A stretch of DNA of 64,000 bases. Origin: Alphaproteobacteria bacterium (GTDB lineage: Bacteria > Pseudomonadota > Alphaproteobacteria > Caulobacterales > Caulobacteraceae). Of this stretch, positions 1-64,000 are shown piece after piece. The stretch covers positions 4,968-68,967 of the forward strand of contig JANLPK010000052.1 in assembly GCA_031367205.1 (NCBI GenBank). The letters run 5' to 3'. Within the stretch, counting starts at the first letter, position 1. The number at the start of each line of letters is the position of its first letter. The notes beneath the pieces were generated by a model. It saw nothing but the letters and a program-made list of their open reading frames with translations, made no database searches and was not told where the DNA came from. Both the position numbers and the translations under genes were made by a program.

Positions 1-1
1 A

Positions 2-202
2 TCGCTGGATACGTTGTTACACAGTCTCTCTAATTTGTTGGACAATCTGAAGGTCAGGGAGGTCTGGGAGGGCAAAGCCGTTAGCGTTCACTTGCAGACG
101 TTTCGGTTGTTGCTTCATACCGAGCGCACCGGCGATGAAGCAGGTGTTCAGACGATCCTGGAGGGGCTGCGGCAAGTCAATGCGCGGGTTACTAAACCCT
201 GA
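2..202 (+). CDS. 3' end of a gene running in from the left edge; possibly CheE-like/Hpt-like helical chemotaxis protein
   Basis: Frame open from nt 2 to TGA 200-202 (SLDTLLHSLSNLLDNL...AVSVHLQTFRLL...ILEGLRQV). The pattern recalls the C-terminus of Caulobacteraceae CheE-like proteins; recall only. Confidence 0.35.
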   Translation, partial: SLDTLLHSLSNLLDNLKVREVWEGKAVSVHLQTFRLLLHTERTGDEAGVQTILEGLRQVNARVTKP

Positions 203-233
203 GCTAAGTCGTCGGGACCCGGTCAGCCGGTTT

Positions 234-262
234 CCGGTTCCGTGTAAACGGAACACGATCTA
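234..262 (+). repeat. Degenerate right arm of the CIR-like palindromic repeat
   Basis: CCGGTTCCGTGTAAACGGAACACGATCTA matches the repeat right end ACGATTCCGTCTAAAGGGAACGCGTTCTA (reverse complement of the 4208 copy) at 23/29 positions by eye. Confidence 0.55.
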
Positions 263-386
263 GAGGGATCTTGGCCCTGCCCTGACAGCACTATTGTGCA
301 GAGATTTCGCCAACTTCCCTGAGGTCAGACTTGAAAGTCTCGCTCGCGGGTGGTGGGTTCTTGAGAGTACCCAGCGAGGCACCAAA

Positions 387-1580
387 ATGGACCTTAGGCT
401 AACGCCGGAATTGGCGGAATTTCGCGATGAAGTTCAGGCATTCTTGAGTGCCCATCGGCGGGACTATGAGGGAGGGGCCGGGGCTGAGCGGCCCCGCGAA
501 GCCGCTTTGGCCTGGCAACGGTTGCTGATCGAGAACGGCTATGCCGCGCGGACCATTCCGAAAGCATATGGCGGCTACGGCGCGGAACCCGACATCCTGA
601 AGTCTCGGATCATGGCTGAGGAATTCACCCGTGCCGGAGCGCCTCGTGGTTTTGCCAATCAGGGGATTTCCATGCTCGTCCCGACCCTGTTGGAGGTGGG
701 ATCAGAGGAACAGAAGCTGCAATGGATCGGTCCGACGCTGCGGGGTGAGGTGGTCTGGTGTCAGGGTTATTCCGAACCAGGGGCGGGGTCTGATCTTGCC
801 TCATTGCAAACCAAGGCTGTCGAGGACGGCGAGGATTTCCTGATTCAGGGGTCAAAAATCTGGACCTCGACGGCGGCCCAGGCTGACATGATTTTCTGCC
901 TGGTGAGGACCGAGCCCGCCGCGCCGAAGCATGACGGCATCTCCTATCTGCTGTTTCCGATGTCGACGCCCGGGATCGAAGTGCGGCCGCTGAAGACGAT
1001 GACCGGTTCGTCAGAATTCAATGAGGTGTTCTTCACCGATGTGCGGGTCTCGCAGAGCGCGGTAGTGGGTGGCCGGGGCCGGGGCTGGTTTGTGGCCAAT
1101 GCGACATTGAAGCACGAGCGTGGCATGTTGGGCGATCCCAATGCCACCGAGGCACGGTTGCAGTCGTTGATCACCCTGATGACTGAGGAGACCGTTGACG
1201 GCATTCGGCTGGTTGATGATCCGGTGATGGCTGATCGCCTAATGCAGCTGCAAGCGCGGGTGTTCTCGATGAAATTCAATGGTCTGCGGATCACGACGGC
1301 AGCTACGAGCGGAGAACCGGTCGGCATGGCAGCAATGGTGGTCAAGCTGCAGGGTTGCGAGTTGAACCATCAGCTTGCGGCGCTAGCGATCGATGCCTTG
1401 GGCGAGTTGGGCATCCTCTATGAGGATGGACCTCATCTGCGGGCCAAGGGCGGTTGGCAGCGCAGCTACATGTTCGACCTTGGCCTGATCATCGGCGGCG
1501 GGACGGCGCAGATCCAGAAGAATATTATCTCCGAACGGGGACTTGGCATGCCGCGCGAACCCAAATTGGCGGGAGTCTGA
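387..1580 (+). CDS. Acyl-CoA dehydrogenase (FadE-like, alpha subunit of a two-gene pair)
   Basis: MDLRLTPE start; motifs WCQGYSEPGAGSDLASL, GSKIWTS, EFNEVFFTDV, LKHER, IIGGGTAQIQKNIISERGLG. Confidence 0.92.
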   Translation: MDLRLTPELAEFRDEVQAFLSAHRRDYEGGAGAERPREAALAWQRLLIENGYAARTIPKAYGGYGAEPDILKSRIMAEEFTRAGAPRGFANQGISMLVPTLLEVGSEEQKLQWIGPTLRGEVVWCQGYSEPGAGSDLASLQTKAVEDGEDFLIQGSKIWTSTAAQADMIFCLVRTEPAAPKHDGISYLLFPMSTPGIEVRPLKTMTGSSEFNEVFFTDVRVSQSAVVGGRGRGWFVANATLKHERGMLGDPNATEARLQSLITLMTEETVDGIRLVDDPVMADRLMQLQARVFSMKFNGLRITTAATSGEPVGMAAMVVKLQGCELNHQLAALAIDALGELGILYEDGPHLRAKGGWQRSYMFDLGLIIGGGTAQIQKNIISERGLGMPREPKLAGV

Positions 1581-1582
1581 GT

Positions 1583-2668
1583 ATGGATTTCTCGCTGACT
1601 GCCGACCAGAGGATGATGCAGGAATCCTTGACACGGGCCCTGTCTGAGGCGGCCTCGTTAGAGCGGGTTCGTAAGTTCGCCGACGGCGCAGCGTTGGGTT
1701 CGGATATCTGGAGCAAGATGGCCGACTTCGGCCTTCCGGGCATGATGATCTCAGAAGAGTTTGGTGGCCTGGGACTTGGGCTCTTGGACGCCGCTTTGGC
1801 CGCTGAGGCTGTTGGTCGCGCCGTGAGCCCCGGACCGTTCCTCGGCGCTATGCTGGCGCCCTTGGCACTCAGAGAGGGCGGCAATGACCTACAAAGGAGC
1901 CACTGGCTGCCTAAGCTCGCCGCTGGCGAAGCGACGGCGGCGATTGCGATCTCCGAGTTGGTAGCAGGTGCGCGGGACGGCGCCGGGGTGACAGCGGCAG
2001 GCGGCAAACTTACTGGAACCACGCAATTCGTCCTGGATGGGGCGACGGCGGATTTGATCATCGTGGCGGACAAGTTGGGTGACCTGCATTTGGTTTCGGG
2101 GGCGGCCAAGGGCCTGACCCGAGAGCCGATGATCAGCATCGATCAGACGCGACCGATGGCGGCGCTGCACTTCGAGAGTGTCGAGGCCGAGCCCTTAGTG
2201 GGCGGACCCACGCTACTGGCGCGATTGCGAGATGCGGGATGGGTCCTGCTGGCGGCCGATTCCTTAGGGGCATGCGACGCGATGCTCGAAAAGGCAGTGG
2301 CTTATGCCAAGGAACGCCAACAGTTCGGGCGGGTGATCGGGTCTTTCCAGGCGGTGAAACATCTGTGCGCAGAGATGGCCGCTGAGATTGAACCTTGCCG
2401 GTCCCTGGTCTGGTACGCCGCCTATGCCTTTGATGACGCCCCCGAAGAGTCGGCGCTGACAGCAGCCCACGCCAAGGCCCATCTCTCCGAAGTCGGGCGT
2501 TTCGTAGCGCGGACTTCAACCGAGGTACACGGCGGCATGGGCATCACCGATCTGTTGGGCTTGCACTTCTGGTTCAAGCGGCTCGGCCTCAATCGGCAAA
2601 TGTTGGGCGGACCGGAGCGGGTTCGGCGATGGGCAGCGCAAATTCAGGGCTTGGTTTCCGCAAACTGA
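1583..2668 (+). CDS. Acyl-CoA dehydrogenase (short partner/beta subunit)
   Basis: Starts 2 nt after the previous stop (MDFSLTADQR); motifs YAKERQQFGRVIGSFQAVKH, EVHGGMGIT. Architecture typical of alpha2beta2 ACAD pairs. Confidence 0.9.
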   Translation: MDFSLTADQRMMQESLTRALSEAASLERVRKFADGAALGSDIWSKMADFGLPGMMISEEFGGLGLGLLDAALAAEAVGRAVSPGPFLGAMLAPLALREGGNDLQRSHWLPKLAAGEATAAIAISELVAGARDGAGVTAAGGKLTGTTQFVLDGATADLIIVADKLGDLHLVSGAAKGLTREPMISIDQTRPMAALHFESVEAEPLVGGPTLLARLRDAGWVLLAADSLGACDAMLEKAVAYAKERQQFGRVIGSFQAVKHLCAEMAAEIEPCRSLVWYAAYAFDDAPEESALTAAHAKAHLSEVGRFVARTSTEVHGGMGITDLLGLHFWFKRLGLNRQMLGGPERVRRWAAQIQGLVSAN

Positions 2669-2787
2669 TTCGCCGCTCCCATACGCCTTCCGAAGACCGA
2701 ATTCCCTTGTGAGGTAAGGGAACTGCGACCTGCTTGTGATGACCACAGCATAGGTCCATGATTCCCTCCATGAAGAGGGAGGCGACT

Positions 2788-3309
2788 ATGCGTTTCAGCA
2801 TTGGCGGGCTCACGCTCGCATCTATCCTCACAGTATCAAGCCTTGTGAATAACGGCTGTTCGCCGACGGTCCCCGACGCCCCGGCGGGTCCGACCGCGCT
2901 TTCGATTGGCTTCAAGGAGGGCGATCATGGGGTGCTTCCCGCGCAGAGTGGGATGATCGCAGTGAAGGGAAAGTCAGGGGACTATAGCCAAACCGTCGCC
3001 CTGACCCCGGAATGGTGGGTCGGCGGCGGCGAGTTCAAGCTGGTTTGGTATGCCGGGATTAGCCAGACCAAGCGGTTCTTCCAGTTCAGCGATGAGATGG
3101 GCGACGCGGCCAAGCGACCAGCTTTCTTGAAAGCCCCCGAGGAAGGCGTTCGTAAGGTCAGTGTCAGCTTCGACGGTGGCCCCATGGTGCCGATAGAACC
3201 CAAAACGGCGCGCGCCCTGTTCAAGATTCCGGCAGGTGCCAAGGCGGTAACGGGCGTTGAGGTCGAATTCGGCGTAGAGGGCTCGCCAGAGACCTATCGC
3301 TGGAAGTAG
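2788..3309 (+). CDS. Hypothetical exported protein, possible lipoprotein
   Basis: RBS GGGAGG before ATG 2788; hydrophobic N-terminus ending LVNNGC; Pro/Ala linker, then a beta-rich domain. Confidence 0.6.
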   Translation: MRFSIGGLTLASILTVSSLVNNGCSPTVPDAPAGPTALSIGFKEGDHGVLPAQSGMIAVKGKSGDYSQTVALTPEWWVGGGEFKLVWYAGISQTKRFFQFSDEMGDAAKRPAFLKAPEEGVRKVSVSFDGGPMVPIEPKTARALFKIPAGAKAVTGVEVEFGVEGSPETYRWK

Positions 3310-3346
3310 GTAACGCGCTCCTGTCGAGAGTGAGTGTTCGCTTGCC

Positions 3347-4210
3347 ATGCCCGTTCCATCTGCGCCACGGCGCGGCGAACTGATTGATATAGGCGGACGC
3401 AGGCTCCGAGCCGTTCGGGCGGGCCCGGCATCTGCAGCGCCCTTGGTGGTGTTCGAGTGCGGCGCGTTCGGCTGTGCGGCCGATTGGGCGGTGGTTCAGA
3501 CCCGGCTGGCGGCTAAAGGCTTGGCGAGCTTGGCCTATGATCGCGCAGGGCTTGGGTTCTCTGATCCCGGTCCAGAGCCCCGCGATGGTCAGGCGATCAC
3601 CCAGGACCTTGAGCAATTGCTCACGCAACTGGGCTCCCAGGGACCTCTGCTGCTGGTTGGTCACTCGATGGCGGGACAGCTGTTGCCGATTTTCATCGGG
3701 CGCAATCGAGACCGGGTGCGGGGTTTGGTTCTCGTGGATGCCATGTCTGCAGACGCCGTTGATGTGCCCGCCGTGCACCGGATGATCGAGGGCTATCGTC
3801 GGGCGATGAACCTGGTCGGTCGATGGTCCCACTTGGGATTTATGGGGCCAGTGTCGCTTGTGGCTGGCAATCTGATTGGACTGGAAGGCGAGGCCTCTAA
3901 GGAGAAACGACAGATCTACGGCATGGCCAGTCATGCGCGAGGTGCTGCTCTGGAGGTCCGTTCCTGGTTCGAGACCGCAGAGCAGGCGCGCGTCACAGGA
4001 GCCTACAATTCAAGCCTCCCCATTGCAGTGGTCTCTGCAGGGCAAACCCGATTGCCCAGGTCCCTAAAAGCCCTGCAGGCGGCACCGGCGGAGGCCTCTG
4101 AGCATGGCATTGTCGCCGATGTGAAGGGTGCCAATCACGCGAGCTTGTTGGGGCGCAGACACGCTGATGCGATCGTCGAGTGTATTTCGCACGTCCTGAA
4201 GCATATTTAG
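3347..4210 (+). CDS. Alpha/beta fold hydrolase
   Basis: AYDRAGLGFSD, nucleophile elbow GHSMAG, catalytic His in GANHASL. Confidence 0.88.
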   Translation: MPVPSAPRRGELIDIGGRRLRAVRAGPASAAPLVVFECGAFGCAADWAVVQTRLAAKGLASLAYDRAGLGFSDPGPEPRDGQAITQDLEQLLTQLGSQGPLLLVGHSMAGQLLPIFIGRNRDRVRGLVLVDAMSADAVDVPAVHRMIEGYRRAMNLVGRWSHLGFMGPVSLVAGNLIGLEGEASKEKRQIYGMASHARGAALEVRSWFETAEQARVTGAYNSSLPIAVVSAGQTRLPRSLKALQAAPAEASEHGIVADVKGANHASLLGRRHADAIVECISHVLKHI

Positions 4211-4323
4211 AACGCGTTCCCTTTAGACGGAATCGTCCAAAGGGGAAAAACTGGGTTCTCATTCAAAAAGTTAGAGCATGCTTGGATCCGATAACCGGCT
4301 TCCACTCATCGGAACATACTCTA
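4208..4323 (-). repeat. CIR-like bipartite palindromic repeat, full copy (116 bp)
   Basis: TAGAAC...CTCTA ends, two internal hairpins, GAATC (GANTC) at the right-arm loop. Overlaps the stop codons of both convergent neighbours; closely similar to 44659-44768. Confidence 0.9.
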
Positions 4324-5580
4324 GGTGGGTTCCGAGATCACGAGACCGGTCGCGGCGTAGAAGCGTTGACGTGTGAGGTCGGTGACCCGAAGGTTGGTGT
4401 CGTTTTCCAAGAGCGGGCATAGTGAGGTTTCGCCCTGCACCAGAGGCAGGCCACCGCGGGCGGCGGCGGGGATTGCGCGAAGCTGTTGGCGTGCATTCGC
4501 TGACAAGCCGGCCATATGGCCCTGGAGCGCGACAACCTTGCTGGGCCGGGTAGAGGTGATCTCATATCGGCCATCCCAAACCGCTGGAACATTGGGTTGG
4601 AGCTCTAGCGGCGCAACCTTGTGGCGGATGAGTTCACCGGGATTGCGCAGCCAACGCACCTGGCTTTGGCTAGCCTCGATGCGAGCACCGGCCAAGGTAG
4701 CGACGATGTCACCGTGGCTAACCAACTGAGCCACTAGGTGGCTGAGCTTGTCGGTGCGCGGAGGACGCGTGCCACCTGAAACGCAGAGGCTGGCGATGCC
4801 CACAAATGCGCGGGCGGCCTGAGGATTGACCTTGCGCAATAGGTCGCGCGATAGAGCCAGAATCGGCGTGAACGACGCCTGAGCCGCCAGGGCCACCAAC
4901 ACTTCGTCGTCCGGGAATTGAGGCTCCACTGACGCCAGCGGATCTATCATTGCCCTGGCCCGAGCTCGGGCGAACTTCGGGTTCTGGTTGGCTGGATCCT
5001 CGATCCAGGTCTCGGCTCGGGCGGTCAGCCATTCGCGCAGGTCGCCGCGACGAAGATCCAGCATCGGGCGTAGTATGAAGACACCGCGCCCTTCCGGCCA
5101 GACAGGCGAGGGGCTCCATTCGCGCGGGTCGGGTGTCGTGGAGCCGGCTTGGCGCATCGACTGCCCCTCCGCGCGGTCGTCGGCGGTGTGGCCAAGTAGG
5201 ATAACCCTGGCTCCAATCTCCCGAGCCTGGTCCGCCAGCAAGCGATGGCGGGCTAGGCGCGCGGCGGCCGGCAGGCCAGTGGCGGGTTTGGAGCCCGTCC
5301 AACTCAGAACTTGATGAATTGCGCCAAGCCTCAGAGCAAACGATGCACAGGCTTGGTTCCACTTAACGCTAGCTGGATTAAGCTGGTGGTCGACGGTCAG
5401 GAGATGCAGGGCGCGACCCTGGGCCCTGGCCCAGACTGCCACCATCAGCGCCAAGGCCACAGAGTCTCCGCCGCCGGAGAGGCCCAGGGCGATGGGTGTA
5501 GTGGAGGTCTTTGCTAGGCGATGATCGAGGATCGCAAGCGTGGGTGACAGCAGATCCAGTGGCGGAGCTAGGCCGCGCAC
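4321..5580 (-). CDS. tilS: tRNA(Ile)-lysidine synthetase
   Basis: PP-loop SGGGDS, LTVDH, LGHTADD, RPML, WIEDPAN; lies downstream of cpoB as in other alphaproteobacteria. Confidence 0.93.
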   Translation of the reverse strand: MRGLAPPLDLLSPTLAILDHRLAKTSTTPIALGLSGGGDSVALALMVAVWARAQGRALHLLTVDHQLNPASVKWNQACASFALRLGAIHQVLSWTGSKPATGLPAAARLARHRLLADQAREIGARVILLGHTADDRAEGQSMRQAGSTTPDPREWSPSPVWPEGRGVFILRPMLDLRRGDLREWLTARAETWIEDPANQNPKFARARARAMIDPLASVEPQFPDDEVLVALAAQASFTPILALSRDLLRKVNPQAARAFVGIASLCVSGGTRPPRTDKLSHLVAQLVSHGDIVATLAGARIEASQSQVRWLRNPGELIRHKVAPLELQPNVPAVWDGRYEITSTRPSKVVALQGHMAGLSANARQQLRAIPAAARGGLPLVQGETSLCPLLENDTNLRVTDLTRQRFYAATGLVISEPT

Positions 5581-6419
5581 TTGGCTAGGGCTCGGGTCGA
5601 CGCCGCCCGCGCCTGCACCGCCGCCGTTGCCTTGGGATATCGACGATCAAACTCGTCAAGGGTTCGACAGGCATCGGTAGGCTTGCGCAGCTGAACAAGG
5701 GTTTTGGCTAGCTCTACCACGGCGTCGGGTGCCCAGGCGGTTTGCGGCCAGCCCCGGATGGCGCCGATATAGGCCGTGGCGGCTTCGCCGTGCGCAGCGC
5801 GGGTAACCAGGGATTTACCGAGCCAATAACGAGCTTCGGGCGATTTGGGAGTGTCTCCGAACCGATCAACATAGTCTTGAAAACCCAGCTCAGCCTTGCG
5901 GAAGTCACCGGCGGAGAAGGCCTGTTTGGCCGCCGAGAACACCTCTGCCGGGGTCATGGCCGCCACGGCGGCGGCTTGTTGGCTGGCCGCCTGAACAGCA
6001 GCATCAGCTTCGGCCTTGGCTTGTTCGAGGCCCAGGATCCGATTGGTCAAGTCGCGGTTGGCCGTGCGTGAGGCTTGGAAGTCCTGACGAGCTTGGGCCA
6101 GATTGTGATTGGCTTCCTCCAGATCTCCGGTAAGCCGGGTCACCGTGGCCTCAAGATCCGACATTCGGCGGGTAAGTTGCTGCAGCTGGTAGTCGGTCTC
6201 CGCCGGTTGCACGACAACCGGCTTTCCGGAGTCTCGACCTTGGAAGACGATGGCGCGCAGTTCGCGCATCACCTGTTCCATCTTATCCACTCGTCGGGCG
6301 TCGCGGGCGTCAAGGGGATCCATCGGCGTCTGGGCGTAGCCGAGCGGTGCCATCAGGAGCAGCACCAGACCAGCTCCGACAACCAAACCTCGCTTTGAGG
6401 GGGATACCACCGTCATCAA
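5568..6419 (-). CDS. cpoB: Tol-Pal cell division coordinator CpoB/YbgF
   Basis: Signal peptide, coiled coil, C-terminal TPRs (FQDYVDRFGDTPKSPEARYWLG); follows pal. Confidence 0.9.
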   Translation of the reverse strand: MMTVVSPSKRGLVVGAGLVLLLMAPLGYAQTPMDPLDARDARRVDKMEQVMRELRAIVFQGRDSGKPVVVQPAETDYQLQQLTRRMSDLEATVTRLTGDLEEANHNLAQARQDFQASRTANRDLTNRILGLEQAKAEADAAVQAASQQAAAVAAMTPAEVFSAAKQAFSAGDFRKAELGFQDYVDRFGDTPKSPEARYWLGKSLVTRAAHGEAATAYIGAIRGWPQTAWAPDAVVELAKTLVQLRKPTDACRTLDEFDRRYPKATAAVQARAASTRALAKCAA

Positions 6420-6424
6420 CCTGC

Positions 6425-6982
6425 TTAGCGAACACCGCCGCTAAGGACGGTGTGAGCATTGCGGTTGTTTTGGTAAGCACCTTCGTCCGTCCCACCGTCG
6501 ATGGGGCGTTCCTTGCCATAGGACAGGGTCGAGATCCGAGACTCCGGCACACCACGCGAAACCAGATAGTCGCGTACCGAATTGGCCCGGCGCGAACCTA
6601 GGGACAGATTGTATTCCCGGGTGCCGCGTTCGTCGGCATTGCCCTCGATCCGCACCTGGACGCCGGGATAGCGTGCCAACCAATTTGCCTGAGCATTCAA
6701 CAGTGGTGTGGCGTCAGCTCGCACTTCGTATTGGTCCAAATCGAAATAGACGCGGTCGCCGACATTGACCACGAAGTCCTGCTCGGAACCCGGAAGGGGC
6801 CCTTGGGCAACCGGTGCCATCGGCCTGGGAGGCGGGCGAACGACCGGCGCGTCTGGGGCACGGGGGGCAGTCACCTGAGGCGTGGTGACCGCCGGTTTGG
6901 GCCGCGAGGCGCACGATGTCACGGCGAGTGCAGCAACAGCCGTCAATACCAGCGGCAGGGCGGCTTTGAGTTGGAAGGTCAT
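6425..6982 (-). CDS. pal: Peptidoglycan-associated lipoprotein Pal
   Basis: Lipobox AVTSC; OmpA_C domain VYFD...IEGNADERGTREYNLSLGSRRA...NRNA. Confidence 0.96.
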   Translation of the reverse strand: MTFQLKAALPLVLTAVAALAVTSCASRPKPAVTTPQVTAPRAPDAPVVRPPPRPMAPVAQGPLPGSEQDFVVNVGDRVYFDLDQYEVRADATPLLNAQANWLARYPGVQVRIEGNADERGTREYNLSLGSRRANSVRDYLVSRGVPESRISTLSYGKERPIDGGTDEGAYQNNRNAHTVLSGGVR

Positions 6983-7077
6983 TTGGGGGTCCTTCTTAGG
7001 TGGGATGCGGGTGCAGTGCACTGGCGTCGAGTCACAGGATAACCGATGTTGGGGTGTGGCGTCATTTCAATCCGGCA

Positions 7078-8373
7078 TCAATTCAAGAGTGGCGACCAAG
7101 CTGGATCGGATCCGGAGCCGGGATAGGGCGCGGGCCGTAGGATCCGTCCGGTAACGTCTACGGTCCAGAGCTTCGGCGGCCCGCCGGGAGTTTCGCGACT
7201 GAACATCAGCACCCGGCCGTTTGGGGCCCAGGTCGGGCTTTCATCGAGATAGCTGTTGGTCAGCAGTCGTTCGTCTGAGCCATCGGCGCGCATGACGCCG
7301 ATATGGAACTGACCACCGGTTTGTTTTGTGAAGGCGATGAAGTCGCCGACAGGACTCCAGACAGGAGTGGTATAGCGCCCTGCCCCGAAGGATATCCGGT
7401 TCGCCGCCGACCCATCGGCCCCCATCACATAGAGTTGGGGGGAGCCTCCACGATCAGAATTAAACACGATCCTGCTGCCGTCCGGGGAAAAAGAGGGCGA
7501 TGTGTCGATGGCCGGCGAGGTGGTCAGGCGGCGCGCCGTGCGGCTCTTCAAGTTCATCACGTAGACGTCGGAGTTGCCCCGGGTCTCGGAGGCGAATGCG
7601 ACCGAGGTCCCGTCCGGCGAAAAGCGCGGGGCGAACACCATGCCCGGGAATTGGCCCAAGCTCTCCCGTCGCGCCGTCTCCAGATTGAACAGATAGATGG
7701 CCGAACCGGCGGGGCCCAGGGTCATATAGGTGATCTCCTGGCTGGTTGGCGAGAATCGAGGCGACATGACGATTGAGTCGCCGTCGGTGAGGAAGCTGGG
7801 ATTGGCCCCATCCTGATCCATGATCGCCAAGGTCTTGGCGCGATTTATCCGGCCGCCACTTTCGGCAACGAACACAACGCGGGTATCGAAATAGCCCTTC
7901 TCGCCGGTCAGTCGCTCATAGACGGCGTCGGAGATCTTGTGAGCCACGCGCCGCCAATTTTCCGGGGTCGAGGTGAATTGAAGACCGAGAAGTTGCTGTT
8001 CGGAAAACACATCCCAAAGCCGGAAATCGACCCGCAGCCGTCCACCCTCCACTGTGACTTGGCCGTTCAGAAGGGCCTGGGCATTGATAGTCTTCCAGTC
8101 GGCGAACTGGGGTTGAACCGCAACGGTCACGTCCTGCGCAATGAAGGCTTTCGCATCAATGGGCGCGAACAGCCCGGACCGCTCCAGATTGCCGACAATG
8201 ACCTTGGCAATCTCGGCACCGCGTTCTCCTGAGAAGGCGGGCACGGCGATGGGCAGGGGCTGAATATCGCCGCGGTTCACGTCCACCTCGATCTCTGCGC
8301 GCGCGGTGTCTATCGGCATGGAGGCTATGCTGACGACGAAGAGCGCGAGGAACAGGGTTTTCAGTCGCATCAT
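7078..8373 (-). CDS. tolB: Tol-Pal beta-propeller protein TolB
   Basis: Signal peptide, PIAVPAF N-domain, repeated PD40 motifs ([29 protein letters not shown]). Confidence 0.97.
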
Positions 8374-8380
8374 GGGCTCT

Positions 8381-9151
8381 CTATCCACACGCTTCCCGCG
8401 CATTAAAATTTACGGCGATCAGCTGACCGAAGAAATCATGAGGTAAAGACAGAAATGGGGCGGCTTGGTGAACGGCGCGGATAGCGCGTTCTGCGGCGGC
8501 CCGAACGACAGGATTGCTGGAGGTTTCCTGGCCACCGGCTTCGACGGGGCCCAACAGTTGGCCGCCTTGGCCCAACTTGAAGATCACGCGGATGCGGACA
8601 TCCCGGCCACCCTCGACCTCGCAATTGGGGTTCCAGCGGCGTTGCAGCTCATCAGCCAGACCGGCCATGGCGCTAGCCGAGACGCCTTGCCCAGCCCCGG
8701 CAGCATCGCGGGCGATTAGGGCTGTTTCTGTCCGGGCCGGGCCCTTTTTCGCGGCGGAGGGCTTTGTGGTCTTGGCGATGCTGGCAGCCAGCGCGTCAAG
8801 GTCTAGGGGCTTTGAGGGCATTGGGATGCTGGGCAAGGGTTTGGCCGTTGGGGCCGGAGCCGGCTTTGGCGTCGGAGCTTCTTTCTCGGGCGTAGGCGCG
8901 GGTGCCGGCGCCGGCGGCTCGATCGGGGGCGATTCTGCGGGCATCTCGGATTGGGCGGTTTGCACCTCATCGGCGACAGCCGCGGCGCGGAGATCGGTCA
9001 CGGGAGCATTTGCCACGATGTTGATCGGCACCACGGTGCCGACCGGCAGATCCCGTGCCCAGGGGCGAGCGAAGAGCACGAGGGCGAACAGGCCGAGGTG
9101 AAATACGACCGAGCCCGTTATAGCCACCGAATAATCTGACCGCTCACGCAT
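8381..9151 (-). CDS. tolA: TolA/TonB-like energy transducer
   Basis: N-terminal TM with S-x3-H (GSVVFHLG), Pro/Ala-rich linker, C-terminal domain; position between tolR and tolB. Confidence 0.85.
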
Positions 9152-9159
9152 ATCGGCGC

Positions 9160-9651
9160 CTACGGGGTCTGCGATGGGGCCACGCCGGAGGAAGGTCCGC
9201 CGGTGTCCGTAATCAGATTGATCGAGGAAAACCCTGATGTGGAGAGGGCGGCCATGACCTGGGCGACAATGGAATAGGGCGCGCGACCATCGGCCCGCAC
9301 ATAGATCGGCTTGGATGTGCTGGTTCCAGCCATGGCCTTCAGACGTGGGGCGAGGCCGGTGAAGACCACCGATTGATCCTGCACATGCAGCGCGCCATCG
9401 GCGCTGATGGACACTGTGATCGGCTCAAACTGATCCTGCATGGAAGCGGCTTCGGTCTTGGGAAGCTCCACTGGGACTCCGACCGTCAGCAGGGGCGCGG
9501 AGATCATGAAGACGATCAACAGAACGAGCATTACATCGACCAGTGGGGTGACATTGATCTCTGACAAAGTGCCGCGACGGCCGCCACCGGGGCGGCGACG
9601 ACGCCCCCCCCCGGCCCCGGCAGAGAATGCATCATGGGCGGAGAGCGCCAT
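9160..9651 (-). CDS. tolR: TolR
   Basis: INVTPLVDVMLVLLIVFMISAP, IYVRADG. Confidence 0.95.
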   Translation of the reverse strand: MALSAHDAFSAGAGGGRRRRPGGGRRGTLSEINVTPLVDVMLVLLIVFMISAPLLTVGVPVELPKTEAASMQDQFEPITVSISADGALHVQDQSVVFTGLAPRLKAMAGTSTSKPIYVRADGRAPYSIVAQVMAALSTSGFSSINLITDTGGPSSGVAPSQTP

Positions 9652-9653
9652 GG

Positions 9654-10352
9654 CTAGCTCCGCTCCGCCAAGCGACGTTGGATGGCGGTGGAGAGGTCGT
9701 CGGCGAAGCCTTCAAGCCTGGCCGAATAGCGGGAGGCGGCGTTGGAGAAGTAGTTGAAGGCGATGTAGGCCGGAATCGCGGCAGCCAGACCGATAGCGGT
9801 GGCGAAGAGGGCCTCTGCGATGCTGGGGGCGACAACCGCCAGGTTGGTGTTTTTCTGAATGGCTATGGCTTTGAATGAATTCATGATCCCCCACACGGTG
9901 CCAAATAGCCCTACGAAAGGACTTGAGGTGGCGACGATCGCGAGGGCGCTGAGGCCGGCTTCGACACGCGAGGCCTCGCGAGCGATGGTGGTGTCGAGGA
10001 CTCGGTCGATGCGCTGGATCAGGAAGGCGGCTTGGCCTTCGCTTAGGCCTCGGGCGCGGGCCTCGCGCCATTCCTTCAGGGCACCTTGCAACATGCGAGG
10101 GAGGGCGTGGGTGGGGGTTTCGCCAGCTTCGGCGGCGACCTCTTCTAGGCTCCGACCGGACGCCACCTCGGCCTCGAAGTCATCGGCTTGCTGGTTGAGT
10201 TTGCCCAGCCGGACTGTCTTGTCGAAGATGATCGTCCAAGACCACAGCGATGCGCCCGCTAGGCCCAGCATCACAGCCTTCACCACCCAGTCGGCGCGGA
10301 GGAACAGGGAGATCAGCGAGAAGGTGTCTGGGGTGATCGCGGCGGGGTCCAT
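9654..10352 (-). CDS. tolQ: TolQ
   Basis: SPFVGLFGTVWGIM, AEALFATAIGLAAAIPA. Confidence 0.96.
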   Translation of the reverse strand: MDPAAITPDTFSLISLFLRADWVVKAVMLGLAGASLWSWTIIFDKTVRLGKLNQQADDFEAEVASGRSLEEVAAEAGETPTHALPRMLQGALKEWREARARGLSEGQAAFLIQRIDRVLDTTIAREASRVEAGLSALAIVATSSPFVGLFGTVWGIMNSFKAIAIQKNTNLAVVAPSIAEALFATAIGLAAAIPAYIAFNYFSNAASRYSARLEGFADDLSTAIQRRLAERS

Positions 10353-10414
10353 GGGTGCTCCGATTGGTCAGGATCCAGCCTGAGCCCCTCGCGTGGCGAA
10401 GTTGCGGCGGCGGC

Positions 10415-10858
10415 CTAGGTAACGAAAGGCAATAACGTGCTTAACAAAGTCTTACTGGGCTTGCGTGGTCGGCCTGTCATATCGATGCAGGCGGCCTCGA
10501 TTTGGGCTTCGCAAATGAGATCATCGCCGCGCGAAATCATCTGCGAGAAATAGAGCCGGGGCCCCTTCATGCCGCTGCAGACGGTGCGGACCAACAGGGC
10601 ATCATCGATCCGCGCGGGACGTTTGAAAGCGATGTTGAGGGTGACGACCGTGAAGGCGGCGGGGTCTTTTTGGTCGAGCAAGCTGGCATGTGCGACGCCG
10701 ACCAGCCGCAGGAAATCGCTGCGCGCCCGCTCAAAGAACCGCACATATTGGCCGTGATAGACGACGCCGGTGAAGTCAGTGTCCTCGTAATAGATACGGA
10801 TCGGAAGCCAGTGCTCGCGGCCCTCGAGCCAACCTGCGGAGGGGGCGGTGTCTTTCAC
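10415..10858 (-). CDS. ybgC: Tol-Pal-associated acyl-CoA thioesterase YbgC
   Basis: [18 protein letters not shown] motif; canonical position between ruvB and tolQ. Confidence 0.93.
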
Positions 10859-11892
10859 TCGCTGTCCTCGAACAGACCAGCCTGTCCACCGGCCTGGATT
10901 TGAGGCGGAGGAGTCAGGCCGATGTGGGTATAGGCCCGACCAGTGGCCATGCGTCCCCGGGGCGTGCGCTGGATGAAGCCCTGTTGCAGCAGGAACGGCT
11001 CGATGACGTCCTCCACCGCGTCGCGGGCCTCGGAGATCCCGTAGGCCAGGGTTTCGACGCCGGTGGGGCCTCCGGCATAGTTCTCGATCAAACAGCGCAG
11101 GTAACGACGATCGAGCGCATCGAGGCCGGCGGGGTCAACGTCAAGGCGGGCCAGCGCCTGGGCGGCGGCGGCTTGGCCGATGACTTCAACGCCGTCGGCG
11201 GCGGCGAAGTCGCGGACTCTGCGGAGCAAGCGACCGGCGACGCGGGGGGTGCCTCTGGCGCGGGTGGCGATCTCGGCTGCACCGTCCGGAGCCAGCGCCA
11301 AGCCCATGCGACCCGAGGCGTGAGCCAGCACCTGGGAAAGCTCGGCATGGGTATAGAATTCCAGTCGGATCGGGATGCCGAAACGGTCACGCAGCGGCGT
11401 GGCCAGCAGGCCGGCTCGGGTGGTCGCTGCCACCAAGGTGAAGGGGGCCAGATCAATGCGGATCGAGCGGGCCGACGGCCCCTCGCCAATGATCAAGTCC
11501 AGGACATGGTCCTCCATGGCCGGATAGAGGATCTCCTCCACATTGGCCGGGAGTCTATGAATTTCATCAATAAATAGAACGTCTCGGGGTTCGAGATTGG
11601 TGAGGATGGCCGCCAAGTCCCCAGCCTTGGCCAGCACGGGCCCGGAGGTGGCGCGAAAGCCGACGCCCAGTTCGCGGGCGACGATTTGGGCCAGGGTGGT
11701 CTTGCCAAGGCCCGGCGGGCCGAACAGCAGCACGTGGTCTAACGCCTCTTGTCGGGACTTGGCCGCCGCAATGAACACGCGCAGATTGGCCTTGGCCTGG
11801 GCTTGGCCCACGAACTCGTCGAGGGTTTGTGGCCGCATGGCGCGGTCGGAGGGCTCGTGGGGCTCAGGGTCTCCGGAGATCAGGCGGGTCAC
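10855..11892 (-). CDS. ruvB: Holliday junction helicase RuvB
   Basis: Walker [10 protein letters not shown], Walker [20 protein letters not shown]. Confidence 0.98.
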
Positions 11893-12503
11893 CGGCCCAA
11901 CTCCTGCAGGCCTACCTTGATGAGGGCTTGGACACTGGCGTCTTCGCCGAGGCGCAGGGCCGCGTTCTCGATGACGCGTCGCGCATTTACCTCAGCAACA
12001 CCCAAGCCCATCAGAGCCGCGACGGCGTCTCCGGAGGCGGATGGAGCGGGAGGATTGTGCGGCATAGCGGAGCCGTGGAAGGCGGCGACTGGGCCCTCCG
12101 TGATCGGCTTCCCGGCCAGTTCAGTGACGATGCGCAGCGCCAGTTTCGGACCCACGCCGTTGGCGCGACCGACCGAGGCCTTGTCCTCACGGGCCACAGC
12201 GGCAGCGAGCTCCGGCGGGGGCAGGACGTCGAGCACCGACAAAGCGGCCTTCGGACCAACGCCTTGAATCGATTGCAAGAGTAGGAAGGCCCGGCGTTCG
12301 TCGCGGCCGAGGAAACCATAGAGCTTCATGCCTGCGCTCTCGGTCCACTGGGTTTCGACTTGGAGGACGGTTTCTTCACCGAGCGCCGGGAGATGGGAGA
12401 GGGTTCGTGAGCCGCAGCGCACCACATAGCCGACCCCGGCCACGTCGATCAGAGCGTCCTCTTCGCCCACCTCGATCACCAAGCCGCGGAGACGACCGAT
12501 CAT
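11889..12503 (-). CDS. ruvA: Holliday junction binding protein RuvA
   Basis: MIGRLRG, two HhH motifs GVGPKAAL and GVGPKLA; ATGA-coupled to ruvB. Confidence 0.96.
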
Positions 12504-13045
12504 GATGTCTGCCTCAAAAGTCGGCTTGCTTGGCTCACCGGGGCAGCGGTCCTCTCGACCAATACGCGGGCCTTGCGGGCGTGGGCATGGGCGATGGCGA
12601 CGGCTAGCGCGTCGGCTGCATCGGCGGTGGTCGGGCCGGCGGTTGGCAGCAGACGGGCGATCATGAAGGCCACCTGATCCTTGTCCGCCCCGCCGGTGCC
12701 GACCACGGCCTTCTTGACCACCTTGGCGGCATACTCGCCCACCGGCAGCCCGGCGCGGGCCGGGACCAGCAGAGCCATGGCACGGGCGTGGCCGAGCTTT
12801 AGCGCGCTCTGGGCATTGTTGTTCATGAAAGTTTCCTCGACGGCGGCTTCGTCGGGACGGTGAGTCTCAAGCACTTGGGTGATGGCATTGAACAGGTGCA
12901 GCAGCCGCTCCGGGAAGGGCAGACTGTCCTTGGGCGCGATCACCCCGTGAGCGATGTGGCTCAGCCGCGCGCCCTCACAGACAATCATGCCCCAGCCGGT
13001 GCGGCGGAGGCCGGGGTCGAGGCCCAGGATGCGGATGGCGGTCAT
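12500..13045 (-). CDS. ruvC: Crossover junction endodeoxyribonuclease RuvC
   Basis: [34 protein letters not shown]. Confidence 0.97.
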
Positions 13046-13069
13046 GGCGGCCTGTGGGTGAGTCGGGTC

Positions 13070-13084
13070 GTTCGGGTATTGTTC
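13070..13084. promoter_or_regulatory. Alphaproteobacterial LexA (SOS) box
   Basis: Exact GTTC-N7-GTTC (GTTC GGGTATT GTTC), 25-39 nt upstream of the ruvC start. Confidence 0.85.
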
Positions 13085-13111
13085 TAGAGGTGAGGTGATG
13101 GGGTGGGAAGG

Positions 13112-13127
13112 GTTAAGGCGGGGTTAG
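13112..13127 (-). promoter_or_regulatory. CtrA-like box (one mismatch)
   Basis: Minus strand CTAA-CCCCGCC-TTAAC versus consensus TTAA-N7-TTAAC. Confidence 0.45.
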
Positions 13128-13564
13128 TGGGGGAATCGGGTGAACGGCTCATTTGGCGATGAGGCTGACGAGGAAGGCGTTGTCCGATGCGGCGACTTTT
13201 CGCCTTAGCCTTAGGGTGTGCTTGCCGAGGGTCTTTTGGGCGATAGCCCGCTGAGAGCTCATAGCGTCGATGGTCACCACGGCACCCTCGATGGCCACGA
13301 CCCCTTCGGCAACCCCGATCAGCGACGCCACCCAGGTCACCAAGCCGCGTTGGAAGTGCTCCGCGTCCAGGGTAGCCAGGATGTCGCCCAGGTGATCGTG
13401 CGCCGGGGTGCATTCGGCGAAGGGTTGAAGCCGGCGCAACAATTCCAGCTTCTTATCACCGAAGCGGGCGATATCGGTGATGGTCTGCCCCGGCCAACAC
13501 CGCAAGCAGACACAACGGCAGCACTGCAGCCCCTTGTCACCTAATCATTCACCCGATTGCCCCG
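13128..13564 (-). mobile_element. Internally deleted ISAs1-family element (437 bp) with both terminal inverted repeats
   Basis: IRs TGGGGGAATCGGGTGAA (13128-13144) and TTCACCCGATTGCCCCG (13548-13564) match at 15/17. The interior encodes ISAs1 transposase pieces (LCLLAVLAGA/TITDIARFG...TPAHDHLGDI; AIEGAVVTIDAM; LRLRRKVAA). Confidence 0.85.
13149..13530 (-). pseudogene. ISAs1 transposase relic (frameshifted, multiply deleted)
   Basis: Three non-contiguous ISAs1 transposase segments joined, with a frameshift near 13485. Confidence 0.8.
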
Positions 13565-13613
13565 CGTTATCCTCGCGTTGCGTCCGATAGTTCGCCGGTA
13601 TATCCTTGTTCGC

Positions 13614-13988
13614 ATGCGTTTTGTCCTCGCCCTGGTGGCCATACTGGCCCTGCTCGTCAGCCCAGTGACCGCCGCAGCGACCCAGGTGGCCTGCGACCAA
13701 GCGGAGATGGCCGCTATGACGTCGATGGATATGCCGGGCACGGCCCAATCAGCGGGCATGAAGGCCATGTCAGATCCTTGCTGTGATCATGGCACCAAGC
13801 ACCCCATGGACCAGAAGAGCTGCGCGTTGGCCTGTGCGGCCTCGTGCGCTGTCACTGCGGCACTTGCTGGTCCGGTCGTGGGCTCCCTGCCTGTGTTTTC
13901 TACTGCTCAACTAGCGCCCGCGCGCCTGGCTCCGGCTCATCCCTACGAGCCTGCGGGGCTCATGCGACCTCCCAAATCGACGAGGTAA
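13614..13988 (+). CDS. Small Cys/Met/His-rich leader protein (CopL/DUF2946-like) upstream of cusCBA
   Basis: Hydrophobic N-terminus; ACDQAEMAAMTSMDMP, DPCCDHG, HPMD, SCALACAASC; ends LMRPPKS. Confidence 0.7.
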   Translation: MRFVLALVAILALLVSPVTAAATQVACDQAEMAAMTSMDMPGTAQSAGMKAMSDPCCDHGTKHPMDQKSCALACAASCAVTAALAGPVVGSLPVFSTAQLAPARLAPAHPYEPAGLMRPPKSTR

Positions 13989-14021
13989 GCCCGTCGGCGT
14001 TCGCGCCGATGAGCCTTTTTT
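13989..14021 (+). terminator. Intrinsic terminator between the leader gene and cusC
   Basis: Stem GCCCGTCGGCG / TTCG loop / CGCCGATGAGC followed by C and T6, starting 1 nt after the TAA stop. Confidence 0.8.
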
Positions 14022-14154
14022 GGTCGCGTCTCAATGACACTGCCGGCTGCGCCCCTAGGCTCAGCGCTCGGCAGGTCAATTGGCCGCGACCCTTGGCCGC
14101 ACATCGCGGCCAGCCCGTCGTCGAACGGACCGTGGTGTCCGATGGAAGCCTTTC

Positions 14155-15384
14155 ATGCGCTCTGCCTGGTCTCTCACGCTGCTCGCGGTGCTCGCCAAAG
14201 CCGCCTATGCCGCACCCCTCACCTATTCGGCGGCCCTGAAGCTCGCCGATGTGTCCGCGCCCGTGCTCCAGGCGAGAGCCGCTGACGTCCGTGCGGCGCG
14301 GTCGTCAGCGATCGCGGCCGGGCGTTTGCCCGATCCCAAGCTGGCCCTTGGGGTTGAGGGTTTCCCGGTCTCCGGCCCTTACGCTGGCCGGCCGAGCGCC
14401 GATGATTTCACCGATGTCCGCGTGGGCGTCATGCAGGACGTGCCGAACGGGGCTAAGCGCCGCTCAGCACGTGAGCGCGCGGCGGCCGACATCGGGGCGG
14501 CGCAGACCAGCCAGGTCGCCCAGGCACGAGAAGTTCGCCTGAACACCGCGATGGCCTGGATCGACCTCTTCTATGCCGAGCGCAGGCTCGCCGCGCTCGA
14601 CGACATCGACAAGGCTCTGGCCCCGCTACGCGACGCCGCACCCTCGCAACTGGCCTCCGGCGCGATGCGGGCGGCCCAGACGTTGGAGCCCGAGCAGCTG
14701 ACCGCAGTGCTGGGCGACCGGCACGCTGACCTAGTCGCGGCCGTGGCTAAGGCGCGCTCGGAACTGGCGCGCTGGACCGGAGATGCTGATGCTGAGGTCG
14801 TCGGCGACCCGCCAGACTTCCCGATCTCTGCTGCGGCCCTGCACGCGGGTCTCGATCAGCTTCCGGCGCTCGCGGTCTTTGACGCCGCAGGGCGCCAGGC
14901 GGATGCCGACGTCAATGCCGCTAAGGCCGACAAGCGCTCAGACTGGGGTTGGGAGCTGGCCTACCAGCACCGCGACCCTCGGTTCGGCGACATGGTGATG
15001 GTGCAGGCCACCGTCAGCCTGCCGCTGTTCGCGACCTCCCGTCAGGATCCCATCATCGCCGCTCGCACGGAGACTGCGGGCCGGACCCGGATCGAACGCG
15101 AGGCGGCGCGGCGAGAACTTCTGGCCTCGCTGGATGCGGATCTTGCGGACCACGCCATGCACCACGACCGTCTGCACCGGGCGCTTGGGACCCTTGTGCC
15201 GCTCGCCAAGCGCCGAGCCGACCTGGAAACCGCCGGGTACGCAGCTGGGACCGCGAGCTTGTCGGATGTGCTGCAAGCCTTCCTCGCCCTCGCCGAAGCC
15301 CGCATCGACGCCATCAACCGCGATGCCGATGTCGTCCGCGACGGCGCTCGCATTGTCCTGACCTACGGAAGCGACGCCCAATGA
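14155..15384 (+). CDS. cusC: TolC-family outer membrane factor of a heavy-metal RND system
   Basis: Signal peptide, LPDPKL, QDVPNGAKR, VSLPLF, Y..G...LSDVL; coupled to the adaptor gene. Confidence 0.85.
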   Translation: MRSAWSLTLLAVLAKAAYAAPLTYSAALKLADVSAPVLQARAADVRAARSSAIAAGRLPDPKLALGVEGFPVSGPYAGRPSADDFTDVRVGVMQDVPNGAKRRSARERAAADIGAAQTSQVAQAREVRLNTAMAWIDLFYAERRLAALDDIDKALAPLRDAAPSQLASGAMRAAQTLEPEQLTAVLGDRHADLVAAVAKARSELARWTGDADAEVVGDPPDFPISAAALHAGLDQLPALAVFDAAGRQADADVNAAKADKRSDWGWELAYQHRDPRFGDMVMVQATVSLPLFATSRQDPIIAARTETAGRTRIEREAARRELLASLDADLADHAMHHDRLHRALGTLVPLAKRRADLETAGYAAGTASLSDVLQAFLALAEARIDAINRDADVVRDGARIVLTYGSDAQ

Positions 15385-16880
15385 CCGCCCCTTCTCTGTC
15401 TCCCGCCCGGCTGGTGCTCGCCGGACTCTCCATCGCGTTGCTCGCGGCGGCCGGCGGCTACGGCGTGGCGCATCTGCGGCAGCCGAAGTCTTCGGTGCCG
15501 ATGGCCGCGAGTGAGCCTAGCGCAAGGCCGCTCTACTGGTACGACCCAATGGTCCCGGCGCAGCATTTCGACAAGCCGGGCAAGTCGCCGTTCATGGATA
15601 TGCAGCTGGTCCCTCGCTACGCAGGGACCGGGGTCGCCGGCCAGGCGTCCGGCGTGCAGATCAGTCCGGCCACGACCCAGAGCCTGGGTGTTCGGCTGGC
15701 GGCGGTGCAGCGCGGGGATTTCGCGCAAAGTCTCGACGCCACGGGCGTCCTGGATTTCAACCAGCGCGAGGTGGCGATCGTGCAGGCGCGCGCGGCCGGC
15801 TTCGTCCAGCGGGTCTATGCCAGGGCTCCTGGAGATGTCGTCAGCGCGGGGGCGCCGATCGTCGACCTGCTTGTTCCGAGCTGGGGCGGTGCCCAGGCCG
15901 AGTACCTGGCCGTTCGCGGCTCCGGCAACCCCGCCCTGGAAGCCGCCGCGCGCCAACGGCTGCGACTGCTCGGTATGCCGGACAGCCTCATTGTGGCCCT
16001 GGCGCGTGATGGCCGAGCGCGGACGGTGATCACCATCTCCACGCCACAGGGCGGTGCCATCCAGACGCTGGACGTGCGCCAGGGCATGACCGTGAGCATG
16101 GGCCAGACCCTCGCGCAAGTGTCGGGGCTGGGAAAGGTGTGGCTGAACGCTGCCGTGCCGGAGGCCATGGGAGGGCGGGTGAAGGTCGGACAGGCCGCTC
16201 GCGCGGAACTCGCAGCGTTCCCGGGCGAGGCGTTTACCGGCCGGGTGACCGCGATCCTACCCACCACTCAGATCGACAGCCACACTTTGCAGGTTCGCAT
16301 CGAGCTGGCGAACCGTGGCGGGCGGCTGCACCCAGGCATGTTCGCCACCGTCCATCTGAGCGGCGCGGCCCATCCTGCGCTGTTCGTGCCCTCCGAGGCG
16401 GTGATCCGCACCGGCAAGCGTACGCTGGTGATCCTGTCCGGCGCCGGCGGCCGCTACCAGCCGGTCGAGGTGCAGATCGGTCGCGAGGACGGCGATCGGA
16501 CCGAGATTCTGTCGGGCCTCGACGAGGGTCAGAAGGTGGTTGCGTCGGGTCAGTTCCTGATCGATTCCGAAGCCAGCCTGGCCGGCGTTCAGGCCCGCCC
16601 CCTCGCAGCTTCCGGGGCTATGGCTATGTCAAATGCTCCGGGCGGCAAGTCGGCGCTCTATGAGACCCGGGGGCGCATTGAGGCGCTGACGGCGGATACG
16701 ATCACCCTCAGCCATGAGCCGGTTCCGGCCATCGGTTGGCCGGCGATGATCATGACGTTCAAGCTCGGCTCGCCGAACCTGGTGAAAGCCGCGAAGGTGG
16801 GCGACCAGGTCAGCTTTGGGTTCGAGCAGAAACCAGATGGACCGATAATTCGCCGCCTCAGCCCGATGGCCGCTCGATGA
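15381..16880 (+). CDS. cusB: CusB-type periplasmic adaptor with N-terminal metal-binding domain and C-terminal CusF-like domain
   Basis: YWYDPM...[18 protein letters not shown]; LHPGMF; [10 protein letters not shown]; C-terminal [18 protein letters not shown] (His/Trp/Met/Met CusF site). Confidence 0.92.
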
Positions 16881-19800
16881 TCGCCGCCCTTATTCGCTGG
16901 TCGGTCAAGAACCGCTTCTTCGTCGTGATCGGCGCCCTGACCGTGCTGGCCGCCGGCGTGATGGCCCTACGCTCGACGCCCGTCGATGCGCTGCCGGATC
17001 TCTCCGATATACAGGTGATCATCCGCACCCCCTATGCGGGCCAGGCCCCGCAGATCGTCGAGAACCAGGTCACCTACCCGCTGGCCACCACCATGCTGTC
17101 GGTGCCGGGAGCCAAAACGGTGCGAGGCTATTCCTTCTTTGGCGACAGCTTCGTCTACGTGCTGTTCGCGGACGGCACGGATCTCTACTGGGCCCGTTCA
17201 CGGGTGCTGGAGTACCTGAACCAGGTCCAGAGCCGGATGCCTGAAGGGGCTAAGCCGTCGCTGGGACCGGACGCGACGGGGGTCGGTTGGGTCTATGAAT
17301 ACGCCCTGGTCGACCGCAGCGGCCATCATGACCTGTCGGAGATGCGGTCCCTGCAGGACTGGTTCCTGCGCTATGAACTGAAGACCCTACCCGGCGTGGC
17401 CGAGGTCGCATCCATCGGCGGCATGGTCAAGCAGTACCAGGTGGTGCTCGACCCGGTAAAACTGGCCGCCTTCGGCGTGACCCACCAGCAGGTGGTCACC
17501 GCGATTCAAGCCGCCAATTCGGAAGCCGGCGGCTCCGTGCTGGAACTGGCCGAGGCGGAATACATGGTCCGCGCTTCCGGCTACCTGAAGACACTGGACG
17601 ACTTCCGCGCCATCCCGCTGAAGACTGCGGCCGGCGGCGTGCCGGTGCGCCTTGGTGACGTGGCGACCATCCAGATCGGCCCGGAGATGCGCCGCGGCGT
17701 CGCCGAGTTGAACGGCGAAGGTGAGGTCGCAGGCGGGGTTGTGATCCTGCGCTCCGGCAAGAACGCTCAGCTGACCATAGCGGCGGTGAAGGACAAGCTG
17801 GCCGACCTCAAGAGGAGTCTGCCCGCCGGCATCGAGATCGTGCCGACCTATGACCGCTCCCAGCTCATCGACCGCTCGATCGGCAATCTGCGCGAAAAGT
17901 TGATCGAGGAGTTCATCATTGTCGCTTTGGTTTGCGCGCTATTCCTTGGCCACGTCAGGTCCGCGCTGGTCGCCATCCTGACGCTGCCGCTTGGGGTTCT
18001 CGCCGCCCTGCTGATCATGCGGGTCCAGGGGGTTAACGCCAACATCATGTCCTTGGGGGGCATCGCCATCGCCATTGGGGCGATGGTCGACGCCGCCGTG
18101 GTGATGATCGAGAACGCCCACAAGAAGATCGAACGCTGGGAGGTCGCCCACCCGGGTGAGCACCTCAAGGGCGAGAAGCGCTGGATCGTGATCACCGATG
18201 CTGCAGTCGAGGTGGGTCCGGCGCTATTCCTCAGTTTGATGATCATCACCTTGAGCTTCGTGCCGGTGTTCTCGCTTCAGGGACAGGAGGGGCGTCTGTT
18301 TGCACCCCTGGCCTTCACCAAGAGCTACGCCATGGCCGGTGCGGCGATCTTGTCGGTCACTCTAGTCCCGGTGCTGATGGGCTGGCTGATCCGGGGTGCC
18401 ATCCCCGCCGAGAGCGCCAATCCCCTGAACCGCTGGCTGGCCTTGGCCTATCGACCGGTGCTGGACTGGGTGATGCGTCGGCCGAGCGCCACGCTGCTGA
18501 TCGCCGTTCTGGTCTTCGCCACCACGGCCTGGCCACTGGCGCACCTCGGCGGCGAGTTCATGCCGCAACTGAACGAGGGCGACCTGCTTTACATGCCGTC
18601 GGCTCTGCCGGGCCTTTCCGTGGCCAAGGCCTCGGAATTGCTTCAGCAGACCGACCGGCTAATCAAGACAGTGCTGGAGGTGGAGACCGTGTTCGGCAAG
18701 GCCGGGCGGGCGGAGACCGCCACCGATCCGGCACCGTTGGAGATGTTCGAGACCACTATCCAGTTCAAACCGCAGAGCCAGTGGCGACCGGGGATGACGC
18801 CGGAGAAGCTGGTGGAGGAACTGGACCGGACGGTGAAGGTGCCGGGCCTCGCCAACGTCTGGGTGCCGCCGATCCGCAACCGCATCGACATGCTGGCGAC
18901 CGGAATCAAGAGCCCGATCGGCGTCAAGGTCTCGGGGTCGAACCTAGCTGACCTGGACCGCATCGCTCACAACATAGAGATCGTCGCTAAGGGCGTGCCC
19001 GGCATCAGCTCGGCGCGGGCCGAGCGGCTGACGGGTGGGCGCTACGTCGATGTGGACATCGACCGCGTCGTCGCCGCCCGTTACGGGCTCAACATCGCCG
19101 ATGTGCAGGCCATCGTTTCCGGCGCGATCGGCGGCGACAATGTCGGACAAACCGTCGAAGGCCTGGCTCGTTACCCAATCAGCGTCCGCTATCCGCGGGA
19201 GCTGAGGGACAGTCTGGAGGGCCTGCGGGCCCTGCCGATCCTCACCCCGGCCGGTCAGCAGATCACCCTTGGGACGGTGGCCAAGCTGGAGATCGCCGAG
19301 GGTCCGCCGATGCTAAAGACCGAGAACGGGCGGCCCTCGACCTGGGTCTATGTCGATGTGCGCGGGCGCGACCTAGCCTCCGTCGTTGGCGACTTGCAAC
19401 GCGCCGTGGCGAAGGACGTGAAACTCTCGCCCGGCGTCTCGATCGCCTATTCCGGCCAGTTCGAATACCTGCAGAGGGCTGTCGAGCGGCTGAAGCTTGT
19501 CGTGCCGGCCACCCTGCTGATCATTTTCGTCCTGCTCTACCTCACCTTCGGCCGGTTCGATGAGGCCGCCCTGATCATGGGCACCCTGCCCTTTGCGCTC
19601 ACCGGCGGGATCTGGACGCTCTACTGGCTGGGCTACCATCAGTCAGTTGCGACCGGGGTCGGCTTCATCGCGCTCGCCGGCGTCTCCGCTGAGTTCGGCG
19701 TGGTGATGCTGATCTATCTGAAGGACGCCCTGGCTGATCGCGGAGATGATCCCTCGGACGCCCAGGTCGAGGCTGCCGTGCGTGAAGGCGCGCTGATGCG

Positions 19801-20020
19801 GGTTCGCCCCAAGGCCATGACCGTGGCGGTGATCCTGGCGGGCCTACTGCCGATCCTGCTTGGCCACGGGACCGGTTCAGAAGTCATGAGCCGGATCGCC
19901 GCGCCGATGATCGGCGGGATGCTAACCGCGCCCCTCCTCTCCATGTTTGTCGTGCCCGCAGCATATCTGCTGCTGCGCCGACGCCGTCCGCCACGGTCAC
20001 GGCAAAAGGCGTTCAGCTAG
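16877..20020 (+). CDS. cusA: CusA-family Cu(I)/Ag(I) RND pump
   Basis: [26 protein letters not shown], and Met-site motifs [37 protein letters not shown]. Confidence 0.96.
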
Positions 20021-20066
20021 AGACCATGTTCCGATAAGTGAGGTTCGGTTGTCGGAACATGCTCCA
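20018..20066 (+). repeat. CIR-like repeat, left arm only
   Basis: TAGAGACCATGTTCCGATAAGTGAGGTTCGGTTGTCGGAACATGCTCCA begins at the cusA TAG stop. Confidence 0.8.
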
Positions 20067-20320
20067 GGTGGTTGGTCCCAGAGGAAGAGTTTCGCCAGGA
20101 CAGGTTGGATTTTGCTTCACCGAGTATTTGGAGGAAATGCACTCCAAAATTCACGTCGTGTCGCGGGTCCATTCTCAGCTCTGATTGATTCGTAGTGGCT
20201 TCCTCAGCTGGTTTGGTTTTGATTGGCGTCGCATGCTGCTTTGCTAGGTAAACCTGCCGGAGCAACGCTTTGTCGGGGGACACCGACAACCGGGGTATTG
20301 CCGCAATTGAGGGGGTGAAG

Positions 20321-21496
20321 GTGACGAAGTTCGAGCAACGCAGGAAGGCGATCATCCGGGCTGCGGTCGGTGTCATCAATCGCAAGGGCGTGAGGGGGAT
20401 GACCTTCAGTGAGGTCGCTACACGACTGGATTTGGTAACCAGTGCGATAAGTTACTACTTCCGCCGAAAGGAAGATCTGGCCGCAGCTTGCTTGATGGAG
20501 TCGATCGCGTGTTTCGAGCGGTTTGCGGATGCTGCTGACGCCGGGACCAACCCGAGGGAGCGGGTGCGACTTTACCTTTTGTCACTCATGCGCTTCTGGA
20601 GCGAATTGGCGACAGGCCAAGCTGACCCAGTCGTCCTGTTCAACGAAGTCCGCACGATCGGCGATCCCATGGTCGATGTCGCCTATCTCCAGATGTACCG
20701 ACGTCTGCGTCGACAGCTCGACATATCGCCACGCCTTGGGCCACTGGAACGCAATGCACGCACCCACCAGTTCATTACCCAAGCCATATGGATGACCCTC
20801 TGGGCCGACCGCTATGACCCCCGAGATTTTGAACGAATTGCTGAGCGTACAGCAGACATTCTGATAGGCGGCCTCGCGGCCACAGATCACCACTGGAGCT
20901 CCGCCACGCTACCGGCAGACCTGTCGGCGACTCCGCCGGACGCATTCATGACCGCGGCGACAGAATTGATCAACGAGGAGGGCTACCGAGGCGCTTCAGT
21001 TGATCGCATCGCTGCACGTCTCAACCTGACTAAGGGTGCTTTCTACCACCGTCACGACGCCAAGGACGATTTGGTGGTGGCCGGCTTCAATCGCACGCTA
21101 GCGCTTATCAGGCACGCTCAGGACCGAGCTGAAGCGACTGGCACCAACAGCCTTGAGCGCCTGTGCCTTGCTGTGGATGACTTGTTCAGGGGGCATTTGG
21201 ACAGGTCGGCACCGCTTTTGCGTATTTCGGCGCTCGCCGCTGTGCCCGAGGACATCGGCCAAGACATCTTCCTTCAGTTCAGCCGCGTTTCCTTGCACTT
21301 CGCAGGTATCATCGCCGACGGCGTGCGTGACGGATCGATCCGGGCGGTCGACCCCAATATCGCAGGCTTCATGATCACGGCAATGATCAGCGGTGCAACC
21401 GAGCTTACCAATTGGGTGCCCGGAGTGACCGCACCCAACGCGGCGTCTGCCTTCTTCCGTCCACTGGTCGAGGGCATGTTTTCCGACTCGGCTTGA
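20321..21496 (+). CDS. Tandem double-TetR transcriptional regulator (alternative TTG start at 20270)
   Basis: Two HTH units: RRKAIIRAA...GVRGMTFSEVATRLDLVTSAISYYF and FMTAATELINEEGYRGASVDRIAARLNLTKGAFYH. Confidence 0.88.
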   Translation: MTKFEQRRKAIIRAAVGVINRKGVRGMTFSEVATRLDLVTSAISYYFRRKEDLAAACLMESIACFERFADAADAGTNPRERVRLYLLSLMRFWSELATGQADPVVLFNEVRTIGDPMVDVAYLQMYRRLRRQLDISPRLGPLERNARTHQFITQAIWMTLWADRYDPRDFERIAERTADILIGGLAATDHHWSSATLPADLSATPPDAFMTAATELINEEGYRGASVDRIAARLNLTKGAFYHRHDAKDDLVVAGFNRTLALIRHAQDRAEATGTNSLERLCLAVDDLFRGHLDRSAPLLRISALAAVPEDIGQDIFLQFSRVSLHFAGIIADGVRDGSIRAVDPNIAGFMITAMISGATELTNWVPGVTAPNAASAFFRPLVEGMFSDSA

Positions 21497-21664
21497 GTGA
21501 AATATACTTCTATAGATTGAATTTGAAGTATGAGTATGTTTTCGGGGTTGATTTTCTGCTCAACATTGCTTGAATGCGTAGCGTAATTCCAAATATTCCG
21601 AGATGTTTTGACATTTTGGATAAGGCATTGGTGACGACCGTATCCAAGACCTGGGGAGAGTGGC

Positions 21665-22450
21665 TTGAAGGATTTTGACGATCACATCCGCGAGCTTGAA
21701 TCGCATGGCTACTCCATCATGCCGGGTGCCGTGTCGTCGGCTCTGTGTGATGAGATCGTCAGTGAAATCCAACGGCTCGAGGCCGAGATGGAGCCCTCCC
21801 TGAAGGGCAACGCCTTCGTTGGCTACAAGACGGTTCGCTATTTCGATCTGTTGAATCAAAGCGAGGTCTGGCAACGGGTGGCTGCACATCCAAACCTACT
21901 GCCTGTGCTGCGCGGGGTCTTAGGCAGAGACATGCTGCTGTCGACGATGGGTACAGCCGTGATCGGGCCCGGCGAACGGGCTCAACCGATCCATCGCGAC
22001 GATGAACTCTACGACATAGCCATGCCGCATCGGAATTTGGTCTGTAACACCATGTGGGCGCTGACAGATTTCACCGAGGAGAATGGTGCCACGCGGATCG
22101 TGCCCGATACCCATCGACAGGTTGCCGCGCCCGATCCGCGCGAGACCCATGCCTCTATCCCCGCGACAATGCCGAAGGGGAGCGTCTGCTTCGTATTGGG
22201 CACGGCCTATCATGGCGGTGGTGCCAACCAGACTGCAGATCGCCGCTGGGCGTTGACCATCAATTATTGCGCTGGTGCCATGCGCCAGCAGGAGAATCTG
22301 ATGCTCGCCACAACCCGCGAACGCGCGGCCGGCTTCGCACCTGAACTGCAGGCCCTGATCGGCTATCGACAGACCTTGCGCAATGTCGGCCACGTCAACG
22401 CCGCCGACCCGCGTCGCCTACTGGAACCTTACACCGTGGGGACAGATTGA
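21665..22450 (+). CDS. PhyH-family Fe(II)/2-oxoglutarate dioxygenase
   Basis: HRD (HxD), ALTDFTEENGATRIVP, AYHGGGANQT..RR. Confidence 0.9.
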   Translation: MKDFDDHIRELESHGYSIMPGAVSSALCDEIVSEIQRLEAEMEPSLKGNAFVGYKTVRYFDLLNQSEVWQRVAAHPNLLPVLRGVLGRDMLLSTMGTAVIGPGERAQPIHRDDELYDIAMPHRNLVCNTMWALTDFTEENGATRIVPDTHRQVAAPDPRETHASIPATMPKGSVCFVLGTAYHGGGANQTADRRWALTINYCAGAMRQQENLMLATTRERAAGFAPELQALIGYRQTLRNVGHVNAADPRRLLEPYTVGTD

Positions 22451-23448
22451 TGGATGACCTTTCACACCCTCAGACAACCCCTCCGCGGCGCCCTCGCGAC
22501 TTCGAATCTGCGCCTTATTTGAGCCAGAAACGCAACATCTCGCGCCTATATCCGGAATTGAAGGCGCTAGGATTACAGTCGCATATCGCGGACTTAGCGG
22601 TGCTGGGCTACACGATTGTGCCGCCGGACAAGGTTGCCCCTCCCGAGCATATCGCAGCCCTTCGCCAAGCCGTGCTAAGGGTCTCTGAGCAACGTACCCG
22701 CATAAAGCCAGACGAACAGGGCGGCTCGACCCACCTTGCCTCTCAGCATCCGCTCGGCCAATTTATGCGCTACGTACTGTTCGAAGATCAGATCTTTGAA
22801 CCGATCCTGACCAATCCGGTTCTCCTGGGACTGATCACGCACCTCGTCGGATATGACGCCTTGCTCAGCCTCAACGACGCCATGGTCAAGGGGCCTGGCG
22901 GTGCGGCGCTTTCAATTCACAATGACAACGGTGACCTCACAACAGCGGTTTATCCAGATCAACCCCAGACGGCAAACATCAACCTGCTGCTCAACGACTA
23001 CGAAGCCGGCAGCGGAACCATCGCCTTCCTGCCCGGAAGCCATCGCTTTCGCCGACAACCGACCCCCGGCGAAATGCGTGAACTGAAGGATGAATTGGTT
23101 CCGGTAATCGCGCCCGCCGGTTCGGCGGTGATCTGGCCTGCTAACACGTGGCACATGGCGTTTCCACGCACTGACCCTGGGCTCCGGCTCACCCTGCTGT
23201 ACGACTTTTGCCGCGGGCATTTGCAAACCCAATCGCCATTCCGCGCAGATATCACGCCTGATATCCTCGCCCGCAACCCCGCTCGCTTCGCGCAGTTGAT
23301 GCACGTCTACGGGGCTTTTCCGTTCCGAGAGGAAGACATTGACCGGAAACGAACCGCGCTCGGCTCTAAGCATCACAGTCTGTTCGACTGCGATCCCATA
23401 TGGACCGATTTCCATGACCTGGAGCGCGTGCGACGAGCAGCTGAGTAG
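22450..23448 (+). CDS. PhyH-family Fe(II)/2-oxoglutarate dioxygenase with N-terminal extension
   Basis: TGATG overlap with the previous gene; HND, FLPGSH, TWH..PR. Confidence 0.85.
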   Translation: MDDLSHPQTTPPRRPRDFESAPYLSQKRNISRLYPELKALGLQSHIADLAVLGYTIVPPDKVAPPEHIAALRQAVLRVSEQRTRIKPDEQGGSTHLASQHPLGQFMRYVLFEDQIFEPILTNPVLLGLITHLVGYDALLSLNDAMVKGPGGAALSIHNDNGDLTTAVYPDQPQTANINLLLNDYEAGSGTIAFLPGSHRFRRQPTPGEMRELKDELVPVIAPAGSAVIWPANTWHMAFPRTDPGLRLTLLYDFCRGHLQTQSPFRADITPDILARNPARFAQLMHVYGAFPFREEDIDRKRTALGSKHHSLFDCDPIWTDFHDLERVRRAAE

Positions 23449-23559
23449 AGCATGTTCCGATAACTGGGAACCGGTGATCAGATCCAAACCTGCTCTAACT
23501 TTTTGAATTATAGACCTTTTATCCCTCTGGACAATTCCGTCTAAAGGGAAATGGCCTTA
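23446..23559 (+). repeat. CIR-like repeat, full, degenerate copy
   Basis: TAGAGCATGTTCCGATAACTGGGAACCGG...TGCTCTAACTTTTTGAATTA...CGTCTAAAGGGAA...TTA; starts at the TAG stop of the dioxygenase gene. Confidence 0.88.
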
Positions 23560-23674
23560 GTCGACGCCCAATCTTTGGCGCAGTGATCATTCATGTGCCG
23601 GCTTACCCAAGGCGATGACGATCAGCTTCGAAAACACGACCTCGAATAAGCGATATGACATGGAGCGAAACAAA

Positions 23675-24490
23675 ATGACCGGACGTCTAGCGGGTAAGGT
23701 TGCCCTGATCACCGGCGGCACCAGCGGCATTGGTGAGGCGACAGTCGAGCTGTTTGTCGCGGAGGGTGCAAAGGTTGTGATTGTCGGCCGCAACACCGAC
23801 AAAGGTGACGCGATGGTCGGATCTTTGGGCACCAACGCGTGTTTCTTCAAGGCCGATGTCACCCAGGAAGCCGAGGTGAAGGCCGCCATCGACCATGCGG
23901 TTACAAGCTTCGGACGCCTCGACATTTTGTTCAACAACGCGGGCGGCGGCACGCTGGGTGGAGTGGATACATTTACCGGTGTGCAGTTCGATCACGCCAT
24001 GCACCTCCTGCTCGGCAGTGCCCTATTTGGCATCAAACACGCAGCGCCGATCATGAAGCTTCAGGGTTGGGGCGCGATCATCAATAACTCTTCGGTAGCT
24101 GCTCTGCGCACCCACATGGGCGGCTATCTCTATTCTGTGGCCAAGGCCGGCCTGACTCAGGCGACCAAGCTGGCGGGTATGGAACTCGGACGACATGGCA
24201 TCTCGGTCAACTGCATCTCGCCTGGCGGTATCGCAACGCCGATCTTCTTCGGTGGCTCGGCTCGCGCCGCCAGCATGGAGGATGCGCGTCTTGATGCCAC
24301 CATGGCCAAGCTCGAGCTCAACCTTGCCAAGGCGACACCGATTCAGAAATCCGGTCTCCCGAAAGATATCGCCGCTGCCGCCTTGTTCCTGGCCAGCGAC
24401 GATGGCCATTACGTCAATTGCCACGACTTGGTGGTAGACGCGGGCATGACGGCCGGCGGGCGAACCAATTTCGAAGACGCGGCGGGGTAG
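23675..24490 (+). CDS. Short-chain dehydrogenase/reductase
   Basis: TGGTSGIG, NNAG, YSVAK, VNCISPG; RBS GGAG before ATG 23675. Confidence 0.92.
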   Translation: MTGRLAGKVALITGGTSGIGEATVELFVAEGAKVVIVGRNTDKGDAMVGSLGTNACFFKADVTQEAEVKAAIDHAVTSFGRLDILFNNAGGGTLGGVDTFTGVQFDHAMHLLLGSALFGIKHAAPIMKLQGWGAIINNSSVAALRTHMGGYLYSVAKAGLTQATKLAGMELGRHGISVNCISPGGIATPIFFGGSARAASMEDARLDATMAKLELNLAKATPIQKSGLPKDIAAAALFLASDDGHYVNCHDLVVDAGMTAGGRTNFEDAAG

Positions 24491-24563
24491 CTCCAAGCTT
24501 AGCGAGCCAAGGTGGCCTCAGGGCCAGAGGGTTCCGTCTTAGGACGACGCATTCGGGCGACGC

Positions 24564-25445
24564 TCACCCCAGATTGGGTGTCGCCTGCTTGGGTCTCAAG
24601 TCAGCGCCCCACGTCACCACGGGTGGGTTGGCAGCGACGCTCAAAACTTCAGCTTGGCGACGCATCATGTCCGGCCAGAAGCTGCCGCTGAAAACGTAGA
24701 AGCGATCGCTCTTCAGAGCCTCCAATGTGTCTGACGCGATGGCGTCGGCCGAGATACCCCGGCCCTGAAAGACCTCCGAGCCCCGCACATGGGACGGATC
24801 ATTCCACTCCCGATCGCTCCAGGGCTGATCAGCAGCAGGACGGTTGCGGCCAGACTTATGGATCATGGTATCGACCATGCCGGGGCATACGACCGAGACG
24901 CCGATCTTGGTGTTCCAAGCCTTCAGTTCCGAATAGAGCGATTGGCTAATCGAGAGGGCGGCTGCTTTCGAAGAGCAATAGGGGGAATGCTCTCCGGTCC
25001 CGCTAAAGGCGGCAAGCGAGGCTGTGTTGATCACGTGACAAGGCTCGCCGTGAGCAATCATTCCCGGCACAAATGCCTTTATGCCATGAATAATGCCCCA
25101 GACATTCACGTCGTGAACCCATCGCCAATCGTCCAGACTCAATTCCCAGAGCGGACCGGTAATCGAGACGCCGGCATTATTGACAAGCACATGCGCATTG
25201 CCAAACTCAGCTTGTGTGGTTTGTGCCAACGCCTCAACTGAGGCGTAGTCAGTCACGTCAGTGCGCACACCGATTGTCTCAAACCCAGCCGCGCGCAAGG
25301 CTCCAACCGCGCCATCTAGGGCATCCTGTTGAATGTCGGCCAGCACCAGCCGCATGCCTTCTGCCCCAAAGGATCGCGCCATTGCCAAGCCGATGCCGCT
25401 AGCGCCGCCGGTAATGACGGCGACCTTACCCTTTAAGTCATCCAC
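24564..25445 (-). CDS. Short-chain dehydrogenase/reductase
   Basis: TGGASGIG, NNAGV, YCSSK, VCPGMVDT. Confidence 0.92.
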   Translation of the reverse strand: MDDLKGKVAVITGGASGIGLAMARSFGAEGMRLVLADIQQDALDGAVGALRAAGFETIGVRTDVTDYASVEALAQTTQAEFGNAHVLVNNAGVSITGPLWELSLDDWRWVHDVNVWGIIHGIKAFVPGMIAHGEPCHVINTASLAAFSGTGEHSPYCSSKAAALSISQSLYSELKAWNTKIGVSVVCPGMVDTMIHKSGRNRPAADQPWSDREWNDPSHVRGSEVFQGRGISADAIASDTLEALKSDRFYVFSGSFWPDMMRRQAEVLSVAANPPVVTWGADLRPKQATPNLG

Positions 25446-25462
25446 GGTCAGAATTCTCGCGT

Positions 25463-26335
25463 TCAGAGGTGATTTTCGAACCAGTCGAGCGCCGCCTGAC
25501 GCGCGGGCACCAGGTGCTTGTCATAGACTTGGTAATGGGTGCAGGGGAATGTGATGCGATCGCAGACGACGCCGTTGGCCTTAACGATCTCGTAGGCGGC
25601 ACCACCTTGCAAGGCCGCCTCGTTATACTCTTCAAACTCCGCGTCAATAAACAGCGATGGCGCACGGATTCCAGCAGCGCCTAACAGGGGCGAGTGGCCA
25701 AATTGGCGGGCCAAGTCGGGCGTTCCACGGAGCCCAGGAGAGTTATCGACACCCTGCGGAACAGGTGGATCGATCCGACCGCGAGCCTTATCGGCCATCC
25801 GCTGATAGGCAAGGTCGCGGTACCAATTCTCACGCGGATGTCCATAACCGCCGATCTGAGCAACCATGGCCTTAATTCGGGAGTCGGTACCGGCGACGAA
25901 GGTGACGTGACCTCCGCCATAACTTGAACCCCATAACCCGATGCGCTCGGGGTCAACGCCAGGTTCGCTCACCAAGTAGGCCAAACATGCCCGGATATCC
26001 GCGATTTGATCAACCGGATCAACGACCTCTCGTAGCACGTGTACCGGCAAGACAGCCTCACCCGCAGAGGTCAACGAGGGGGTGTTGGCCGTGGAAATCA
26101 GCCGACCATCGCTTTCACCCCAACCGCGATAGTCAAACACCAGGCAAGCATAGCCGGCTGCGACGAACGTTTCAGCGTACAGCTGAGTCAGATGCTCCTT
26201 CAGCCCACCCCATCCATGACAGAGCAAAATGCCAGGCCGCGATCCATCAGCACCTCGCGGGTGCATCATCACAGCGGCGAGGCGCGATCCCTCCGACCAT
26301 ATGCTGACGGCCTCTCGTTCGCCCTCGTACGTCAT
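25463..26335 (-). CDS. Alpha/beta hydrolase (S9/S15-like)
   Basis: CHGWGG, FDYRGWGESDG, nucleophile GSSYGG, His in CTHYQVY. Confidence 0.85.
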   Translation of the reverse strand: MTYEGEREAVSIWSEGSRLAAVMMHPRGADGSRPGILLCHGWGGLKEHLTQLYAETFVAAGYACLVFDYRGWGESDGRLISTANTPSLTSAGEAVLPVHVLREVVDPVDQIADIRACLAYLVSEPGVDPERIGLWGSSYGGGHVTFVAGTDSRIKAMVAQIGGYGHPRENWYRDLAYQRMADKARGRIDPPVPQGVDNSPGLRGTPDLARQFGHSPLLGAAGIRAPSLFIDAEFEEYNEAALQGGAAYEIVKANGVVCDRITFPCTHYQVYDKHLVPARQAALDWFENHL

Positions 26336-26604
26336 GTGCAGCTTACCTTCCCGTGACCATCTACCGCCGAGCAGATCGCAACCCGCACAAACCACATGCT
26401 CAAATTAATTGCCTGATGTCACGAAAATATCCGTTTGTCAGGACAATTTTGTCTCGACTTCAATACCACACCAACAATTATGTAATTCGGTAAAGGCGTG
26501 GTGACGAAAACGCGATCGGTGAAGCGGTTGGCCGCCACTTGAAGGGTTCCGGTCGAGGGCGCGCGCTGTGACCGCGTTTGAGTGGGTTTAGTTTGAGGCA
26601 AAAA

Positions 26605-27456
26605 CTACAACACCAATGGTCGACCCTGCGCATCAAGCGGGCCGACGGGGGTGATAGCCCGGCTCAGTACGCCGGTCTGAGTGGGCTTCTCTAGCCGCCC
26701 CAGCCCGTGCTGGATTGTGTAACCCAACCGCCGCAATAGGGCGGCGTTTTCAGGGGTCTCGTGCTGCGAATCCAAGCCCAGGAAAAAATTCTCCTGTTGG
26801 CGTATGAAGGGGCGGCAGAAATAGGTCAGGATCGCATGCCGCAACGTCGAGCTCGTCTGGTTTGCGCCCGTCCCATGTATCAGCCGCCCATCAAAAACCA
26901 GGGCCGAACCTGCGGGACCAGCAGCGGCCAAAGTCGGCGTTGTCTGGTCTACGGTCCACTCTTCTCGCGTGTGACTTCGCGGACTCAATCGGGTGCCGCC
27001 GTTCTCTTCTGTGAACTCGTCAAGCATCCAGGCAATGTTGGCGACCAGCGGCTTGGCGGTCGCAAACGGCACATAGCCCTGGTCGGTATGCAGATACATT
27101 GGCTCGCTACCCGGCGCGGCGATGTTCGCGGTTGCAGAGGACAGTAAAAAATCCTTCCCCAATAGATGACTCATCATTTCATCGACCAGTGGATGCAGCA
27201 CGAGATCTCGAAACGCTTGGCCCTTGTTGACCAGCATCCAGACCCGTTGATTAGTCCCACTGTCGCGCCAGTCGAGCCCGGCAGCGACCTCCCCCGCCGC
27301 TTGCGCCACGACCCGCGCCCGCAGTAACTCAATTTGATCCGGTGACAGTGCGTCGCGCACGATACAGTAGCCAAATGTGTCGAGGTCACTTAGGGCAACA
27401 CTTCGGTCGACCGTTGGTTTGGGCACGGAACGATTAGCTTTGGAATTCAAGTCCAT
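26605..27456 (-). CDS. PhyH-family Fe(II)/2-oxoglutarate dioxygenase
   Basis: LHTDQ, MLDEFTEENGGTRL.P.SH, LIHGTGANQT, RQQEN. Confidence 0.9.
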   Translation of the reverse strand: MDLNSKANRSVPKPTVDRSVALSDLDTFGYCIVRDALSPDQIELLRARVVAQAAGEVAAGLDWRDSGTNQRVWMLVNKGQAFRDLVLHPLVDEMMSHLLGKDFLLSSATANIAAPGSEPMYLHTDQGYVPFATAKPLVANIAWMLDEFTEENGGTRLSPRSHTREEWTVDQTTPTLAAAGPAGSALVFDGRLIHGTGANQTSSTLRHAILTYFCRPFIRQQENFFLGLDSQHETPENAALLRRLGYTIQHGLGRLEKPTQTGVLSRAITPVGPLDAQGRPLVL

Positions 27457-27470
27457 GGATCGACCCTCGC

Positions 27471-27980
27471 TCAGAGACGGGTTGACACGCTGCGATTAGA
27501 GATGAGCGAGCTTAGGCTTGGTCCGGAAACAATCTCAATCCAGTAGCCGTCGGGATCGCGAATGAAGGCTAGCCCCTTCATGGCACCTTCATCCGGGCGC
27601 TTAACGAAGTGAACACCCATCTCCTCAAAGCGTCGGCAAGCCTCTTCGACATTCGGCACAGAAATTCCGATATGGCCGAAACCGCGCGGCTCGGTGTTAC
27701 CGTTATGATAGGCGAACCCCGGATCAACCTCAGTGCCCCAGTTGTGGGTCAACTCCAGGAGCGCCGGCTGCTCGAATATCCATCGAGCGCGAGCGGCACT
27801 GTCCCTGGGCGGCTCGCCACCTGAATAGCCCAAAAAATAGAGGCTGAAACCAAGCTCAGTGAAGTCATATCGGTCAAGCAGGCGCATGCCCAGAACATCC
27901 ACGTAGAACGCCAGCGAGGGCTCCGGATCCCGAATGCGGAGCATTGTTTGGTTGAAGACGTAACCCTCAGTGGCACTCAT
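27471..27980 (-). CDS. gloA: Lactoylglutathione lyase (glyoxalase I), long Zn-type class
   Basis: [49 protein letters not shown]. Confidence 0.92.
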
Positions 27981-28423
27981 GCTTCAACGGATTTCGCCTG
28001 GGCCGTCCGCCGCATCCGCTCGACCTCTTCCCATCCCAGATAGGCCGTGAAGCGATCTCCATCAAAGTAGAGCAGAGGCCCCATGCAGATAAACAGGTAC
28101 TCGGTATCCTCAAGCGCCTCAGTCGCACCGTGCAGCACACCGTTGGGTTCATAAACGTAGTCGCCGGTTTCCAGAATCCCATCGCGGACTTTCAGCCGCC
28201 CCTTCAAGATGAAAGTATGGGAGGCGGAGAGGTGCTTATGGGGTGGGGCCGTAAATCCCTTTGCCCATCGGTAGAGGACCGCCCAGGCGCCGCTCTCAGA
28301 GCCCGTATAGAGCACTTTCGTGGCCGACATTTCCGAGTGGACAATCCAAGGCGTTTGGCTGGCCGCCACAAGGGTATCCTGTAGATCGCCGTTCAAGGGA
28401 CGAATGTCTTGAGGCAATGGCAT
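27977..28423 (-). CDS. Cupin dioxygenase, Dke1 (beta-diketone-cleaving)/DAD-like
   Basis: H62-x-H64 ... E92 ... H98 ([16 protein letters not shown]) and C-terminal MGPLLYFD...LGWEE; ATGA-coupled to gloA. Confidence 0.75.
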
Positions 28424-28641
28424 GGAACGAATCTCCGATCACTTATTGTTAGCCCGATGTCGAGCAGTGGGCATGGTGCCGAGTCCTAGGGAGGCCCATA
28501 CTTCAAGGCCTAACTTTTTCAACTACAACATCTCATTCGCCGAAACATGTCATTCCAACTTGACAAATGTGACTCCCACATGTGACGCCATACATACCGC
28601 AATGTCAAAAAAGAACGGCAGATACGCCGCCCGGGAGAGAG

Positions 28642-30117
28642 ATGCTGGATATCTCGTCGACTTCTGAGTCTAAGTCCGGAACACCGACCGCCTTCGTCCC
28701 CACATCGACGCCCCCGAGCCTCGCGACAAAGCTGTTCTACGGTGCGGGATCGATGGCGTTCGGCATCAAGGACCAGGGTTTCGGCGTCCTGCTTATGCTA
28801 TTCTATAATCAGGTGTTGGGGCTTCCGGCGCGCCAAGTCGGCTTAGCAGTTATGATCGCGCTGATGGTCGATGCGCTGCTTGATCCCACGATCGGTTATC
28901 TCTCTGACAACCTTCGCTCGCGCTGGGGACGACGTCATCCTTTCATGTATGCCGCAGCGCTGCCCATCGCCGGCACTTATCTGTTACTTTGGAACCCGCC
29001 TGCCGGCCTGAGCCATGGTCAGCTGTTTGCTTATCTGACCGGCGTCTCCATCTTGGTGCGGGCGTGCATAACCTGTTTTGAGATCCCCTCTTCAGCGCAG
29101 GTCGCAGAGTTGACCGCCAGCTATGACCAGCGCACCGACATGCTTTCGTACCGGTACTTCTTCGGTTGGGTGACAAGCCTCACGATGTCGATCCTAGCCT
29201 TCAGTGTTATCCTCAAGCCGGACGCTACTCATAAGGTCGGACAGCTCAATCCGGAAGGTTATAGCCACTACAGCTGGATTGCTGCAGGCCTGATGCTGGC
29301 GGCAATCTTGGTCTCGGCTATCGGCACTCACCGCAATATCAAGACCTATGCAACTGCTCCGGCACGACCGAGAATGACCGCTCGCCAGATCGCCCATGAG
29401 ATCATCACGACCCTTTCTGAGCGTGCGTTTCTGGTCATGGCCGCGGCAGGCGTGTTTGGTGCAACTGCGGCGGGCCTTGGCGGCGCGCTGATCATCTATT
29501 TCCGAACCTATTTCTTCGATCTGACCGGCAACCAGATCTCAATTCTGCTCTCGGCGAACTTTATCTCCGTCGCAGTGGCTGTCTTCGTGGCACCAAGGCT
29601 ATCTAAACGGTTCGGGAAAAAGCGCGTTTCGATTGCCGCTTCGGTGGCTTCAATCCTGATCGGACCGATACCGGTGGTCTTAAGGCTTCTACACTTGGGG
29701 CCCGAAAACGGATCGACGGCAATCTTGCCACTGCTCTTCTGTTTCACAACCGTGACGGCCGGTTTGGGCATTGTCTCCAACATCTTGATGTCATCCATGA
29801 TTGCGGATGTCGTGGAGCACAGCCAACTCAAGACTGGACGACGCAATGAAGGTCTTTTCTTCTCGGCCAACGCTTTCATACTCAAATGTGTCTCCGGCAT
29901 CGGCCTCTTCTTTGGTGGCCTATTGCTTGACATCGTCGGCTTCCCCCAGGGCGCTCACCCGGGTCCTGAGACCCATGCGGCGCTCAGCAAGCTGGCGACG
30001 CTGGAGATTCCTTTGACGGTGGCACTCTATCTCGTGGGGGTCGCCTGCGTCGTCGCCTATCCGATCAGCCGCAGCTTACACCAAGCCAACCTAAGTCGGC
30101 TCGAGGCAGCGCAATGA
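28642..30117 (+). CDS. GPH (MelB-like) MFS transporter
   Basis: DALLDPTIGYLSDNLRSRWGRRHPF, KRFGKK, SMIADVVE...TGRRNEGLFFS; about 12 hydrophobic segments. Confidence 0.9.
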   Translation: MLDISSTSESKSGTPTAFVPTSTPPSLATKLFYGAGSMAFGIKDQGFGVLLMLFYNQVLGLPARQVGLAVMIALMVDALLDPTIGYLSDNLRSRWGRRHPFMYAAALPIAGTYLLLWNPPAGLSHGQLFAYLTGVSILVRACITCFEIPSSAQVAELTASYDQRTDMLSYRYFFGWVTSLTMSILAFSVILKPDATHKVGQLNPEGYSHYSWIAAGLMLAAILVSAIGTHRNIKTYATAPARPRMTARQIAHEIITTLSERAFLVMAAAGVFGATAAGLGGALIIYFRTYFFDLTGNQISILLSANFISVAVAVFVAPRLSKRFGKKRVSIAASVASILIGPIPVVLRLLHLGPENGSTAILPLLFCFTTVTAGLGIVSNILMSSMIADVVEHSQLKTGRRNEGLFFSANAFILKCVSGIGLFFGGLLLDIVGFPQGAHPGPETHAALSKLATLEIPLTVALYLVGVACVVAYPISRSLHQANLSRLEAAQ

Positions 30118-30932
30118 GCCGCGACTTGTCACTGAGCGGGAAGGTGGCGATCGTCACCGGGGCGGCCGGCGATATCGGTGCAGCAAGCGTGCGATTGTTA
30201 GCCCGCCGCGGCGCAAATGTGCTGGCTGTAGACCGCGATGCCGCGGGCTTGGCAAGGCTTACAGCAGAGCTTGAAACCGATGTGGAAGTTGCAACATTCT
30301 GCGCAGACGTCACTGACGAGGCAGCAGTCGAAGCGTATGTGCAGGCTGCGATAGGGCGTTTTGGCGGGCTCGACATATTTTTCAACAACGCCGGGATCGA
30401 AGGCGACGCCGAAAATGCCTGGCGGTTGACCACCGAATTTCCCTTGACCTCATTTAACCAAACCATGGCGGTAAACGTCGGCGGGGTGTTCCTTGGCATG
30501 AAGCATGCCATACCGGCCTTACAAGCGCGTGGCGGTGGCAGCATTATCAACAGTTGTAGTCTGTACGGCATCAAGGGTAGCGCCGGACAGATCGCCTATG
30601 TGGCTTCAAAACATGCGGTATTGGGGATGACCAAAACGGTTGCAGCCGAGGTCGGAAAGGACGCCATTCGCGTCAACTGCATCGGACCGGCGCTGGTCGA
30701 AGGGCGCATGATGGACGAACTGATGCGTCAGATTTCGGCCCGCAATCCCAACGCGCCCGCGCCCAGCGAGCCGGCAATATCTGTGGTTCCAAGGCCTGCA
30801 CCGTTTGCGCCTTTGCGACGTTGGGCCTCGCCAGATGAGATCGCTCCGTTGGTGGCGTTCCTAGCCTCGGACGACTCAGCGTTTATAACCGGTGCCTACT
30901 ACGCCATCGACGGAGGGCTGGGCGCCATCTAG
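30114..30932 (+). CDS. Short-chain dehydrogenase/reductase
   Basis: TGAAGDIG, FNNAGIEG, YVASKHA, FLASDD; ATGA-coupled to the MFS gene. Confidence 0.92.
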   Translation: MSRDLSLSGKVAIVTGAAGDIGAASVRLLARRGANVLAVDRDAAGLARLTAELETDVEVATFCADVTDEAAVEAYVQAAIGRFGGLDIFFNNAGIEGDAENAWRLTTEFPLTSFNQTMAVNVGGVFLGMKHAIPALQARGGGSIINSCSLYGIKGSAGQIAYVASKHAVLGMTKTVAAEVGKDAIRVNCIGPALVEGRMMDELMRQISARNPNAPAPSEPAISVVPRPAPFAPLRRWASPDEIAPLVAFLASDDSAFITGAYYAIDGGLGAI

Positions 30933-30989
30933 ATGCGAGCTCTCAATAGGTTGTCCTTATCCCAACCCTGTCGATGACGGCATCAAAGC

Positions 30990-33900
30990 CTACCAAGCAT
31001 CGATCCATTTCAGCTTCTTTTCTGTCCGCGCAGGCGGTGTGGGTAACGCTCTTAGAGCCCCCACGATCCACCGCCGCGTATCGGCTGGATCAATCACGTC
31101 GTCGATGCTTGGCCCTCTGCCGCGACTGAGCGCCTTGCCCGACTCATAGGCTTGGGCGACCATTTCGTCGAACTTGGCTTTGCGCTCGACCGGATCTTCA
31201 ATTGCGGCCAATTCGTTGCGGTAGCCCAGCTTCACCGAGCCTTCCAGGCCCATACCGCCAAACTCCGCCGTCGGCCAAGCCACAGCAAACATTGACGCCT
31301 GGTAGCTACCACCGGTCATGGCGATGGCGCCCAAGCCGTAGCTTTTGCGCAGGATCACGCTGAGGATCGGCACCGTCAGGTTCGCGCCGATCAGAAACAG
31401 CCGCGAGCAATGCCTCACCAAGGCGGTCCGTTCGATTTCCGGGCCCACCATCATCCCAGGCGTATCCGACAGCGACAGCACCGGAATGTCGAACGCCTCG
31501 CAGACCTGCAGGAACCGGGCGGCCTTGTCGGCTCCGTCGCTGTCGATGGCTCCACCCAGATGCCGGGGATTGTTGGCAATAATCCCCATTGGTCGGCCCT
31601 CGATGCGGATCAGGGCAGTGACCATGGTTGGCCCGAACTGTCGCCGCAGCTCAAGCACAGATCCGTCGTCGGCCAGAGTCTCGATCAGGGCGTGGATATC
31701 ATAGACCCGCAACCGATTCTCTGGGATCGCATTGCGCAAATGCCTTTGGTCTGCGCACGCCCATTCGCTCAGTTTCCCCTGGAAATAGGAGAGGTACTGC
31801 TTGGCCACCGCCACCGCCTGGGCTTCGTCCTCCACCACGATGTCAATGACCCCGTTGGGCGCCTGGATGTTGACCGGTCCGATCTCTTCAGGGCGGAACA
31901 CGCCAAGCCCGCCCCCCTCGATCATGGCGGGCCCTCCCATGCCGATGGACGAATCCTTGGTGGCGATGATCACATCGCAACAGCCCAGCACCGAGGCGTT
32001 CCCCGCAAAGCATCGTCCCGAAGTGATCCCCACCAGGGGCACAAGACCTGATAGGTGTGGCCAGAACTCGAAGCCGCGCGTGAAGCCGCCGCCCTCGGTG
32101 TCTCCCGGTCGGCCGCCGCCGCCTTCGCAGAAGAAGACCACCGGCAGCCGCGCTCGCTCTGCGACCTCGATCAACCGGTCCATCTTGTTGTGGTTGTAAG
32201 CGCCCTGGGTGCCGGCCAGCACGGTGTAGTCATAGGCCATCACAGCGCACCGGGCGGTCTCATCGGCGAACTGATCACCGTTGATCCGGCCAATGCCCAT
32301 GACCAGCCCGTCGGCTGGCGTCTGTTCGATCAGTTCCTTAAGGGTGTTCCGTCGGCGTCGCGCTGCCAGGACGAGGGCTCCATATTCGACAAAGGAGCCG
32401 TCATCCATCAGGTCATCGACATTCTCCCGCGTGGTCCGCTGCCCCGTCTTTCGCCGCCGCGCGACCGCTTGTGGACGGGCGGCATCCTTGGTCATCCGAT
32501 GGCGAGCCAAGACCTCAGCTAGGTCCGGGCGCACGGCGTCCAGGTCGACCGTCTCAACCTCGCCGGCACCGGCCTCACCGAGGTCGGATGCCTCGATGAA
32601 GACCAAAGGATGGTCCTCAAATACTGTATCGCCCACCGCCACGGTAAACTCACGCACGAAGCCGCTGACGTGAGCGGCGACGACGTGCTCCATTTTCATC
32701 GCCTCCATGATCAGCACCGCTTGTCCCTCGCGCACCGCTGCTCCGGCGGCCACGGCCAGGGCCACCACAGTGCCCTGCAGCGGCGCGCGCAGAGAGGTGG
32801 TTCCATCCGGGCCGATGATCTCATCAGAGTTCGAAAGCACCGAATGTTCGGTGCGATCCGGGGCCGGGTCGCCGCTCTTTCCGTGAGTCAGGATCGCCAG
32901 CGGATCGACCGCGTCGACCTTGGCTCCCGCTCGACGCTGGGCCTGGGCTGTGTCGAAGTGCAAGCGCGGATGCTCGCTCGCGGCAGCCTCCACCAAGGTC
33001 GCAATATCCTCCTCCACCATCCGGGTATGCAGGGCCCCCGCGATGAAGGCAGGACTCTTCAGGATCGCCTGCAGGAACGCGATGTTGGTCGAGGCCCCGG
33101 TGATCTTGAACTCACATAAGGCCCGATAGGCTTTGGCTGTTGTTGCCGCCAAGTCCGGCGCGTGGACAATAAGTTTTGCCAGTAAGGAATCATATCGGGC
33201 GCTGGTCCGGTACCCGCCATAGCCGAAGCCGTCCACGCGCACCCCGTGCCCTGACGGCGGCTCATAGGCCGATAGAACCCCACCGGATGGCCGCACGTCG
33301 CCCTCAGATGTCATGGTCTCGAGATTGACCCGGGTTTGAATGGCCACGCCGCGCGGGACAGGGATAGCAGCCTGTGTCAGCCCTAGTTGCGCCAGGGTCT
33401 TGCCCTGCGCAATCTCCAGCTGGATGCGAACCAGGTCCAGCCCGGTAACCTCCTCGGTCACCGTATGCTCCACCTGTAACCTTGGATTGGCCTCGATGAA
33501 ACTGAACTGCGGGCCGGCTCCTCTGACATTGACCAGGAACTCGATAGTCCCCAGCGACAGGTAGTTCGCTGCCTCGCCCAGCTTTACCGCCGCCGCCAGC
33601 AATTGGGCCCGCACCCCTTCGTCGATCCCACTCGCAGGCGCGATTTCAATGAGTTTCTGCCGCTGCCGCTGCACGCTGCATTCGCGGTCCCAGAGGTGAC
33701 TGACCGTGCCGCGCCCGTCTCCGAGGATCTGCACCTCGACGTGTCGCGCTCGCGCGAAGAACTGCTCGACATAGAGCCCACCTTCTCCGAACGAGGCCAG
33801 GGCCTCTGACGCGCAGCGCTCATAGGCACTCGCCAGATCTGCCATCGCCGTTACCGGTCGCATGCCGCGACCGCCACCTCCGGCTAGCGCCTTCAGCATC

Positions 33901-34361
33901 ACGGCCCCGCCCGCGCCCAATCCCTCAAGGAAGGCACCTGCCTCGGCTAGGCTGGTCACCTTCCGCGTGCCCGGCAAGATTGGCACGCCGCATCGCTCGG
34001 CCAAACCCAGCGCTTGGGTCTTGTCGCCGAATAGGGCCAGGGTTTCAGGTGTAGGCCCCACAAAGGTCAGACCCGCCGCCGCGCAATCGCGCGCGAACTC
34101 GGCGTTTTCCGAGAGGAATCCATAGCCCGGATGCACCGCGTCGCAGCCGGCCTCCAGGGCCGCCGCGATCACTTGCGCCCGATCCAGATAGGCTGCTGCA
34201 CCTGACCCAGTCAGTCCCACTGCCCGATCGGACTTGCGCGTGTGCAGCGACAGCGCATCATCCTCGGCATAAATCGCCACCGTCTCCAGCCCAAACTCAG
34301 CCGCCGTGCGGGCAATCCGGATGGCGATCTCGCCCCGGTTGGCGATCAACAGACTTTTCAT
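30990..34361 (-). CDS. Single-chain multidomain acyl-CoA carboxylase (BC-BCCP-CT; LCC-like)
   Basis: BC: ANRGEIA, HPGYGFLSEN, GGGGRGMR, EANPRLQVEH; BCCP: EAMKMEH; CT: GGGGRPGD, GGPAMIEGGG, DTPGMMVGP. Confidence 0.93.
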   Translation of the reverse strand: MKSLLIANRGEIAIRIARTAAEFGLETVAIYAEDDALSLHTRKSDRAVGLTGSGAAAYLDRAQVIAAALEAGCDAVHPGYGFLSENAEFARDCAAAGLTFVGPTPETLALFGDKTQALGLAERCGVPILPGTRKVTSLAEAGAFLEGLGAGGAVMLKALAGGGGRGMRPVTAMADLASAYERCASEALASFGEGGLYVEQFFARARHVEVQILGDGRGTVSHLWDRECSVQRQRQKLIEIAPASGIDEGVRAQLLAAAVKLGEAANYLSLGTIEFLVNVRGAGPQFSFIEANPRLQVEHTVTEEVTGLDLVRIQLEIAQGKTLAQLGLTQAAIPVPRGVAIQTRVNLETMTSEGDVRPSGGVLSAYEPPSGHGVRVDGFGYGGYRTSARYDSLLAKLIVHAPDLAATTAKAYRALCEFKITGASTNIAFLQAILKSPAFIAGALHTRMVEEDIATLVEAAASEHPRLHFDTAQAQRRAGAKVDAVDPLAILTHGKSGDPAPDRTEHSVLSNSDEIIGPDGTTSLRAPLQGTVVALAVAAGAAVREGQAVLIMEAMKMEHVVAAHVSGFVREFTVAVGDTVFEDHPLVFIEASDLGEAGAGEVETVDLDAVRPDLAEVLARHRMTKDAARPQAVARRRKTGQRTTRENVDDLMDDGSFVEYGALVLAARRRRNTLKELIEQTPADGLVMGIGRINGDQFADETARCAVMAYDYTVLAGTQGAYNHNKMDRLIEVAERARLPVVFFCEGGGGRPGDTEGGGFTRGFEFWPHLSGLVPLVGITSGRCFAGNASVLGCCDVIIATKDSSIGMGGPAMIEGGGLGVFRPEEIGPVNIQAPNGVIDIVVEDEAQAVAVAKQYLSYFQGKLSEWACADQRHLRNAIPENRLRVYDIHALIETLADDGSVLELRRQFGPTMVTALIRIEGRPMGIIANNPRHLGGAIDSDGADKAARFLQVCEAFDIPVLSLSDTPGMMVGPEIERTALVRHCSRLFLIGANLTVPILSVILRKSYGLGAIAMTGGSYQASMFAVAWPTAEFGGMGLEGSVKLGYRNELAAIEDPVERKAKFDEMVAQAYESGKALSRGRGPSIDDVIDPADTRRWIVGALRALPTPPARTEKKLKWIDAW

Positions 34362-36499
34362 AAGACTCTCACTTCCGCCATCACCTCATCGGTGTGTTCA
34401 CCCAGCACGGGGGCCGCTCGCCGTACAGCAGGTCGCAGGCCATCAAATCGAATTGGTGTCGCGGGCGTCAAGTGTTCGCCTACGTATTGGCGCTCCTGAC
34501 AAACCCAGAAATCCGACGTGGCCAACTGCGGATCAGACGCCAAGGTGTGCGCTGGCTGTACCGGGGCCGCTGCAATCCCGGCCGCCTGCAGCTCTGCCGC
34601 CGCCTGCGACGGCGTGCGGATTGCTGCCCATTCCGCCAGCGCAGCTTGAAGGCCGCTGACCCCCGACTCTGACGTTCCGCGCTTGAGCACATCCCACAAA
34701 CCGACAATATCGACTTCATCCGCCGACACCGCCAACCATCCATCGCCCTTGCTGCGAACCACGCACGACAAGGTTTTTGTGGCGCGCGCGCTTCCGGTTC
34801 GACGCGAGGCCGCGCCTGTCACTTGTTCGCCGATGATCGCGTCCGCCCCAAGCTCAAACAGGCATTCCACCTGGCAGAGCTCGATTTCGGCCCCGCCTAG
34901 AGAATCCCTCGCAAACAACGCCGTCATCGCTGCAGCCACCGCATAGAGCCCTGCCACAGGATCGCCGTAGGCCACGTGCTGAAGGCAGGGTACCCAATCC
35001 TCAAAACCGTTGACAAACGGCATGCCCGACGCCTGCTCCACTGTCGATCCATAGGCTCTAAGCCCTGCCAGCGGCCCTCGCTTGCCAAACGGCGGCATCG
35101 AAATTGACGTTACAGCGGGGTTCAGTTTTCGCTGTGCCTCCGGTCCCAGGCCCAGCCGGTCCATCACTCCTGGGCCCAGGTTCTCGATGACGATGTCGGA
35201 TGTCGCGATAATCGAACGCGCAGCGCTAAGTCCCTGTTCTGTCGTTAGATCCAGGTCCAGTCCCCGCTTGTTCCGGTTGACCGCAAGGAAGTTGCGCTGG
35301 ATCTCCGTCGAGGGTGGTCCATCGCTTGCAATGTCCTCCCAACCTCGCCACCAATCCGGTCGTGTTGTGGACTCGATTTTTCGCACATCAGCACCTAAAT
35401 CCCCGAGGTACCGTGCGGCCAGCGGCCCGGCCCAACCCATGCTGAAGTCGGCCACCTTGATCCCCGTCAAAGGCCCGGGTGCGCCGCCGCTGGGTCGATC
35501 TGATTTCACGCCGCTCCAAGTCTGTCGGAACGGAAGGTCAGGGCCCATCACGTCGCCAATTGGCGCAAAGGACTTCCGCACCTTCCAATGCTCGACGAAC
35601 GGTAACTCGCCAGGCCTCGGCACCGGCGTAGTCGGAATGCGCAACCGATCGCCATCGCTCACCCAGTCCATCGTCGCGCGCTGCGCAAATATCGGCATCA
35701 GCAGTTCGTCGACGAGATCACCGTTCATGAGCCGCTGGAAGGTCGTCGAGAAACTCGGGTGACTTGCAAGCTCGGGTCGGTCAATCAGGCCGCACAGCGA
35801 AGTCCACTGTGCCGGCGTAAGCGCCGTTATCCCCACATACCCATCCGCTGTCGGATAGATGGAACAGGGATATGTGGGCACGAACCGGTTCACCCCCAAC
35901 CGCAGCGACGCGGTTCCGGTGTAGGCTGCGGCCACCGCCGCCGTTTCCGTAAAGCACATGGCGGCCTCAAAAACATTGACGTCGATGCGTGCCGGTCGCG
36001 GGCTCGAGACCAAGGCCGCCATCGCCCCGACGAACCCCGTCAAGCCCGCCACGATCTGCGGCGAGTGCCCGTGGGCCAGTAGCGGTGGTCCCTCCGGTAG
36101 GCCGAAGCCGTAGGCGCAGCCGTTGAGGGCATGCAGCACGGCGTCATTGCCGCGCCAGCCGCAATAGGGGCCCGCCTTGTCGAACCAAGTTAGGCCTAAC
36201 ACCGGTGGCGATCCGGACAGACCCGCTGCGACCTGATGGGCCGCCTTCACAGCTCCCTGGGACTGGCCCGCAATTACGAGGTCAAAAGGTCCGCCGTCGC
36301 CCACGTGCGATGTGCTCTTGCCGTGGTCCAGCCAGCGGCCGAACACAACGCCCGCTTCGCCGCCCTGCCCCAGAAGTGTATCGTCCGATGCGCCGACCCT
36401 GAAAACCGACGCGCCCTGACGGGCAAACAGGCGACCACAGTACCGCACTGCCACATCGTCCCCAAGTTCAAGAACCCGCAACTTCGACAGCGGTGACAT
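34358..36499 (-). CDS. Fused two-domain CaiB/BaiF (family III) CoA-transferase
   Basis: Two CaiB-like units (LRVLELG...; LTGIKVADFSMGWAGP...NRNKR...ENLGPG); RPAVRRAAPVLGEHT C-terminus; ATGA-coupled to the carboxylase. Confidence 0.9.
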   Translation of the reverse strand: MSPLSKLRVLELGDDVAVRYCGRLFARQGASVFRVGASDDTLLGQGGEAGVVFGRWLDHGKSTSHVGDGGPFDLVIAGQSQGAVKAAHQVAAGLSGSPPVLGLTWFDKAGPYCGWRGNDAVLHALNGCAYGFGLPEGPPLLAHGHSPQIVAGLTGFVGAMAALVSSPRPARIDVNVFEAAMCFTETAAVAAAYTGTASLRLGVNRFVPTYPCSIYPTADGYVGITALTPAQWTSLCGLIDRPELASHPSFSTTFQRLMNGDLVDELLMPIFAQRATMDWVSDGDRLRIPTTPVPRPGELPFVEHWKVRKSFAPIGDVMGPDLPFRQTWSGVKSDRPSGGAPGPLTGIKVADFSMGWAGPLAARYLGDLGADVRKIESTTRPDWWRGWEDIASDGPPSTEIQRNFLAVNRNKRGLDLDLTTEQGLSAARSIIATSDIVIENLGPGVMDRLGLGPEAQRKLNPAVTSISMPPFGKRGPLAGLRAYGSTVEQASGMPFVNGFEDWVPCLQHVAYGDPVAGLYAVAAAMTALFARDSLGGAEIELCQVECLFELGADAIIGEQVTGAASRRTGSARATKTLSCVVRSKGDGWLAVSADEVDIVGLWDVLKRGTSESGVSGLQAALAEWAAIRTPSQAAAELQAAGIAAAPVQPAHTLASDPQLATSDFWVCQERQYVGEHLTPATPIRFDGLRPAVRRAAPVLGEHTDEVMAEVRVL

Positions 36500-36992
36500 C
36501 TGGTGTTTCCCTCCCGTGGCCCTCTTATCGGAGCTCATCGCGACATCGCCAAGGGTGCTGCCTCGCGAAAAAATGCTACCGCACCCTCTTCAGGCATGCA
36601 CTCCCAAAATACCAGTCTATCAAATCAAGCACTCATCGGCTTATCAACCGGCGACCAAACTGCGGCCTTTGGGGCCGAGGCCGTCGCCCCCTGTCGGGTG
36701 CCGATCAAGGCCGAGCACTGGCAATTGCTCGCGGGCTTCTAGGTCGACTTGGTCGGCATCCGAGTTGGGATTGACCATCGGTGAATGGCGACGTCCAGGC
36801 GCAAATGGCGTCGGGTGGGATTTGTCGCCATCCATAGGCAGAGTGAGCTGCTCGCGCAGAGCAAGGATCAGGCGTGCTGGTTCGGAAAACTTGGCGTCTA
36901 CCTCACAGCAGATGATCGTAACCCTCGGCCAACGGTCGCCTCAAAGAAAGGCGGGTTTCGGCGCGACCTTAAAGTTACTCCGCAGACTTGGT

Positions 36993-37014
36993 CAGGCCGA
37001 AGCTCATCGGCCTG
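36993..37014 (-). terminator. Stem-loop downstream of the TonB receptor gene
   Basis: Perfect 8-bp stem CAGGCCGA/TCGGCCTG with a 6-nt loop, ~26 nt past the stop; no U tract. Confidence 0.3.
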
Positions 37015-37039
37015 TCCGCATCACAGATCGACGACCAAC

Positions 37040-39430
37040 CTACCAGCTATAAGCAACGTTGAAGCTGATCCGGCGAGGCGGCGCTGGGAAGCCAATTCTC
37101 GTCCCAGTCTGAGCCGGAGCCTCGAAGCGATAGTACCAGCGTTGATTATCGAAAACGTTAGTCGCAACCACCCCAAGGCTCCAGCCCTTGAGTGAATCGG
37201 TCGAGCGTAGGGTCACTCCCAGATCCAAGTTTTGATATGCGGGTTCGGTGATCGTGGGGTCCAAGGCGAACTCACCATGCGCCTGGAACGTTGCGTCTGC
37301 ACGGAAGAGTGCCTCCATGTTGCCGCTTATCGGCTGGATGTAGCCAGTGCCTAAGGTAGCGCTATACTTCGCGGCGAACCGCCGACCGTTGAAGTCCTGC
37401 ACCGGCGTATTCTGGGCGTTAAGGTGGCAACCTCCACCTTGGCCGAAGTTGAGCTGAGCGATATTACAGGCCACATCGACGCTCTTGGTATATCTCGCAT
37501 CAAGCAGGGTAGCGGCCCCGGTAAAGCGCAGTTGCGGCGTGGCCTGGTAGGCAAAGTCGCCTTCCACACCTTGCGAGCGCGCTGCGCCGGCGTTTGTCAG
37601 GAAAAAGCCGGTGCCCTGCCAAATCGAGAGCTGGAGGTCTGTGAAGTCCGACCGGAAAGCTGCCAGATTGATGGCGAGTTTGCGATCCAGCAGCCGCACC
37701 TTGGTGCCCAGTTCATAGTCGATGGAGTGTTCAGGCCGGAAGGTTTGGTCCGTCTTGTTGGGTGTGATCGAGTTGGCGTTGAATCCACCGCCCTTGAAGC
37801 CCTTGGTAACAGACGCATACATGTTTAGATTGCTGTCGGGCTTCCAGGATACCTTCAGTTCGGGCGTGACATTTTCTTCGGTCAGCGTGCCGAACGAATT
37901 GTGTGCCTGGCCTGATATGCCCGGGGCGAAGGTGTTTCCGATGGCGATCAGCGCGGCGTCGGCTGGGTTATTGGTATCGAGGAAACGAGTTGATCCAAAA
38001 GCAGCACGATTGAACTTGTCCTGGTCGTGCTTCGTCTCCCGACTCCATCGCAAGCCGCCGATCACATCGACTGAAGGCGTGAGGTGAAATGTGCCTTGTC
38101 CATAGGCGGAATAGGTTTCGGCGGTCTGATTCAGGAAGCGCAGGTTAGCCCATTTGAAGGCGTTCGAGTTGTTCGCCGGGTTGATGAACAAATTGATGTC
38201 GATATCGGTTCGCCGATCCACGAAGAAGTCGGTCTTGAACCAATAGAGGCCGGCTACATAGTCGAAACGGTTTTCGCCGGTTGAGACGATCCGAAATTCT
38301 TGACTGGACTGACTGAACCGTTGGGTGATGGGCTCGAACAGGAAGGGCGTTGGGCTCCAATCCACATCACGCTGATCATTGGAGCGATAGGAATTATAGC
38401 CGGTGATGGATCGAAGCGTGGCAAAGCCGATATCATAGGTGATGTCTAGGGCTGCATTTTTCGAGATGACGTGCGCGGACTCTTGCTGCTTTGACGTATT
38501 GTAGTTCAGGCCGGGGCTGAAGGCCGGGTCATAGAAGCGATAGGTACTTCGGTTCGCGGCAGCGCCCACGTCCAAGGGGGTTGGCAGGGGCAGCAGCGTC
38601 ACGGCGTTGGTGATTCGCGGGCGACCCACAGCGGTTCCGCTGATGTCGGAGATCTTGAAGTCACGGCCGATGCGGTTGTATTCGGACCATTCGACTTTGC
38701 CGCGCAGGCTGAGGTCGTCAGTCGGTTTCCAGAGTAGGGTTCCGCGGACGATCTTGTCTTCTTCCTGCTCCTCCTTCTGGCCAGTGAGCGAGTTGTTCAA
38801 ATAGCCGTCTTCCTTCGCCCAGCGAAAAGCAAGGCGACCGGACAGCGTGCTGGTGATCGGGCCGTTGACGACCGCCTCAACGGCGCGTCGGCCTGTCACG
38901 GGACCGTATTCCCCGCGCACCGAAACCGACGGATCCGCGGTTGGCGTGCCCGAACGCACGATAATAGCGCCGGCAATGGTATTCTTGCCGAACAGGGTGC
39001 CCTGGGCTCCCTTCAGCACCTCAACATGCTCAACGTCGAGGAAACTTCCACGAAATTGACGTTCGCGGCCAGCGTAGATCTCGTCGGTAAACAGGCCCAC
39101 ATCCTGATCGATGCCGAAATTGAGGCTGGCCCCGAAGCCGCGGATCGATATTCCCGTCTGTTCACCGCCTTCCCTGACCACCAGGCCTGGGACATAGTTC
39201 GACAGTTGATCCAAATTCTTGATCGCCAAATCTTTGATCGTCTGACCCGATACGACCGATACGGAAACCGGAACGTCCTGCAGGGTCTGCGGTCGCTTTG
39301 TGGCCGTGACGATCACTTCACTTACCTCACTTGCCGCAACTTCTCGCGGCACCGACTGGGCCTCGGCGGCCAGAGGCGACATCAATGCGCCTGCAGCGGC
39401 GAGAGCAATAATTGAACAGGCGGATTTCAT
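37040..39430 (-). CDS. TonB-dependent receptor
   Basis: Signal peptide, EVIVTATKR, plug motif VEVLKGAQGTLFGKNTIAG, FKGGGFN, C-terminal aromatic residue (VAYSW). Confidence 0.95.
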   Translation of the reverse strand: MKSACSIIALAAAGALMSPLAAEAQSVPREVAASEVSEVIVTATKRPQTLQDVPVSVSVVSGQTIKDLAIKNLDQLSNYVPGLVVREGGEQTGISIRGFGASLNFGIDQDVGLFTDEIYAGRERQFRGSFLDVEHVEVLKGAQGTLFGKNTIAGAIIVRSGTPTADPSVSVRGEYGPVTGRRAVEAVVNGPITSTLSGRLAFRWAKEDGYLNNSLTGQKEEQEEDKIVRGTLLWKPTDDLSLRGKVEWSEYNRIGRDFKISDISGTAVGRPRITNAVTLLPLPTPLDVGAAANRSTYRFYDPAFSPGLNYNTSKQQESAHVISKNAALDITYDIGFATLRSITGYNSYRSNDQRDVDWSPTPFLFEPITQRFSQSSQEFRIVSTGENRFDYVAGLYWFKTDFFVDRRTDIDINLFINPANNSNAFKWANLRFLNQTAETYSAYGQGTFHLTPSVDVIGGLRWSRETKHDQDKFNRAAFGSTRFLDTNNPADAALIAIGNTFAPGISGQAHNSFGTLTEENVTPELKVSWKPDSNLNMYASVTKGFKGGGFNANSITPNKTDQTFRPEHSIDYELGTKVRLLDRKLAINLAAFRSDFTDLQLSIWQGTGFFLTNAGAARSQGVEGDFAYQATPQLRFTGAATLLDARYTKSVDVACNIAQLNFGQGGGCHLNAQNTPVQDFNGRRFAAKYSATLGTGYIQPISGNMEALFRADATFQAHGEFALDPTITEPAYQNLDLGVTLRSTDSLKGWSLGVVATNVFDNQRWYYRFEAPAQTGTRIGFPAPPRRISFNVAYSW

Positions 39431-40077
39431 AAGCGGTCTCCCATGATGTGCCCAAACCCGGTTAGCGGGTCCTGGCACCCAGCGTCACTCGGCCACTGGC
39501 CGGCACCTCAATGGCGCGCTGTTGACCCGACATTGCGAACCACTGTCAAAATTGTCAAGACGATTTTATTATGTGGGTTACATACCCGAGTCACTTATTT
39601 TTCGAAATCTCCCCATTTTACAAGGAGTTCGGTATATTGTAGGTCATACTATTGAACGAATTTTAGTAATCGGAATGCTTTGTTGATCGCTTCGCGATCG
39701 ACCGCGGGGAGCAGGAAGCCATGACTGCGGAAGCCCTCGAACCTCGAAATGACTAGATCGGGAGCCTCTCGCTACAGATGGACATCGCTTCGTGTCCTTT
39801 GTCCTGATCGCCCCAGCCAAAGTCTCTGCAAGGGGTCTGGGATGGAGCGAGAGGTCGGCCTTCGGTATGGCTTCGCCTGCGCGGGCCCGCGATATCGCTA
39901 TGGCTTCGGCAGCGCTCCCCTTTCGAAACCCGCGTGGCCCGACAGAGTCGCCCAGTTAAGCCAGTCTGGGGCAACGAAATAGATACCGGATGGTCAAATT
40001 AGCATTTGACGCTTGAACGAGAGAGCCGCACGATCATGTGCCTTCGGTGGAATTGGCCCCACGGCTGGAGAAACGCC

Positions 40078-41565
40078 TTGGCGACCCATACCAAGCCCCA
40101 AATTGAGGCTCGACGGCTATCGATGCCGACCCGTGTTTTTTACGGCTTCGGCTCCGTTGCCTTCGGAGTGAAGGACAACGGCTTCTCCTGCTTCCTGCTG
40201 ATCTTCTACAATCAGGTGATTGGGCTGCCCTCGGTTACCGTTGGCTTGGCCATCATGGTAGCATTGGTCGTCGATGCCTTTCTTGACCCGATCGTTGGCC
40301 AGATCTCCGACAACTGGCGCTCAAGGTGGGGCCGTCGTCACCCGTTCATGTATGCTGCCGCGCTGCCGGTTGCGGTGTCGTACCTGCTGCTGTGGAACCC
40401 GCCGCGTAGGTGGAGCCACGAGGCGTTGTTCTTCTATTTGATCGGGGTCGCGATCCTAATCCGGAGCTTCATCACCTTCTACGAAATCCCCTCATCGGCG
40501 CTCGCGGCTGAACTCAGCACGGACTATGATGAGAGGACCCGTTTGCTGAGCTACCGATATCTGTTCGGCTGGATCGGCGGCCTCACCATGTATTTCGCTG
40601 CGTTGCGGGTTTTCCTCACTCCAAATGCCGTTCACCCGACGGGGCAACTTAATCCTGAGGGCTATGCCCACTACGGCATCGCTGCTGCCGTGCTGATGCT
40701 CGTTGCCATCCTTGTCTCAGCCGCCGGTACCCATCGGGAAATTCCCCATTTGCGAGAGGCGCCTCGCCGCAAGGCAACCATGGCGATCTTGGTGCGTGAG
40801 ATGGTCGGCACCATGGCCCATCCGTCCTTCCTGGTGATCCTGGTCGCCAGCATTTTCAACGCGATGGCCATCGGCCTCGGCTTCGCGATCAATCTCTATT
40901 TTCAGACTTTCTTTTGGGAATTGCCGGCCGATCAGATTGCAAATTTCACCTTCTCAAGCCTAGCAGCTGCGCTGTTCGCCTTTGCAGCCGCCCCGTGGAT
41001 TTCCAAGCGGTTTGGCAAGAAGCGCGCGGCCATGACCCTGATCCTCGTCTCGCTGGTGCTTACCGTCGCGCCCATTGTACTGCGGCTTGTGGGGTTCTTC
41101 CCAGCGAATGGATCAGCCTGGGTTTTCCCGTTCTTGCTTGTCCAGAACACGATTGCCTTGGGCTTTGGAATCATCGGCCAGATCATGTTCTCGTCGATGA
41201 TCGCCGATGTGACGGAGGACTCCGAACTGCGTACCGGCCGCCGTCAGGAAGGTCTGTTCTTTGCCGCTGCCGCCTTCGTTGCCAAGGCCGTGACAGGCCT
41301 AGGAATTTTTGTTTCCGGATTGATGTTGGCCGTCGTCCACTTCCCCGAAGCCGCCAAACCGGGACAGGTGGCCCCCGAGGTGGTGCGAAATCTGGGCCTC
41401 GTCTACGTGCCGACCCTGGCGGTCCTATACGGATTAGCAGTCCTAATTCTCTCCGGATACCGCATTAGTCGGGCGAGTCACGAAGAGTCGCTGCGAAAGC
41501 TCGCGGCGGCGGCAGACCTCGTCGCCGAAGGGGAACCCGCATCGCAAATGGGCAAGTTACTATGA
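40078..41565 (+). CDS. GPH (MelB-like) MFS transporter, paralog of 28642-30117
   Basis: TTG start after RBS GGAG; DPIVGQISDNWRSRWGRRHPFMYAAALP, TGRRQEGLFF. Confidence 0.9.
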   Translation: MATHTKPQIEARRLSMPTRVFYGFGSVAFGVKDNGFSCFLLIFYNQVIGLPSVTVGLAIMVALVVDAFLDPIVGQISDNWRSRWGRRHPFMYAAALPVAVSYLLLWNPPRRWSHEALFFYLIGVAILIRSFITFYEIPSSALAAELSTDYDERTRLLSYRYLFGWIGGLTMYFAALRVFLTPNAVHPTGQLNPEGYAHYGIAAAVLMLVAILVSAAGTHREIPHLREAPRRKATMAILVREMVGTMAHPSFLVILVASIFNAMAIGLGFAINLYFQTFFWELPADQIANFTFSSLAAALFAFAAAPWISKRFGKKRAAMTLILVSLVLTVAPIVLRLVGFFPANGSAWVFPFLLVQNTIALGFGIIGQIMFSSMIADVTEDSELRTGRRQEGLFFAAAAFVAKAVTGLGIFVSGLMLAVVHFPEAAKPGQVAPEVVRNLGLVYVPTLAVLYGLAVLILSGYRISRASHEESLRKLAAAADLVAEGEPASQMGKLL

Positions 41566-41599
41566 CGTCCTAAGCCGTTGGTACGCACGCGGGTTCGCC

Positions 41600-41714
41600 C
41601 AGAGCATGTTCCGATAAGTGGGAACCGCCCATAGGACGAAAGTATGCTCTAACTCTTTGAATTAGAGCCCAGTTTCTCCCTTTAGACGTGACCGTCTAAA
41701 GGGAACGGGCTCTA
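41600..41714 (+). repeat. CIR-like repeat, full copy
   Basis: CAGAGCATGTTCCGATAAGTGGGAACCG...ATGCTCTAACTCTTTGAATTAGAGCCC...CCCTTTAGACG-TGAC-CGTCTAAAGGGAACGGGCTCTA. Confidence 0.9.
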
Positions 41715-41780
41715 GCCTGGTCTTAGGTGCAGACCGGGCGACACCGCCTGGATAACTTGAGTGGCCGCAGGAGATATTCG

Positions 41781-43340
41781 ATGTCCGTCGTTGATGTGCT
41801 GAGCCGGGAGTTCGCAACCCTGCCCGAGGTGATGACCGAGTGGGCCAGAGAGGCACCCAGCCGGCCGGCCTTGGCCGATCTCGATCAGCAGATGACCTAT
41901 GGCGAGCTCGACCGGATGATGGACCGCATCGCCGTGGCCTTACGACGTGACGGCGTTGCACCGGGCGAGGCGGTGGCTATCTGCGCCGCGAGCTGCATTG
42001 CTTACGCGGCGGCCTTTTTCGGCATCCTGCGAGCCGGTGCCGTGGTCGCGCCGCTGGCACCGTCCTCGACGCCGGAGAGTTTGGTCGGCATGATGGCCGA
42101 CTGTAAGGCTAAGGTGTTGTTCCTCGACGCGGCCGTCGGAGAGGCGCTGGCCGGTATGGCTGATAGCATTGCAGCACGACGCGTGGCCATTGACGGATCG
42201 CAAGCCGGGGAAGCCTTCGACGGATGGCTCGCGCCGCAGGGTGCTAAGCCGCCGTTAGTTGATACGCCGCCCGGCCAGGGCTTCAACATCATCTACTCAT
42301 CAGGCACCACCGGCGCACCCAAGGGCATCGTCCAGCCTCACAGCATGCGTTGGGGCCAGATGCGCTTAGGGGTCTATCCGCGCGATGCGGTGACGATGAT
42401 CTCCACGCCGCTATACTCCAACACAACCCTGGTGAGTTTCTTGCCAACCCTGACCAATGGTGGGCTGGCGGTGTTGATGGCTAAGTTTGACGCCGGACAA
42501 TTTCTGGAGCTTTCGCAGAGATATAGGGCAACACACGCCATGTTGGTGCCTGTGCAGTATCGTCGCCTGATGCGGCAGCCGGATTTCGACTCCTATGACC
42601 TCTCGAGCTACCAGGTGAAGTTTTCGACCAGCGCGCCCTTCTCTGCAGAACTGAAAGCTGATGTGCTATCGCGCTGGCCTGGTGGCTTGGTGGAATACTA
42701 CGGTATGACTGAAGGTGGTGGTTCTTGCATGCTGCTGGCGCATGAGCATCCTGATAAGCTTCACACCGTCGGCCAGCCCATCCCCGGCCACGACATACGG
42801 CTGATCGACGAGGACGGCAATTTGCTGTCACAAGGTGAAATCGGCGAAATTGTCGGGCGCTCACCCGCCATGATGGTCGGCTACCACAATCAGCCCGGCA
42901 AGACGCGCGAGGCCGAGTGGACGAGCCCGGACGGGTTGCGGTTCATCCGAACTGGGGATGTCGGCCGGTTCGACGAGGACGGCTTCCTCACCCTGATGGA
43001 CCGCAAGAAGGACATGATCATCTCCGGTGGTTTCAACATATATCCCAGCGACTTAGAGGCCGAGATCGTCCGGCATGACTCTGTGTTGGAAGCAGCGGTC
43101 GTCGGCGTGCCCTCCGACCAGTGGGGAGAAACGCCCGTCGCCTTCGTGGCCCTGAAACCCGGTCACGAAATCGTCGCTGCCACCTTGAAGGACTGGATCA
43201 ACTCCAAGCTCGGCAAGACCCAACGCCTGGCCGACCTGCGACTGATCGCGACACTTCCACGGAGCCACATAGGCAAAGTGCTCAAGAGGGAGCTGCGCGA
43301 AGGCTACACGACGACCCCAGCAGCGGAACCAAGCCTGTGA
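41781..43340 (+). CDS. Acyl-CoA synthetase (class I adenylate-forming enzyme)
   Basis: YSSGTTGAPKG, YYGMTE, TGDVG, DRKKDMIISGGFNIYP, LPRSHIGK; RBS AGGAG. Confidence 0.93.
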   Translation: MSVVDVLSREFATLPEVMTEWAREAPSRPALADLDQQMTYGELDRMMDRIAVALRRDGVAPGEAVAICAASCIAYAAAFFGILRAGAVVAPLAPSSTPESLVGMMADCKAKVLFLDAAVGEALAGMADSIAARRVAIDGSQAGEAFDGWLAPQGAKPPLVDTPPGQGFNIIYSSGTTGAPKGIVQPHSMRWGQMRLGVYPRDAVTMISTPLYSNTTLVSFLPTLTNGGLAVLMAKFDAGQFLELSQRYRATHAMLVPVQYRRLMRQPDFDSYDLSSYQVKFSTSAPFSAELKADVLSRWPGGLVEYYGMTEGGGSCMLLAHEHPDKLHTVGQPIPGHDIRLIDEDGNLLSQGEIGEIVGRSPAMMVGYHNQPGKTREAEWTSPDGLRFIRTGDVGRFDEDGFLTLMDRKKDMIISGGFNIYPSDLEAEIVRHDSVLEAAVVGVPSDQWGETPVAFVALKPGHEIVAATLKDWINSKLGKTQRLADLRLIATLPRSHIGKVLKRELREGYTTTPAAEPSL

Positions 43341-43416
43341 GCGTTTGGCTTGGCGCACGGCAGGAGGCTATGAGAGCTCCGGGGTCTAGACACCTGGACC
43401 AGAGGCTGGACGCCCA

Positions 43417-44625
43417 ATGACCCGCGACCCGAGCCCCCGCTTTCTGAGACGCCGAAATGCCATCGTGGTGTCGGCGGTGCAGGCGCTCAATCGCAAGGGC
43501 GTGCGCGGCATGACGCTCGCCGACGTCGCTTCCAGTCTTGGCATCGTGCCGACCGGGATCATCTACTATTTCAAAAACAAAGAGGCACTCGCCGCTGCAT
43601 GCTTCGAGCGCGCGATCGCGCTCTATGTCGAGCTGATTGGCGTGGGCGAAAACCATGTCACCAGCCGCGAGCGCATTGAGGCGTTTAACGCCGCCTATTT
43701 CGAATACCGCCGTTCAGAAGCCCTGGGAGGGGCCAACGAGATTGCCACCTTCAATGACGTGCGAGCGCTCAATCTCGAACCGATCAATCAAGCCTATATC
43801 GAGATGTTCCGCGCTGCGCGCCGCTTGTTCGACGGACCCGAGCCGTCCGGCCTTTCCCGCGCAGAGCGAAACGCTCGAACTCACTTGCTGCTGTCCCAAG
43901 CCTTTTGGTCGGTGGTCTGGCTGCCGCGGTTTGAGACCGAAGACTACAGCCGCGCCGCTGCGCGAGCCTCGGCGATCCTAACGGACGGGCTGGCGACGCC
44001 GGGCTTGGCCTGGGCACCCGTACAGCTCCCGCCGCTGGTCGAGGTCGGGCAGGATGTGGATTCCGGCGAGATGTTCCTGAAGGCCGCCACCCAGTTGATC
44101 AATGAGGAAGGCTATCTGGGCGCATCGGTGGAGAAAATATCTGCGCGGATCAATGTCACCAAGGGGGCCTTCTACCATCACAACGAGACCAAGGATGAGT
44201 TGGTAATAGCCTGCTTCGAGCGCACTTTTGATGTGATGCGACGGGCGATTCGCGCTGCCGAAGCGGTGTCGAGATCCGGCTATCAAACACTGTCCACCGC
44301 GGCTTCCGCCCTCATCGAGCATCAGATGTCTGGCGCAGCGCCGTTGTTGCGGACCTCGGCGCTCACCTCGGCTCCGGAATCGATACAACCGCAGCTTCTG
44401 GCCAAGTTCGACCGGATATCCGACCTTTTCGCATCGATGATCTCCGACGGTATCGCCGACGGTTCCGTGCGGCCGGTCGATGTCAATATCGCAGCTCAGA
44501 TGATCACCGCAGCGATCAACGCCGCTGCGGAACTGACCTACTGGACACCCGGCGCGTCAGCGGAACAGGCCAGCCTGTTCTATTTGAGGCCGATGTTCGA
44601 AGGGCTTCTTTCGCCTGCCGACTGA
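43417..44625 (+). CDS. Tandem double-TetR transcriptional regulator, paralog of 20321-21496
   Basis: Two HTH units (RKGVRGMTLADVA...IIYYF; LINEEGYLGASVEKISARINVTKGAFYHH). Confidence 0.9.
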   Translation: MTRDPSPRFLRRRNAIVVSAVQALNRKGVRGMTLADVASSLGIVPTGIIYYFKNKEALAAACFERAIALYVELIGVGENHVTSRERIEAFNAAYFEYRRSEALGGANEIATFNDVRALNLEPINQAYIEMFRAARRLFDGPEPSGLSRAERNARTHLLLSQAFWSVVWLPRFETEDYSRAAARASAILTDGLATPGLAWAPVQLPPLVEVGQDVDSGEMFLKAATQLINEEGYLGASVEKISARINVTKGAFYHHNETKDELVIACFERTFDVMRRAIRAAEAVSRSGYQTLSTAASALIEHQMSGAAPLLRTSALTSAPESIQPQLLAKFDRISDLFASMISDGIADGSVRPVDVNIAAQMITAAINAAAELTYWTPGASAEQASLFYLRPMFEGLLSPAD

Positions 44626-44658
44626 ACAGAGCCAAAGTCGAGATCACAACGGATACTC

Positions 44659-44768
44659 TAGAGCCTGTTCCGATAGGTGGGAACCGGCTATCGGAACAGG
44701 CTCTAACCTTTTGAATTAGAGTTCAGCTTTTCCCTTTAGACGATTCCGCCTAAAGGGAACGAGCTCTA
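44659..44768 (+). repeat. CIR-like repeat, full copy (110 bp)
   Basis: TAGAGCCTGTTCCGATAG...CTATCGGAACAGGCTCTA hairpin, linker, then TTCCCTTTAGACG-ATTC-CGCCTAAAGGGAA...GCTCTA with a GATTC (GANTC) site. Confidence 0.92.
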
Positions 44769-44845
44769 GGCGAGGAAAGCTTGGCGATTCATCGGTCAAG
44801 CCGTTGTGGCGCAAGGCGGTCGACTCGGAACCATCGCTAACGGCG

Positions 44846-47014
44846 CTACAAACACATATTCTCAATCTTACCGGCTTCGACAGCTGCCGGAGTCCAATCG
44901 AAAATGCCGCCATCGCCGAAGTAGTAGTAGGTTACACCTCCGGGCAACAACACAACGGAGATGCCGCCAAACCCTGACATGAAGGGCACCCAAATCGGCC
45001 GCGAACACCCCAACGGGCCGCTGATGTCCCGCGCCCAGAAGCCGGCTTTGTAGCGATAGGTCGGGCCGCCCGCCGGCAATCCGGGGTGGTCGGGGTCCTT
45101 CTGCATCGCGGCCAGCAGGAGGTCTTGATCAAGCATTGGCCGCCCATCGACCACGCCCCCGTCCCCGTCCCTAAGCCAACCCGCGATACGCAGGATATCG
45201 TCGCGATGGTAGGTCAACCCCCAACCTGTGAAGGGCTGGCGGGCTGCGTCGCCGGTCCGGCGCGTGCCCATGATCGTCGGGCTTAGCCGAAGCGATCTCC
45301 ACAGCGGCGCGACCAGGTCGTCGTAGAGATCACCCTCCCCTGCTTGCCGAAGCAGGTCTGACATCGCCGTACCCAGCAGGTACGAGTCGGAGGTGTGATA
45401 GACAAAAGTCGTTCCGGGCGCGGCGCGACGATGATACTGTCCGCAGGCGAATACCGCCTTTGCGGTACTATCGGCCAGATTGAAGAATGCCTGACTTCCT
45501 GGAGCGTTTTCGTCGACCTCGAAGGCGGTCGAACCGTAGACGCCGGTAGCCATATCCAGGGTGTCGGCCAGAGTCACATTGGCCCAGTCGCTGCGTTTGA
45601 CGCAGGCCGGCACATGGTCACCGATCAGCGCCATCCTGCTCCCGGGGTGAAGCGCCTCAAGCCGCATCAGACCGACGCCGCCGACAATCGATTTGGCTGT
45701 TGAATAGGATGGCAGGTCGAGGACATCACAATATGGGTTATCACCATGTCGGGTCCGGCAGGGGCTCGCATATTGAACCCCATTGACGACCAAACCAAAA
45801 GCCGTCGGTGGATCGCCATCCTTCGGTGCGCCTAGGGCAAACGCGGCTAGGTTAACGTCCGGTCGCAGCTGGACCAACTCGGTGAGGGAGCGGACAGGCA
45901 GCCGCGCGGCGACCTCGTCCCGCCATGCCCCAATGACTGCGTCACCGTCCGCTATCGCAGCCGAAGTCAGGCGCACTGGGACAGTGGCCCAGGCGTCGAA
46001 TTTCAGATAGGCGCAAGTCTCCGAGGCGACCTCCATCGCTCCTTTGGAAACCGATCCATCCGGCTTGAAGAGGAAGGTCAGAACACCGTTGTGCAAGCAG
46101 TTGGCATTATGCTCCTGCAAGGCGAACGGCACGGCTGCCCGCAGCCATCCGCGGTCACCCTCCTCGCGCCAGACCTGCCCGGGTTCGAGAACCCAATCCC
46201 AAGCAGGATGCTCACCGACGATCACGCCGCGCTGGATCGGAATCAGATCGACCCCGTCCTGCACGAACTCGAAGTCGAATGGCGGCAGAGTCACGCGGGC
46301 GGCCAATGCAGAACGGGTGTCGCCGGTCTCGTCGTGGAGCACCGTCATCGAAAGGGTCACACTGGACAAGTCCAGGGCCAATCGCATAGCAAACCGCCCT
46401 GTCGGCACGGCGGCTCCGGCTGGCGGACCGAAGGCCGCGAGACTGACCGGCGCTGTGAGCGCGGGGCCGCCGAACAGACTGTCGAAAGTCAGGTTGGATC
46501 GCGGACCGGCGACGGCGGTGGCGCGCTCACCCGTCACGGTAACCGCATCGGCCCAGCAGGCCACGCGGTTACCGCCATCGGCGCGGGCCCTGACCAGGAG
46601 TTGAGCATTATTGTCCGCGCCCGACGGGGCAAGGGTGCCGCGTTTGAGGGTGACGCCATCATCGGCACCATCATGCAGCGAGACGACCTCCTGCCAGGTT
46701 CCGCCGGCGTCGGTCGAGGTCTCGATCAGGCAAGCATCGGCCCGTCCCAATCCCATCGCTGCGAGCGATCCAGAAACCGACACCTGGACGAAGCCGCGCG
46801 TCGAGACCGACGTCGTTGCCATCGCGCCGCCCATCACGCGCAACGCGACATTGTCGCCATACGAGGTCAGGGTCACCTTGCCGGCACCGGTCGCGCCCCA
46901 ACCGTCGGCCCTGCGGTCCTGGAAGTCATCGACGAAGATCGGGTCAGCCAAGGCTACCGTATCGACGCAGAGCCACACCGCCAGCATGGTCGCAACAAGG
47001 GGGGCAACCCGCAT
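44846..47014 (-). CDS. Exported multidomain protein with C-terminal beta-lactamase-fold serine hydrolase domain
   Basis: Signal peptide; N-terminal FVDDF...GW...STDAGGTW beta-sandwich-like region; SxxK motif (YSTAK); PGTTFVYHTSD; VPFMSGFGG. Confidence 0.75.
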   Translation of the reverse strand: MRVAPLVATMLAVWLCVDTVALADPIFVDDFQDRRADGWGATGAGKVTLTSYGDNVALRVMGGAMATTSVSTRGFVQVSVSGSLAAMGLGRADACLIETSTDAGGTWQEVVSLHDGADDGVTLKRGTLAPSGADNNAQLLVRARADGGNRVACWADAVTVTGERATAVAGPRSNLTFDSLFGGPALTAPVSLAAFGPPAGAAVPTGRFAMRLALDLSSVTLSMTVLHDETGDTRSALAARVTLPPFDFEFVQDGVDLIPIQRGVIVGEHPAWDWVLEPGQVWREEGDRGWLRAAVPFALQEHNANCLHNGVLTFLFKPDGSVSKGAMEVASETCAYLKFDAWATVPVRLTSAAIADGDAVIGAWRDEVAARLPVRSLTELVQLRPDVNLAAFALGAPKDGDPPTAFGLVVNGVQYASPCRTRHGDNPYCDVLDLPSYSTAKSIVGGVGLMRLEALHPGSRMALIGDHVPACVKRSDWANVTLADTLDMATGVYGSTAFEVDENAPGSQAFFNLADSTAKAVFACGQYHRRAAPGTTFVYHTSDSYLLGTAMSDLLRQAGEGDLYDDLVAPLWRSLRLSPTIMGTRRTGDAARQPFTGWGLTYHRDDILRIAGWLRDGDGGVVDGRPMLDQDLLLAAMQKDPDHPGLPAGGPTYRYKAGFWARDISGPLGCSRPIWVPFMSGFGGISVVLLPGGVTYYYFGDGGIFDWTPAAVEAGKIENMCL

Positions 47015-47393
47015 CAGAGCAACGTGCCAGTGTCTACCGGGCTCACCCCTGTCATTTGAATTCCTCTCTTTGGGCAGGTTGAAGACACGTGTGAAAACCG
47101 GTCACAAGGGATTTGTGGCGGCGATTGCCACGTATTTTCAAGCCCACTGGCGTTTGCGGGGGTGCCCCGCTGGAACCCGCGAGATTCATCTTAGCTTGGC
47201 CGTCGCCGAACAGGTGGACGTGAGCCGACTCCGGGCCGTCGTCGCAAATGACGGGGCTCAGGCCGTGAGGGCGTCGCCACAGGGGGTGGTGTCGGAAGGT
47301 TATCAAACTCGGTTGGCGATGTCCGACCTCTATGGGAAGGCATCGGCGATTGATTGCACCGTCACTGTTCTTCTCCCTGCATAGGCCCTAAGC

Positions 47394-47816
47394 CTAGATC
47401 GCTCGCATCCTATTGTTTCGCGGATTGTGCTCCAGCTCCGCGAGACCTAGGGCCTCCATCAGCGGCGGAACATACATCCCAAAACGGCCCCGAAGGCCCT
47501 TCTTCAGCCCGTACCAACCCCCAATAGGATTGTCCGAGGCCCGTCCCCAGGCTTCGACTGTGCCGTCCTTGGCTTCCTTCTGCTCGTCGGCAGAACCTAG
47601 GTCCATCCAGTCGCCGTGCGCCTTGAGCATAGCCTGAAGGTCCTCCAGGCAGCGAGCGTCATAGAACAACACCGTCTTGCCCACCGTGCAGACCAAGACC
47701 TGTTTGCCGTCCTTCAAATCGCGATGCATCGTGAAATCGGAGCTCAGCGGTGGTGTCTTGAGTTGCCAAGGCGACTGTGGCGTTCCGTCGCCGTTCGGCG
47801 TGGACAGAGTTGCCAT
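47394..47816 (-). CDS. Conserved hypothetical protein (DUF6855-like)
   Basis: PWQLKTPP, LGSADEQK...GTVEAWGR...NP.GGWYGL.KG.RGRFGMY.PPL recalled as this family; RBS GGAGGA. Confidence 0.7.
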   Translation of the reverse strand: MATLSTPNGDGTPQSPWQLKTPPLSSDFTMHRDLKDGKQVLVCTVGKTVLFYDARCLEDLQAMLKAHGDWMDLGSADEQKEAKDGTVEAWGRASDNPIGGWYGLKKGLRGRFGMYVPPLMEALGLAELEHNPRNNRMRAI

Positions 47817-47899
47817 GGGGTTTCCTCCAGCTCAACTAAGGTGAGCTCATAACCTATAACTCGGGCGGCATGGATCACAAGAGTCCCCCAATCAGGGTC

Positions 47900-48174
47900 G
47901 GGTTTTCGGGGTTGGGCATGCCCCAGGTGATCCGCCCAGACGGGGTCTATAAGTCCCAGCAACGACTTGGCCTCTATCACTGGTACATCACGGCCCCGGT
48001 CCGTTTCCAAACCGACCTACGCGTGACCATCCAAGCGCTTGGTTGGCGCACGCACAAGGATCGACAATACCTGCCATTGCAGACGACATTGCCTCAGTGG
48101 CCTTCTGGTATCAGACCCTGCCGACGGCACAGTTTCCGGAATTGCCGGATCGCGATGATTTGGAGGTCATCTAG
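47900..48174 (+). pseudogene. C-terminal relic of a GH172/DUF2961 glycoside hydrolase
   Basis: GMPQVIRPDGVYKSQQRLGLYHW...PVRFQTDLRVTIQALGWR...YLPLQ, then a 1-nt frameshift near 48082 into DDIASVAFWYQTLPTAQFPELPDRDDLEVI-stop; no upstream body. Confidence 0.8.
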
Positions 48175-50279
48175 GCTGCAGGTTCCAGGTGAAACACGGC
48201 AAGTTCTCCGGCACGCAGGACCGGTAGCGGCAAGCCCATGACCATCAGCAATTGTCCGCTGACGACCACCGGGCTTCCAAGCAGGATCGGCGGCACTGAT
48301 TTCATTGCAGCGCGAGGACGGCTGGGAGCATTCAGCATTGTAACCCGGTAGTTGGTCTGCGCTTGCAGGCCCACCAGGCGCAAAGCCATCGGCGCGGCCA
48401 AGGCCGAGGTCTCCACCTGGGCGTAGCTGATCAGGGCACCCGCCGCTCCCCCAATCATCATGGCTGACACCGCTGGATCCGGCGCATCAAGGCGCAGGGT
48501 CTGTCCTGAATGGATCAGGCTGCGAAGCTGCTTGTACTGGGTAATGGCGTCGGCTAGCCGTGTCTGATCAGCCTGCGAGAAGGCTCGAACATCAGCCTCA
48601 ATCCCCATGTGACCGAAGAGGGCGGTATAGGCACGGAAGGCGAGACCGCTTCGTCGTGCGGTGGTGTGGCTAGCCTCAGGACCGACATGGGCTCCCATAA
48701 CCTCAGGTGGGAAAAAGATGGAGAACCCGCGTTGGATGGACTGGCGCTCAATGGGGTCGTTGCAGTCTGAGGTCCAGACGCGGTCGGTGCGTTTAAGGAT
48801 CTCGTAGTCGGCACGTCCACCCCCGGATGAACAGCTCTCAATCTCGACGCCGGGGTGAGCGGCCCGCACGCGATCGAACAAGGCATAGACGGCGAGGGTC
48901 TGACGGTGCGTCGTCGCCCGACCGTGGCTGGCGGCATGGGTCAAGTCGCGGTTCATGTCCCATTTGAGATAGCTGATCGGATGAGCGCTCAGCAGAGCGT
49001 CGAGCTGTGCAAAGATATTCTCCGCCACCTCGGCACGCGTCAGGTCGAGCACATACTGGCCCCTACCCAACGGCTGGACCCGGTCGCCGACATGTAGGGT
49101 CCAATCGGGATGGGCGCGCAACAGATCAGAGTCCGCATTGGCCATTTCCGGCTCGACCCACAGGCCAAACTCCATACCTAGGCCCCGCACGTGATCAATC
49201 AGGTGCGTTAAGCCGTTGGGATACTTGGCAGGGTCAACCGTCCAGTCGCCCAGGCTGGTGGTGTCGTTGTTGCGTCCTGCAAACCAACCGTCATCAAGGA
49301 TGAACCGCTCGGCGCCCACTTTGGCGGCTAGGCTTGCGAGGTCCCTCAGCTCAGCCAAGTCGTGACGGAAATAGACCGCCTCCCAGGTGTTGAAATGGAC
49401 CGGGCGGGTTTTGCCCACCAACCGGCGGCCAAGGATCGTGTCTCGGACAAAGGGGTGGAACCGGTCGGACAGGCCATTCAAGCCCGCTTGGGAGCGCGCG
49501 GCATAGAGACAGGGCGTTTGGTAGGTCTCGCCGGGTGCCAGAACCATTTCACCGGGATGGAACAGCTCCCCAGCCTGGATCTGAATCCGACCATCTCGCA
49601 GCCGCTCCGCCAACATCCGGTGATCGCCGCTCCAGGCAAGGTGCAAGCCCAGAACCTCGCCTGCCTGTTGGCGAAACCCCGGCTCTCCAACCGCGAGGAA
49701 CGGTGGAGCATGGTGCGACGTCCGCCCTGTGCGGTTATCCTTCAAGATGAGCCCGGTCTTCAGCCTCTCGCGTACGGTCTGGAACTCGCGCGCCCAGCGG
49801 CCGTCGAAGAGCATGAGTTCGTCTTGAACGCTGGGCAGGGCCGCCGCGGCCATCCAATCGACGCTTAGGGCCGTGTGCCCCTGATTTACGATCCGACTTC
49901 TGAAACAGATGACGCCCGTCAGCAGGTCCATCGTGATGCTGAGGACCACCTCAATCTTCGCCGCCTCGTCGGCCAAGACCAGTTCGTACCCACCGGCGAT
50001 CGGGCAAGCCGTGACGAAGGTCAATTGGGTGACGAAGCCGCCCTCCTCGCGATGGATCTGCAAGGCCGGATGCCCCGTGAAGCCACGTGCCGCTTCGGGG
50101 AACAGATCCAAGACCTCACCGCCATCCAGCATGCCGTTCGGCACGGCGCGACCGGCCAATGCCGCAACCGACGCTGCGTCAACATCTGCCGAAAGAGACG
50201 GGCCCCAATAGGCCAGTACCGGTGGTCCATCGCGGGCATCCAACAGAAGAGTGTCTCCGCCGCCATCAAGCCTCAACAT
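48171..50279 (-). CDS. Alpha-galactosidase (GH36)
   Basis: FNTWEAVYF, FILDDGWF, FGLWVEPEM, YLKWDMNR (nucleophile), CSSGGGR, WTSD (acid/base). Confidence 0.95.
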   Translation of the reverse strand: MLRLDGGGDTLLLDARDGPPVLAYWGPSLSADVDAASVAALAGRAVPNGMLDGGEVLDLFPEAARGFTGHPALQIHREEGGFVTQLTFVTACPIAGGYELVLADEAAKIEVVLSITMDLLTGVICFRSRIVNQGHTALSVDWMAAAALPSVQDELMLFDGRWAREFQTVRERLKTGLILKDNRTGRTSHHAPPFLAVGEPGFRQQAGEVLGLHLAWSGDHRMLAERLRDGRIQIQAGELFHPGEMVLAPGETYQTPCLYAARSQAGLNGLSDRFHPFVRDTILGRRLVGKTRPVHFNTWEAVYFRHDLAELRDLASLAAKVGAERFILDDGWFAGRNNDTTSLGDWTVDPAKYPNGLTHLIDHVRGLGMEFGLWVEPEMANADSDLLRAHPDWTLHVGDRVQPLGRGQYVLDLTRAEVAENIFAQLDALLSAHPISYLKWDMNRDLTHAASHGRATTHRQTLAVYALFDRVRAAHPGVEIESCSSGGGRADYEILKRTDRVWTSDCNDPIERQSIQRGFSIFFPPEVMGAHVGPEASHTTARRSGLAFRAYTALFGHMGIEADVRAFSQADQTRLADAITQYKQLRSLIHSGQTLRLDAPDPAVSAMMIGGAAGALISYAQVETSALAAPMALRLVGLQAQTNYRVTMLNAPSRPRAAMKSVPPILLGSPVVVSGQLLMVMGLPLPVLRAGELAVFHLEPAA

Positions 50280-50368
50280 TTCCGCGCCTCACCCTTGAAA
50301 ACCCCGCCGCGCCAGATTGACGACGCCCCCCGAAAACCGCCAAGTCGCAATCACTCGGAGGCAGATTT

Positions 50369-51253
50369 GTGACAGACGTTCGGTGCGCAGCAAAGAGCCA
50401 GGACATCTTGGGCGAGGGACCAGTTTGGGTCGCTGCCGAGGGCAAGCTCTATTGGTTCGATATTCAGGGGCGGCGGTTGAACTGGCTGTCGCCTGGGACG
50501 GACGATTGGGGTGGGTTTGAATTGCCCGCGCGCGCCAGTGTGGCGGCTCCTCGAGCAGAAGGTGGCTTGATCCTGGTCACCGAACTGGGTCTTGCCCATA
50601 TGGACACCGAGACCGGGGAATTTGAGCTGGTCCGGCCCATGACCTTCGCGGCCGGTTTCCGCACCAATGATGGCAAGATCGACGGTGCCGGACGCCTGTG
50701 GTGGAGCACCATGGACGACGCTGGCGGAAAGCGACCCGGCACAGTCTTCCGAACTGATCCGGACGGCCAAACACATAGGGTCCTAGACGGGATTCACATC
50801 GCCAATGCCGTCGCCTTCGACGCCGCAGGCTCCACCTTGTTCCTCGCGGACTCGATGAAGGCCACCACCTGGACTTTTCCCATCGCACCGGACGGAACCT
50901 TGGGCGAGCGCGAAGTGTTCTCGACGACGCGCGGCGAGCGTGGAGCGCCCGATGGGGCGGCCATCGACGCCGAGGGCTATCTCTGGAACTGCCAATGGGG
51001 TGCCTGGCGCATCGTGCGCTACGCCCCGGATGGGGCAATCGATCGGATCGTCGAAATGCCGGTTCAGCAGCCCTCGAGCTGCATCTTCGGCGGCCCGAAC
51101 CTGACCACCCTCTACGTGACCTCAGCCCAAGAAAATCTGAGTGCGACGGTCCTTGCCGACCAGCCGCTGGCCGGGAACCTGTTTGCCTTCGAGCCGGGGG
51201 TCGCGGGCCTATCTCTGCCCAGCTTCGCAGGCCGTCTTGAGCGCACGCCATGA
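50369..51253 (+). CDS. SMP-30/gluconolactonase family lactonase (probable galactonolactonase)
   Basis: LGEGPVW, RTNDGKID, IANAVAF, PDGAAIDAEG, SSCIFGG...LYVTSA. Confidence 0.9.
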   Translation: MTDVRCAAKSQDILGEGPVWVAAEGKLYWFDIQGRRLNWLSPGTDDWGGFELPARASVAAPRAEGGLILVTELGLAHMDTETGEFELVRPMTFAAGFRTNDGKIDGAGRLWWSTMDDAGGKRPGTVFRTDPDGQTHRVLDGIHIANAVAFDAAGSTLFLADSMKATTWTFPIAPDGTLGEREVFSTTRGERGAPDGAAIDAEGYLWNCQWGAWRIVRYAPDGAIDRIVEMPVQQPSSCIFGGPNLTTLYVTSAQENLSATVLADQPLAGNLFAFEPGVAGLSLPSFAGRLERTP

Positions 51254-52002
51254 GCCTGTTCGCGACCTATCCCAGCCTGGACCGCAAGGTGGTGTTCATC
51301 ACCGGCGGAGCCATGGGCATCGGTGCGGCCTTGGTCGAGGCGTTCCACGCGCAAGGCGCCAGGGTGGCTTTTGTTGACCGCGCTGAGGCAGCGGGTCAGG
51401 CCTTGGCCGCAGCCTTGCCGGGCTGCTGGTTCAACCCCTGCGATGTCACCAATGCGGAGGCTTTGCAGGCCGCCATCGCCAAGGCGGCGGAGGACTTGGG
51501 CACGATCGGGGTCTTGATCAACAACGTCGCCAACGACACCCGCCATGTCGCCGCCGAAACCGGCGCTCAGGCCTGGCGAGCCCACCTGGCGGTCAATCTC
51601 GACCCGACCTTCATCGCCGCAACCGCCGTTCAACCCGGCATGGTCGCTGCAGGGGGCGGGAGTATCATCAACTTTAGTTCGATCACCGCCCTGCTCGGTG
51701 CCAGCGGCATGCCCGCCTATGTCGCCGCGAAGGGCGCGATCCTCTCCCTGACCAAAGCCCTGGCGCGAGAGTGGGGCGTGGCCAATATCCGGGTTAATGC
51801 CATCGTCCCCGGCTGGATCGTCACTGAGCGGCAATTGGACCTATGGCTGACCCCGGAGGCCGAGGCCGAGCACATGAAGCTGGTGGCCCTGAAGCGTCGC
51901 TTGATGCCGGAAGACGTCGCGCGGCTGGCTCTGTTCCTAGCCTCGGACGACGCCGGAGCCATCACCGGCCAGAACTTCGTCATCGACGGCGGGCGCACCT
52001 GA
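51250..52002 (+). CDS. SDR aldose 1-dehydrogenase (XylB-like; probable galactose dehydrogenase)
   Basis: YPSL..KVVFITGG..GIG, NNVANDTRH, YVAAK, W.TPE, FLASDD; resembles Caulobacter XylB by recall and sits in a dgoK/dgoA operon. Confidence 0.8.
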   Translation: MSLFATYPSLDRKVVFITGGAMGIGAALVEAFHAQGARVAFVDRAEAAGQALAAALPGCWFNPCDVTNAEALQAAIAKAAEDLGTIGVLINNVANDTRHVAAETGAQAWRAHLAVNLDPTFIAATAVQPGMVAAGGGSIINFSSITALLGASGMPAYVAAKGAILSLTKALAREWGVANIRVNAIVPGWIVTERQLDLWLTPEAEAEHMKLVALKRRLMPEDVARLALFLASDDAGAITGQNFVIDGGRT

Positions 52003-52904
52003 TGGAGCCTGCGTTGCTCGCCTGCGACTGGGGATCAACCAACCTGCGAGCCTGGGTGATGGACGCGCAAGGGCTGGTGCTTGATCGCCGATATTTTGGA
52101 TTCGGCGCGGGCCGGATGGTGCCCGGCGAGGCACGGCTACGATTTGTGGATGAGGTGCGTCCAGCCCTCCAAGCCCAAGACCTGCCAGCTCTGCTCTGCG
52201 GAGCTATCGGCTCGAATATCGGCTGGCAGGTCGCGCCCTATGTCGACTGCCCGGCGCGCCTGGAGGACGTCGCTGCAAATCTGATCCAGCCAATGCAGCA
52301 GGTCTGGATCACGCCAGGCCTTAGGTGCGAGGTGTTTGGTAATGCCTGCGACGTCTTGCGCGGTGAAGAGACCCAGGTGATGGGCTGGATCGCAAGCGAC
52401 CCCGCCAACGCAAAAGGTCGCCATCTGATCTGCCAACCCGGCACCCACGCCAAGTGGCTGGTGGTCGAGGATGGCCGGGTCACCCGTTTTCTCAGTGCCT
52501 TCACTGGCGAATTGTTCGCAGTGCTCTCGGAGCACTCGATCCTTCGAAACAGCGGCCCCGGTTATGACCTGGATGTTTTTGATGAAGGCTGCGCCGCCGC
52601 TGCCGAAGGTGACGGACTGCTCAACCGTCTCTACACGGCGCGCTCAAGGGTGGCCGGCGGTGACGCCGATGGAAAAACCACCGGCGCTTATCTATCGGGC
52701 CTGTTGATCGGTGCAGAGGTTGCCGCCACTCCACGCCTGCTGGGCCTCGAGGGCGAGACGGTGACCTTGCTCGGCGACGCGCCACTCTGCGACCGATATG
52801 CTCGCGCCCTGGCAAGGCGAGGTGTGCAAACACGCTCTATTGATGGGGAGCCCGGCGTCCGCAAGGGCCTCTTCGCGATCGCACAATTGGGGGGCCTGAT
52901 ATGA
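52002..52904 (+). CDS. dgoK: 2-dehydro-3-deoxygalactonokinase
   Basis: ACDWGSTNLRAW, DVLRGEETQ, PGTHAKW, FTGELF..L.EHSIL, YLSGLLIGAE. Confidence 0.92.
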   Translation: MEPALLACDWGSTNLRAWVMDAQGLVLDRRYFGFGAGRMVPGEARLRFVDEVRPALQAQDLPALLCGAIGSNIGWQVAPYVDCPARLEDVAANLIQPMQQVWITPGLRCEVFGNACDVLRGEETQVMGWIASDPANAKGRHLICQPGTHAKWLVVEDGRVTRFLSAFTGELFAVLSEHSILRNSGPGYDLDVFDEGCAAAAEGDGLLNRLYTARSRVAGGDADGKTTGAYLSGLLIGAEVAATPRLLGLEGETVTLLGDAPLCDRYARALARRGVQTRSIDGEPGVRKGLFAIAQLGGLI

Positions 52905-53524
52905 CCTTAGATGAAGCGCTCGCCGCCTGCCCCCTGATCGCCATCCTGCGCGGGGTGCGACCCGATGAAGTGTTGGAGCACGCCAACGCCCTCTATTCCG
53001 CCGGCATCCGCGCCATCGAGGTGCCGCTCAATTCGCCTGATCCCCTGGAAAGCGTGGCGCGACTGGCCAAGGCTTATGGAGACACCTGCGTCATCGGAGC
53101 CGGGACGGTGCTCAATGTGGCTCAGGTCGAAGCGGTCTTTGCAGCGGGCGGTAAACTGATCGTCTCGCCCAATGCCGATGCCGCCGTCATCGCGCGGACC
53201 GTGGCGCTTGGCATGTATTCCGCCCCTGGCGTCGGCACCGCTACGGAGGCCTTTGCCGCCATCGCCGCTGGCGCACGGCACCTGAAGCTCTTCCCCGCCG
53301 CCACCTATGGCCCGGGTCATCTGAAGCAATTGCGGGCCGTGCTTCCGGCGGAGGTGGCGGTCCTTGCGGTCGGGGGCGTCGGGCCTAACGCCATGGCGGA
53401 TTGGTTCGCTGCGGGCGCGCTAGGGTTCGGCCTGGGATCGGAGCTCTACAAAGCTGGACAGAGCGCGGCAGAGACGTCGGAGAAGGCGGGTCGGTGCACC
53501 GACCATCTAGACCGTCTCCAGTAG
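52901..53524 (+). CDS. dgoA: 2-dehydro-3-deoxy-6-phosphogalactonate aldolase
   Basis: PLIAILRG, IEVPLNSP, GAGTVL, TATEAFAA, LKLFPA, AVGGV, GFGLGS.LYK. Confidence 0.93.
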   Translation: MTLDEALAACPLIAILRGVRPDEVLEHANALYSAGIRAIEVPLNSPDPLESVARLAKAYGDTCVIGAGTVLNVAQVEAVFAAGGKLIVSPNADAAVIARTVALGMYSAPGVGTATEAFAAIAAGARHLKLFPAATYGPGHLKQLRAVLPAEVAVLAVGGVGPNAMADWFAAGALGFGLGSELYKAGQSAAETSEKAGRCTDHLDRLQ

Positions 53525-53923
53525 AACAATCCCCTCCGCCCTCGCCGCTGCCACCAACGCGCGATCATTCGTCGCCAGCGGCAGCTTGAGGCGGATGGCG
53601 AGTTCGAGATAAGTCGCGTCATAGGCGGTGAGCCCGTGCAATTCCGCGAGCCGTGCCGTCGCCGTCCAGAGCTGCGTCGCCGTTTGATCGTCCAGCGTGA
53701 TCGGCAATTCCGCAAGAAGGCCTGCCATGCGAGATCGCGTCTCAGGTTCAATTCGGCCGCGGCGTTGAGCGGTGAGCAGACCGTTCAGGGCCTCGATGGG
53801 CCAGAGCTGCGGGACCATGGCACCGCCTTCAACGACCCGGTCCAGTAGGGCCATTACGGCCGGAGTTTGTTCATCCTCAAAACACCAGGCGAGCGCGACG
53901 GAGTTATCCAGGACAAGGCTCAC
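53507..53923 (-). CDS. vapC: PIN-domain VapC toxin
   Basis: Acidic PIN residues in VLDNS, WPIEALN, TAYDATYLELA, LATNDRAL. Confidence 0.9.
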   Translation of the reverse strand: MSLVLDNSVALAWCFEDEQTPAVMALLDRVVEGGAMVPQLWPIEALNGLLTAQRRGRIEPETRSRMAGLLAELPITLDDQTATQLWTATARLAELHGLTAYDATYLELAIRLKLPLATNDRALVAAARAEGIVLLETV

Positions 53924-54162
53924 CTCCGCCCCTCTGAGATTAGATCCTTCAACGAGATGCCGCCCAGGGTTTTACCCTTGCTTAGGGCCCGGAGACCTTC
54001 CGCAGCGACTTGGGCCCTTGCGCGATTTCGACCATCGCCGATAGACGATAGACGGGCCACTGGTCTGCCGCGACGGGTGATGATGACCTCACCACCACCT
54101 TCCACCTCATCAAGCAGCGCAGAGAGTCCATTCTTGGCCTCGAAGACTCCAACAGAATGCAT
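53920..54162 (-). CDS. Phd/YefM-family antitoxin
   Basis: VGVFEAKNGLSALLDEVEGGGEVIITRRGRPVARL; ATGA-coupled to the toxin. Confidence 0.9.
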   Translation of the reverse strand: MHSVGVFEAKNGLSALLDEVEGGGEVIITRRGRPVARLSSIGDGRNRARAQVAAEGLRALSKGKTLGGISLKDLISEGRR

Positions 54163-54187
54163 GTCATCCTCCATCCGATAAATTTAT

Positions 54188-54210
54188 GCTAGCTAGCTAT
54201 CTATCTAGCT
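54188..54210. promoter_or_regulatory. Candidate TA autoregulatory operator
   Basis: Palindrome GCTAGCTAGC (54188-54197) overlapping inverted repeat AGCTAG-N8-CTAGCT (54191-54210), in an AT-rich stretch just upstream of the antitoxin. Confidence 0.5.
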
Positions 54211-54335
54211 TAATTGACCATTGATTAGGAAGCTACCTTCGTCAAACCTGCGCAGAGAGATTGGCAACACCCCCAGTTTGCGTTCAGTATGCAGCCTCAG
54301 TAGCCACTAGAGCTGCCCTGCCGGAGGACCAACCA

Positions 54336-55685
54336 ATGAACGTCCAAACCCCGATCACTGAATCCAAGCCTTGGCACCTGTTGGGCAACTGGGCCCCAGT
54401 TTCCGACGAAATCGACAGCGGCCCGCTCAAGGTTCGCGGCAATATTCCTCCCGAACTCAACGGCACCTATGTGCGCAACGGCATGAACCCCAAGTCTGGG
54501 GTCAGCGACCACTGGTTTGCCGGCAACGGCATGTTGCACGCGGTTAGCCTGGCTGACGGCAAGGCCAGCTACCGCAACCGTTATGTGCGCACGCCCTATT
54601 ACGACAAAGACCTTGGCCAAATGTCAGCCATGTTCGATCCGGCAGCGTCTCCGGCCAATACCAGCATTATCCAGCACGCAGGCAAGTGGTTGGCCCTAGA
54701 GGAGGCACACCTTCCTTGGGCGGTTGACGATCAACTCAATACCCTTGGCGTCCACGATTTCGCCGGTGCCGTTACCGGGCCCGTCACGGCGCATCCGCGA
54801 ACATGCCCGATAACCGGTGAGCTGTTGTTCTTCGGCTATCAATTGGGCAGCGCGCCTTACCTCACCTATTACCGCGCCGACGCAACGGGTCAGGTGGTGG
54901 AGGCCCAGCCCATCGACCTGCCCAACCCCGTGATGATGCATGACTGGAACATCACCACCAACCATGTGGTGTTTATGGACCTGCCGGTGGTGTTCGACCT
55001 GAAAGCCGCGATGCGCGGCGAGTCACCCTTGGCCTTTCGCGCAGAGGCCGGCGCGCGCTTGGGCGTGATGAAGCGCAATGGCGCGGGCGGTCGGGTACGG
55101 TGGTTTGAGATCAATCCCTGCTACGTTTTTCATCCGGTCAATGCCTACGAAGACGGTGACAAGATTGTGCTGACCGTTTGCCGCCAAAAGGAAGCCATGG
55201 CTGGCGGGTTCGAGGAACTCTACGGAGGCGACGCCACTGCGGCGCGGCTCTGGCGCTGGACCATCAACCTGGCGACCGGAACGGTGAAAGAAGAACAGCT
55301 CGATGATGCCACCGGTGACTTCCCACGGATCAATGACAGCCTCGTCGGCCTATTTGCCCAATATGGTTATACTGCAGCGCTGGACGCCACAGCCCCGACC
55401 CTGACCATGGGTCGTAACCTCTATAAATATGACCTGACCACCGGCGCGCGCACCACCCACGATCTGGGCAACAACACGCACACGGGTGAGGCCGTTTTCG
55501 TTCCCCGTGAAGGAGCCAAGGCCGAGGACGACGGTTGGGTCATGGCGATCTATCACGACGAGGACGTCGATGAGTCCCGGCTGGTGATCCTAGATGCCCA
55601 GAACTTCGGTGACGAGCCGGTCGCCGAGGTGATCATGCCCCAGCGCGTGCCTTACGGCGCGCATGGCAACTGGATGCCGCGATAG
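54336..55685 (+). CDS. Carotenoid cleavage oxygenase family (RPE65/LSD-like) dioxygenase
   Basis: GNWAPV, GTYVRNG.NP, four iron-ligand His (TAHPR, MMHDW, VFHPVN, GAHGNW), GEAVFVPR; RBS GGAGG. Confidence 0.93.
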   Translation: MNVQTPITESKPWHLLGNWAPVSDEIDSGPLKVRGNIPPELNGTYVRNGMNPKSGVSDHWFAGNGMLHAVSLADGKASYRNRYVRTPYYDKDLGQMSAMFDPAASPANTSIIQHAGKWLALEEAHLPWAVDDQLNTLGVHDFAGAVTGPVTAHPRTCPITGELLFFGYQLGSAPYLTYYRADATGQVVEAQPIDLPNPVMMHDWNITTNHVVFMDLPVVFDLKAAMRGESPLAFRAEAGARLGVMKRNGAGGRVRWFEINPCYVFHPVNAYEDGDKIVLTVCRQKEAMAGGFEELYGGDATAARLWRWTINLATGTVKEEQLDDATGDFPRINDSLVGLFAQYGYTAALDATAPTLTMGRNLYKYDLTTGARTTHDLGNNTHTGEAVFVPREGAKAEDDGWVMAIYHDEDVDESRLVILDAQNFGDEPVAEVIMPQRVPYGAHGNWMPR

Positions 55686-55713
55686 GCCTCGGCGGGTCGT
55701 TTCCAGCTGAACC

Positions 55714-56580
55714 TCAGCTCCAGAGCCCGGACGACGCCTTCAATAGGCGCGACATCAGGATCATCCGCGCCACGGGCCGCTTGTCCTTGGCGTCCCTCAG
55801 GGTGGTCTCGTACCAGATCACCTCGGTCTTGGGTGAGTCTGAGAGGGCCAGCACTTTTCCGTCACAGTGATAGTCGTGGTCCACGAACATCGGTCCATCT
55901 AGCATCTGCACTTCGATGGCCCCGAACAGCCCCACATAGTTCGAGGTAGGCCGCCAGAGCGGCACCTCAATAGACCTCATAGCGTCCACCACCATGGTCG
56001 GTGCACAGACGATCTCGCCAAACAGCGCAGCCTCACGATAGGCAGGCAGGTCTTCGGTGATCAGTTTCACCCGTTCGAGCGATCTCTCCAGAGTCACACG
56101 GACCGGAACATCCCTGACAACATCAGCCACCTTTGAAGACTTCAGCAGGCGCAGCTCTCCAGGCGCTCGCACCGCCGGAATGCGAACCCGCAGGTTCGAC
56201 AAATCGTCTGGCGGGCCAACGCTGGCACTGCCTTCCAGAACCCGCAGGCCGGTGGTTTCGTCGATCAACCAGACGTCAGCCCGACGCCCGCCTTCGGGTC
56301 GATCGGTTGCTGGCCCGACGAAGGCCCGCACCGGCTCGCCGTCTGTGGTGGCGTTGAGAAAATAGGTTGAGAGCGACCCGGTTCGGTGCCAATCGTCACC
56401 GAAGGCCTGAGCCAACAGCGGCGGGAACTGCTCCATATGGATACTGCCCGCCACCGTGCCACCCTTGAAGCCGAGCTTCTGGGCCGTGGCGTCGTCGTGG
56501 ATCGAGCCCTTGGCGTCGCGGGAAGCGTTGGTGGGTCGGCGGACCTGACCGCAGATCACAGCATCGAGGGTCGTTTCCAT
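55714..56580 (-). CDS. Hypothetical protein with MaoC-like (hotdog) motif; tandem paralog 1
   Basis: KGSIHDDATAQKLGFKGGTVAG motif; collinear similarity to the adjacent gene. Confidence 0.75.
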   Translation of the reverse strand: METTLDAVICGQVRRPTNASRDAKGSIHDDATAQKLGFKGGTVAGSIHMEQFPPLLAQAFGDDWHRTGSLSTYFLNATTDGEPVRAFVGPATDRPEGGRRADVWLIDETTGLRVLEGSASVGPPDDLSNLRVRIPAVRAPGELRLLKSSKVADVVRDVPVRVTLERSLERVKLITEDLPAYREAALFGEIVCAPTMVVDAMRSIEVPLWRPTSNYVGLFGAIEVQMLDGPMFVDHDYHCDGKVLALSDSPKTEVIWYETTLRDAKDKRPVARMILMSRLLKASSGLWS

Positions 56581-56609
56581 TTGAGTCGTTCCCTTTGGCA
56601 ATGCGGCAC

Positions 56610-57494
56610 CTAGCTCCAGAGCGGCGAGGAGCCCTTCAACAGGCGGGTCAGCATGATCATCTTGGCTACAGGGTCGCCGCCGCCCGCAGGCCTTAGCGTG
56701 CTTTCAAACCAAGCCGTTTCTGTTTTCGGCGACTCTGACAGCGCCAAGATTTCGGCGTCGCAGAGATAGTCCCGGTCGATAAAGATCGGGCCATTCAGGA
56801 ACTGCAACTCAATAGCTCCGAACATGCCCACGAATACCCCGTTGGCATTGAACAAGGGCCCCTCGACCGGACGCAGCGCATCGATCGCCGCGGAGGGCGC
56901 CGCGACCAGCCCGCCCAAGATCGAGGGGTCAGTGTAAATGTCCAGAGCCTCGGTGACGTTTTCCACGCGGGGACTGGTCTTCTCACTCTCCTGGCGCGAG
57001 GGGATGTCGGTGACTGCGTCGCCGACTTTCGAGCTGGCTAGGATGCGCAGGTCGGTGGCCGGGCGGGCGGCTTTCACCCGGTTGCGCAGCTCAGAGTCCA
57101 TGTCCGGGGGGCCGACCGCAGCCGTGCCTTCACAGACCCTCACTCCCTCCGGCGTCTCCATCCAAACCTTTGCGCGCAGGCCGCCCTCGGGGCGTGGCTC
57201 GGGGGCACCGACAAAGGCCTGAACCGGCTCCATGTCACTGGTGGCATTGAGGAAATAGAGCGAGAGATTGCCGTTCTGTCGCCACTCCGATCCCAGCACA
57301 GACTCCAATAGTGGCGGGAACTGCTCAAAGTGAATATTGCCGGCCACGGTGCCACCGCGAAAGCCCAACTCGCGCGCCCGGTCATCATCGTGGATGGAGC
57401 CCTTGGCCCCCTTGGAGAAATTGGTCGGATATCGGATAGGCCCGGCACTGACGCCGTCAGTTACCTCAATCGCGAAAGGAGCGGCGTTGGACAT
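56610..57494 (-). CDS. Hypothetical protein with MaoC-like (hotdog) motif; tandem paralog 2
   Basis: KGSIHDDDRARELGFRGGTVAG motif; RBS GGAGG before ATG 57494. Confidence 0.75.
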   Translation of the reverse strand: MSNAAPFAIEVTDGVSAGPIRYPTNFSKGAKGSIHDDDRARELGFRGGTVAGNIHFEQFPPLLESVLGSEWRQNGNLSLYFLNATSDMEPVQAFVGAPEPRPEGGLRAKVWMETPEGVRVCEGTAAVGPPDMDSELRNRVKAARPATDLRILASSKVGDAVTDIPSRQESEKTSPRVENVTEALDIYTDPSILGGLVAAPSAAIDALRPVEGPLFNANGVFVGMFGAIELQFLNGPIFIDRDYLCDAEILALSESPKTETAWFESTLRPAGGGDPVAKMIMLTRLLKGSSPLWS

Positions 57495-57567
57495 AGCTTC
57501 CTCCATCATTGACCCCCTGCGCGGGGCTTCTATCGTGGCAACCCTACAATAGCGGGTGCGCGTGTCC

Positions 57568-58740
57568 ATGGACCTTGGATTCTCAAACGACGATCTAACG
57601 TTTCGCGATGAGGTGCGCGAGCTGATCGCTCAGTCATTTCCAGATCACGACTATGACGGCAGCCGCGAGCATGAGGAGCGCTGGCGCAAAGCCATGGCCT
57701 CCAAGGGATGGTCTGTAAACAAGTGGCCGGTGGAGTATGGCGGACCAGGTTGGTCACCATCGAAGAATTTCATCTGGGAACGGGAGACCACAGCGGCGGG
57801 CCTGCCGCCCCAGGTCGGCGGCATGGGAATGGGCATGCTGGCCCCGATCCTGTTTGGCTATGGCTCCAAGGCCCAGCAAGAACGATTCTTGCCCGACATC
57901 CTGGAGAATAGGGTTCGCTGGTGTCAGGGCTATTCCGAACCCAGCTCCGGCTCCGATCTTGCTTCATTGCGCACCAAGGCGACCCTAGAAGGCGACCACT
58001 ATGTGGTGCAGGGCGAGAAGGTGTGGACCAGCGGGGCGCACACGGCTGACTGGATGTTCTGCCTGACCCGCACATCCACCGGCAACAAGCCGCAGGCCGG
58101 TATCACCTTCCTACTGATCGACATGAGGTCACCAGGTATCTCGATCATCCCGATCATCTCCATCGACGGCACCCACCCGTTCAACCGAGTGGTCTTTGAT
58201 GATGTGAAGGTGCCGGTCGCCAACCGCATCGGTGTTGAAGGCGAAGGTTGGACCTATGCCAAGGGCTTACTGACCCATGAGCGGACCGGTCAGGCCTTCG
58301 TAACGCTATCGCTGGATATGGTCGCCAGGATCCGAGCGGCGGCCTCGCAAATCCCTGGGTCAATCGGCGAGACCCTGATGGACGATCCAGGGTTCGCCGG
58401 TCGCCTAGCCCTGGCTGAGATTGAACTCAAGGCTCTGGAAATGACGGAGCTGCGCACGCTCTGGGAGGTGCAGGCAGGATCGGCACCCGGCGCGCAATCT
58501 TCGATGCTGAAGCTGAAAGGCACCGACATCGTTCAGCGCATGACGGAGTTCTTCGTGGAGTGCGCGGGGCCTTATTCGGCACCCTGGTTCCCGAAGATCA
58601 ACGGCCCGGCGGATCACCCCGGGCCGGGTTGGGTCTTGAAGGAAAACGAGCGCTACTACGAAGCTCGCGCGGCCAGCATCGCCGGCGGCACCGACGAAAT
58701 CCAACGCAACATCATCGCCAAGCAGGTGTTGCGGCTCTGA
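57568..58740 (+). CDS. Acyl-CoA dehydrogenase
   Basis: MDLGFS, WCQGYSEPSSGSDLASL, GEKVWTS, FNRVVFDDV, THER, SIAGGTDEIQRNIIAK. Confidence 0.93.
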   Translation: MDLGFSNDDLTFRDEVRELIAQSFPDHDYDGSREHEERWRKAMASKGWSVNKWPVEYGGPGWSPSKNFIWERETTAAGLPPQVGGMGMGMLAPILFGYGSKAQQERFLPDILENRVRWCQGYSEPSSGSDLASLRTKATLEGDHYVVQGEKVWTSGAHTADWMFCLTRTSTGNKPQAGITFLLIDMRSPGISIIPIISIDGTHPFNRVVFDDVKVPVANRIGVEGEGWTYAKGLLTHERTGQAFVTLSLDMVARIRAAASQIPGSIGETLMDDPGFAGRLALAEIELKALEMTELRTLWEVQAGSAPGAQSSMLKLKGTDIVQRMTEFFVECAGPYSAPWFPKINGPADHPGPGWVLKENERYYEARAASIAGGTDEIQRNIIAKQVLRL

Positions 58741-58743
58741 GAT

Positions 58744-58769
58744 GGTGGGCGCAGCGAGCCGCGCCCACC
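58744..58769. terminator. Stem-loop between convergent ACAD and TonB receptor genes
   Basis: Perfect 9-bp stem GGTGGGCGC/GCGCCCACC with an 8-nt loop in a 39-nt gap. Confidence 0.5.
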
Positions 58770-58779
58770 CTCAAAGACC

Positions 58780-61053
<2,274 letters not shown>

Positions 61054-61194
61054 ACTGTTTCCCTTCATCCCGGCAGAGCCGCCGTCAGATTAAGGGCGCT
61101 GGATAGCGCAGACTTGACGCAAGGTATGTGTCATTTTTGTTACTTAACGCCAAGCTCTACAGTGTAAACGAATAGATCGGCTCTGCCAGAGTGC

Positions 61195-62451
61195 TCAAAT
61201 TGGGTCGGGCTCGGCAATTTCCAGGCGCGGAAGCCAGAGGTGTAGCCAAGCCAGGGCTGCGAGGTAAGAACAGGCGGCGATGATCAGCAAAGGAGCATAG
61301 CCCCTCCCCGCCGTTAGCAGTTCGCCAGCCAACAGTACAATTCCCATGCCGGCAAAATTGCCACATAGGGCTCCGAAACTGGTCACCGTGCCGACCCTGG
61401 TCTTAGGAATGATATCGGCGATGGTAGAGAAGATGCTGACTGAGAAGCCCTGGTGCGCGGCGAGTGTAAGGCCCAGCAGACCAACCGCTACCCAGAGACT
61501 ATCGGCATAGATCGCAAGCGGCACCGGGGTCACCAATAGGGCACAGACAAGCATCATGCCCTTGCGCACAGTATTGAGGCTGTAGCCCCGAGCCATAAGC
61601 CGCGAGCCGATCCACCCAGCGCTGATCGAGCCAATCGCCGCCATGCCATAGACCACCGCCAAGGGTGCGCCGAGCAGCCCTACGGTAAGGCCGAATACGC
61701 GATGGAAAAAGTCCGGGGCCCAGAACAGCAGCAGCCACCAGACTTGGTCAGACATCGCCTTGGCACCAGCCAGACCCCAGGTGCGCCGATCAGAGAACAT
61801 GACCTTGAGATCAGCTAGGGTGTTGCGCGGCTTGCCGGTGTCAGCATTGTTGACGAAAGTTACGCCTCGGGTCACCACCAACCATAGTATGACCCAGATA
61901 AAGCCGATCGCGCCCACCACCACATAGGACCCGCGCCAGCCTATCGCGGCGGCCAGGGCGGGCAGGATCAGAGGCGTAATGATTGCCCCGACATTGCTTG
62001 CACCGTTTGATATACCAAAGGCGACTGACCTCATCTTGGCGGAGAAGACCGAGCCGATGGTCTTGACGAAGGAGGGGGTGCCCATCGACTCCGTCGCGCC
62101 CAGTGCGAGCCGCGCGGCGGAGAACTGACCCATGGTCATTGCCCAGCCATGCGCCATCGCCGCCAAGCTCCAAGCTGCAACGCCGGCTGGTGTAGCCCAC
62201 TTGACCCCAACACGATCGACAATCCAACCTGTTCCGATAAAGGCTAAGGCTGCCGCGAGCTGGAATAGGGAGGCAAGCCTGCCGTAGTCGGCATCCGACC
62301 AGCCCATATCAACCTCGATCATAGGCTTCAGCACCGCGATCACCTGACGGTCCACATAGTTCAGAATGCCGGCTAGAATGACGAGGCCCAAGAGCAGCCA
62401 CCGCCGTCGCTCGGCAGCACTCGGTCTTGTCGTCGCTGTCGCATCATCCAT
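61195..62451 (-). CDS. MFS transporter (ExuT/anion-cation symporter-like)
   Basis: LNYVDRQ, GWIVDRVG, RLALGATES, WWLLLFWAPDFF, AAHQG. Confidence 0.9.
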   Translation of the reverse strand: MDDATATTRPSAAERRRWLLLGLVILAGILNYVDRQVIAVLKPMIEVDMGWSDADYGRLASLFQLAAALAFIGTGWIVDRVGVKWATPAGVAAWSLAAMAHGWAMTMGQFSAARLALGATESMGTPSFVKTIGSVFSAKMRSVAFGISNGASNVGAIITPLILPALAAAIGWRGSYVVVGAIGFIWVILWLVVTRGVTFVNNADTGKPRNTLADLKVMFSDRRTWGLAGAKAMSDQVWWLLLFWAPDFFHRVFGLTVGLLGAPLAVVYGMAAIGSISAGWIGSRLMARGYSLNTVRKGMMLVCALLVTPVPLAIYADSLWVAVGLLGLTLAAHQGFSVSIFSTIADIIPKTRVGTVTSFGALCGNFAGMGIVLLAGELLTAGRGYAPLLIIAACSYLAALAWLHLWLPRLEIAEPDPI

Positions 62452-63208
62452 AGTTCACCTGCACGCCGTCCAAGATCAAAGGGATGGCATTGCGGCGCAG
62501 TCGCCGGGTGCCGGGATTGAGCATCACTTCGGGGGTATACTGCGCCAGATAGACCCGGCGCATGTCTGTCGTCTGATTGGCCCCGCTGGCATGCAGCAGG
62601 TGGCTGGAAAAGGCTACGACGCTGCCTGCAGGCACCTCGATAGCCACACCCTCTTCACTGCCGCGCCAACCTACTAGGTCGTTGGTCCCGGTCTGACGCT
62701 CATGCGGCAATATCCAATCGCGCGAGATCGGCACCTGCGAAAAGGGCAAGACTCGGATCGTCCCATTCTCGATGGTCGCGTCATCCAGCGGACACCAGCA
62801 GGTGAGATAGGCGGCATGATCCACCGGCCCGCCATTACCCACCACATAGCCGCTATCTTGATGCCAGCTGAAGGGCAGCCCCCCATCCGGCCCCTTGACC
62901 ACATATTGGTCGAAGAAGAAGTAGGCGTCTTCGCCCAAGGTAGCCCGGCAGACATCGGCCATCACTGAACTGAACAGCATTCGGCGCAGTGCCGGTTGCT
63001 CCCGCTGGCACTCATTGGCAAAGTAGCGCTTGCCGCGATGGCTGATCCCCAGACTATCAACCCCAGCAGCGTCCATGCGATCGTCCTCACGGGTCACGAA
63101 GGCTGCGCACTGGGCGCGCAAGAGCTCAAGCAGCTCACCCTCAAGCACACGCTCGAAGACGGCATAGCCCTGGTCGGCGAACTGTCGCCGCTGTTGATCG
63201 AAATCCAT
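62444..63208 (-). CDS. PhyH-family Fe(II)/2-oxoglutarate dioxygenase
   Basis: SWHQDSGY, WCPLDDATIENG, LLHASGANQT..MRR. Confidence 0.9.
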   Translation of the reverse strand: MDFDQQRRQFADQGYAVFERVLEGELLELLRAQCAAFVTREDDRMDAAGVDSLGISHRGKRYFANECQREQPALRRMLFSSVMADVCRATLGEDAYFFFDQYVVKGPDGGLPFSWHQDSGYVVGNGGPVDHAAYLTCWCPLDDATIENGTIRVLPFSQVPISRDWILPHERQTGTNDLVGWRGSEEGVAIEVPAGSVVAFSSHLLHASGANQTTDMRRVYLAQYTPEVMLNPGTRRLRRNAIPLILDGVQVNYG

Positions 63209-63257
63209 GGTTTCCACCCCGGTCCGGATCATCCCCAGAAGCTTGGGCCAGCGCAAA

Positions 63258-64000
63258 CTAAAACCCGAGCTCGGACATTTCGACCACCCGCTTCTCCCGC
63301 GCGCTGATCTCAGCGGCCATGCCCATGGCCACAGCGCGCAGGCCGTCATCGGCGGTCACCTGCACCGGTCCTCGTCCCCGCACGGCGTCAATAAAGGCTG
63401 CGATCTGATAGTAGGTGGAGCCATGGTGGGTTCCCGCCTGCAGGATCGTCGGATCGACGGGCACATGGGTGCGCACCGGCGTCTTGGGCGCGCGCAGAGC
63501 CACACGCGGAGAGAACACCAAGTCGCCGGATGGGATGAAGGCCTCAAGCTTCGCCTTGTCGCCCACGGCCGTCAGCGCCTCCTGCTCCTCCGATCCCTCG
63601 GCGAACATGTTGAGGTCCAGCATGGCCCGCACCCCATTGGCGAAATCCACCACGGTGAAGCTGTTGTCGAGGATGTCGGGCTGCTCACCGCCATAGCGCT
63701 CGTCCAGGTGATTGACGTCCATGGCTCCTGAACAGAACACCCGCACCGGCTCGGCCTGCACCACCAACCGCATCAGGTCGAAGAAGTGGCAGCACTTCTC
63801 CACCATGGTGCCGCCGGTATTGCGCGAGAAGCGGTTCCAGTCACCCACCTTCACCAGGAAGGGAAAGCGATGCTCGCGGATGGAGAATTGGACCAGACGG
63901 CCTACGTCGCCATCCTTTATCGCCTCGATGAACTTTGCGGCAGGCGGCATGAAGCGATATTCCATGCCGGTCCAAAACACCCCGTGGTGCGTCTTGGCTT
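63258..64000 (-). CDS. Gfo/Idh/MocA oxidoreductase (5' part outside the window)
   Basis: GMEYRFMP, REHRFPF..K..DWNR, GGTMVEKCCHFFDL, ADDGLRAV. Confidence 0.85.
   Translation of the reverse strand, partial: AKTHHGVFWTGMEYRFMPPAAKFIEAIKDGDVGRLVQFSIREHRFPFLVKVGDWNRFSRNTGGTMVEKCCHFFDLMRLVVQAEPVRVFCSGAMDVNHLDERYGGEQPDILDNSFTVVDFANGVRAMLDLNMFAEGSEEQEALTAVGDKAKLEAFIPSGDLVFSPRVALRAPKTPVRTHVPVDPTILQAGTHHGSTYYQIAAFIDAVRGRGPVQVTADDGLRAVAMGMAAEISAREKRVVEMSELGF

Follow-up and report, generated by a model that had tools for sequence, protein, structure and literature searches.

A recurring uptake and breakdown gene island from a freshwater-sediment metagenome, with relatives flanking the polyvinyl alcohol-degrading operon

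The 64,000-nucleotide stretch of DNA analysed here (the window) comes from a freshwater-sediment metagenome and contains, at positions 20321 to 44625, a 24-kb island of 17 genes bracketed by two paralogous tandem TetR regulators (Table 1). The gene content listed in the original prediction, i.e., a TonB receptor, two GPH-type MFS transporters, three PhyH dioxygenases, a cupin, three short-chain dehydrogenases (SDRs), a hydrolase and genes for CoA chemistry, matches the Pfam calls, and a glyoxalase I gene, gloI, that was absent from that list can be added. The relatedness of the bracketing regulators (42% identity over the full length) and the paralogy of the two transporters (51% identity) were both confirmed. 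The tetR1 open reading frame opens at 20270, with a probable start at 20321; that of the hydrolase gene, abhyd, extends to 26395, with Met21 as the probable start, consistent with homologues of ~290 aa that lack a signal peptide. The soluble enzymes of the island are all predicted to be without signal peptides. No tRNA gene or Rfam match was found in the window, and no integrase or transposase among the scanned window proteins (those of the island and its immediate flanks). No RNA run was found to contain the window.

Table 1. Genes of the island and repeat copies in the window
Feature	Coordinates	Strand	Evidence and remarks
Partial repeat copy	4217-4246		Outside the island
Partial repeat copy (first hairpin), family D1	20021..20064		Dispersed, intergenic
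tetR1, single-chain tandem TetR	20321..21496	+	Two TetR_N plus TetR_C_24 (Pfam)
phyH1, PhyH-family Fe(II)/2-oxoglutarate dioxygenase	21665..22450	+	Pfam, E 7e-28
phyH2, PhyH-family dioxygenase	22447..23448	+	Pfam; 4-bp overlap with phyH1
Full composite repeat, ~120 nt	23447..23565		Inside the island
sdr1, short-chain dehydrogenase	23615..24490	+	Pfam
sdr2, short-chain dehydrogenase	24564..25445	-	Pfam; conserved together with the hydrolase
abhyd, cytoplasmic alpha/beta hydrolase, esterase/lactonase-like	25463..26335	-	AXE1/DLH/S15 Pfam matches
phyH3, PhyH-family dioxygenase	26605..27456	-	Pfam
gloI, glyoxalase I (lactoylglutathione lyase)	27471..27980	-	NCBIfam TIGR00068
Dke1-like 3-His cupin dioxygenase (predicted)	27977..28423	-	Cupin_7 (Pfam); PDB 3bal match
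mfs1, GPH/MFS_2 inner-membrane transporter	28582..30117	+	Pfam
sdr3, short-chain dehydrogenase	30114..30932	+	Pfam; 4-bp overlap with mfs1
LCC-type single-chain biotin carboxylase, BC-BCCP-CT	30990..34361	-	Pfam domain order; PDB 4rcn
coaT2, fused double family-III CoA-transferase	34358..36538	-	Two CoA_transf_3 stretches; 4-bp overlap with LCC
TonB-dependent outer-membrane receptor	37040..39478	-	Plug and barrel domains; signal peptide
mfs2, GPH/MFS_2 transporter	40006..41565	+	Pfam
Full composite repeat	41601..41720		Inside the island
Acyl-CoA ligase (AMP-forming)	41727..43340	+	Pfam
tetR2, single-chain tandem TetR	43417..44625	+	Pfam
Full composite repeat	44660..44775		Past tetR2

The CIR-like repeats originally noted just outside both ends of the island are real, but they are not its borders, because the same element also lies at two places inside it; these repeats are dispersed intergenic elements.

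All three PhyH proteins retain the iron triad, phyH1 having the HxD...H motif plus the Arg. The hydrolase is not a relative of OPH; none of its 22 PDB matches at E <= 0.001 is named an oxidized-PVA hydrolase. With a pair of TetR DNA-binding domains on a single ~400-aa chain, the regulators resemble, by architecture, those of the Mce3R type; Mce3R itself is an asymmetric TetR that binds nonpalindromic operators and controls lipid genes (PMC13492129). A candidate common operator lacked conservation in related loci.

The cupin has the Dke1 structure 3bal as its top match in sequence (E 3.9e-10) and profile (1.7e-8) comparisons, and as the best Foldseek match (TM 0.73) of its predicted model (pLDDT 88), ahead of 2,4'-dihydroxyacetophenone dioxygenase (DAD) and a Methylibium "acetylacetone dioxygenase." Dke1 is an acetylacetone-cleaving dioxygenase whose products are a carboxylate and methylglyoxal, and methylglyoxal, a 2-oxoaldehyde, is a substrate of glyoxalase I. 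Like Dke1 from Acinetobacter johnsonii (PDB 3BAL), the window protein is a single-domain cupin of ~150 aa with a 3-His Fe site: the Dke1 ligands His62, His64 and His104 and the second-shell residues Arg80, Glu98 and Thr107 (PMC4019311) align with H62, H64, H98, R80, E92 and T101, invariant among 29 homologues, so that the iron site is kept and three of four second-shell residues are conserved. Identity to Dke1 is, however, ~23%, Pfam assigns the window protein to Cupin_7 (ChrR-like), and Tyr70 and Glu69 of Dke1 are replaced by Thr and His. Because of these two replacements and a fold that fits DAD as well as Dke1, the group cleaved could be an alpha-hydroxyketone instead of a beta-diketone.

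The cupin gene overlaps gloI by 4 bp and is translationally coupled to it. The GloI protein scores 186 bits against TIGR00068 (equivalog cutoff, 120), and 11 cupin loci, L085 among them, also contain a gloI orthologue (62 to 72% identity). This coupling of a Dke1-like cupin to an enzyme that uses Dke1's product supports the original idea that a beta-diketone is cleaved, for which the kept metal site and the core orthologues flanking the pva operon (see below) also argue. The common part with the glyoxalase system, in which GloI and GloII convert methylglyoxal to D-lactate, is gloI; the island differs in having no metallo-beta-lactamase GloII, and that the hydrolase might act in its place by hydrolysing the thioester is only a guess. 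Among 74 metagenomic cupin loci, GloI or a glutathione S-transferase (GST) lies within three ORFs of the cupin in 28, GST as the immediate neighbour in 19 and GloI in 8; an SDR directly adjoins the cupin in 14 loci, and a Sphingopyxis plasmid carries an operon of the order cupin-gloA-GlcD-like 2-hydroxyacid dehydrogenase. About two-thirds of the cupin loci lack any other island gene, and the cupin-GloI pair could therefore be a self-standing module.

Groups of orthologues of 6 to 10 island genes are found again in Phenylobacterium, Sphingopyxis, a further genome assembly and other metagenomic contigs; the core genes thus co-occur in several genera instead of being scattered in relatives. In Sphingopyxis sp. 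113P3 (L172), eight of these orthologues are found no further than 10 kb from the characterised oph-pvaA-cytC operon, those of the hydrolase (55%), sdr2 (58%), a PhyH gene (37%), the ligase (60%, directly after cytC), sdr1 (64%), an MFS_2 transporter (47%), a TetR and a TonB receptor. The window goes beyond this shared set by two further PhyH genes, the pair of Dke1-like cupin and gloI, and the LCC/CoA-transferase operon. A single contig spanning L174 and L087 carries orthologues of sdr3 (60%; clustered with the cupin in L087), the cupin (86%), MFS_2, phyH2 (74%), phyH1 (80%), sdr1 (81%), the hydrolase (61%), sdr2 (65%), the TonB receptor and a tandem TetR (59%); PvaA (69% identity with the L170 protein) and OPH (63%) come next. 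In Phenylobacterium (L170), a PvaA-like gene, a TonB receptor and a cytochrome c gene accompany sdr1 (71%), ligase (74%), tetR2 (66%), thiolase, hydrolase (69%), sdr2 (75%), 3-hydroxyacyl-CoA dehydrogenase (3HCDH) and MFS_2 genes, and plasmid clusters L085 and L171 hold further subsets.

Individual genes follow the same pattern. Orthologues of sdr2 (58 to 75%) lie beside the hydrolase gene or inside its cluster in L081, L082, L170, L172 and L174, and those of mfs1 (40 to 51%) occur in L081, L085, L170, L172 and L174. In relatives, sdr1 orthologues adjoin the ligase gene and pvaA, as well as LCC in L007 (58%), and are near LCC in L083. Further ligase orthologues (58%) are present in L085, L171 and L133, and phyH3 has orthologues in L081 (61%) and, as an SDR-PhyH fusion, in L083 (44%). 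Orthologues of tetR2 are located directly upstream of LCC in Phenylobacterium (56 to 77%) and adjoin pvaA-like genes or the ligase gene in L174 and L170 (59 to 66%).

The LCC-type carboxylase is homologous over its full length to the known LCC (PDB 4rcn; E = 0, 1069 bits), with the same domain order and an AMKM biotin motif, but unlike the known enzyme it is encoded in an operon with a double family-III CoA-transferase within a beta-diketone-type cluster. In the 80 nearest LCC loci, in nearly all of which the neighbours vary, the hydrolase was never found and PhyH only in five; the operon also has a higher GC content (0.63 to 0.64; LCC gene, 0.64) than the neighbouring genes (0.57 to 0.60; about 0.58 around the LCC gene). 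A coaT2 orthologue (56%) precedes LCC in L010, as sdr1 does in L007, and LCC is absent from L085, L087, L133 and L170. The actinobacterial loci L083/84, in contrast, combine LCC (54%) with the hydrolase (59%), the SDR-PhyH fusion, sdr1 (59%) and both single and double CoA-transferases. The operon is hence an accessory module that accompanies core genes in a single actinobacterial population only, not the constant pathway part it had been taken for, and its membership in the pathway rests on that population and the shared regulator family.

Overall, the data reveal a genuine, recurring uptake and breakdown gene set whose relatives flank the known polyvinyl alcohol (PVA)-degrading operon. In the known chemistry of that operon, 1,3-diols are oxidised to beta-diketones, whose C-C cleavage then yields a carboxylate plus a methyl ketone (PMC11644497), and the genes studied at the pva locus are the three pva genes only, not those flanking them (PMC4611681). 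The original statement that no described pathway has this gene set is only half true, because the extended pva locus is a relative, albeit one whose extension is uncharacterised. By homology and gene context, the island most likely serves to degrade oxygen-rich carbon chains via beta-diketones that are then cleaved. More specifically, we favour, with somewhat better than even confidence, uptake and cytoplasmic catabolism of an oxygenated aliphatic compound via a beta-ketol or beta-diketone, as a variant of the pva-surrounding gene set. Counting against this reading is that PVA is a synthetic polymer; specific support for the diarylheptanoids, fungal polyketides or branched lipids initially proposed is absent. 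The periplasmic front end of PvaA, OPH and cytochrome c was not found in the window, nor was the pair of thiolase and 3HCDH that relatives have, so that the pathway would either import prefragmented material or use genes elsewhere in the genome.

In such a pathway, the TonB receptor and the two transporters, whose family membership is clear, would import the substrate, the PhyH enzymes would hydroxylate it, and the SDRs would oxidise secondary alcohols to a 1,3-dicarbonyl, perhaps a methyl-ketone end of the acetylacetone type. With its conserved active site, the cupin would use O2 to split the dicarbonyl, releasing a carboxylate together with a 2-oxoaldehyde, in the simplest case methylglyoxal; GloI may trap this aldehyde on glutathione, a coupling suggested by the recurrent adjacency of the two genes. 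The hydrolase might open an ester, lactone or thioester; the ligase would activate the acids, the dicarboxylic ones presumably being handled by the fused CoA-transferase; and, as the least certain step, LCC may carboxylate an acyl-CoA residue resistant to plain thiolysis. The two TetRs would repress the operons until an intermediate, probably an acyl-CoA, binds. Island-type genes could thereby provide the inner, so far unstudied half of the PVA pathway.

The main competing explanation, which we regard as unlikely, is a mosaic of independent modules, each with its own TetR and with no single substrate: PhyH/SDR/hydrolase; cupin-gloI for dicarbonyl disposal; LCC plus CoA-transferase for general acyl-CoA assimilation; and the transporters. 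The varying LCC neighbourhoods, the loci without LCC, the deviating GC content of its operon, the cupin loci devoid of other island genes and the repeats at 23447 and 41601 that part sub-blocks would all fit. Yet the same orthologue groups come together again, in varied order, in six or more genomes or contigs, one regulator family is common to LCC and core loci, the actinobacterium clusters LCC, hydrolase, PhyH, sdr1 and CoA-transferase genes, and L087/L174 unites cupin, PvaA-OPH and core genes in one cluster. This PvaA/OPH linkage, which indicates C-C cleavage of oxidised polyols and not ester polymers, also makes it rather improbable that the island's substrates are oligo-esters or lactones of hydroxy acids (such as polyhydroxyalkanoate or cutin-type oligomers) or 3-oxo-acyl-homoserine lactones, with the hydrolase acting first and the SDRs as hydroxy-acid dehydrogenases. 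The best PDB/NCBIfam relatives of the hydrolase are indeed polyester hydrolases, MHETase-like enzymes, acetyl-xylan esterases and the UilS lactonase, the SDRs score on 3-hydroxybutyrate dehydrogenase models, and relatives carry thiolase and 3HCDH without an acyl-CoA dehydrogenase; none of the model cutoffs was reached, however (113 bits against 400 for UilS), and three PhyH enzymes and the cupin-GloI pair would be left without a role.

Alpha-oxidation of methyl-branched, phytanic-type lipids would give PhyH the role of acyl-CoA 2-hydroxylase and the family-III protein that of 2-methylacyl-CoA racemase, with LCC carboxylating propionyl- or branched acyl-CoA. There is precedent in the geranyl- and methylcrotonyl-CoA carboxylases, biotin carboxylases that act in branched-lipid catabolism, and PhyH family membership, the alpha-methylacyl-CoA racemases (family III) among the PDB matches of the CoA-transferase (E 2e-16) and the C2 to C16 acyl-CoAs accepted by LCC (PMC6491548) are compatible. 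We nevertheless give this reading very little credence, as the island has no 2-hydroxyacyl-CoA lyase, acyl-CoA dehydrogenase or hydratase, the CoA-transferase is much nearer formyl-CoA and succinate-(hydroxymethyl)glutarate transferases (E 1e-38) than racemases, and both the cupin-GloI pair and the PvaA/OPH linkage are left unexplained. Least probable of all is that the locus serves the utilisation of glycosides or carbohydrates. A TonB receptor plus a GPH symporter is the usual sugar-uptake pair in Caulobacterales, the MFS_2/GPH matches are nearest the MelB, YagG and glucuronide-transporter models (all under the cutoffs), and a GH36 alpha-galactosidase gene (48171-50279) lies 3.5 kb beyond tetR2 and 6.6 kb from mfs2; but the island encodes no glycosidase, kinase or isomerase, its gene set is mostly CoA chemistry, and MFS_2 orthologues accompany hydrolase, SDR and ligase genes in glycosidase-free relatives.

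Considered as a whole, the original interpretation held for beta-diketone cleavage, as far as sequence comparison can support it, and for the recurring core, and failed for the repeats as borders, the constant LCC block and base composition. As to the latter, the visual impression that third codon positions are less GC biased in the island than in the cus-like genes was correct (GC3 of 0.63 to 0.75 versus 0.78 to 0.83), but this does not single out the island: because the rest of the window also has values of 0.66 to 0.76, it is the cus region that is the outlier, GC3 being slightly low only in the genes at 20 to 31 kb.

The gene island was confirmed as a set of 17 genes at 20.3 to 44.6 kb in the window, for which strand, spacing, and 4-bp overlaps suggest about eight transcription units. 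Pfam searches bore out all the families named in the original prediction: two tandem TetR regulators, two GPH-type (MFS_2) transporters, and one TonB receptor, together with three PhyH proteins, three SDRs, an alpha/beta hydrolase, a cupin, an AMP-forming ligase, a double CoA-transferase (CoA_transf_3), and a single-chain carboxylase (LCC) of the BC-BCCP-CT type. The two bracketing regulators, each with two TetR_N helix-turn-helix stretches per polypeptide according to Pfam, are indeed paralogous (tetR1 and tetR2, 42% identical over their full length), and the mfs1 and mfs2 proteins share 51% identity. A glyoxalase I gene (gloI) that the earlier list lacked was added to the set; its product scored 186.3 bits against TIGR00068 (equivalog cutoff, 120) and was the only island protein to reach a curated NCBIfam cutoff. 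The three PhyH paralogs scored 52 to 99 bits in Pfam (gathering cutoff, 22), and all three retain the HxD...H iron triad and the 2-oxoglutarate Arg, with H110, D112, H183, and R194 invariant in the alignment. None of the island's soluble enzymes has a signal peptide. The hydrolase start is most likely Met21, which would give a protein of 290 aa as in its homologs.

The tandem TetRs resemble the Mce3R-type asymmetric repressors of lipid genes, and regulators of this kind may bind nonpalindromic sites (PMC13492129). An AT-rich motif present in three island promoter regions, CTTGACAATTTTGAC, was considered as a shared TetR operator. It has 4 matches in the window against 0.9 expected, 4 being reached in 3 of 100 shuffles, but it includes a -35-like TTGACA and was not found in six homologous loci (L081, L083, L085, L087, L133, and L142); the motif was not used as evidence. 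A promoter and terminator scan gave counts no higher than in shuffled sequence.

The cupin is a single-domain protein of 148 aa whose best PDB match is the diketone-cleaving dioxygenase Dke1 (3bal), top ranked by phmmer (E, 3.9e-10), by a 29-sequence profile (1.7e-8), and by a Foldseek search with an alignment-based AlphaFold model (pLDDT 88; TM 0.73, rmsd 2.0). The fold was matched equally well by 2,4'-dihydroxyacetophenone dioxygenase and by a Methylibium "acetylacetone dioxygenase," and all three enzymes split a C-C bond beside a carbonyl. In Dke1, iron is bound by His62, His64, and His104, with Tyr70, Arg80, Glu98, and Thr107 in the second shell (PMC4019311). The three ligands align with H62, H64, and H98 of the cupin, none of which varies among 29 homologs, and Arg80, Glu98, and Thr107 correspond to R80, E92, and T101, also invariant in the family; the cupin differs from Dke1 in having threonine in place of Tyr70 and histidine in place of Glu69. 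A related observation concerns PDB entry 2o1q (Mpe_A3659 of Methylibium petroleiphilum), a 145-aa Dke1-like cupin whose deposited molecule name is "putative acetyl/propionyl-CoA carboxylase, alpha subunit." Such a label is unexpected on a cupin; it may reflect a neighborhood of cupin and carboxylase genes resembling that of the island.

The cupin gene overlaps gloI by 4 bp. Dke1 itself converts acetylacetone to acetate and methylglyoxal (PMC4019311), and the latter is what glyoxalase I acts on. The coupling also occurs outside the window. Among 74 metagenomic loci with cupin homologs, a glyoxalase I (GloI) or glutathione S-transferase (GST) gene lay within three open reading frames (ORFs) of the cupin in 28; directly beside it were a GST in 19, an SDR in 14, and a GloI in 8, and the loci also held a thiolase (11) or a glutaredoxin-rhodanese protein (12). 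On a plasmid of Sphingopyxis sp. 113P3, the operon order is cupin, gloA, and a GlcD-like 2-hydroxyacid dehydrogenase gene, which would fit a route from methylglyoxal through lactoyl-glutathione and D-lactate to pyruvate. The beta-diketone logic of the original prediction is thus supported, and more strongly than its author could know; the prediction as a whole holds in part.

Several other assignments were weighed for the same proteins. The rhodanese and glutaredoxin neighbors prompted us to consider a thiol dioxygenase, i.e., a three-histidine cupin of the CDO type, but no such enzyme appeared in the top 50 fold matches of the cupin model. For the alpha/beta hydrolase, a role like that of the oxidized polyvinyl alcohol (PVA) hydrolase (OPH), which acts on beta-diketones, was rejected, there being no OPH among the PDB matches and no similarity to the 113P3 enzyme. 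A DddD-like dimethylsulfoniopropionate lyase was likewise set aside for the double CoA-transferase, which gave no specific family match and whose nearest models are dicarboxylate CoA-transferases. The nearest characterized relatives of this protein are the formyl-CoA:oxalate and succinate-(hydroxymethyl)glutarate transferases, and because these are dicarboxylate enzymes, a dicarboxylate substrate suggests itself. As a separate observation, cupin loci from marine and freshwater environments (L090 to L169) often carry a 371-aa GST-like protein, a glutaredoxin-rhodanese fusion, a rhodanese, a DUF1329 protein, and a thiolase, a sulfur/glutathione context for which the diketone model does not account.

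Around the hydrolase and the cupin, the island genes recur together in relatives, whereas around the LCC they mostly do not. The core is therefore coherent rather than scattered, in agreement with the original prediction. The closest relative of the island's left block is a run of ten orthologs on one contig (L087 plus L174), comprising sdr3 (60%), cupin (86%), an MFS_2 gene, phyH2 (74%), phyH1 (80%), sdr1 (81%), hydrolase (61%), sdr2 (65%), a TonB receptor, and a tandem TetR (59%). A second locus (L081) holds a tandem TetR (56%), a TonB receptor, hydrolase (74%), sdr2 (66%), an MFS_2 gene, and phyH3 (61%), and a third (L133) holds tetR2 (47%), ligase (58%), mfs2 (50%), a TonB receptor, cupin (63%), hydrolase (61%), and sdr2 (64%). 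A homologous cluster also lies on mobile DNA, as a 19-kb block on the mobilizable 113P3 plasmid flanked by a Qat defense system and a recombinase gene. This block includes a thiolase, an MFS_2 gene, hydrolase (51%), a tandem TetR (41%), sdr2 (53%), ligase (58%), a TonB receptor broken by an IS3 insertion, gloA (65%), cupin (69%), a thioesterase, and a second MFS_2 gene; a plasmid search with phyH3 gave no match.

The run of ten orthologs is directly followed by a homolog of the PVA dehydrogenase PvaA and an OPH ortholog (63%). In a Phenylobacterium locus (L170), the core genes (sdr1, 71%; ligase, 74%; tetR2, 66%; hydrolase, 69%; sdr2, 75%; MFS_2, 51%) adjoin the gene of a PQQ quinohemoprotein, 98% of whose length aligns at 60% identity with the characterized PvaA of 113P3. 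A link to PVA through the 113P3 plasmid cluster was dropped, since the pva operon of this strain is chromosomal and the supposed colocation does not hold; the link was reestablished only from the chromosomal locus itself. There, oph-pvaA-cytC is flanked by a thioesterase, a thiolase, a hydrolase (55%), a 3-hydroxyacyl-CoA dehydrogenase (3HCDH), a TonB receptor, sdr2 (58%), a PhyH gene (37%), ligase (60%), sdr1 (64%), an MFS_2 gene (47%), and a TetR. Eight of these are orthologs of island genes, seven at 37 to 64% identity plus the TonB receptor at 22%. In the PVA degrader Povalibacter, OPH and PvaA are accompanied by an SDR (54% to sdr1), a TonB receptor, and a 3HCDH.

The pva enzymes oxidize 1,3-diols to beta-diketones, and hydrolysis of these leaves a carboxylate together with a methyl ketone (PMC11644497). 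PVA metabolism has been credited to three genes only, oph, pvaA, and cytC (PMC4611681), and we found no papers on the genes flanking them in the literature searched. In the window, tblastn detected neither PvaA (L170 PvaA-like query; E ≤ 1e-5) nor OPH (113P3 query; E ≤ 1e-3), and thiolase and 3HCDH are also absent. Because pvaA and oph are missing, the island is not the pva locus proper; it is a variant of an uncharacterized gene set that accompanies that locus. Since PVA is synthetic, the island's substrate would presumably be a natural compound of the 1,3-polyol or beta-ketol type.

Two features of the 113P3 loci were seen in passing. A second oph-pvaA-like operon, seemingly undescribed, lies on the strain's plasmid (L171). 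It encodes an OPH that shares 75% identity with the 113P3 OPH and a PvaA-like protein 65% identical to that of L170, and it is followed by a cytochrome c, a ligase (58%), sdr1 (65%), a PhyH gene (40%), a TonB receptor, and a glutathione-dependent GFA protein. At the chromosomal locus (L172), the PvaA gene call of 813 aa overlaps oph by about 450 bp, and its start is probably overextended, as homologs have only 630 to 670 aa.

The LCC carries BC, BCCP, and CT domains in one chain, contains the peptide MEAMKMEH, and is homologous over its full length to MapLCC (4rcn; E = 0). Enzymes of this type accept C2 to C16 acyl-CoAs, with a reported preference for long chains (PMC6491548). The closest relatives of the island protein (70 to 76%) are from Caulobacterales and Phenylobacterium metagenome-assembled genomes (MAGs). 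Fixed membership of the carboxylase module in the island set was not upheld, since neighbors mostly varied across the 80 closest LCC loci: hydrolase was found in none and PhyH in five, and the commonest neighbors (SDRs, acyl-CoA dehydrogenases, double CoA-transferases, and ligases) each occurred in only 8 to 12. Three links do recur. In Phenylobacterium, a tandem TetR (56 to 77% to tetR2) lies directly upstream of the LCC; the double CoA-transferase gene precedes it in one Caulobacterales MAG and sdr1 (58%) in one gammaproteobacterium. A Streptosporangiaceae population combines an LCC (54%) with hydrolase (59%), an SDR-PhyH fusion (44% to phyH3), sdr1 (59%), single and double CoA-transferases, and a thiolase. 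The fusion protein, of 614 to 632 aa and encoded beside the hydrolase ortholog, suggests that the two activities work in sequence.

The family assignments of all parts, the conserved Dke1-like active site, the recurring association of the cupin with GloI or GST and SDR genes, and the orthology with the extended pva locus are established. The most likely mechanism is a pathway in which the substrate would be imported by the TonB receptor and the GPH transporters, and hydroxylation by PhyH enzymes and oxidation by SDRs would then yield a 1,3-dicarbonyl or an acyloin. O2-dependent cleavage by the cupin would release an acid and a 2-oxoaldehyde, the latter presumably captured by GloI and glutathione, and the hydrolase would open an ester, lactone, or thioester. 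CoA activation could be performed by the ligase or, if oxidative trimming had made a dicarboxylate, by the family III transferase. The role of the LCC is the weakest step of this scheme; its operon is GC-richer and is joined to the core genes in one lineage only.

More broadly, it is conceivable, although we regard it as rather unlikely, that the island set is the missing intracellular half of a PVA-type pathway: import of fragments resembling vinyl alcohol (1,3-polyols or beta-ketols), Dke1-like removal of methyl ketone ends coupled to glyoxalase, and CoA-dependent shortening, with a first physiological context for the orphan LCC. Because environmental data contain many PvaA relatives (5973 proteins at E ≤ 1e-30), the real substrates would then be 1,3-polyol lipids or polyketide polyols of natural origin. 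If true, such compounds would be a bacterial carbon source so far unrecognized, and the data hint that natural 1,3-polyols are a widespread bacterial substrate. The island and its relatives supply candidate genes for what becomes of PVA cleavage products within the cell; the question is directly testable in cultured carriers, i.e., Sphingopyxis sp. 113P3, Phenylobacterium haematophilum, and Povalibacter uvarum. The analysis also ties Dke1-like dioxygenases, known from one isolate, to the glyoxalase/glutathione system across many environmental bacteria, and it offers a first pathway context for the single-chain LCCs, whose physiological substrates have been unknown since the structure was solved.

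Coordinates of the features discussed (window positions unless another locus is named)
Feature	Position	Strand	Context
Glyoxalase I gene (gloI)	27471-27980	-	
Composite repeat, full copy	23447-23565		phyH2/sdr1 gap
Composite repeat, full copy	41601-41720		mfs2/ligase gap
Composite repeat, full copy	44660-44775		
Composite repeat, partial copy	20021-20064		
Composite repeat, partial copy	4217-4246		
Noncoding stretch, 501 bp	36539-37039		Upstream of CoA-transferase/LCC operon
Noncoding stretch, 527 bp	39479-40005		Between divergent TonB receptor and mfs2
ORF, 722 aa	44846-47014	-	Convergent with tetR2
cus/RND-like region	~10800-20020		
Carbohydrate block	47394-51253		Past the island
GH36 alpha-galactosidase gene	48171-50279		Within carbohydrate block
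SDR-PhyH fusion gene	L083 11345-13243		Streptosporangiaceae
SDR-PhyH fusion gene	L084 11390-13234		Streptosporangiaceae
PvaA gene call	L172 9354-12442		113P3 chromosome
Second oph-pvaA-like operon (L171)	NZ_CP009453.1, 146-156 kb		113P3 plasmid

The repeats that had been taken as island borders are a composite intergenic element of about 120 nt with three hairpins, built from the units AGAGCATGTTCCGATAAG..., GCTCTAAC..TTGAATTAGAGC, and TCCCTTTAGACG..CGTCTAAAGGGAA, to which no Rfam family matched. Because copies, including full ones, also lie within the island, they do not mark its ends and are better described as a dispersed element. Neither did the argument from third codon positions stand: GC3 was 0.63 to 0.72 in the genes at 20 to 31 kb, 0.70 to 0.75 in the carboxylase operon, and 0.68 to 0.74 in the right-hand genes, against 0.66 to 0.76 elsewhere in the window and 0.78 to 0.83 in the cus-like genes, so that it is the cus region that stands apart, and values vary within the island itself. 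Overall GC, at 0.57 to 0.60 in most island genes versus 0.60 to 0.65 elsewhere in the window, is similarly heterogeneous. As to the usual marks of a horizontally acquired island, no tRNA genes were found in the window, and the island genes with their immediate flanks showed neither an integrase nor a transposase. The window comes from metagenomic DNA of a freshwater sediment; an Rfam search gave no match, and no RNA-seq run contained the sequence.

Two noncoding stretches of the island, of 501 and 527 bp, are explained by neither an Rfam match nor a terminator signal. The 722-aa ORF next to tetR2 has a clear N-terminal signal peptide and a coding-like GC3 (0.73), with zero sequence matches in Pfam, NCBIfam, or the PDB. 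The cus/RND-like region has the window's highest GC (0.65 to 0.70) and GC3 (0.74 to 0.83); it is this region that truly deviates in composition, and it may itself have been acquired. Past the island, genes for a DUF6855 protein, a GH36 alpha-galactosidase, and an SMP-30/gluconolactonase-like protein make up a carbohydrate block, which in relatives has no connection with the island.

Follow-up and report, generated by a model that had tools for sequence, protein, structure and literature searches.

A Dke1-like cupin gene overlapping a glyoxalase I gene: a candidate two-gene unit for beta-dicarbonyl cleavage and 2-oxoaldehyde detoxification

Results

Layout of the cupin-gloA locus

The window, by which we mean the whole stretch of 64,000 nucleotides that was analysed, comes from a freshwater-sediment metagenome, and its sequence was found in DNA runs only and in no RNA runs. 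On its minus strand, the gene for a small cupin overlaps the start of a gloA gene, with the following features in and around the pair (positions are counted from the first letter of the window):

27977-28423, minus strand: cupin gene, a Cupin_7 monocupin of 148 aa (PF12973, 92 bits), putative non-heme Fe(II) dicarbonyl-cleaving dioxygenase
27471-27980, minus strand: gloA, predicted Zn-type glyoxalase I (lactoylglutathione lyase) of 169 aa (TIGR00068, 186 bits)
27977-27980, minus strand: ATGA junction, overlap of cupin stop and gloA start, a translational coupling signal (sequence read directly)
26605-27456, minus strand: PhyH-family Fe/2-oxoglutarate dioxygenase (Pfam PF05721, 98 bits), in the same orientation as cupin-gloA
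25463-26395, minus strand: alpha/beta hydrolase (Pfam Peptidase_S15/DLH/Abhydrolase matches), separated from the PhyH gene by 209 nt
24564-25445, minus strand: SDR oxidoreductase (Pfam adh_short, 164 bits), 17 nt after the hydrolase
28424-28581, no strand: divergent intergenic spacer of 158 nt, presumed promoter region, separating the cupin operon from the MFS_2-SDR operon (ORF layout)
28582-30932, plus strand: divergent MFS_2 (GPH-family) transporter and SDR with a mutual overlap of 4 nt (PF13347, 318 bits; adh_short_C2, 178 bits)

Positions 27977-27980 read tcat on the plus strand, that is, ATGA on the minus strand, where the ATG of gloA and the TGA of the cupin gene share 4 nt; the overlap described in an earlier note on this DNA is thus borne out by the bases themselves, and so is, by the ORF coordinates, its placing of the PhyH gene 14 nt beyond gloA. 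The cupin ATG at 28423 has a GGAG 9 nt upstream and the 14-nt gap between gloA and PhyH (27457-27470) holds a ribosome-binding-like GAGGG, while no clear Shine-Dalgarno sequence lies ahead of the gloA ATG, which fits coupling by termination and reinitiation. A 4-nt ATGA overlap is in itself a common operon junction. The alpha/beta hydrolase (25463-26395) probably belongs to the same transcription unit as cupin-gloA-PhyH, and the SDR at 24564-25445 is a candidate producer of the dicarbonyl substrate. Scans of 24300-28800 for promoters, terminators and inverted repeats returned nothing exceeding the shuffled background, so that the operon limits given here are set by gene spacing alone.

The cupin is closest to Dke1 among solved structures

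In a HMMER search of all PDB sequences, the best match of the cupin was the beta-diketone-cleaving enzyme Dke1 (3BAL, E 3.9e-10), followed by the Dke1-like protein 2O1Q, and 2,4'-dihydroxyacetophenone dioxygenase (DAD) was a weak match by single sequence (E 0.012). A profile built from 28 subfamily members gave the same order (Dke1 5.4e-9, DAD 3e-4), and ChrR was absent from the PDB matches of both the single-sequence and the profile search. Profile-profile comparison (hhalign) of the cupin subfamily with the Dke1 family returned a probability of 98% at 26% identity, and the cupin shares 27% identity over 107 residues with an orthologue that is 99% identical to Dke1. The AF2 model of the cupin (pLDDT 87.8) had 3BAL as its top match in Foldseek (E 1.7e-10, TM 0.72), with DAD (5BPX, 4P9G) level with Dke1 (E 3e-10, TM 0.73), 2O1Q practically tied too, and ChrR (2Q1Z) only at rank 27 (TM 0.53). 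The ChrR family models scored far below their cutoffs (TIGR02451, 16.1 bits against 124.5; NF051881, 14 bits against 300); as no NCBIfam model matches even true Dke1, this collection serves only for excluding ChrR. A DMSP-lyase-like cupin was rejected, since DddQ, at Foldseek rank 12, reached a TM of 0.49 and both Dke1 and DAD match far better; the catalytic Tyr that presumably lies two residues past the motif-1 acid in DddQ-type enzymes is absent from the cupin (H69-T70-F71).

The closest solved relative of the cupin is therefore Dke1 and not ChrR, and the cupin is clearly nearer to Dke1 than to DAD by sequence, with a tie by fold. A cupin that groups with ChrR or DAD and not with Dke1, named earlier as the outcome that would speak against a Dke1-like cupin, is not what the sequence shows, although Dke1 and DAD are inseparable by fold alone. 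The description of the cupin as Dke1-like holds for homology and for the catalytic core; it does not extend to orthology, given 27% identity and a different pocket.

More than 1000 close homologues of the cupin were found, most of them without a specific name, and the best 120 are at least about 65% identical to it. Across Alpha- and Gammaproteobacteria, the cupins of the 79 genomic loci described below are at least 61% identical to that of the window. After clustering at 50% identity, the subfamily forms roughly one cluster of its own, only 11 representatives having an E below 1e-30, and true Dke1-family members make up a separate family with 59-69% identity among themselves. On these alignments, the cupin belongs to a compact sister subfamily of Dke1, separate yet homologous.

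A conserved catalytic core and an altered pocket

By direct count, the cupin carries H62-K-H64, E92, H98 and the C-terminal stretch G115-P-L-L-Y-F-D121 ... L129-G-W-E-E133, so that all residues listed in the earlier note (H62-x-H64, E92, H98, GPLLYFD...LGWEE) are there, and the pattern that it gives for Dke1 as well can be seen when HMMER aligns the cupin to 3BAL. The Dke1 ligands named there also agree with the literature, in which the metal is held by H62, H64 and H104, with Glu98 (PMC4019311). Tyr70, Arg80, Glu98 and Thr107 are the hydrophilic outer-shell residues of Dke1; mutagenesis showed that H62, H64, H104, R80, E98 and T107 matter, whereas the rate of Y70F falls only 3-fold, and E69 lies outside the active site (PMC4019311).

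H62, H64 and H98 of the cupin align to the Dke1 triad His62/His64/His104 and are invariant across the subfamily, as are the outer-shell residues R80, E92 (Dke1 E98) and T101 (Dke1 T107), with an invariant Thr70 in place of Tyr70. H69 and C113 are likewise invariant in the subfamily, the former in place of the cupin-signature Glu69 of Dke1, and a 6-residue loop ahead of E92 is deleted relative to Dke1. The phenylalanines F59, F115 and F119 of Dke1, which we take to line the substrate pocket, are invariant in 12 Dke1-family sequences and missing from the cupin, in which the pocket positions are A59/T70/Y109/C113 against F59/Y70/F115/F119 in Dke1; A59, Y109 and C113 are invariant throughout the subfamily. 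As far as can be judged from sequence, the chemistry-bearing core looks Dke1-like and the substrate pocket does not. The exchange of E69 for H69 together with the changed pocket residues means that metal coordination and substrate could both differ from those of Dke1, and the 4-His-like motif (H62, H64, H69, H98) could form a metal site other than that of Dke1.

GloA is a glyoxalase I of the long type

The GloA protein passes the lactoylglutathione lyase equivalog TIGR00068 (186.3 bits, cutoff 120), and its best PDB matches are mammalian GLO1 proteins, aligned end to end (E 1e-61), with the E. coli Ni-type GlxI at 1e-17. Alignment to mammalian GLO1 places the ligands Q11/E76/H103/E149 and the additional segments that the long class has, which points to a Zn-type glyoxalase I and agrees with the earlier assignment of gloA to the long Zn type with Q/E/H/E ligands. 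For the further suggestion of a dedicated copy of gloA, the long Zn type is no argument; it is simply the kind that these lineages have. Zn-dependent glyoxalase I enzymes also include Pseudomonas putida GlxI and P. aeruginosa GloA3, and the chemistry of GloA is narrow, being directed at the glutathione hemithioacetals of 2-oxoaldehydes (R-CO-CHO).

Recurrent pairing of the cupin with GloA

To compare neighbourhoods, relatives were sought in a single genome for each species; of the 349 retrieved, 79 loci were kept (the window not among them), and neighbours were found by tblastn using the proteins of the window over about 10 kb per locus. In 27 of the 79 loci, the cupin has the same long GloA (62-89% identity) no more than 600 nt away, and only 3 further GloA copies were found in the remaining flanks of about 10 kb. 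A pairing unique to this genome, the other outcome set against the module at the outset, is thus refuted. When the limit is set at 700 nt, giving 28 loci instead of 27, the gene orders on the cupin tree are cupin>gloA in 11 (the window being the twelfth), gloA>cupin in 11 and convergent in 6. These three orders sit in different cupin clades of Alpha- and Gammaproteobacteria, and the juxtaposition must therefore have been made or kept several times. The same 4-nt overlap was inferred from match coordinates for L001, a near-identical MAG, and at the other cupin>gloA loci the two genes are 10-46 nt apart. The recurrence of the cupin-gloA pairing exceeds chance; the ATGA overlap alone does not.

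Other neighbours recur to different degrees. In 20 of the 79 loci, no more than 400 nt separate the cupin from an SDR, which fits an oxidoreductase that makes the dicarbonyl. Homologues of the alpha/beta hydrolase occur near the cupin in L025, L043, L055 and a Sphingopyxis plasmid (51-63% identity), and those of the SDR at 24564-25445 in L021, L043 and the Sphingopyxis island (53-64% identity). The PhyH gene adjoins the pair only in L001 among the 79 loci, so that a role as a conserved partner in the module is not borne out; the MFS gene is missing from L001. In marine Gammaproteobacteria, the neighbours of the cupin include a glutaredoxin-rhodanese fusion, DUF2058, bacterioferritin and MobA, and the same neighbourhoods also hold the lipid-type genes thiolase, DUF1329 and SDR. 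No glyoxalase II gene (gloB, motif HxHxDH) was found in the window or near any of the 79 loci.

A glutathione S-transferase (GST) takes the place of GloA beside the cupin in 19 of the 79 loci, all in Gammaproteobacteria, and is immediately downstream in 18 of these 19. The GST neighbours, an example being the gene at 6475-7113 of locus L045, are either a canonical GST of 212 aa or a GST-like protein of about 371 aa; their PDB relatives are generic GSTs only in the former case, and the long protein had none. GST and GloA were never found together at one of the 79 loci. A glutathione-dependent enzyme thus adjoins the cupin in 46 of the 79 loci, whereas in about 33 neither GloA nor GST does. This alternation suggests that the shared need is glutathione chemistry on the product and not glyoxalase I as such. 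A simple methylglyoxal story gives no explanation of the GST loci, and to our knowledge GSTs do not process 2-oxoaldehydes.

Glyoxalase genes at true Dke1 loci

Seven distinct neighbourhoods of true Dke1-family genes were compared, four of which have a glyoxalase gene nearby. In Acinetobacter modestus (99% identity to Dke1), dke1 is followed by a small ORF, an SDR, an AraC regulator and then gloA-gloB-D-lactate dehydrogenase, the trio consisting of a Glyoxalase protein of 131 aa, a Lactamase_B+HAGH_C protein (glyoxalase II) and a membrane D-lactate dehydrogenase, so that this locus encodes the whole route from methylglyoxal to pyruvate. The Acinetobacter dke1 neighbourhood also has a hydrolase-SDR pair at 34% identity. 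In Zavarzinia, Variovorax and Rhodospirillaceae KN72, a glyoxalase of 173-182 aa adjoins the cupin or lies two genes off, and these proteins are 54-66% identical to the GloA of the window and of the same long type. In two other contexts, an aldehyde dehydrogenase or an aldo-keto reductase stands in its place, and one has neither these nor a glyoxalase. Dke1 produces acetate and methylglyoxal, the latter being converted to lactate by glyoxalase (PMC7226712). The logic of cleaving and then detoxifying is thus a real and recurrent feature of the Dke1 enzyme type, with which the pair in the window agrees.

The surrounding catabolic island and a Sphingopyxis plasmid

The pair is surrounded by three PhyH paralogues, several SDRs, two MFS_2 transporters, two double-TetR regulators, an acyl-CoA ligase, a single-chain acyl-CoA carboxylase, a CoA-transferase and a TonB-dependent receptor, and these surroundings are a catabolic island for some lipid-like compound. 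Among 72,556 plasmids, the only match was in the cultured strain Sphingopyxis sp. 113P3, which degrades polyvinyl alcohol, with the order SDR <> cupin - gloA - FAD-linked oxidase and the SDR directly adjoining the cupin (WP_083455635.1). The FAD-linked oxidase is, by its family name only, a plausible candidate for a 2-hydroxyacid dehydrogenase. The Sphingopyxis island is syntenic with that of the window and shares with it the two MFS_2 transporters (49% and 45% identity), the acyl-CoA ligase (58%), the SDR (53%), the hydrolase (51%) and the double TetR (41%). Its plasmid location shows that this gloA is an accessory copy in strain 113P3.

Polyvinyl-alcohol degradation yields beta-diketones. 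The pva operon of strain 113P3 is chromosomal (PMC4611681) and the cupin is on the plasmid; given this lack of physical linkage, we dropped a role in the degradation of the polymer as an assignment for the cupin and keep it as a lead only.

Discussion

The homology to Dke1, the conserved catalytic residues, the gene overlap and the recurrent linkage to GloA are the observations from which our interpretation starts. As the pairing recurs in many unrelated bacteria, a unit that cleaves and then detoxifies is probable, and we hold with moderate confidence that cupin and gloA form a two-gene catabolic unit in which a Dke1-type cleavage of a beta-dicarbonyl is followed by detoxification of the resulting 2-oxoaldehyde. 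The module proposed in the earlier note is thereby well supported on comparative grounds, by the Dke1 homology, the Zn-type GloA and the recurrent pairing, while Dke1 orthology and the PhyH partner fall away. We infer the metal and the O2 chemistry, and likewise the product and the class of substrate, as follows. The cupin would be a mononuclear non-heme metal dioxygenase, most likely with Fe(II), on His62/His64/His98. It would bind the cis-enolate of a linear beta-dicarbonyl (R1-CO-CH2-CO-R2), and attack of O2 on the central carbon followed by C-C cleavage would yield a carboxylate and a 2-oxoaldehyde (R-CO-CHO). The latter would react spontaneously with glutathione to a hemithioacetal, which GloA, made from the same transcript by way of the ATGA overlap, would convert to S-(2-hydroxyacyl)glutathione, and a housekeeping glyoxalase II encoded elsewhere would then release the 2-hydroxy acid. 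Since GloA takes only R-CO-CHO hemithioacetals, the linkage would imply, on the Dke1 mechanism described in PMC4019311, a substrate with an unsubstituted central carbon. Several observations speak against this account: the identity to Dke1 of only 27%, the loop lost ahead of E92, the changed pocket residues and H69, a fold matched by DAD as well as by Dke1, the GST that 19 loci have in place of GloA, the roughly 33 loci with neither, and a glyoxalase II gene missing from the window and from all 79 neighbourhoods.

The substrate is probably not acetylacetone. The sister subfamily of the cupin is only 27% identical to Dke1 and has a different pocket, so that the substrate need not be shared, and its smaller pocket residues suggest a compound bulkier or more polar than acetylacetone. 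A larger or more polar beta-dicarbonyl, delivered by the neighbouring SDRs in the lipid-like catabolic island, seems the likelier substrate.

Other accounts of the cupin have to be weighed against this. It could be an oxygenase of the Dke1/DAD clade with another chemistry, acting on an alpha-hydroxyketone or some other enolisable substrate and giving a glutathione-reactive product that GloA or GST removes. Such an enzyme would accord with the level standing of DAD and Dke1 in Foldseek (E 3e-10, TM 0.73), with pocket residues unlike those of Dke1 and with an alternation of GloA and GST that suggests a general need for glutathione and not for glyoxalase I specifically. We nevertheless regard it as rather unlikely: DAD is far weaker by sequence (E 0.012 against 4e-10; profile 3e-4 against 5e-9), the cupin retains each of the outer-shell residues specific to Dke1 (R80, E98 and T107), and GloA, with its narrow role on 2-oxoaldehyde hemithioacetals, is the commonest neighbour. 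Somewhat less probable still, in our estimate, is a cupin that cleaves nothing and serves in glutathione-linked defence against dicarbonyls or electrophiles, for instance by acting on a glutathione adduct or by assisting GloA or GST in a metal-dependent way, as a housekeeping and not a catabolic protein. The full Dke1 catalytic set kept in the cupin speaks against this role, as do the accessory catabolic islands in which the alphaproteobacterial cupins sit (window and Sphingopyxis plasmid) and the GloA linkage shared by true Dke1 enzymes, and we know of no cupin with a role in glutathione-linked defence or as a GloA/GST helper. It does find support in the glutathione-using enzyme beside the cupin in 46 of the 79 loci, in the non-catabolic neighbours in marine Gammaproteobacteria listed above, in the unusual conservation of the subfamily (at least 60% identity across classes) and in the invariant Cys113 at a pocket position.

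The name of the Pfam family, 'ChrR cupin-like domain', and the label anti-sigma factor ChrR that some sources attach to relatives might suggest a sensory or anti-sigma cupin domain of the ChrR kind, for which the neighbouring gloA would be incidental. This is extremely improbable, as the cupin is a single domain of 148 aa without the N-terminal zinc anti-sigma domain, scores 16 bits against 124.5 with TIGR02451, finds 2Q1Z only at rank 27 (TM 0.53) and has no ChrR among its sequence matches; moreover, no sigma factor is present among the surrounding genes examined, and GloA adjoins the cupin far more often than chance would give.

Returning to a cupin that cleaves beta-dicarbonyls, Dke1 is a textbook 3-His non-heme iron enzyme, and most knowledge of it comes from a single sewage isolate that was grown on acetylacetone. 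That compound does not occur in nature as a metabolite (PMC7226712). We put forward, tentatively and as the less probable outcome, that the cupin represents a widespread, tightly conserved sister family of Dke1 in environmental Alpha- and Gammaproteobacteria with an obligate GloA or GST partner, and that this would be the first natural glutathione-coupled oxidative cleavage of natural linear beta-dicarbonyls. If true, long-chain beta-diketones or oxidised 1,3-diol lipids could be among the natural substrates, and the Dke1 enzyme type would gain a physiological role beyond growth on synthetic acetylacetone. The repeated wiring of Dke1-type cupins from two subfamilies to glyoxalase I offers independent genomic support for a 2-oxoaldehyde product in nature, and our analysis defines a compact sister family of Dke1 with a changed pocket, lipid-like catabolic islands and GST neighbours. 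Confirmation would give the Dke1 enzyme type a new class of substrate and a link to glutathione, and would improve the annotation of more than 1000 proteins labelled 'cupin domain-containing' or, wrongly, 'anti-sigma factor ChrR'; Sphingopyxis sp. 113P3 is a cultured carrier of the cupin-gloA pair.

Comparison with known systems

Among the systems to which the pair can be compared, the C-terminal cupin of the ChrR anti-sigma factor (2Q1Z) shares the Pfam family Cupin_7 with the cupin of the window, but has the N-terminal zinc anti-sigma domain that the latter lacks, and the cupin fails the ChrR models and superposes with a TM of only 0.53. DAD (4P9G, 5BPX) is equal in fold by Foldseek and lies in the same Pfam clan and family region, although the sequence similarity is marginal (E 0.012); it converts an aromatic alpha-hydroxyketone to an acid and formate, and we know of no glyoxalase linkage for it. 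The GloA of the window has the same Gln/Glu/His/Glu set and long-form segments as the Zn-dependent GLO1 of human and mouse; its sequence is unremarkable for that class, and it is special only in its position overlapping the cupin gene.

Dke1 of A. johnsonii (EC 1.13.11.50, PDB 3BAL) differs from the cupin in sequence (27% identity), in the 6-residue loop that the cupin has lost, in E69 against H69 and in the pocket. True dke1 loci have a small ORF (107-149 aa) and an AraC regulator, both of which are missing beside the cupin of the window, whereas the cupin subfamily has GST as its partner in other clades and, in the window, a lipid-like catabolic island as its context. Both proteins are nonetheless Cupin_7 monocupins of about 150 aa that have in common the 3-His triad, the equivalents of Arg80, Glu98 and Thr107 and the C-terminal GPL..D...GW.E block, and both are genomically linked to glyoxalase I.

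Neighbours of the cupin in other genomes

In 19 loci of the cupin subfamily, all of them gammaproteobacterial, a glutathione S-transferase-type (GST) gene occupies the place beside the cupin that GloA has in other clades (L026, L031, L045, L047, L050-L052, L054, L058-L063, L069, L073, L076, L077 and L079), and lies downstream of the cupin in every case except L050. The two neighbours are mutually exclusive, no locus having both. The GST neighbour takes two forms, either a 212-aa GST or a GST-like protein of ~371 aa for which no relatives were found in the PDB, and many of these loci share the gene order thiolase - DUF1329 - SDR - cupin - GST - (DUF2058) - glutaredoxin/rhodanese fusion.

The sole cultured carrier found was Sphingopyxis sp. 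113P3, a polyvinyl-alcohol degrader, and the polyvinyl-alcohol degradation pathway yields beta-diketones. Its cupin is followed through as cupin-gloA-FAD-linked oxidase within an island that is syntenic with the window (plasmid NZ_CP009453.1, record positions 75446-105862), and which also has a counterpart, 41% identical, of the window's tandem TetR regulators. The pva operon of this strain is chromosomal, whereas the cupin is on the plasmid (PMC4611681).

Other genes in the window

Features of the window (window positions; strand where recorded)
14080-20020, copper/silver efflux-type cluster
14949-16880, fusion of a CusB-like membrane-fusion protein with CusF and heavy-metal-binding domains
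16736-20020, AcrB/CusA-type RND pump
20270-21496 and 43417-44625, two tandem TetR regulators, ~400 aa each, with two TetR_N stretches apiece
21665-22450, 22447-23448 and 26605-27456, three PhyH-family (Fe/2-oxoglutarate dioxygenase) paralogues
28582-30117, MFS_2 transporter, divergent from the cupin
30990-34361, minus strand, single-chain biotin carboxylase-BCCP-carboxyltransferase, 1123 aa, acyl-CoA carboxylase-like
34358-36538, minus strand, protein of 726 aa containing two stretches of CoA-transferase family III
40006-41565, MFS_2 paralogue

The genes of the carboxylase-like and CoA-transferase-type proteins overlap by 4 nt, as do two of the PhyH-family genes, all three of which fall within less than 6 kb. 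Carboxylase homologues are also found near the cupin in L001, a near-identical metagenome-assembled genome, and in the subfamily locus L055; L001 is otherwise collinear with the window and lacks the MFS_2 gene divergent from the cupin. The metal efflux cluster appears to be unrelated to the cupin-gloA finding.

Annotation labels and comparison with Dke1 loci

The Dke1-like cupin 2O1Q, entitled a putative acetylacetone dioxygenase, seems to be misnamed in the PDB sequence file, where the molecule is given as 'putative acetyl/propionyl-CoA carboxylase, alpha subunit'. In the same way, one source labels many members of the subfamily 'anti-sigma factor ChrR'.

True Dke1-family genes have an AraC-type regulator close by and, directly after the gene, a conserved small ORF of 107-149 aa that gave no Pfam match.

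Small ORF behind the Dke1-family gene (locus positions)
L080, 6465-6788
L082, 6439-6876
L086, 6527-6889
L087, 6488-6937

Unlike these loci, the window's cupin is accompanied by neither the adjoining small ORF nor the AraC-type regulator.
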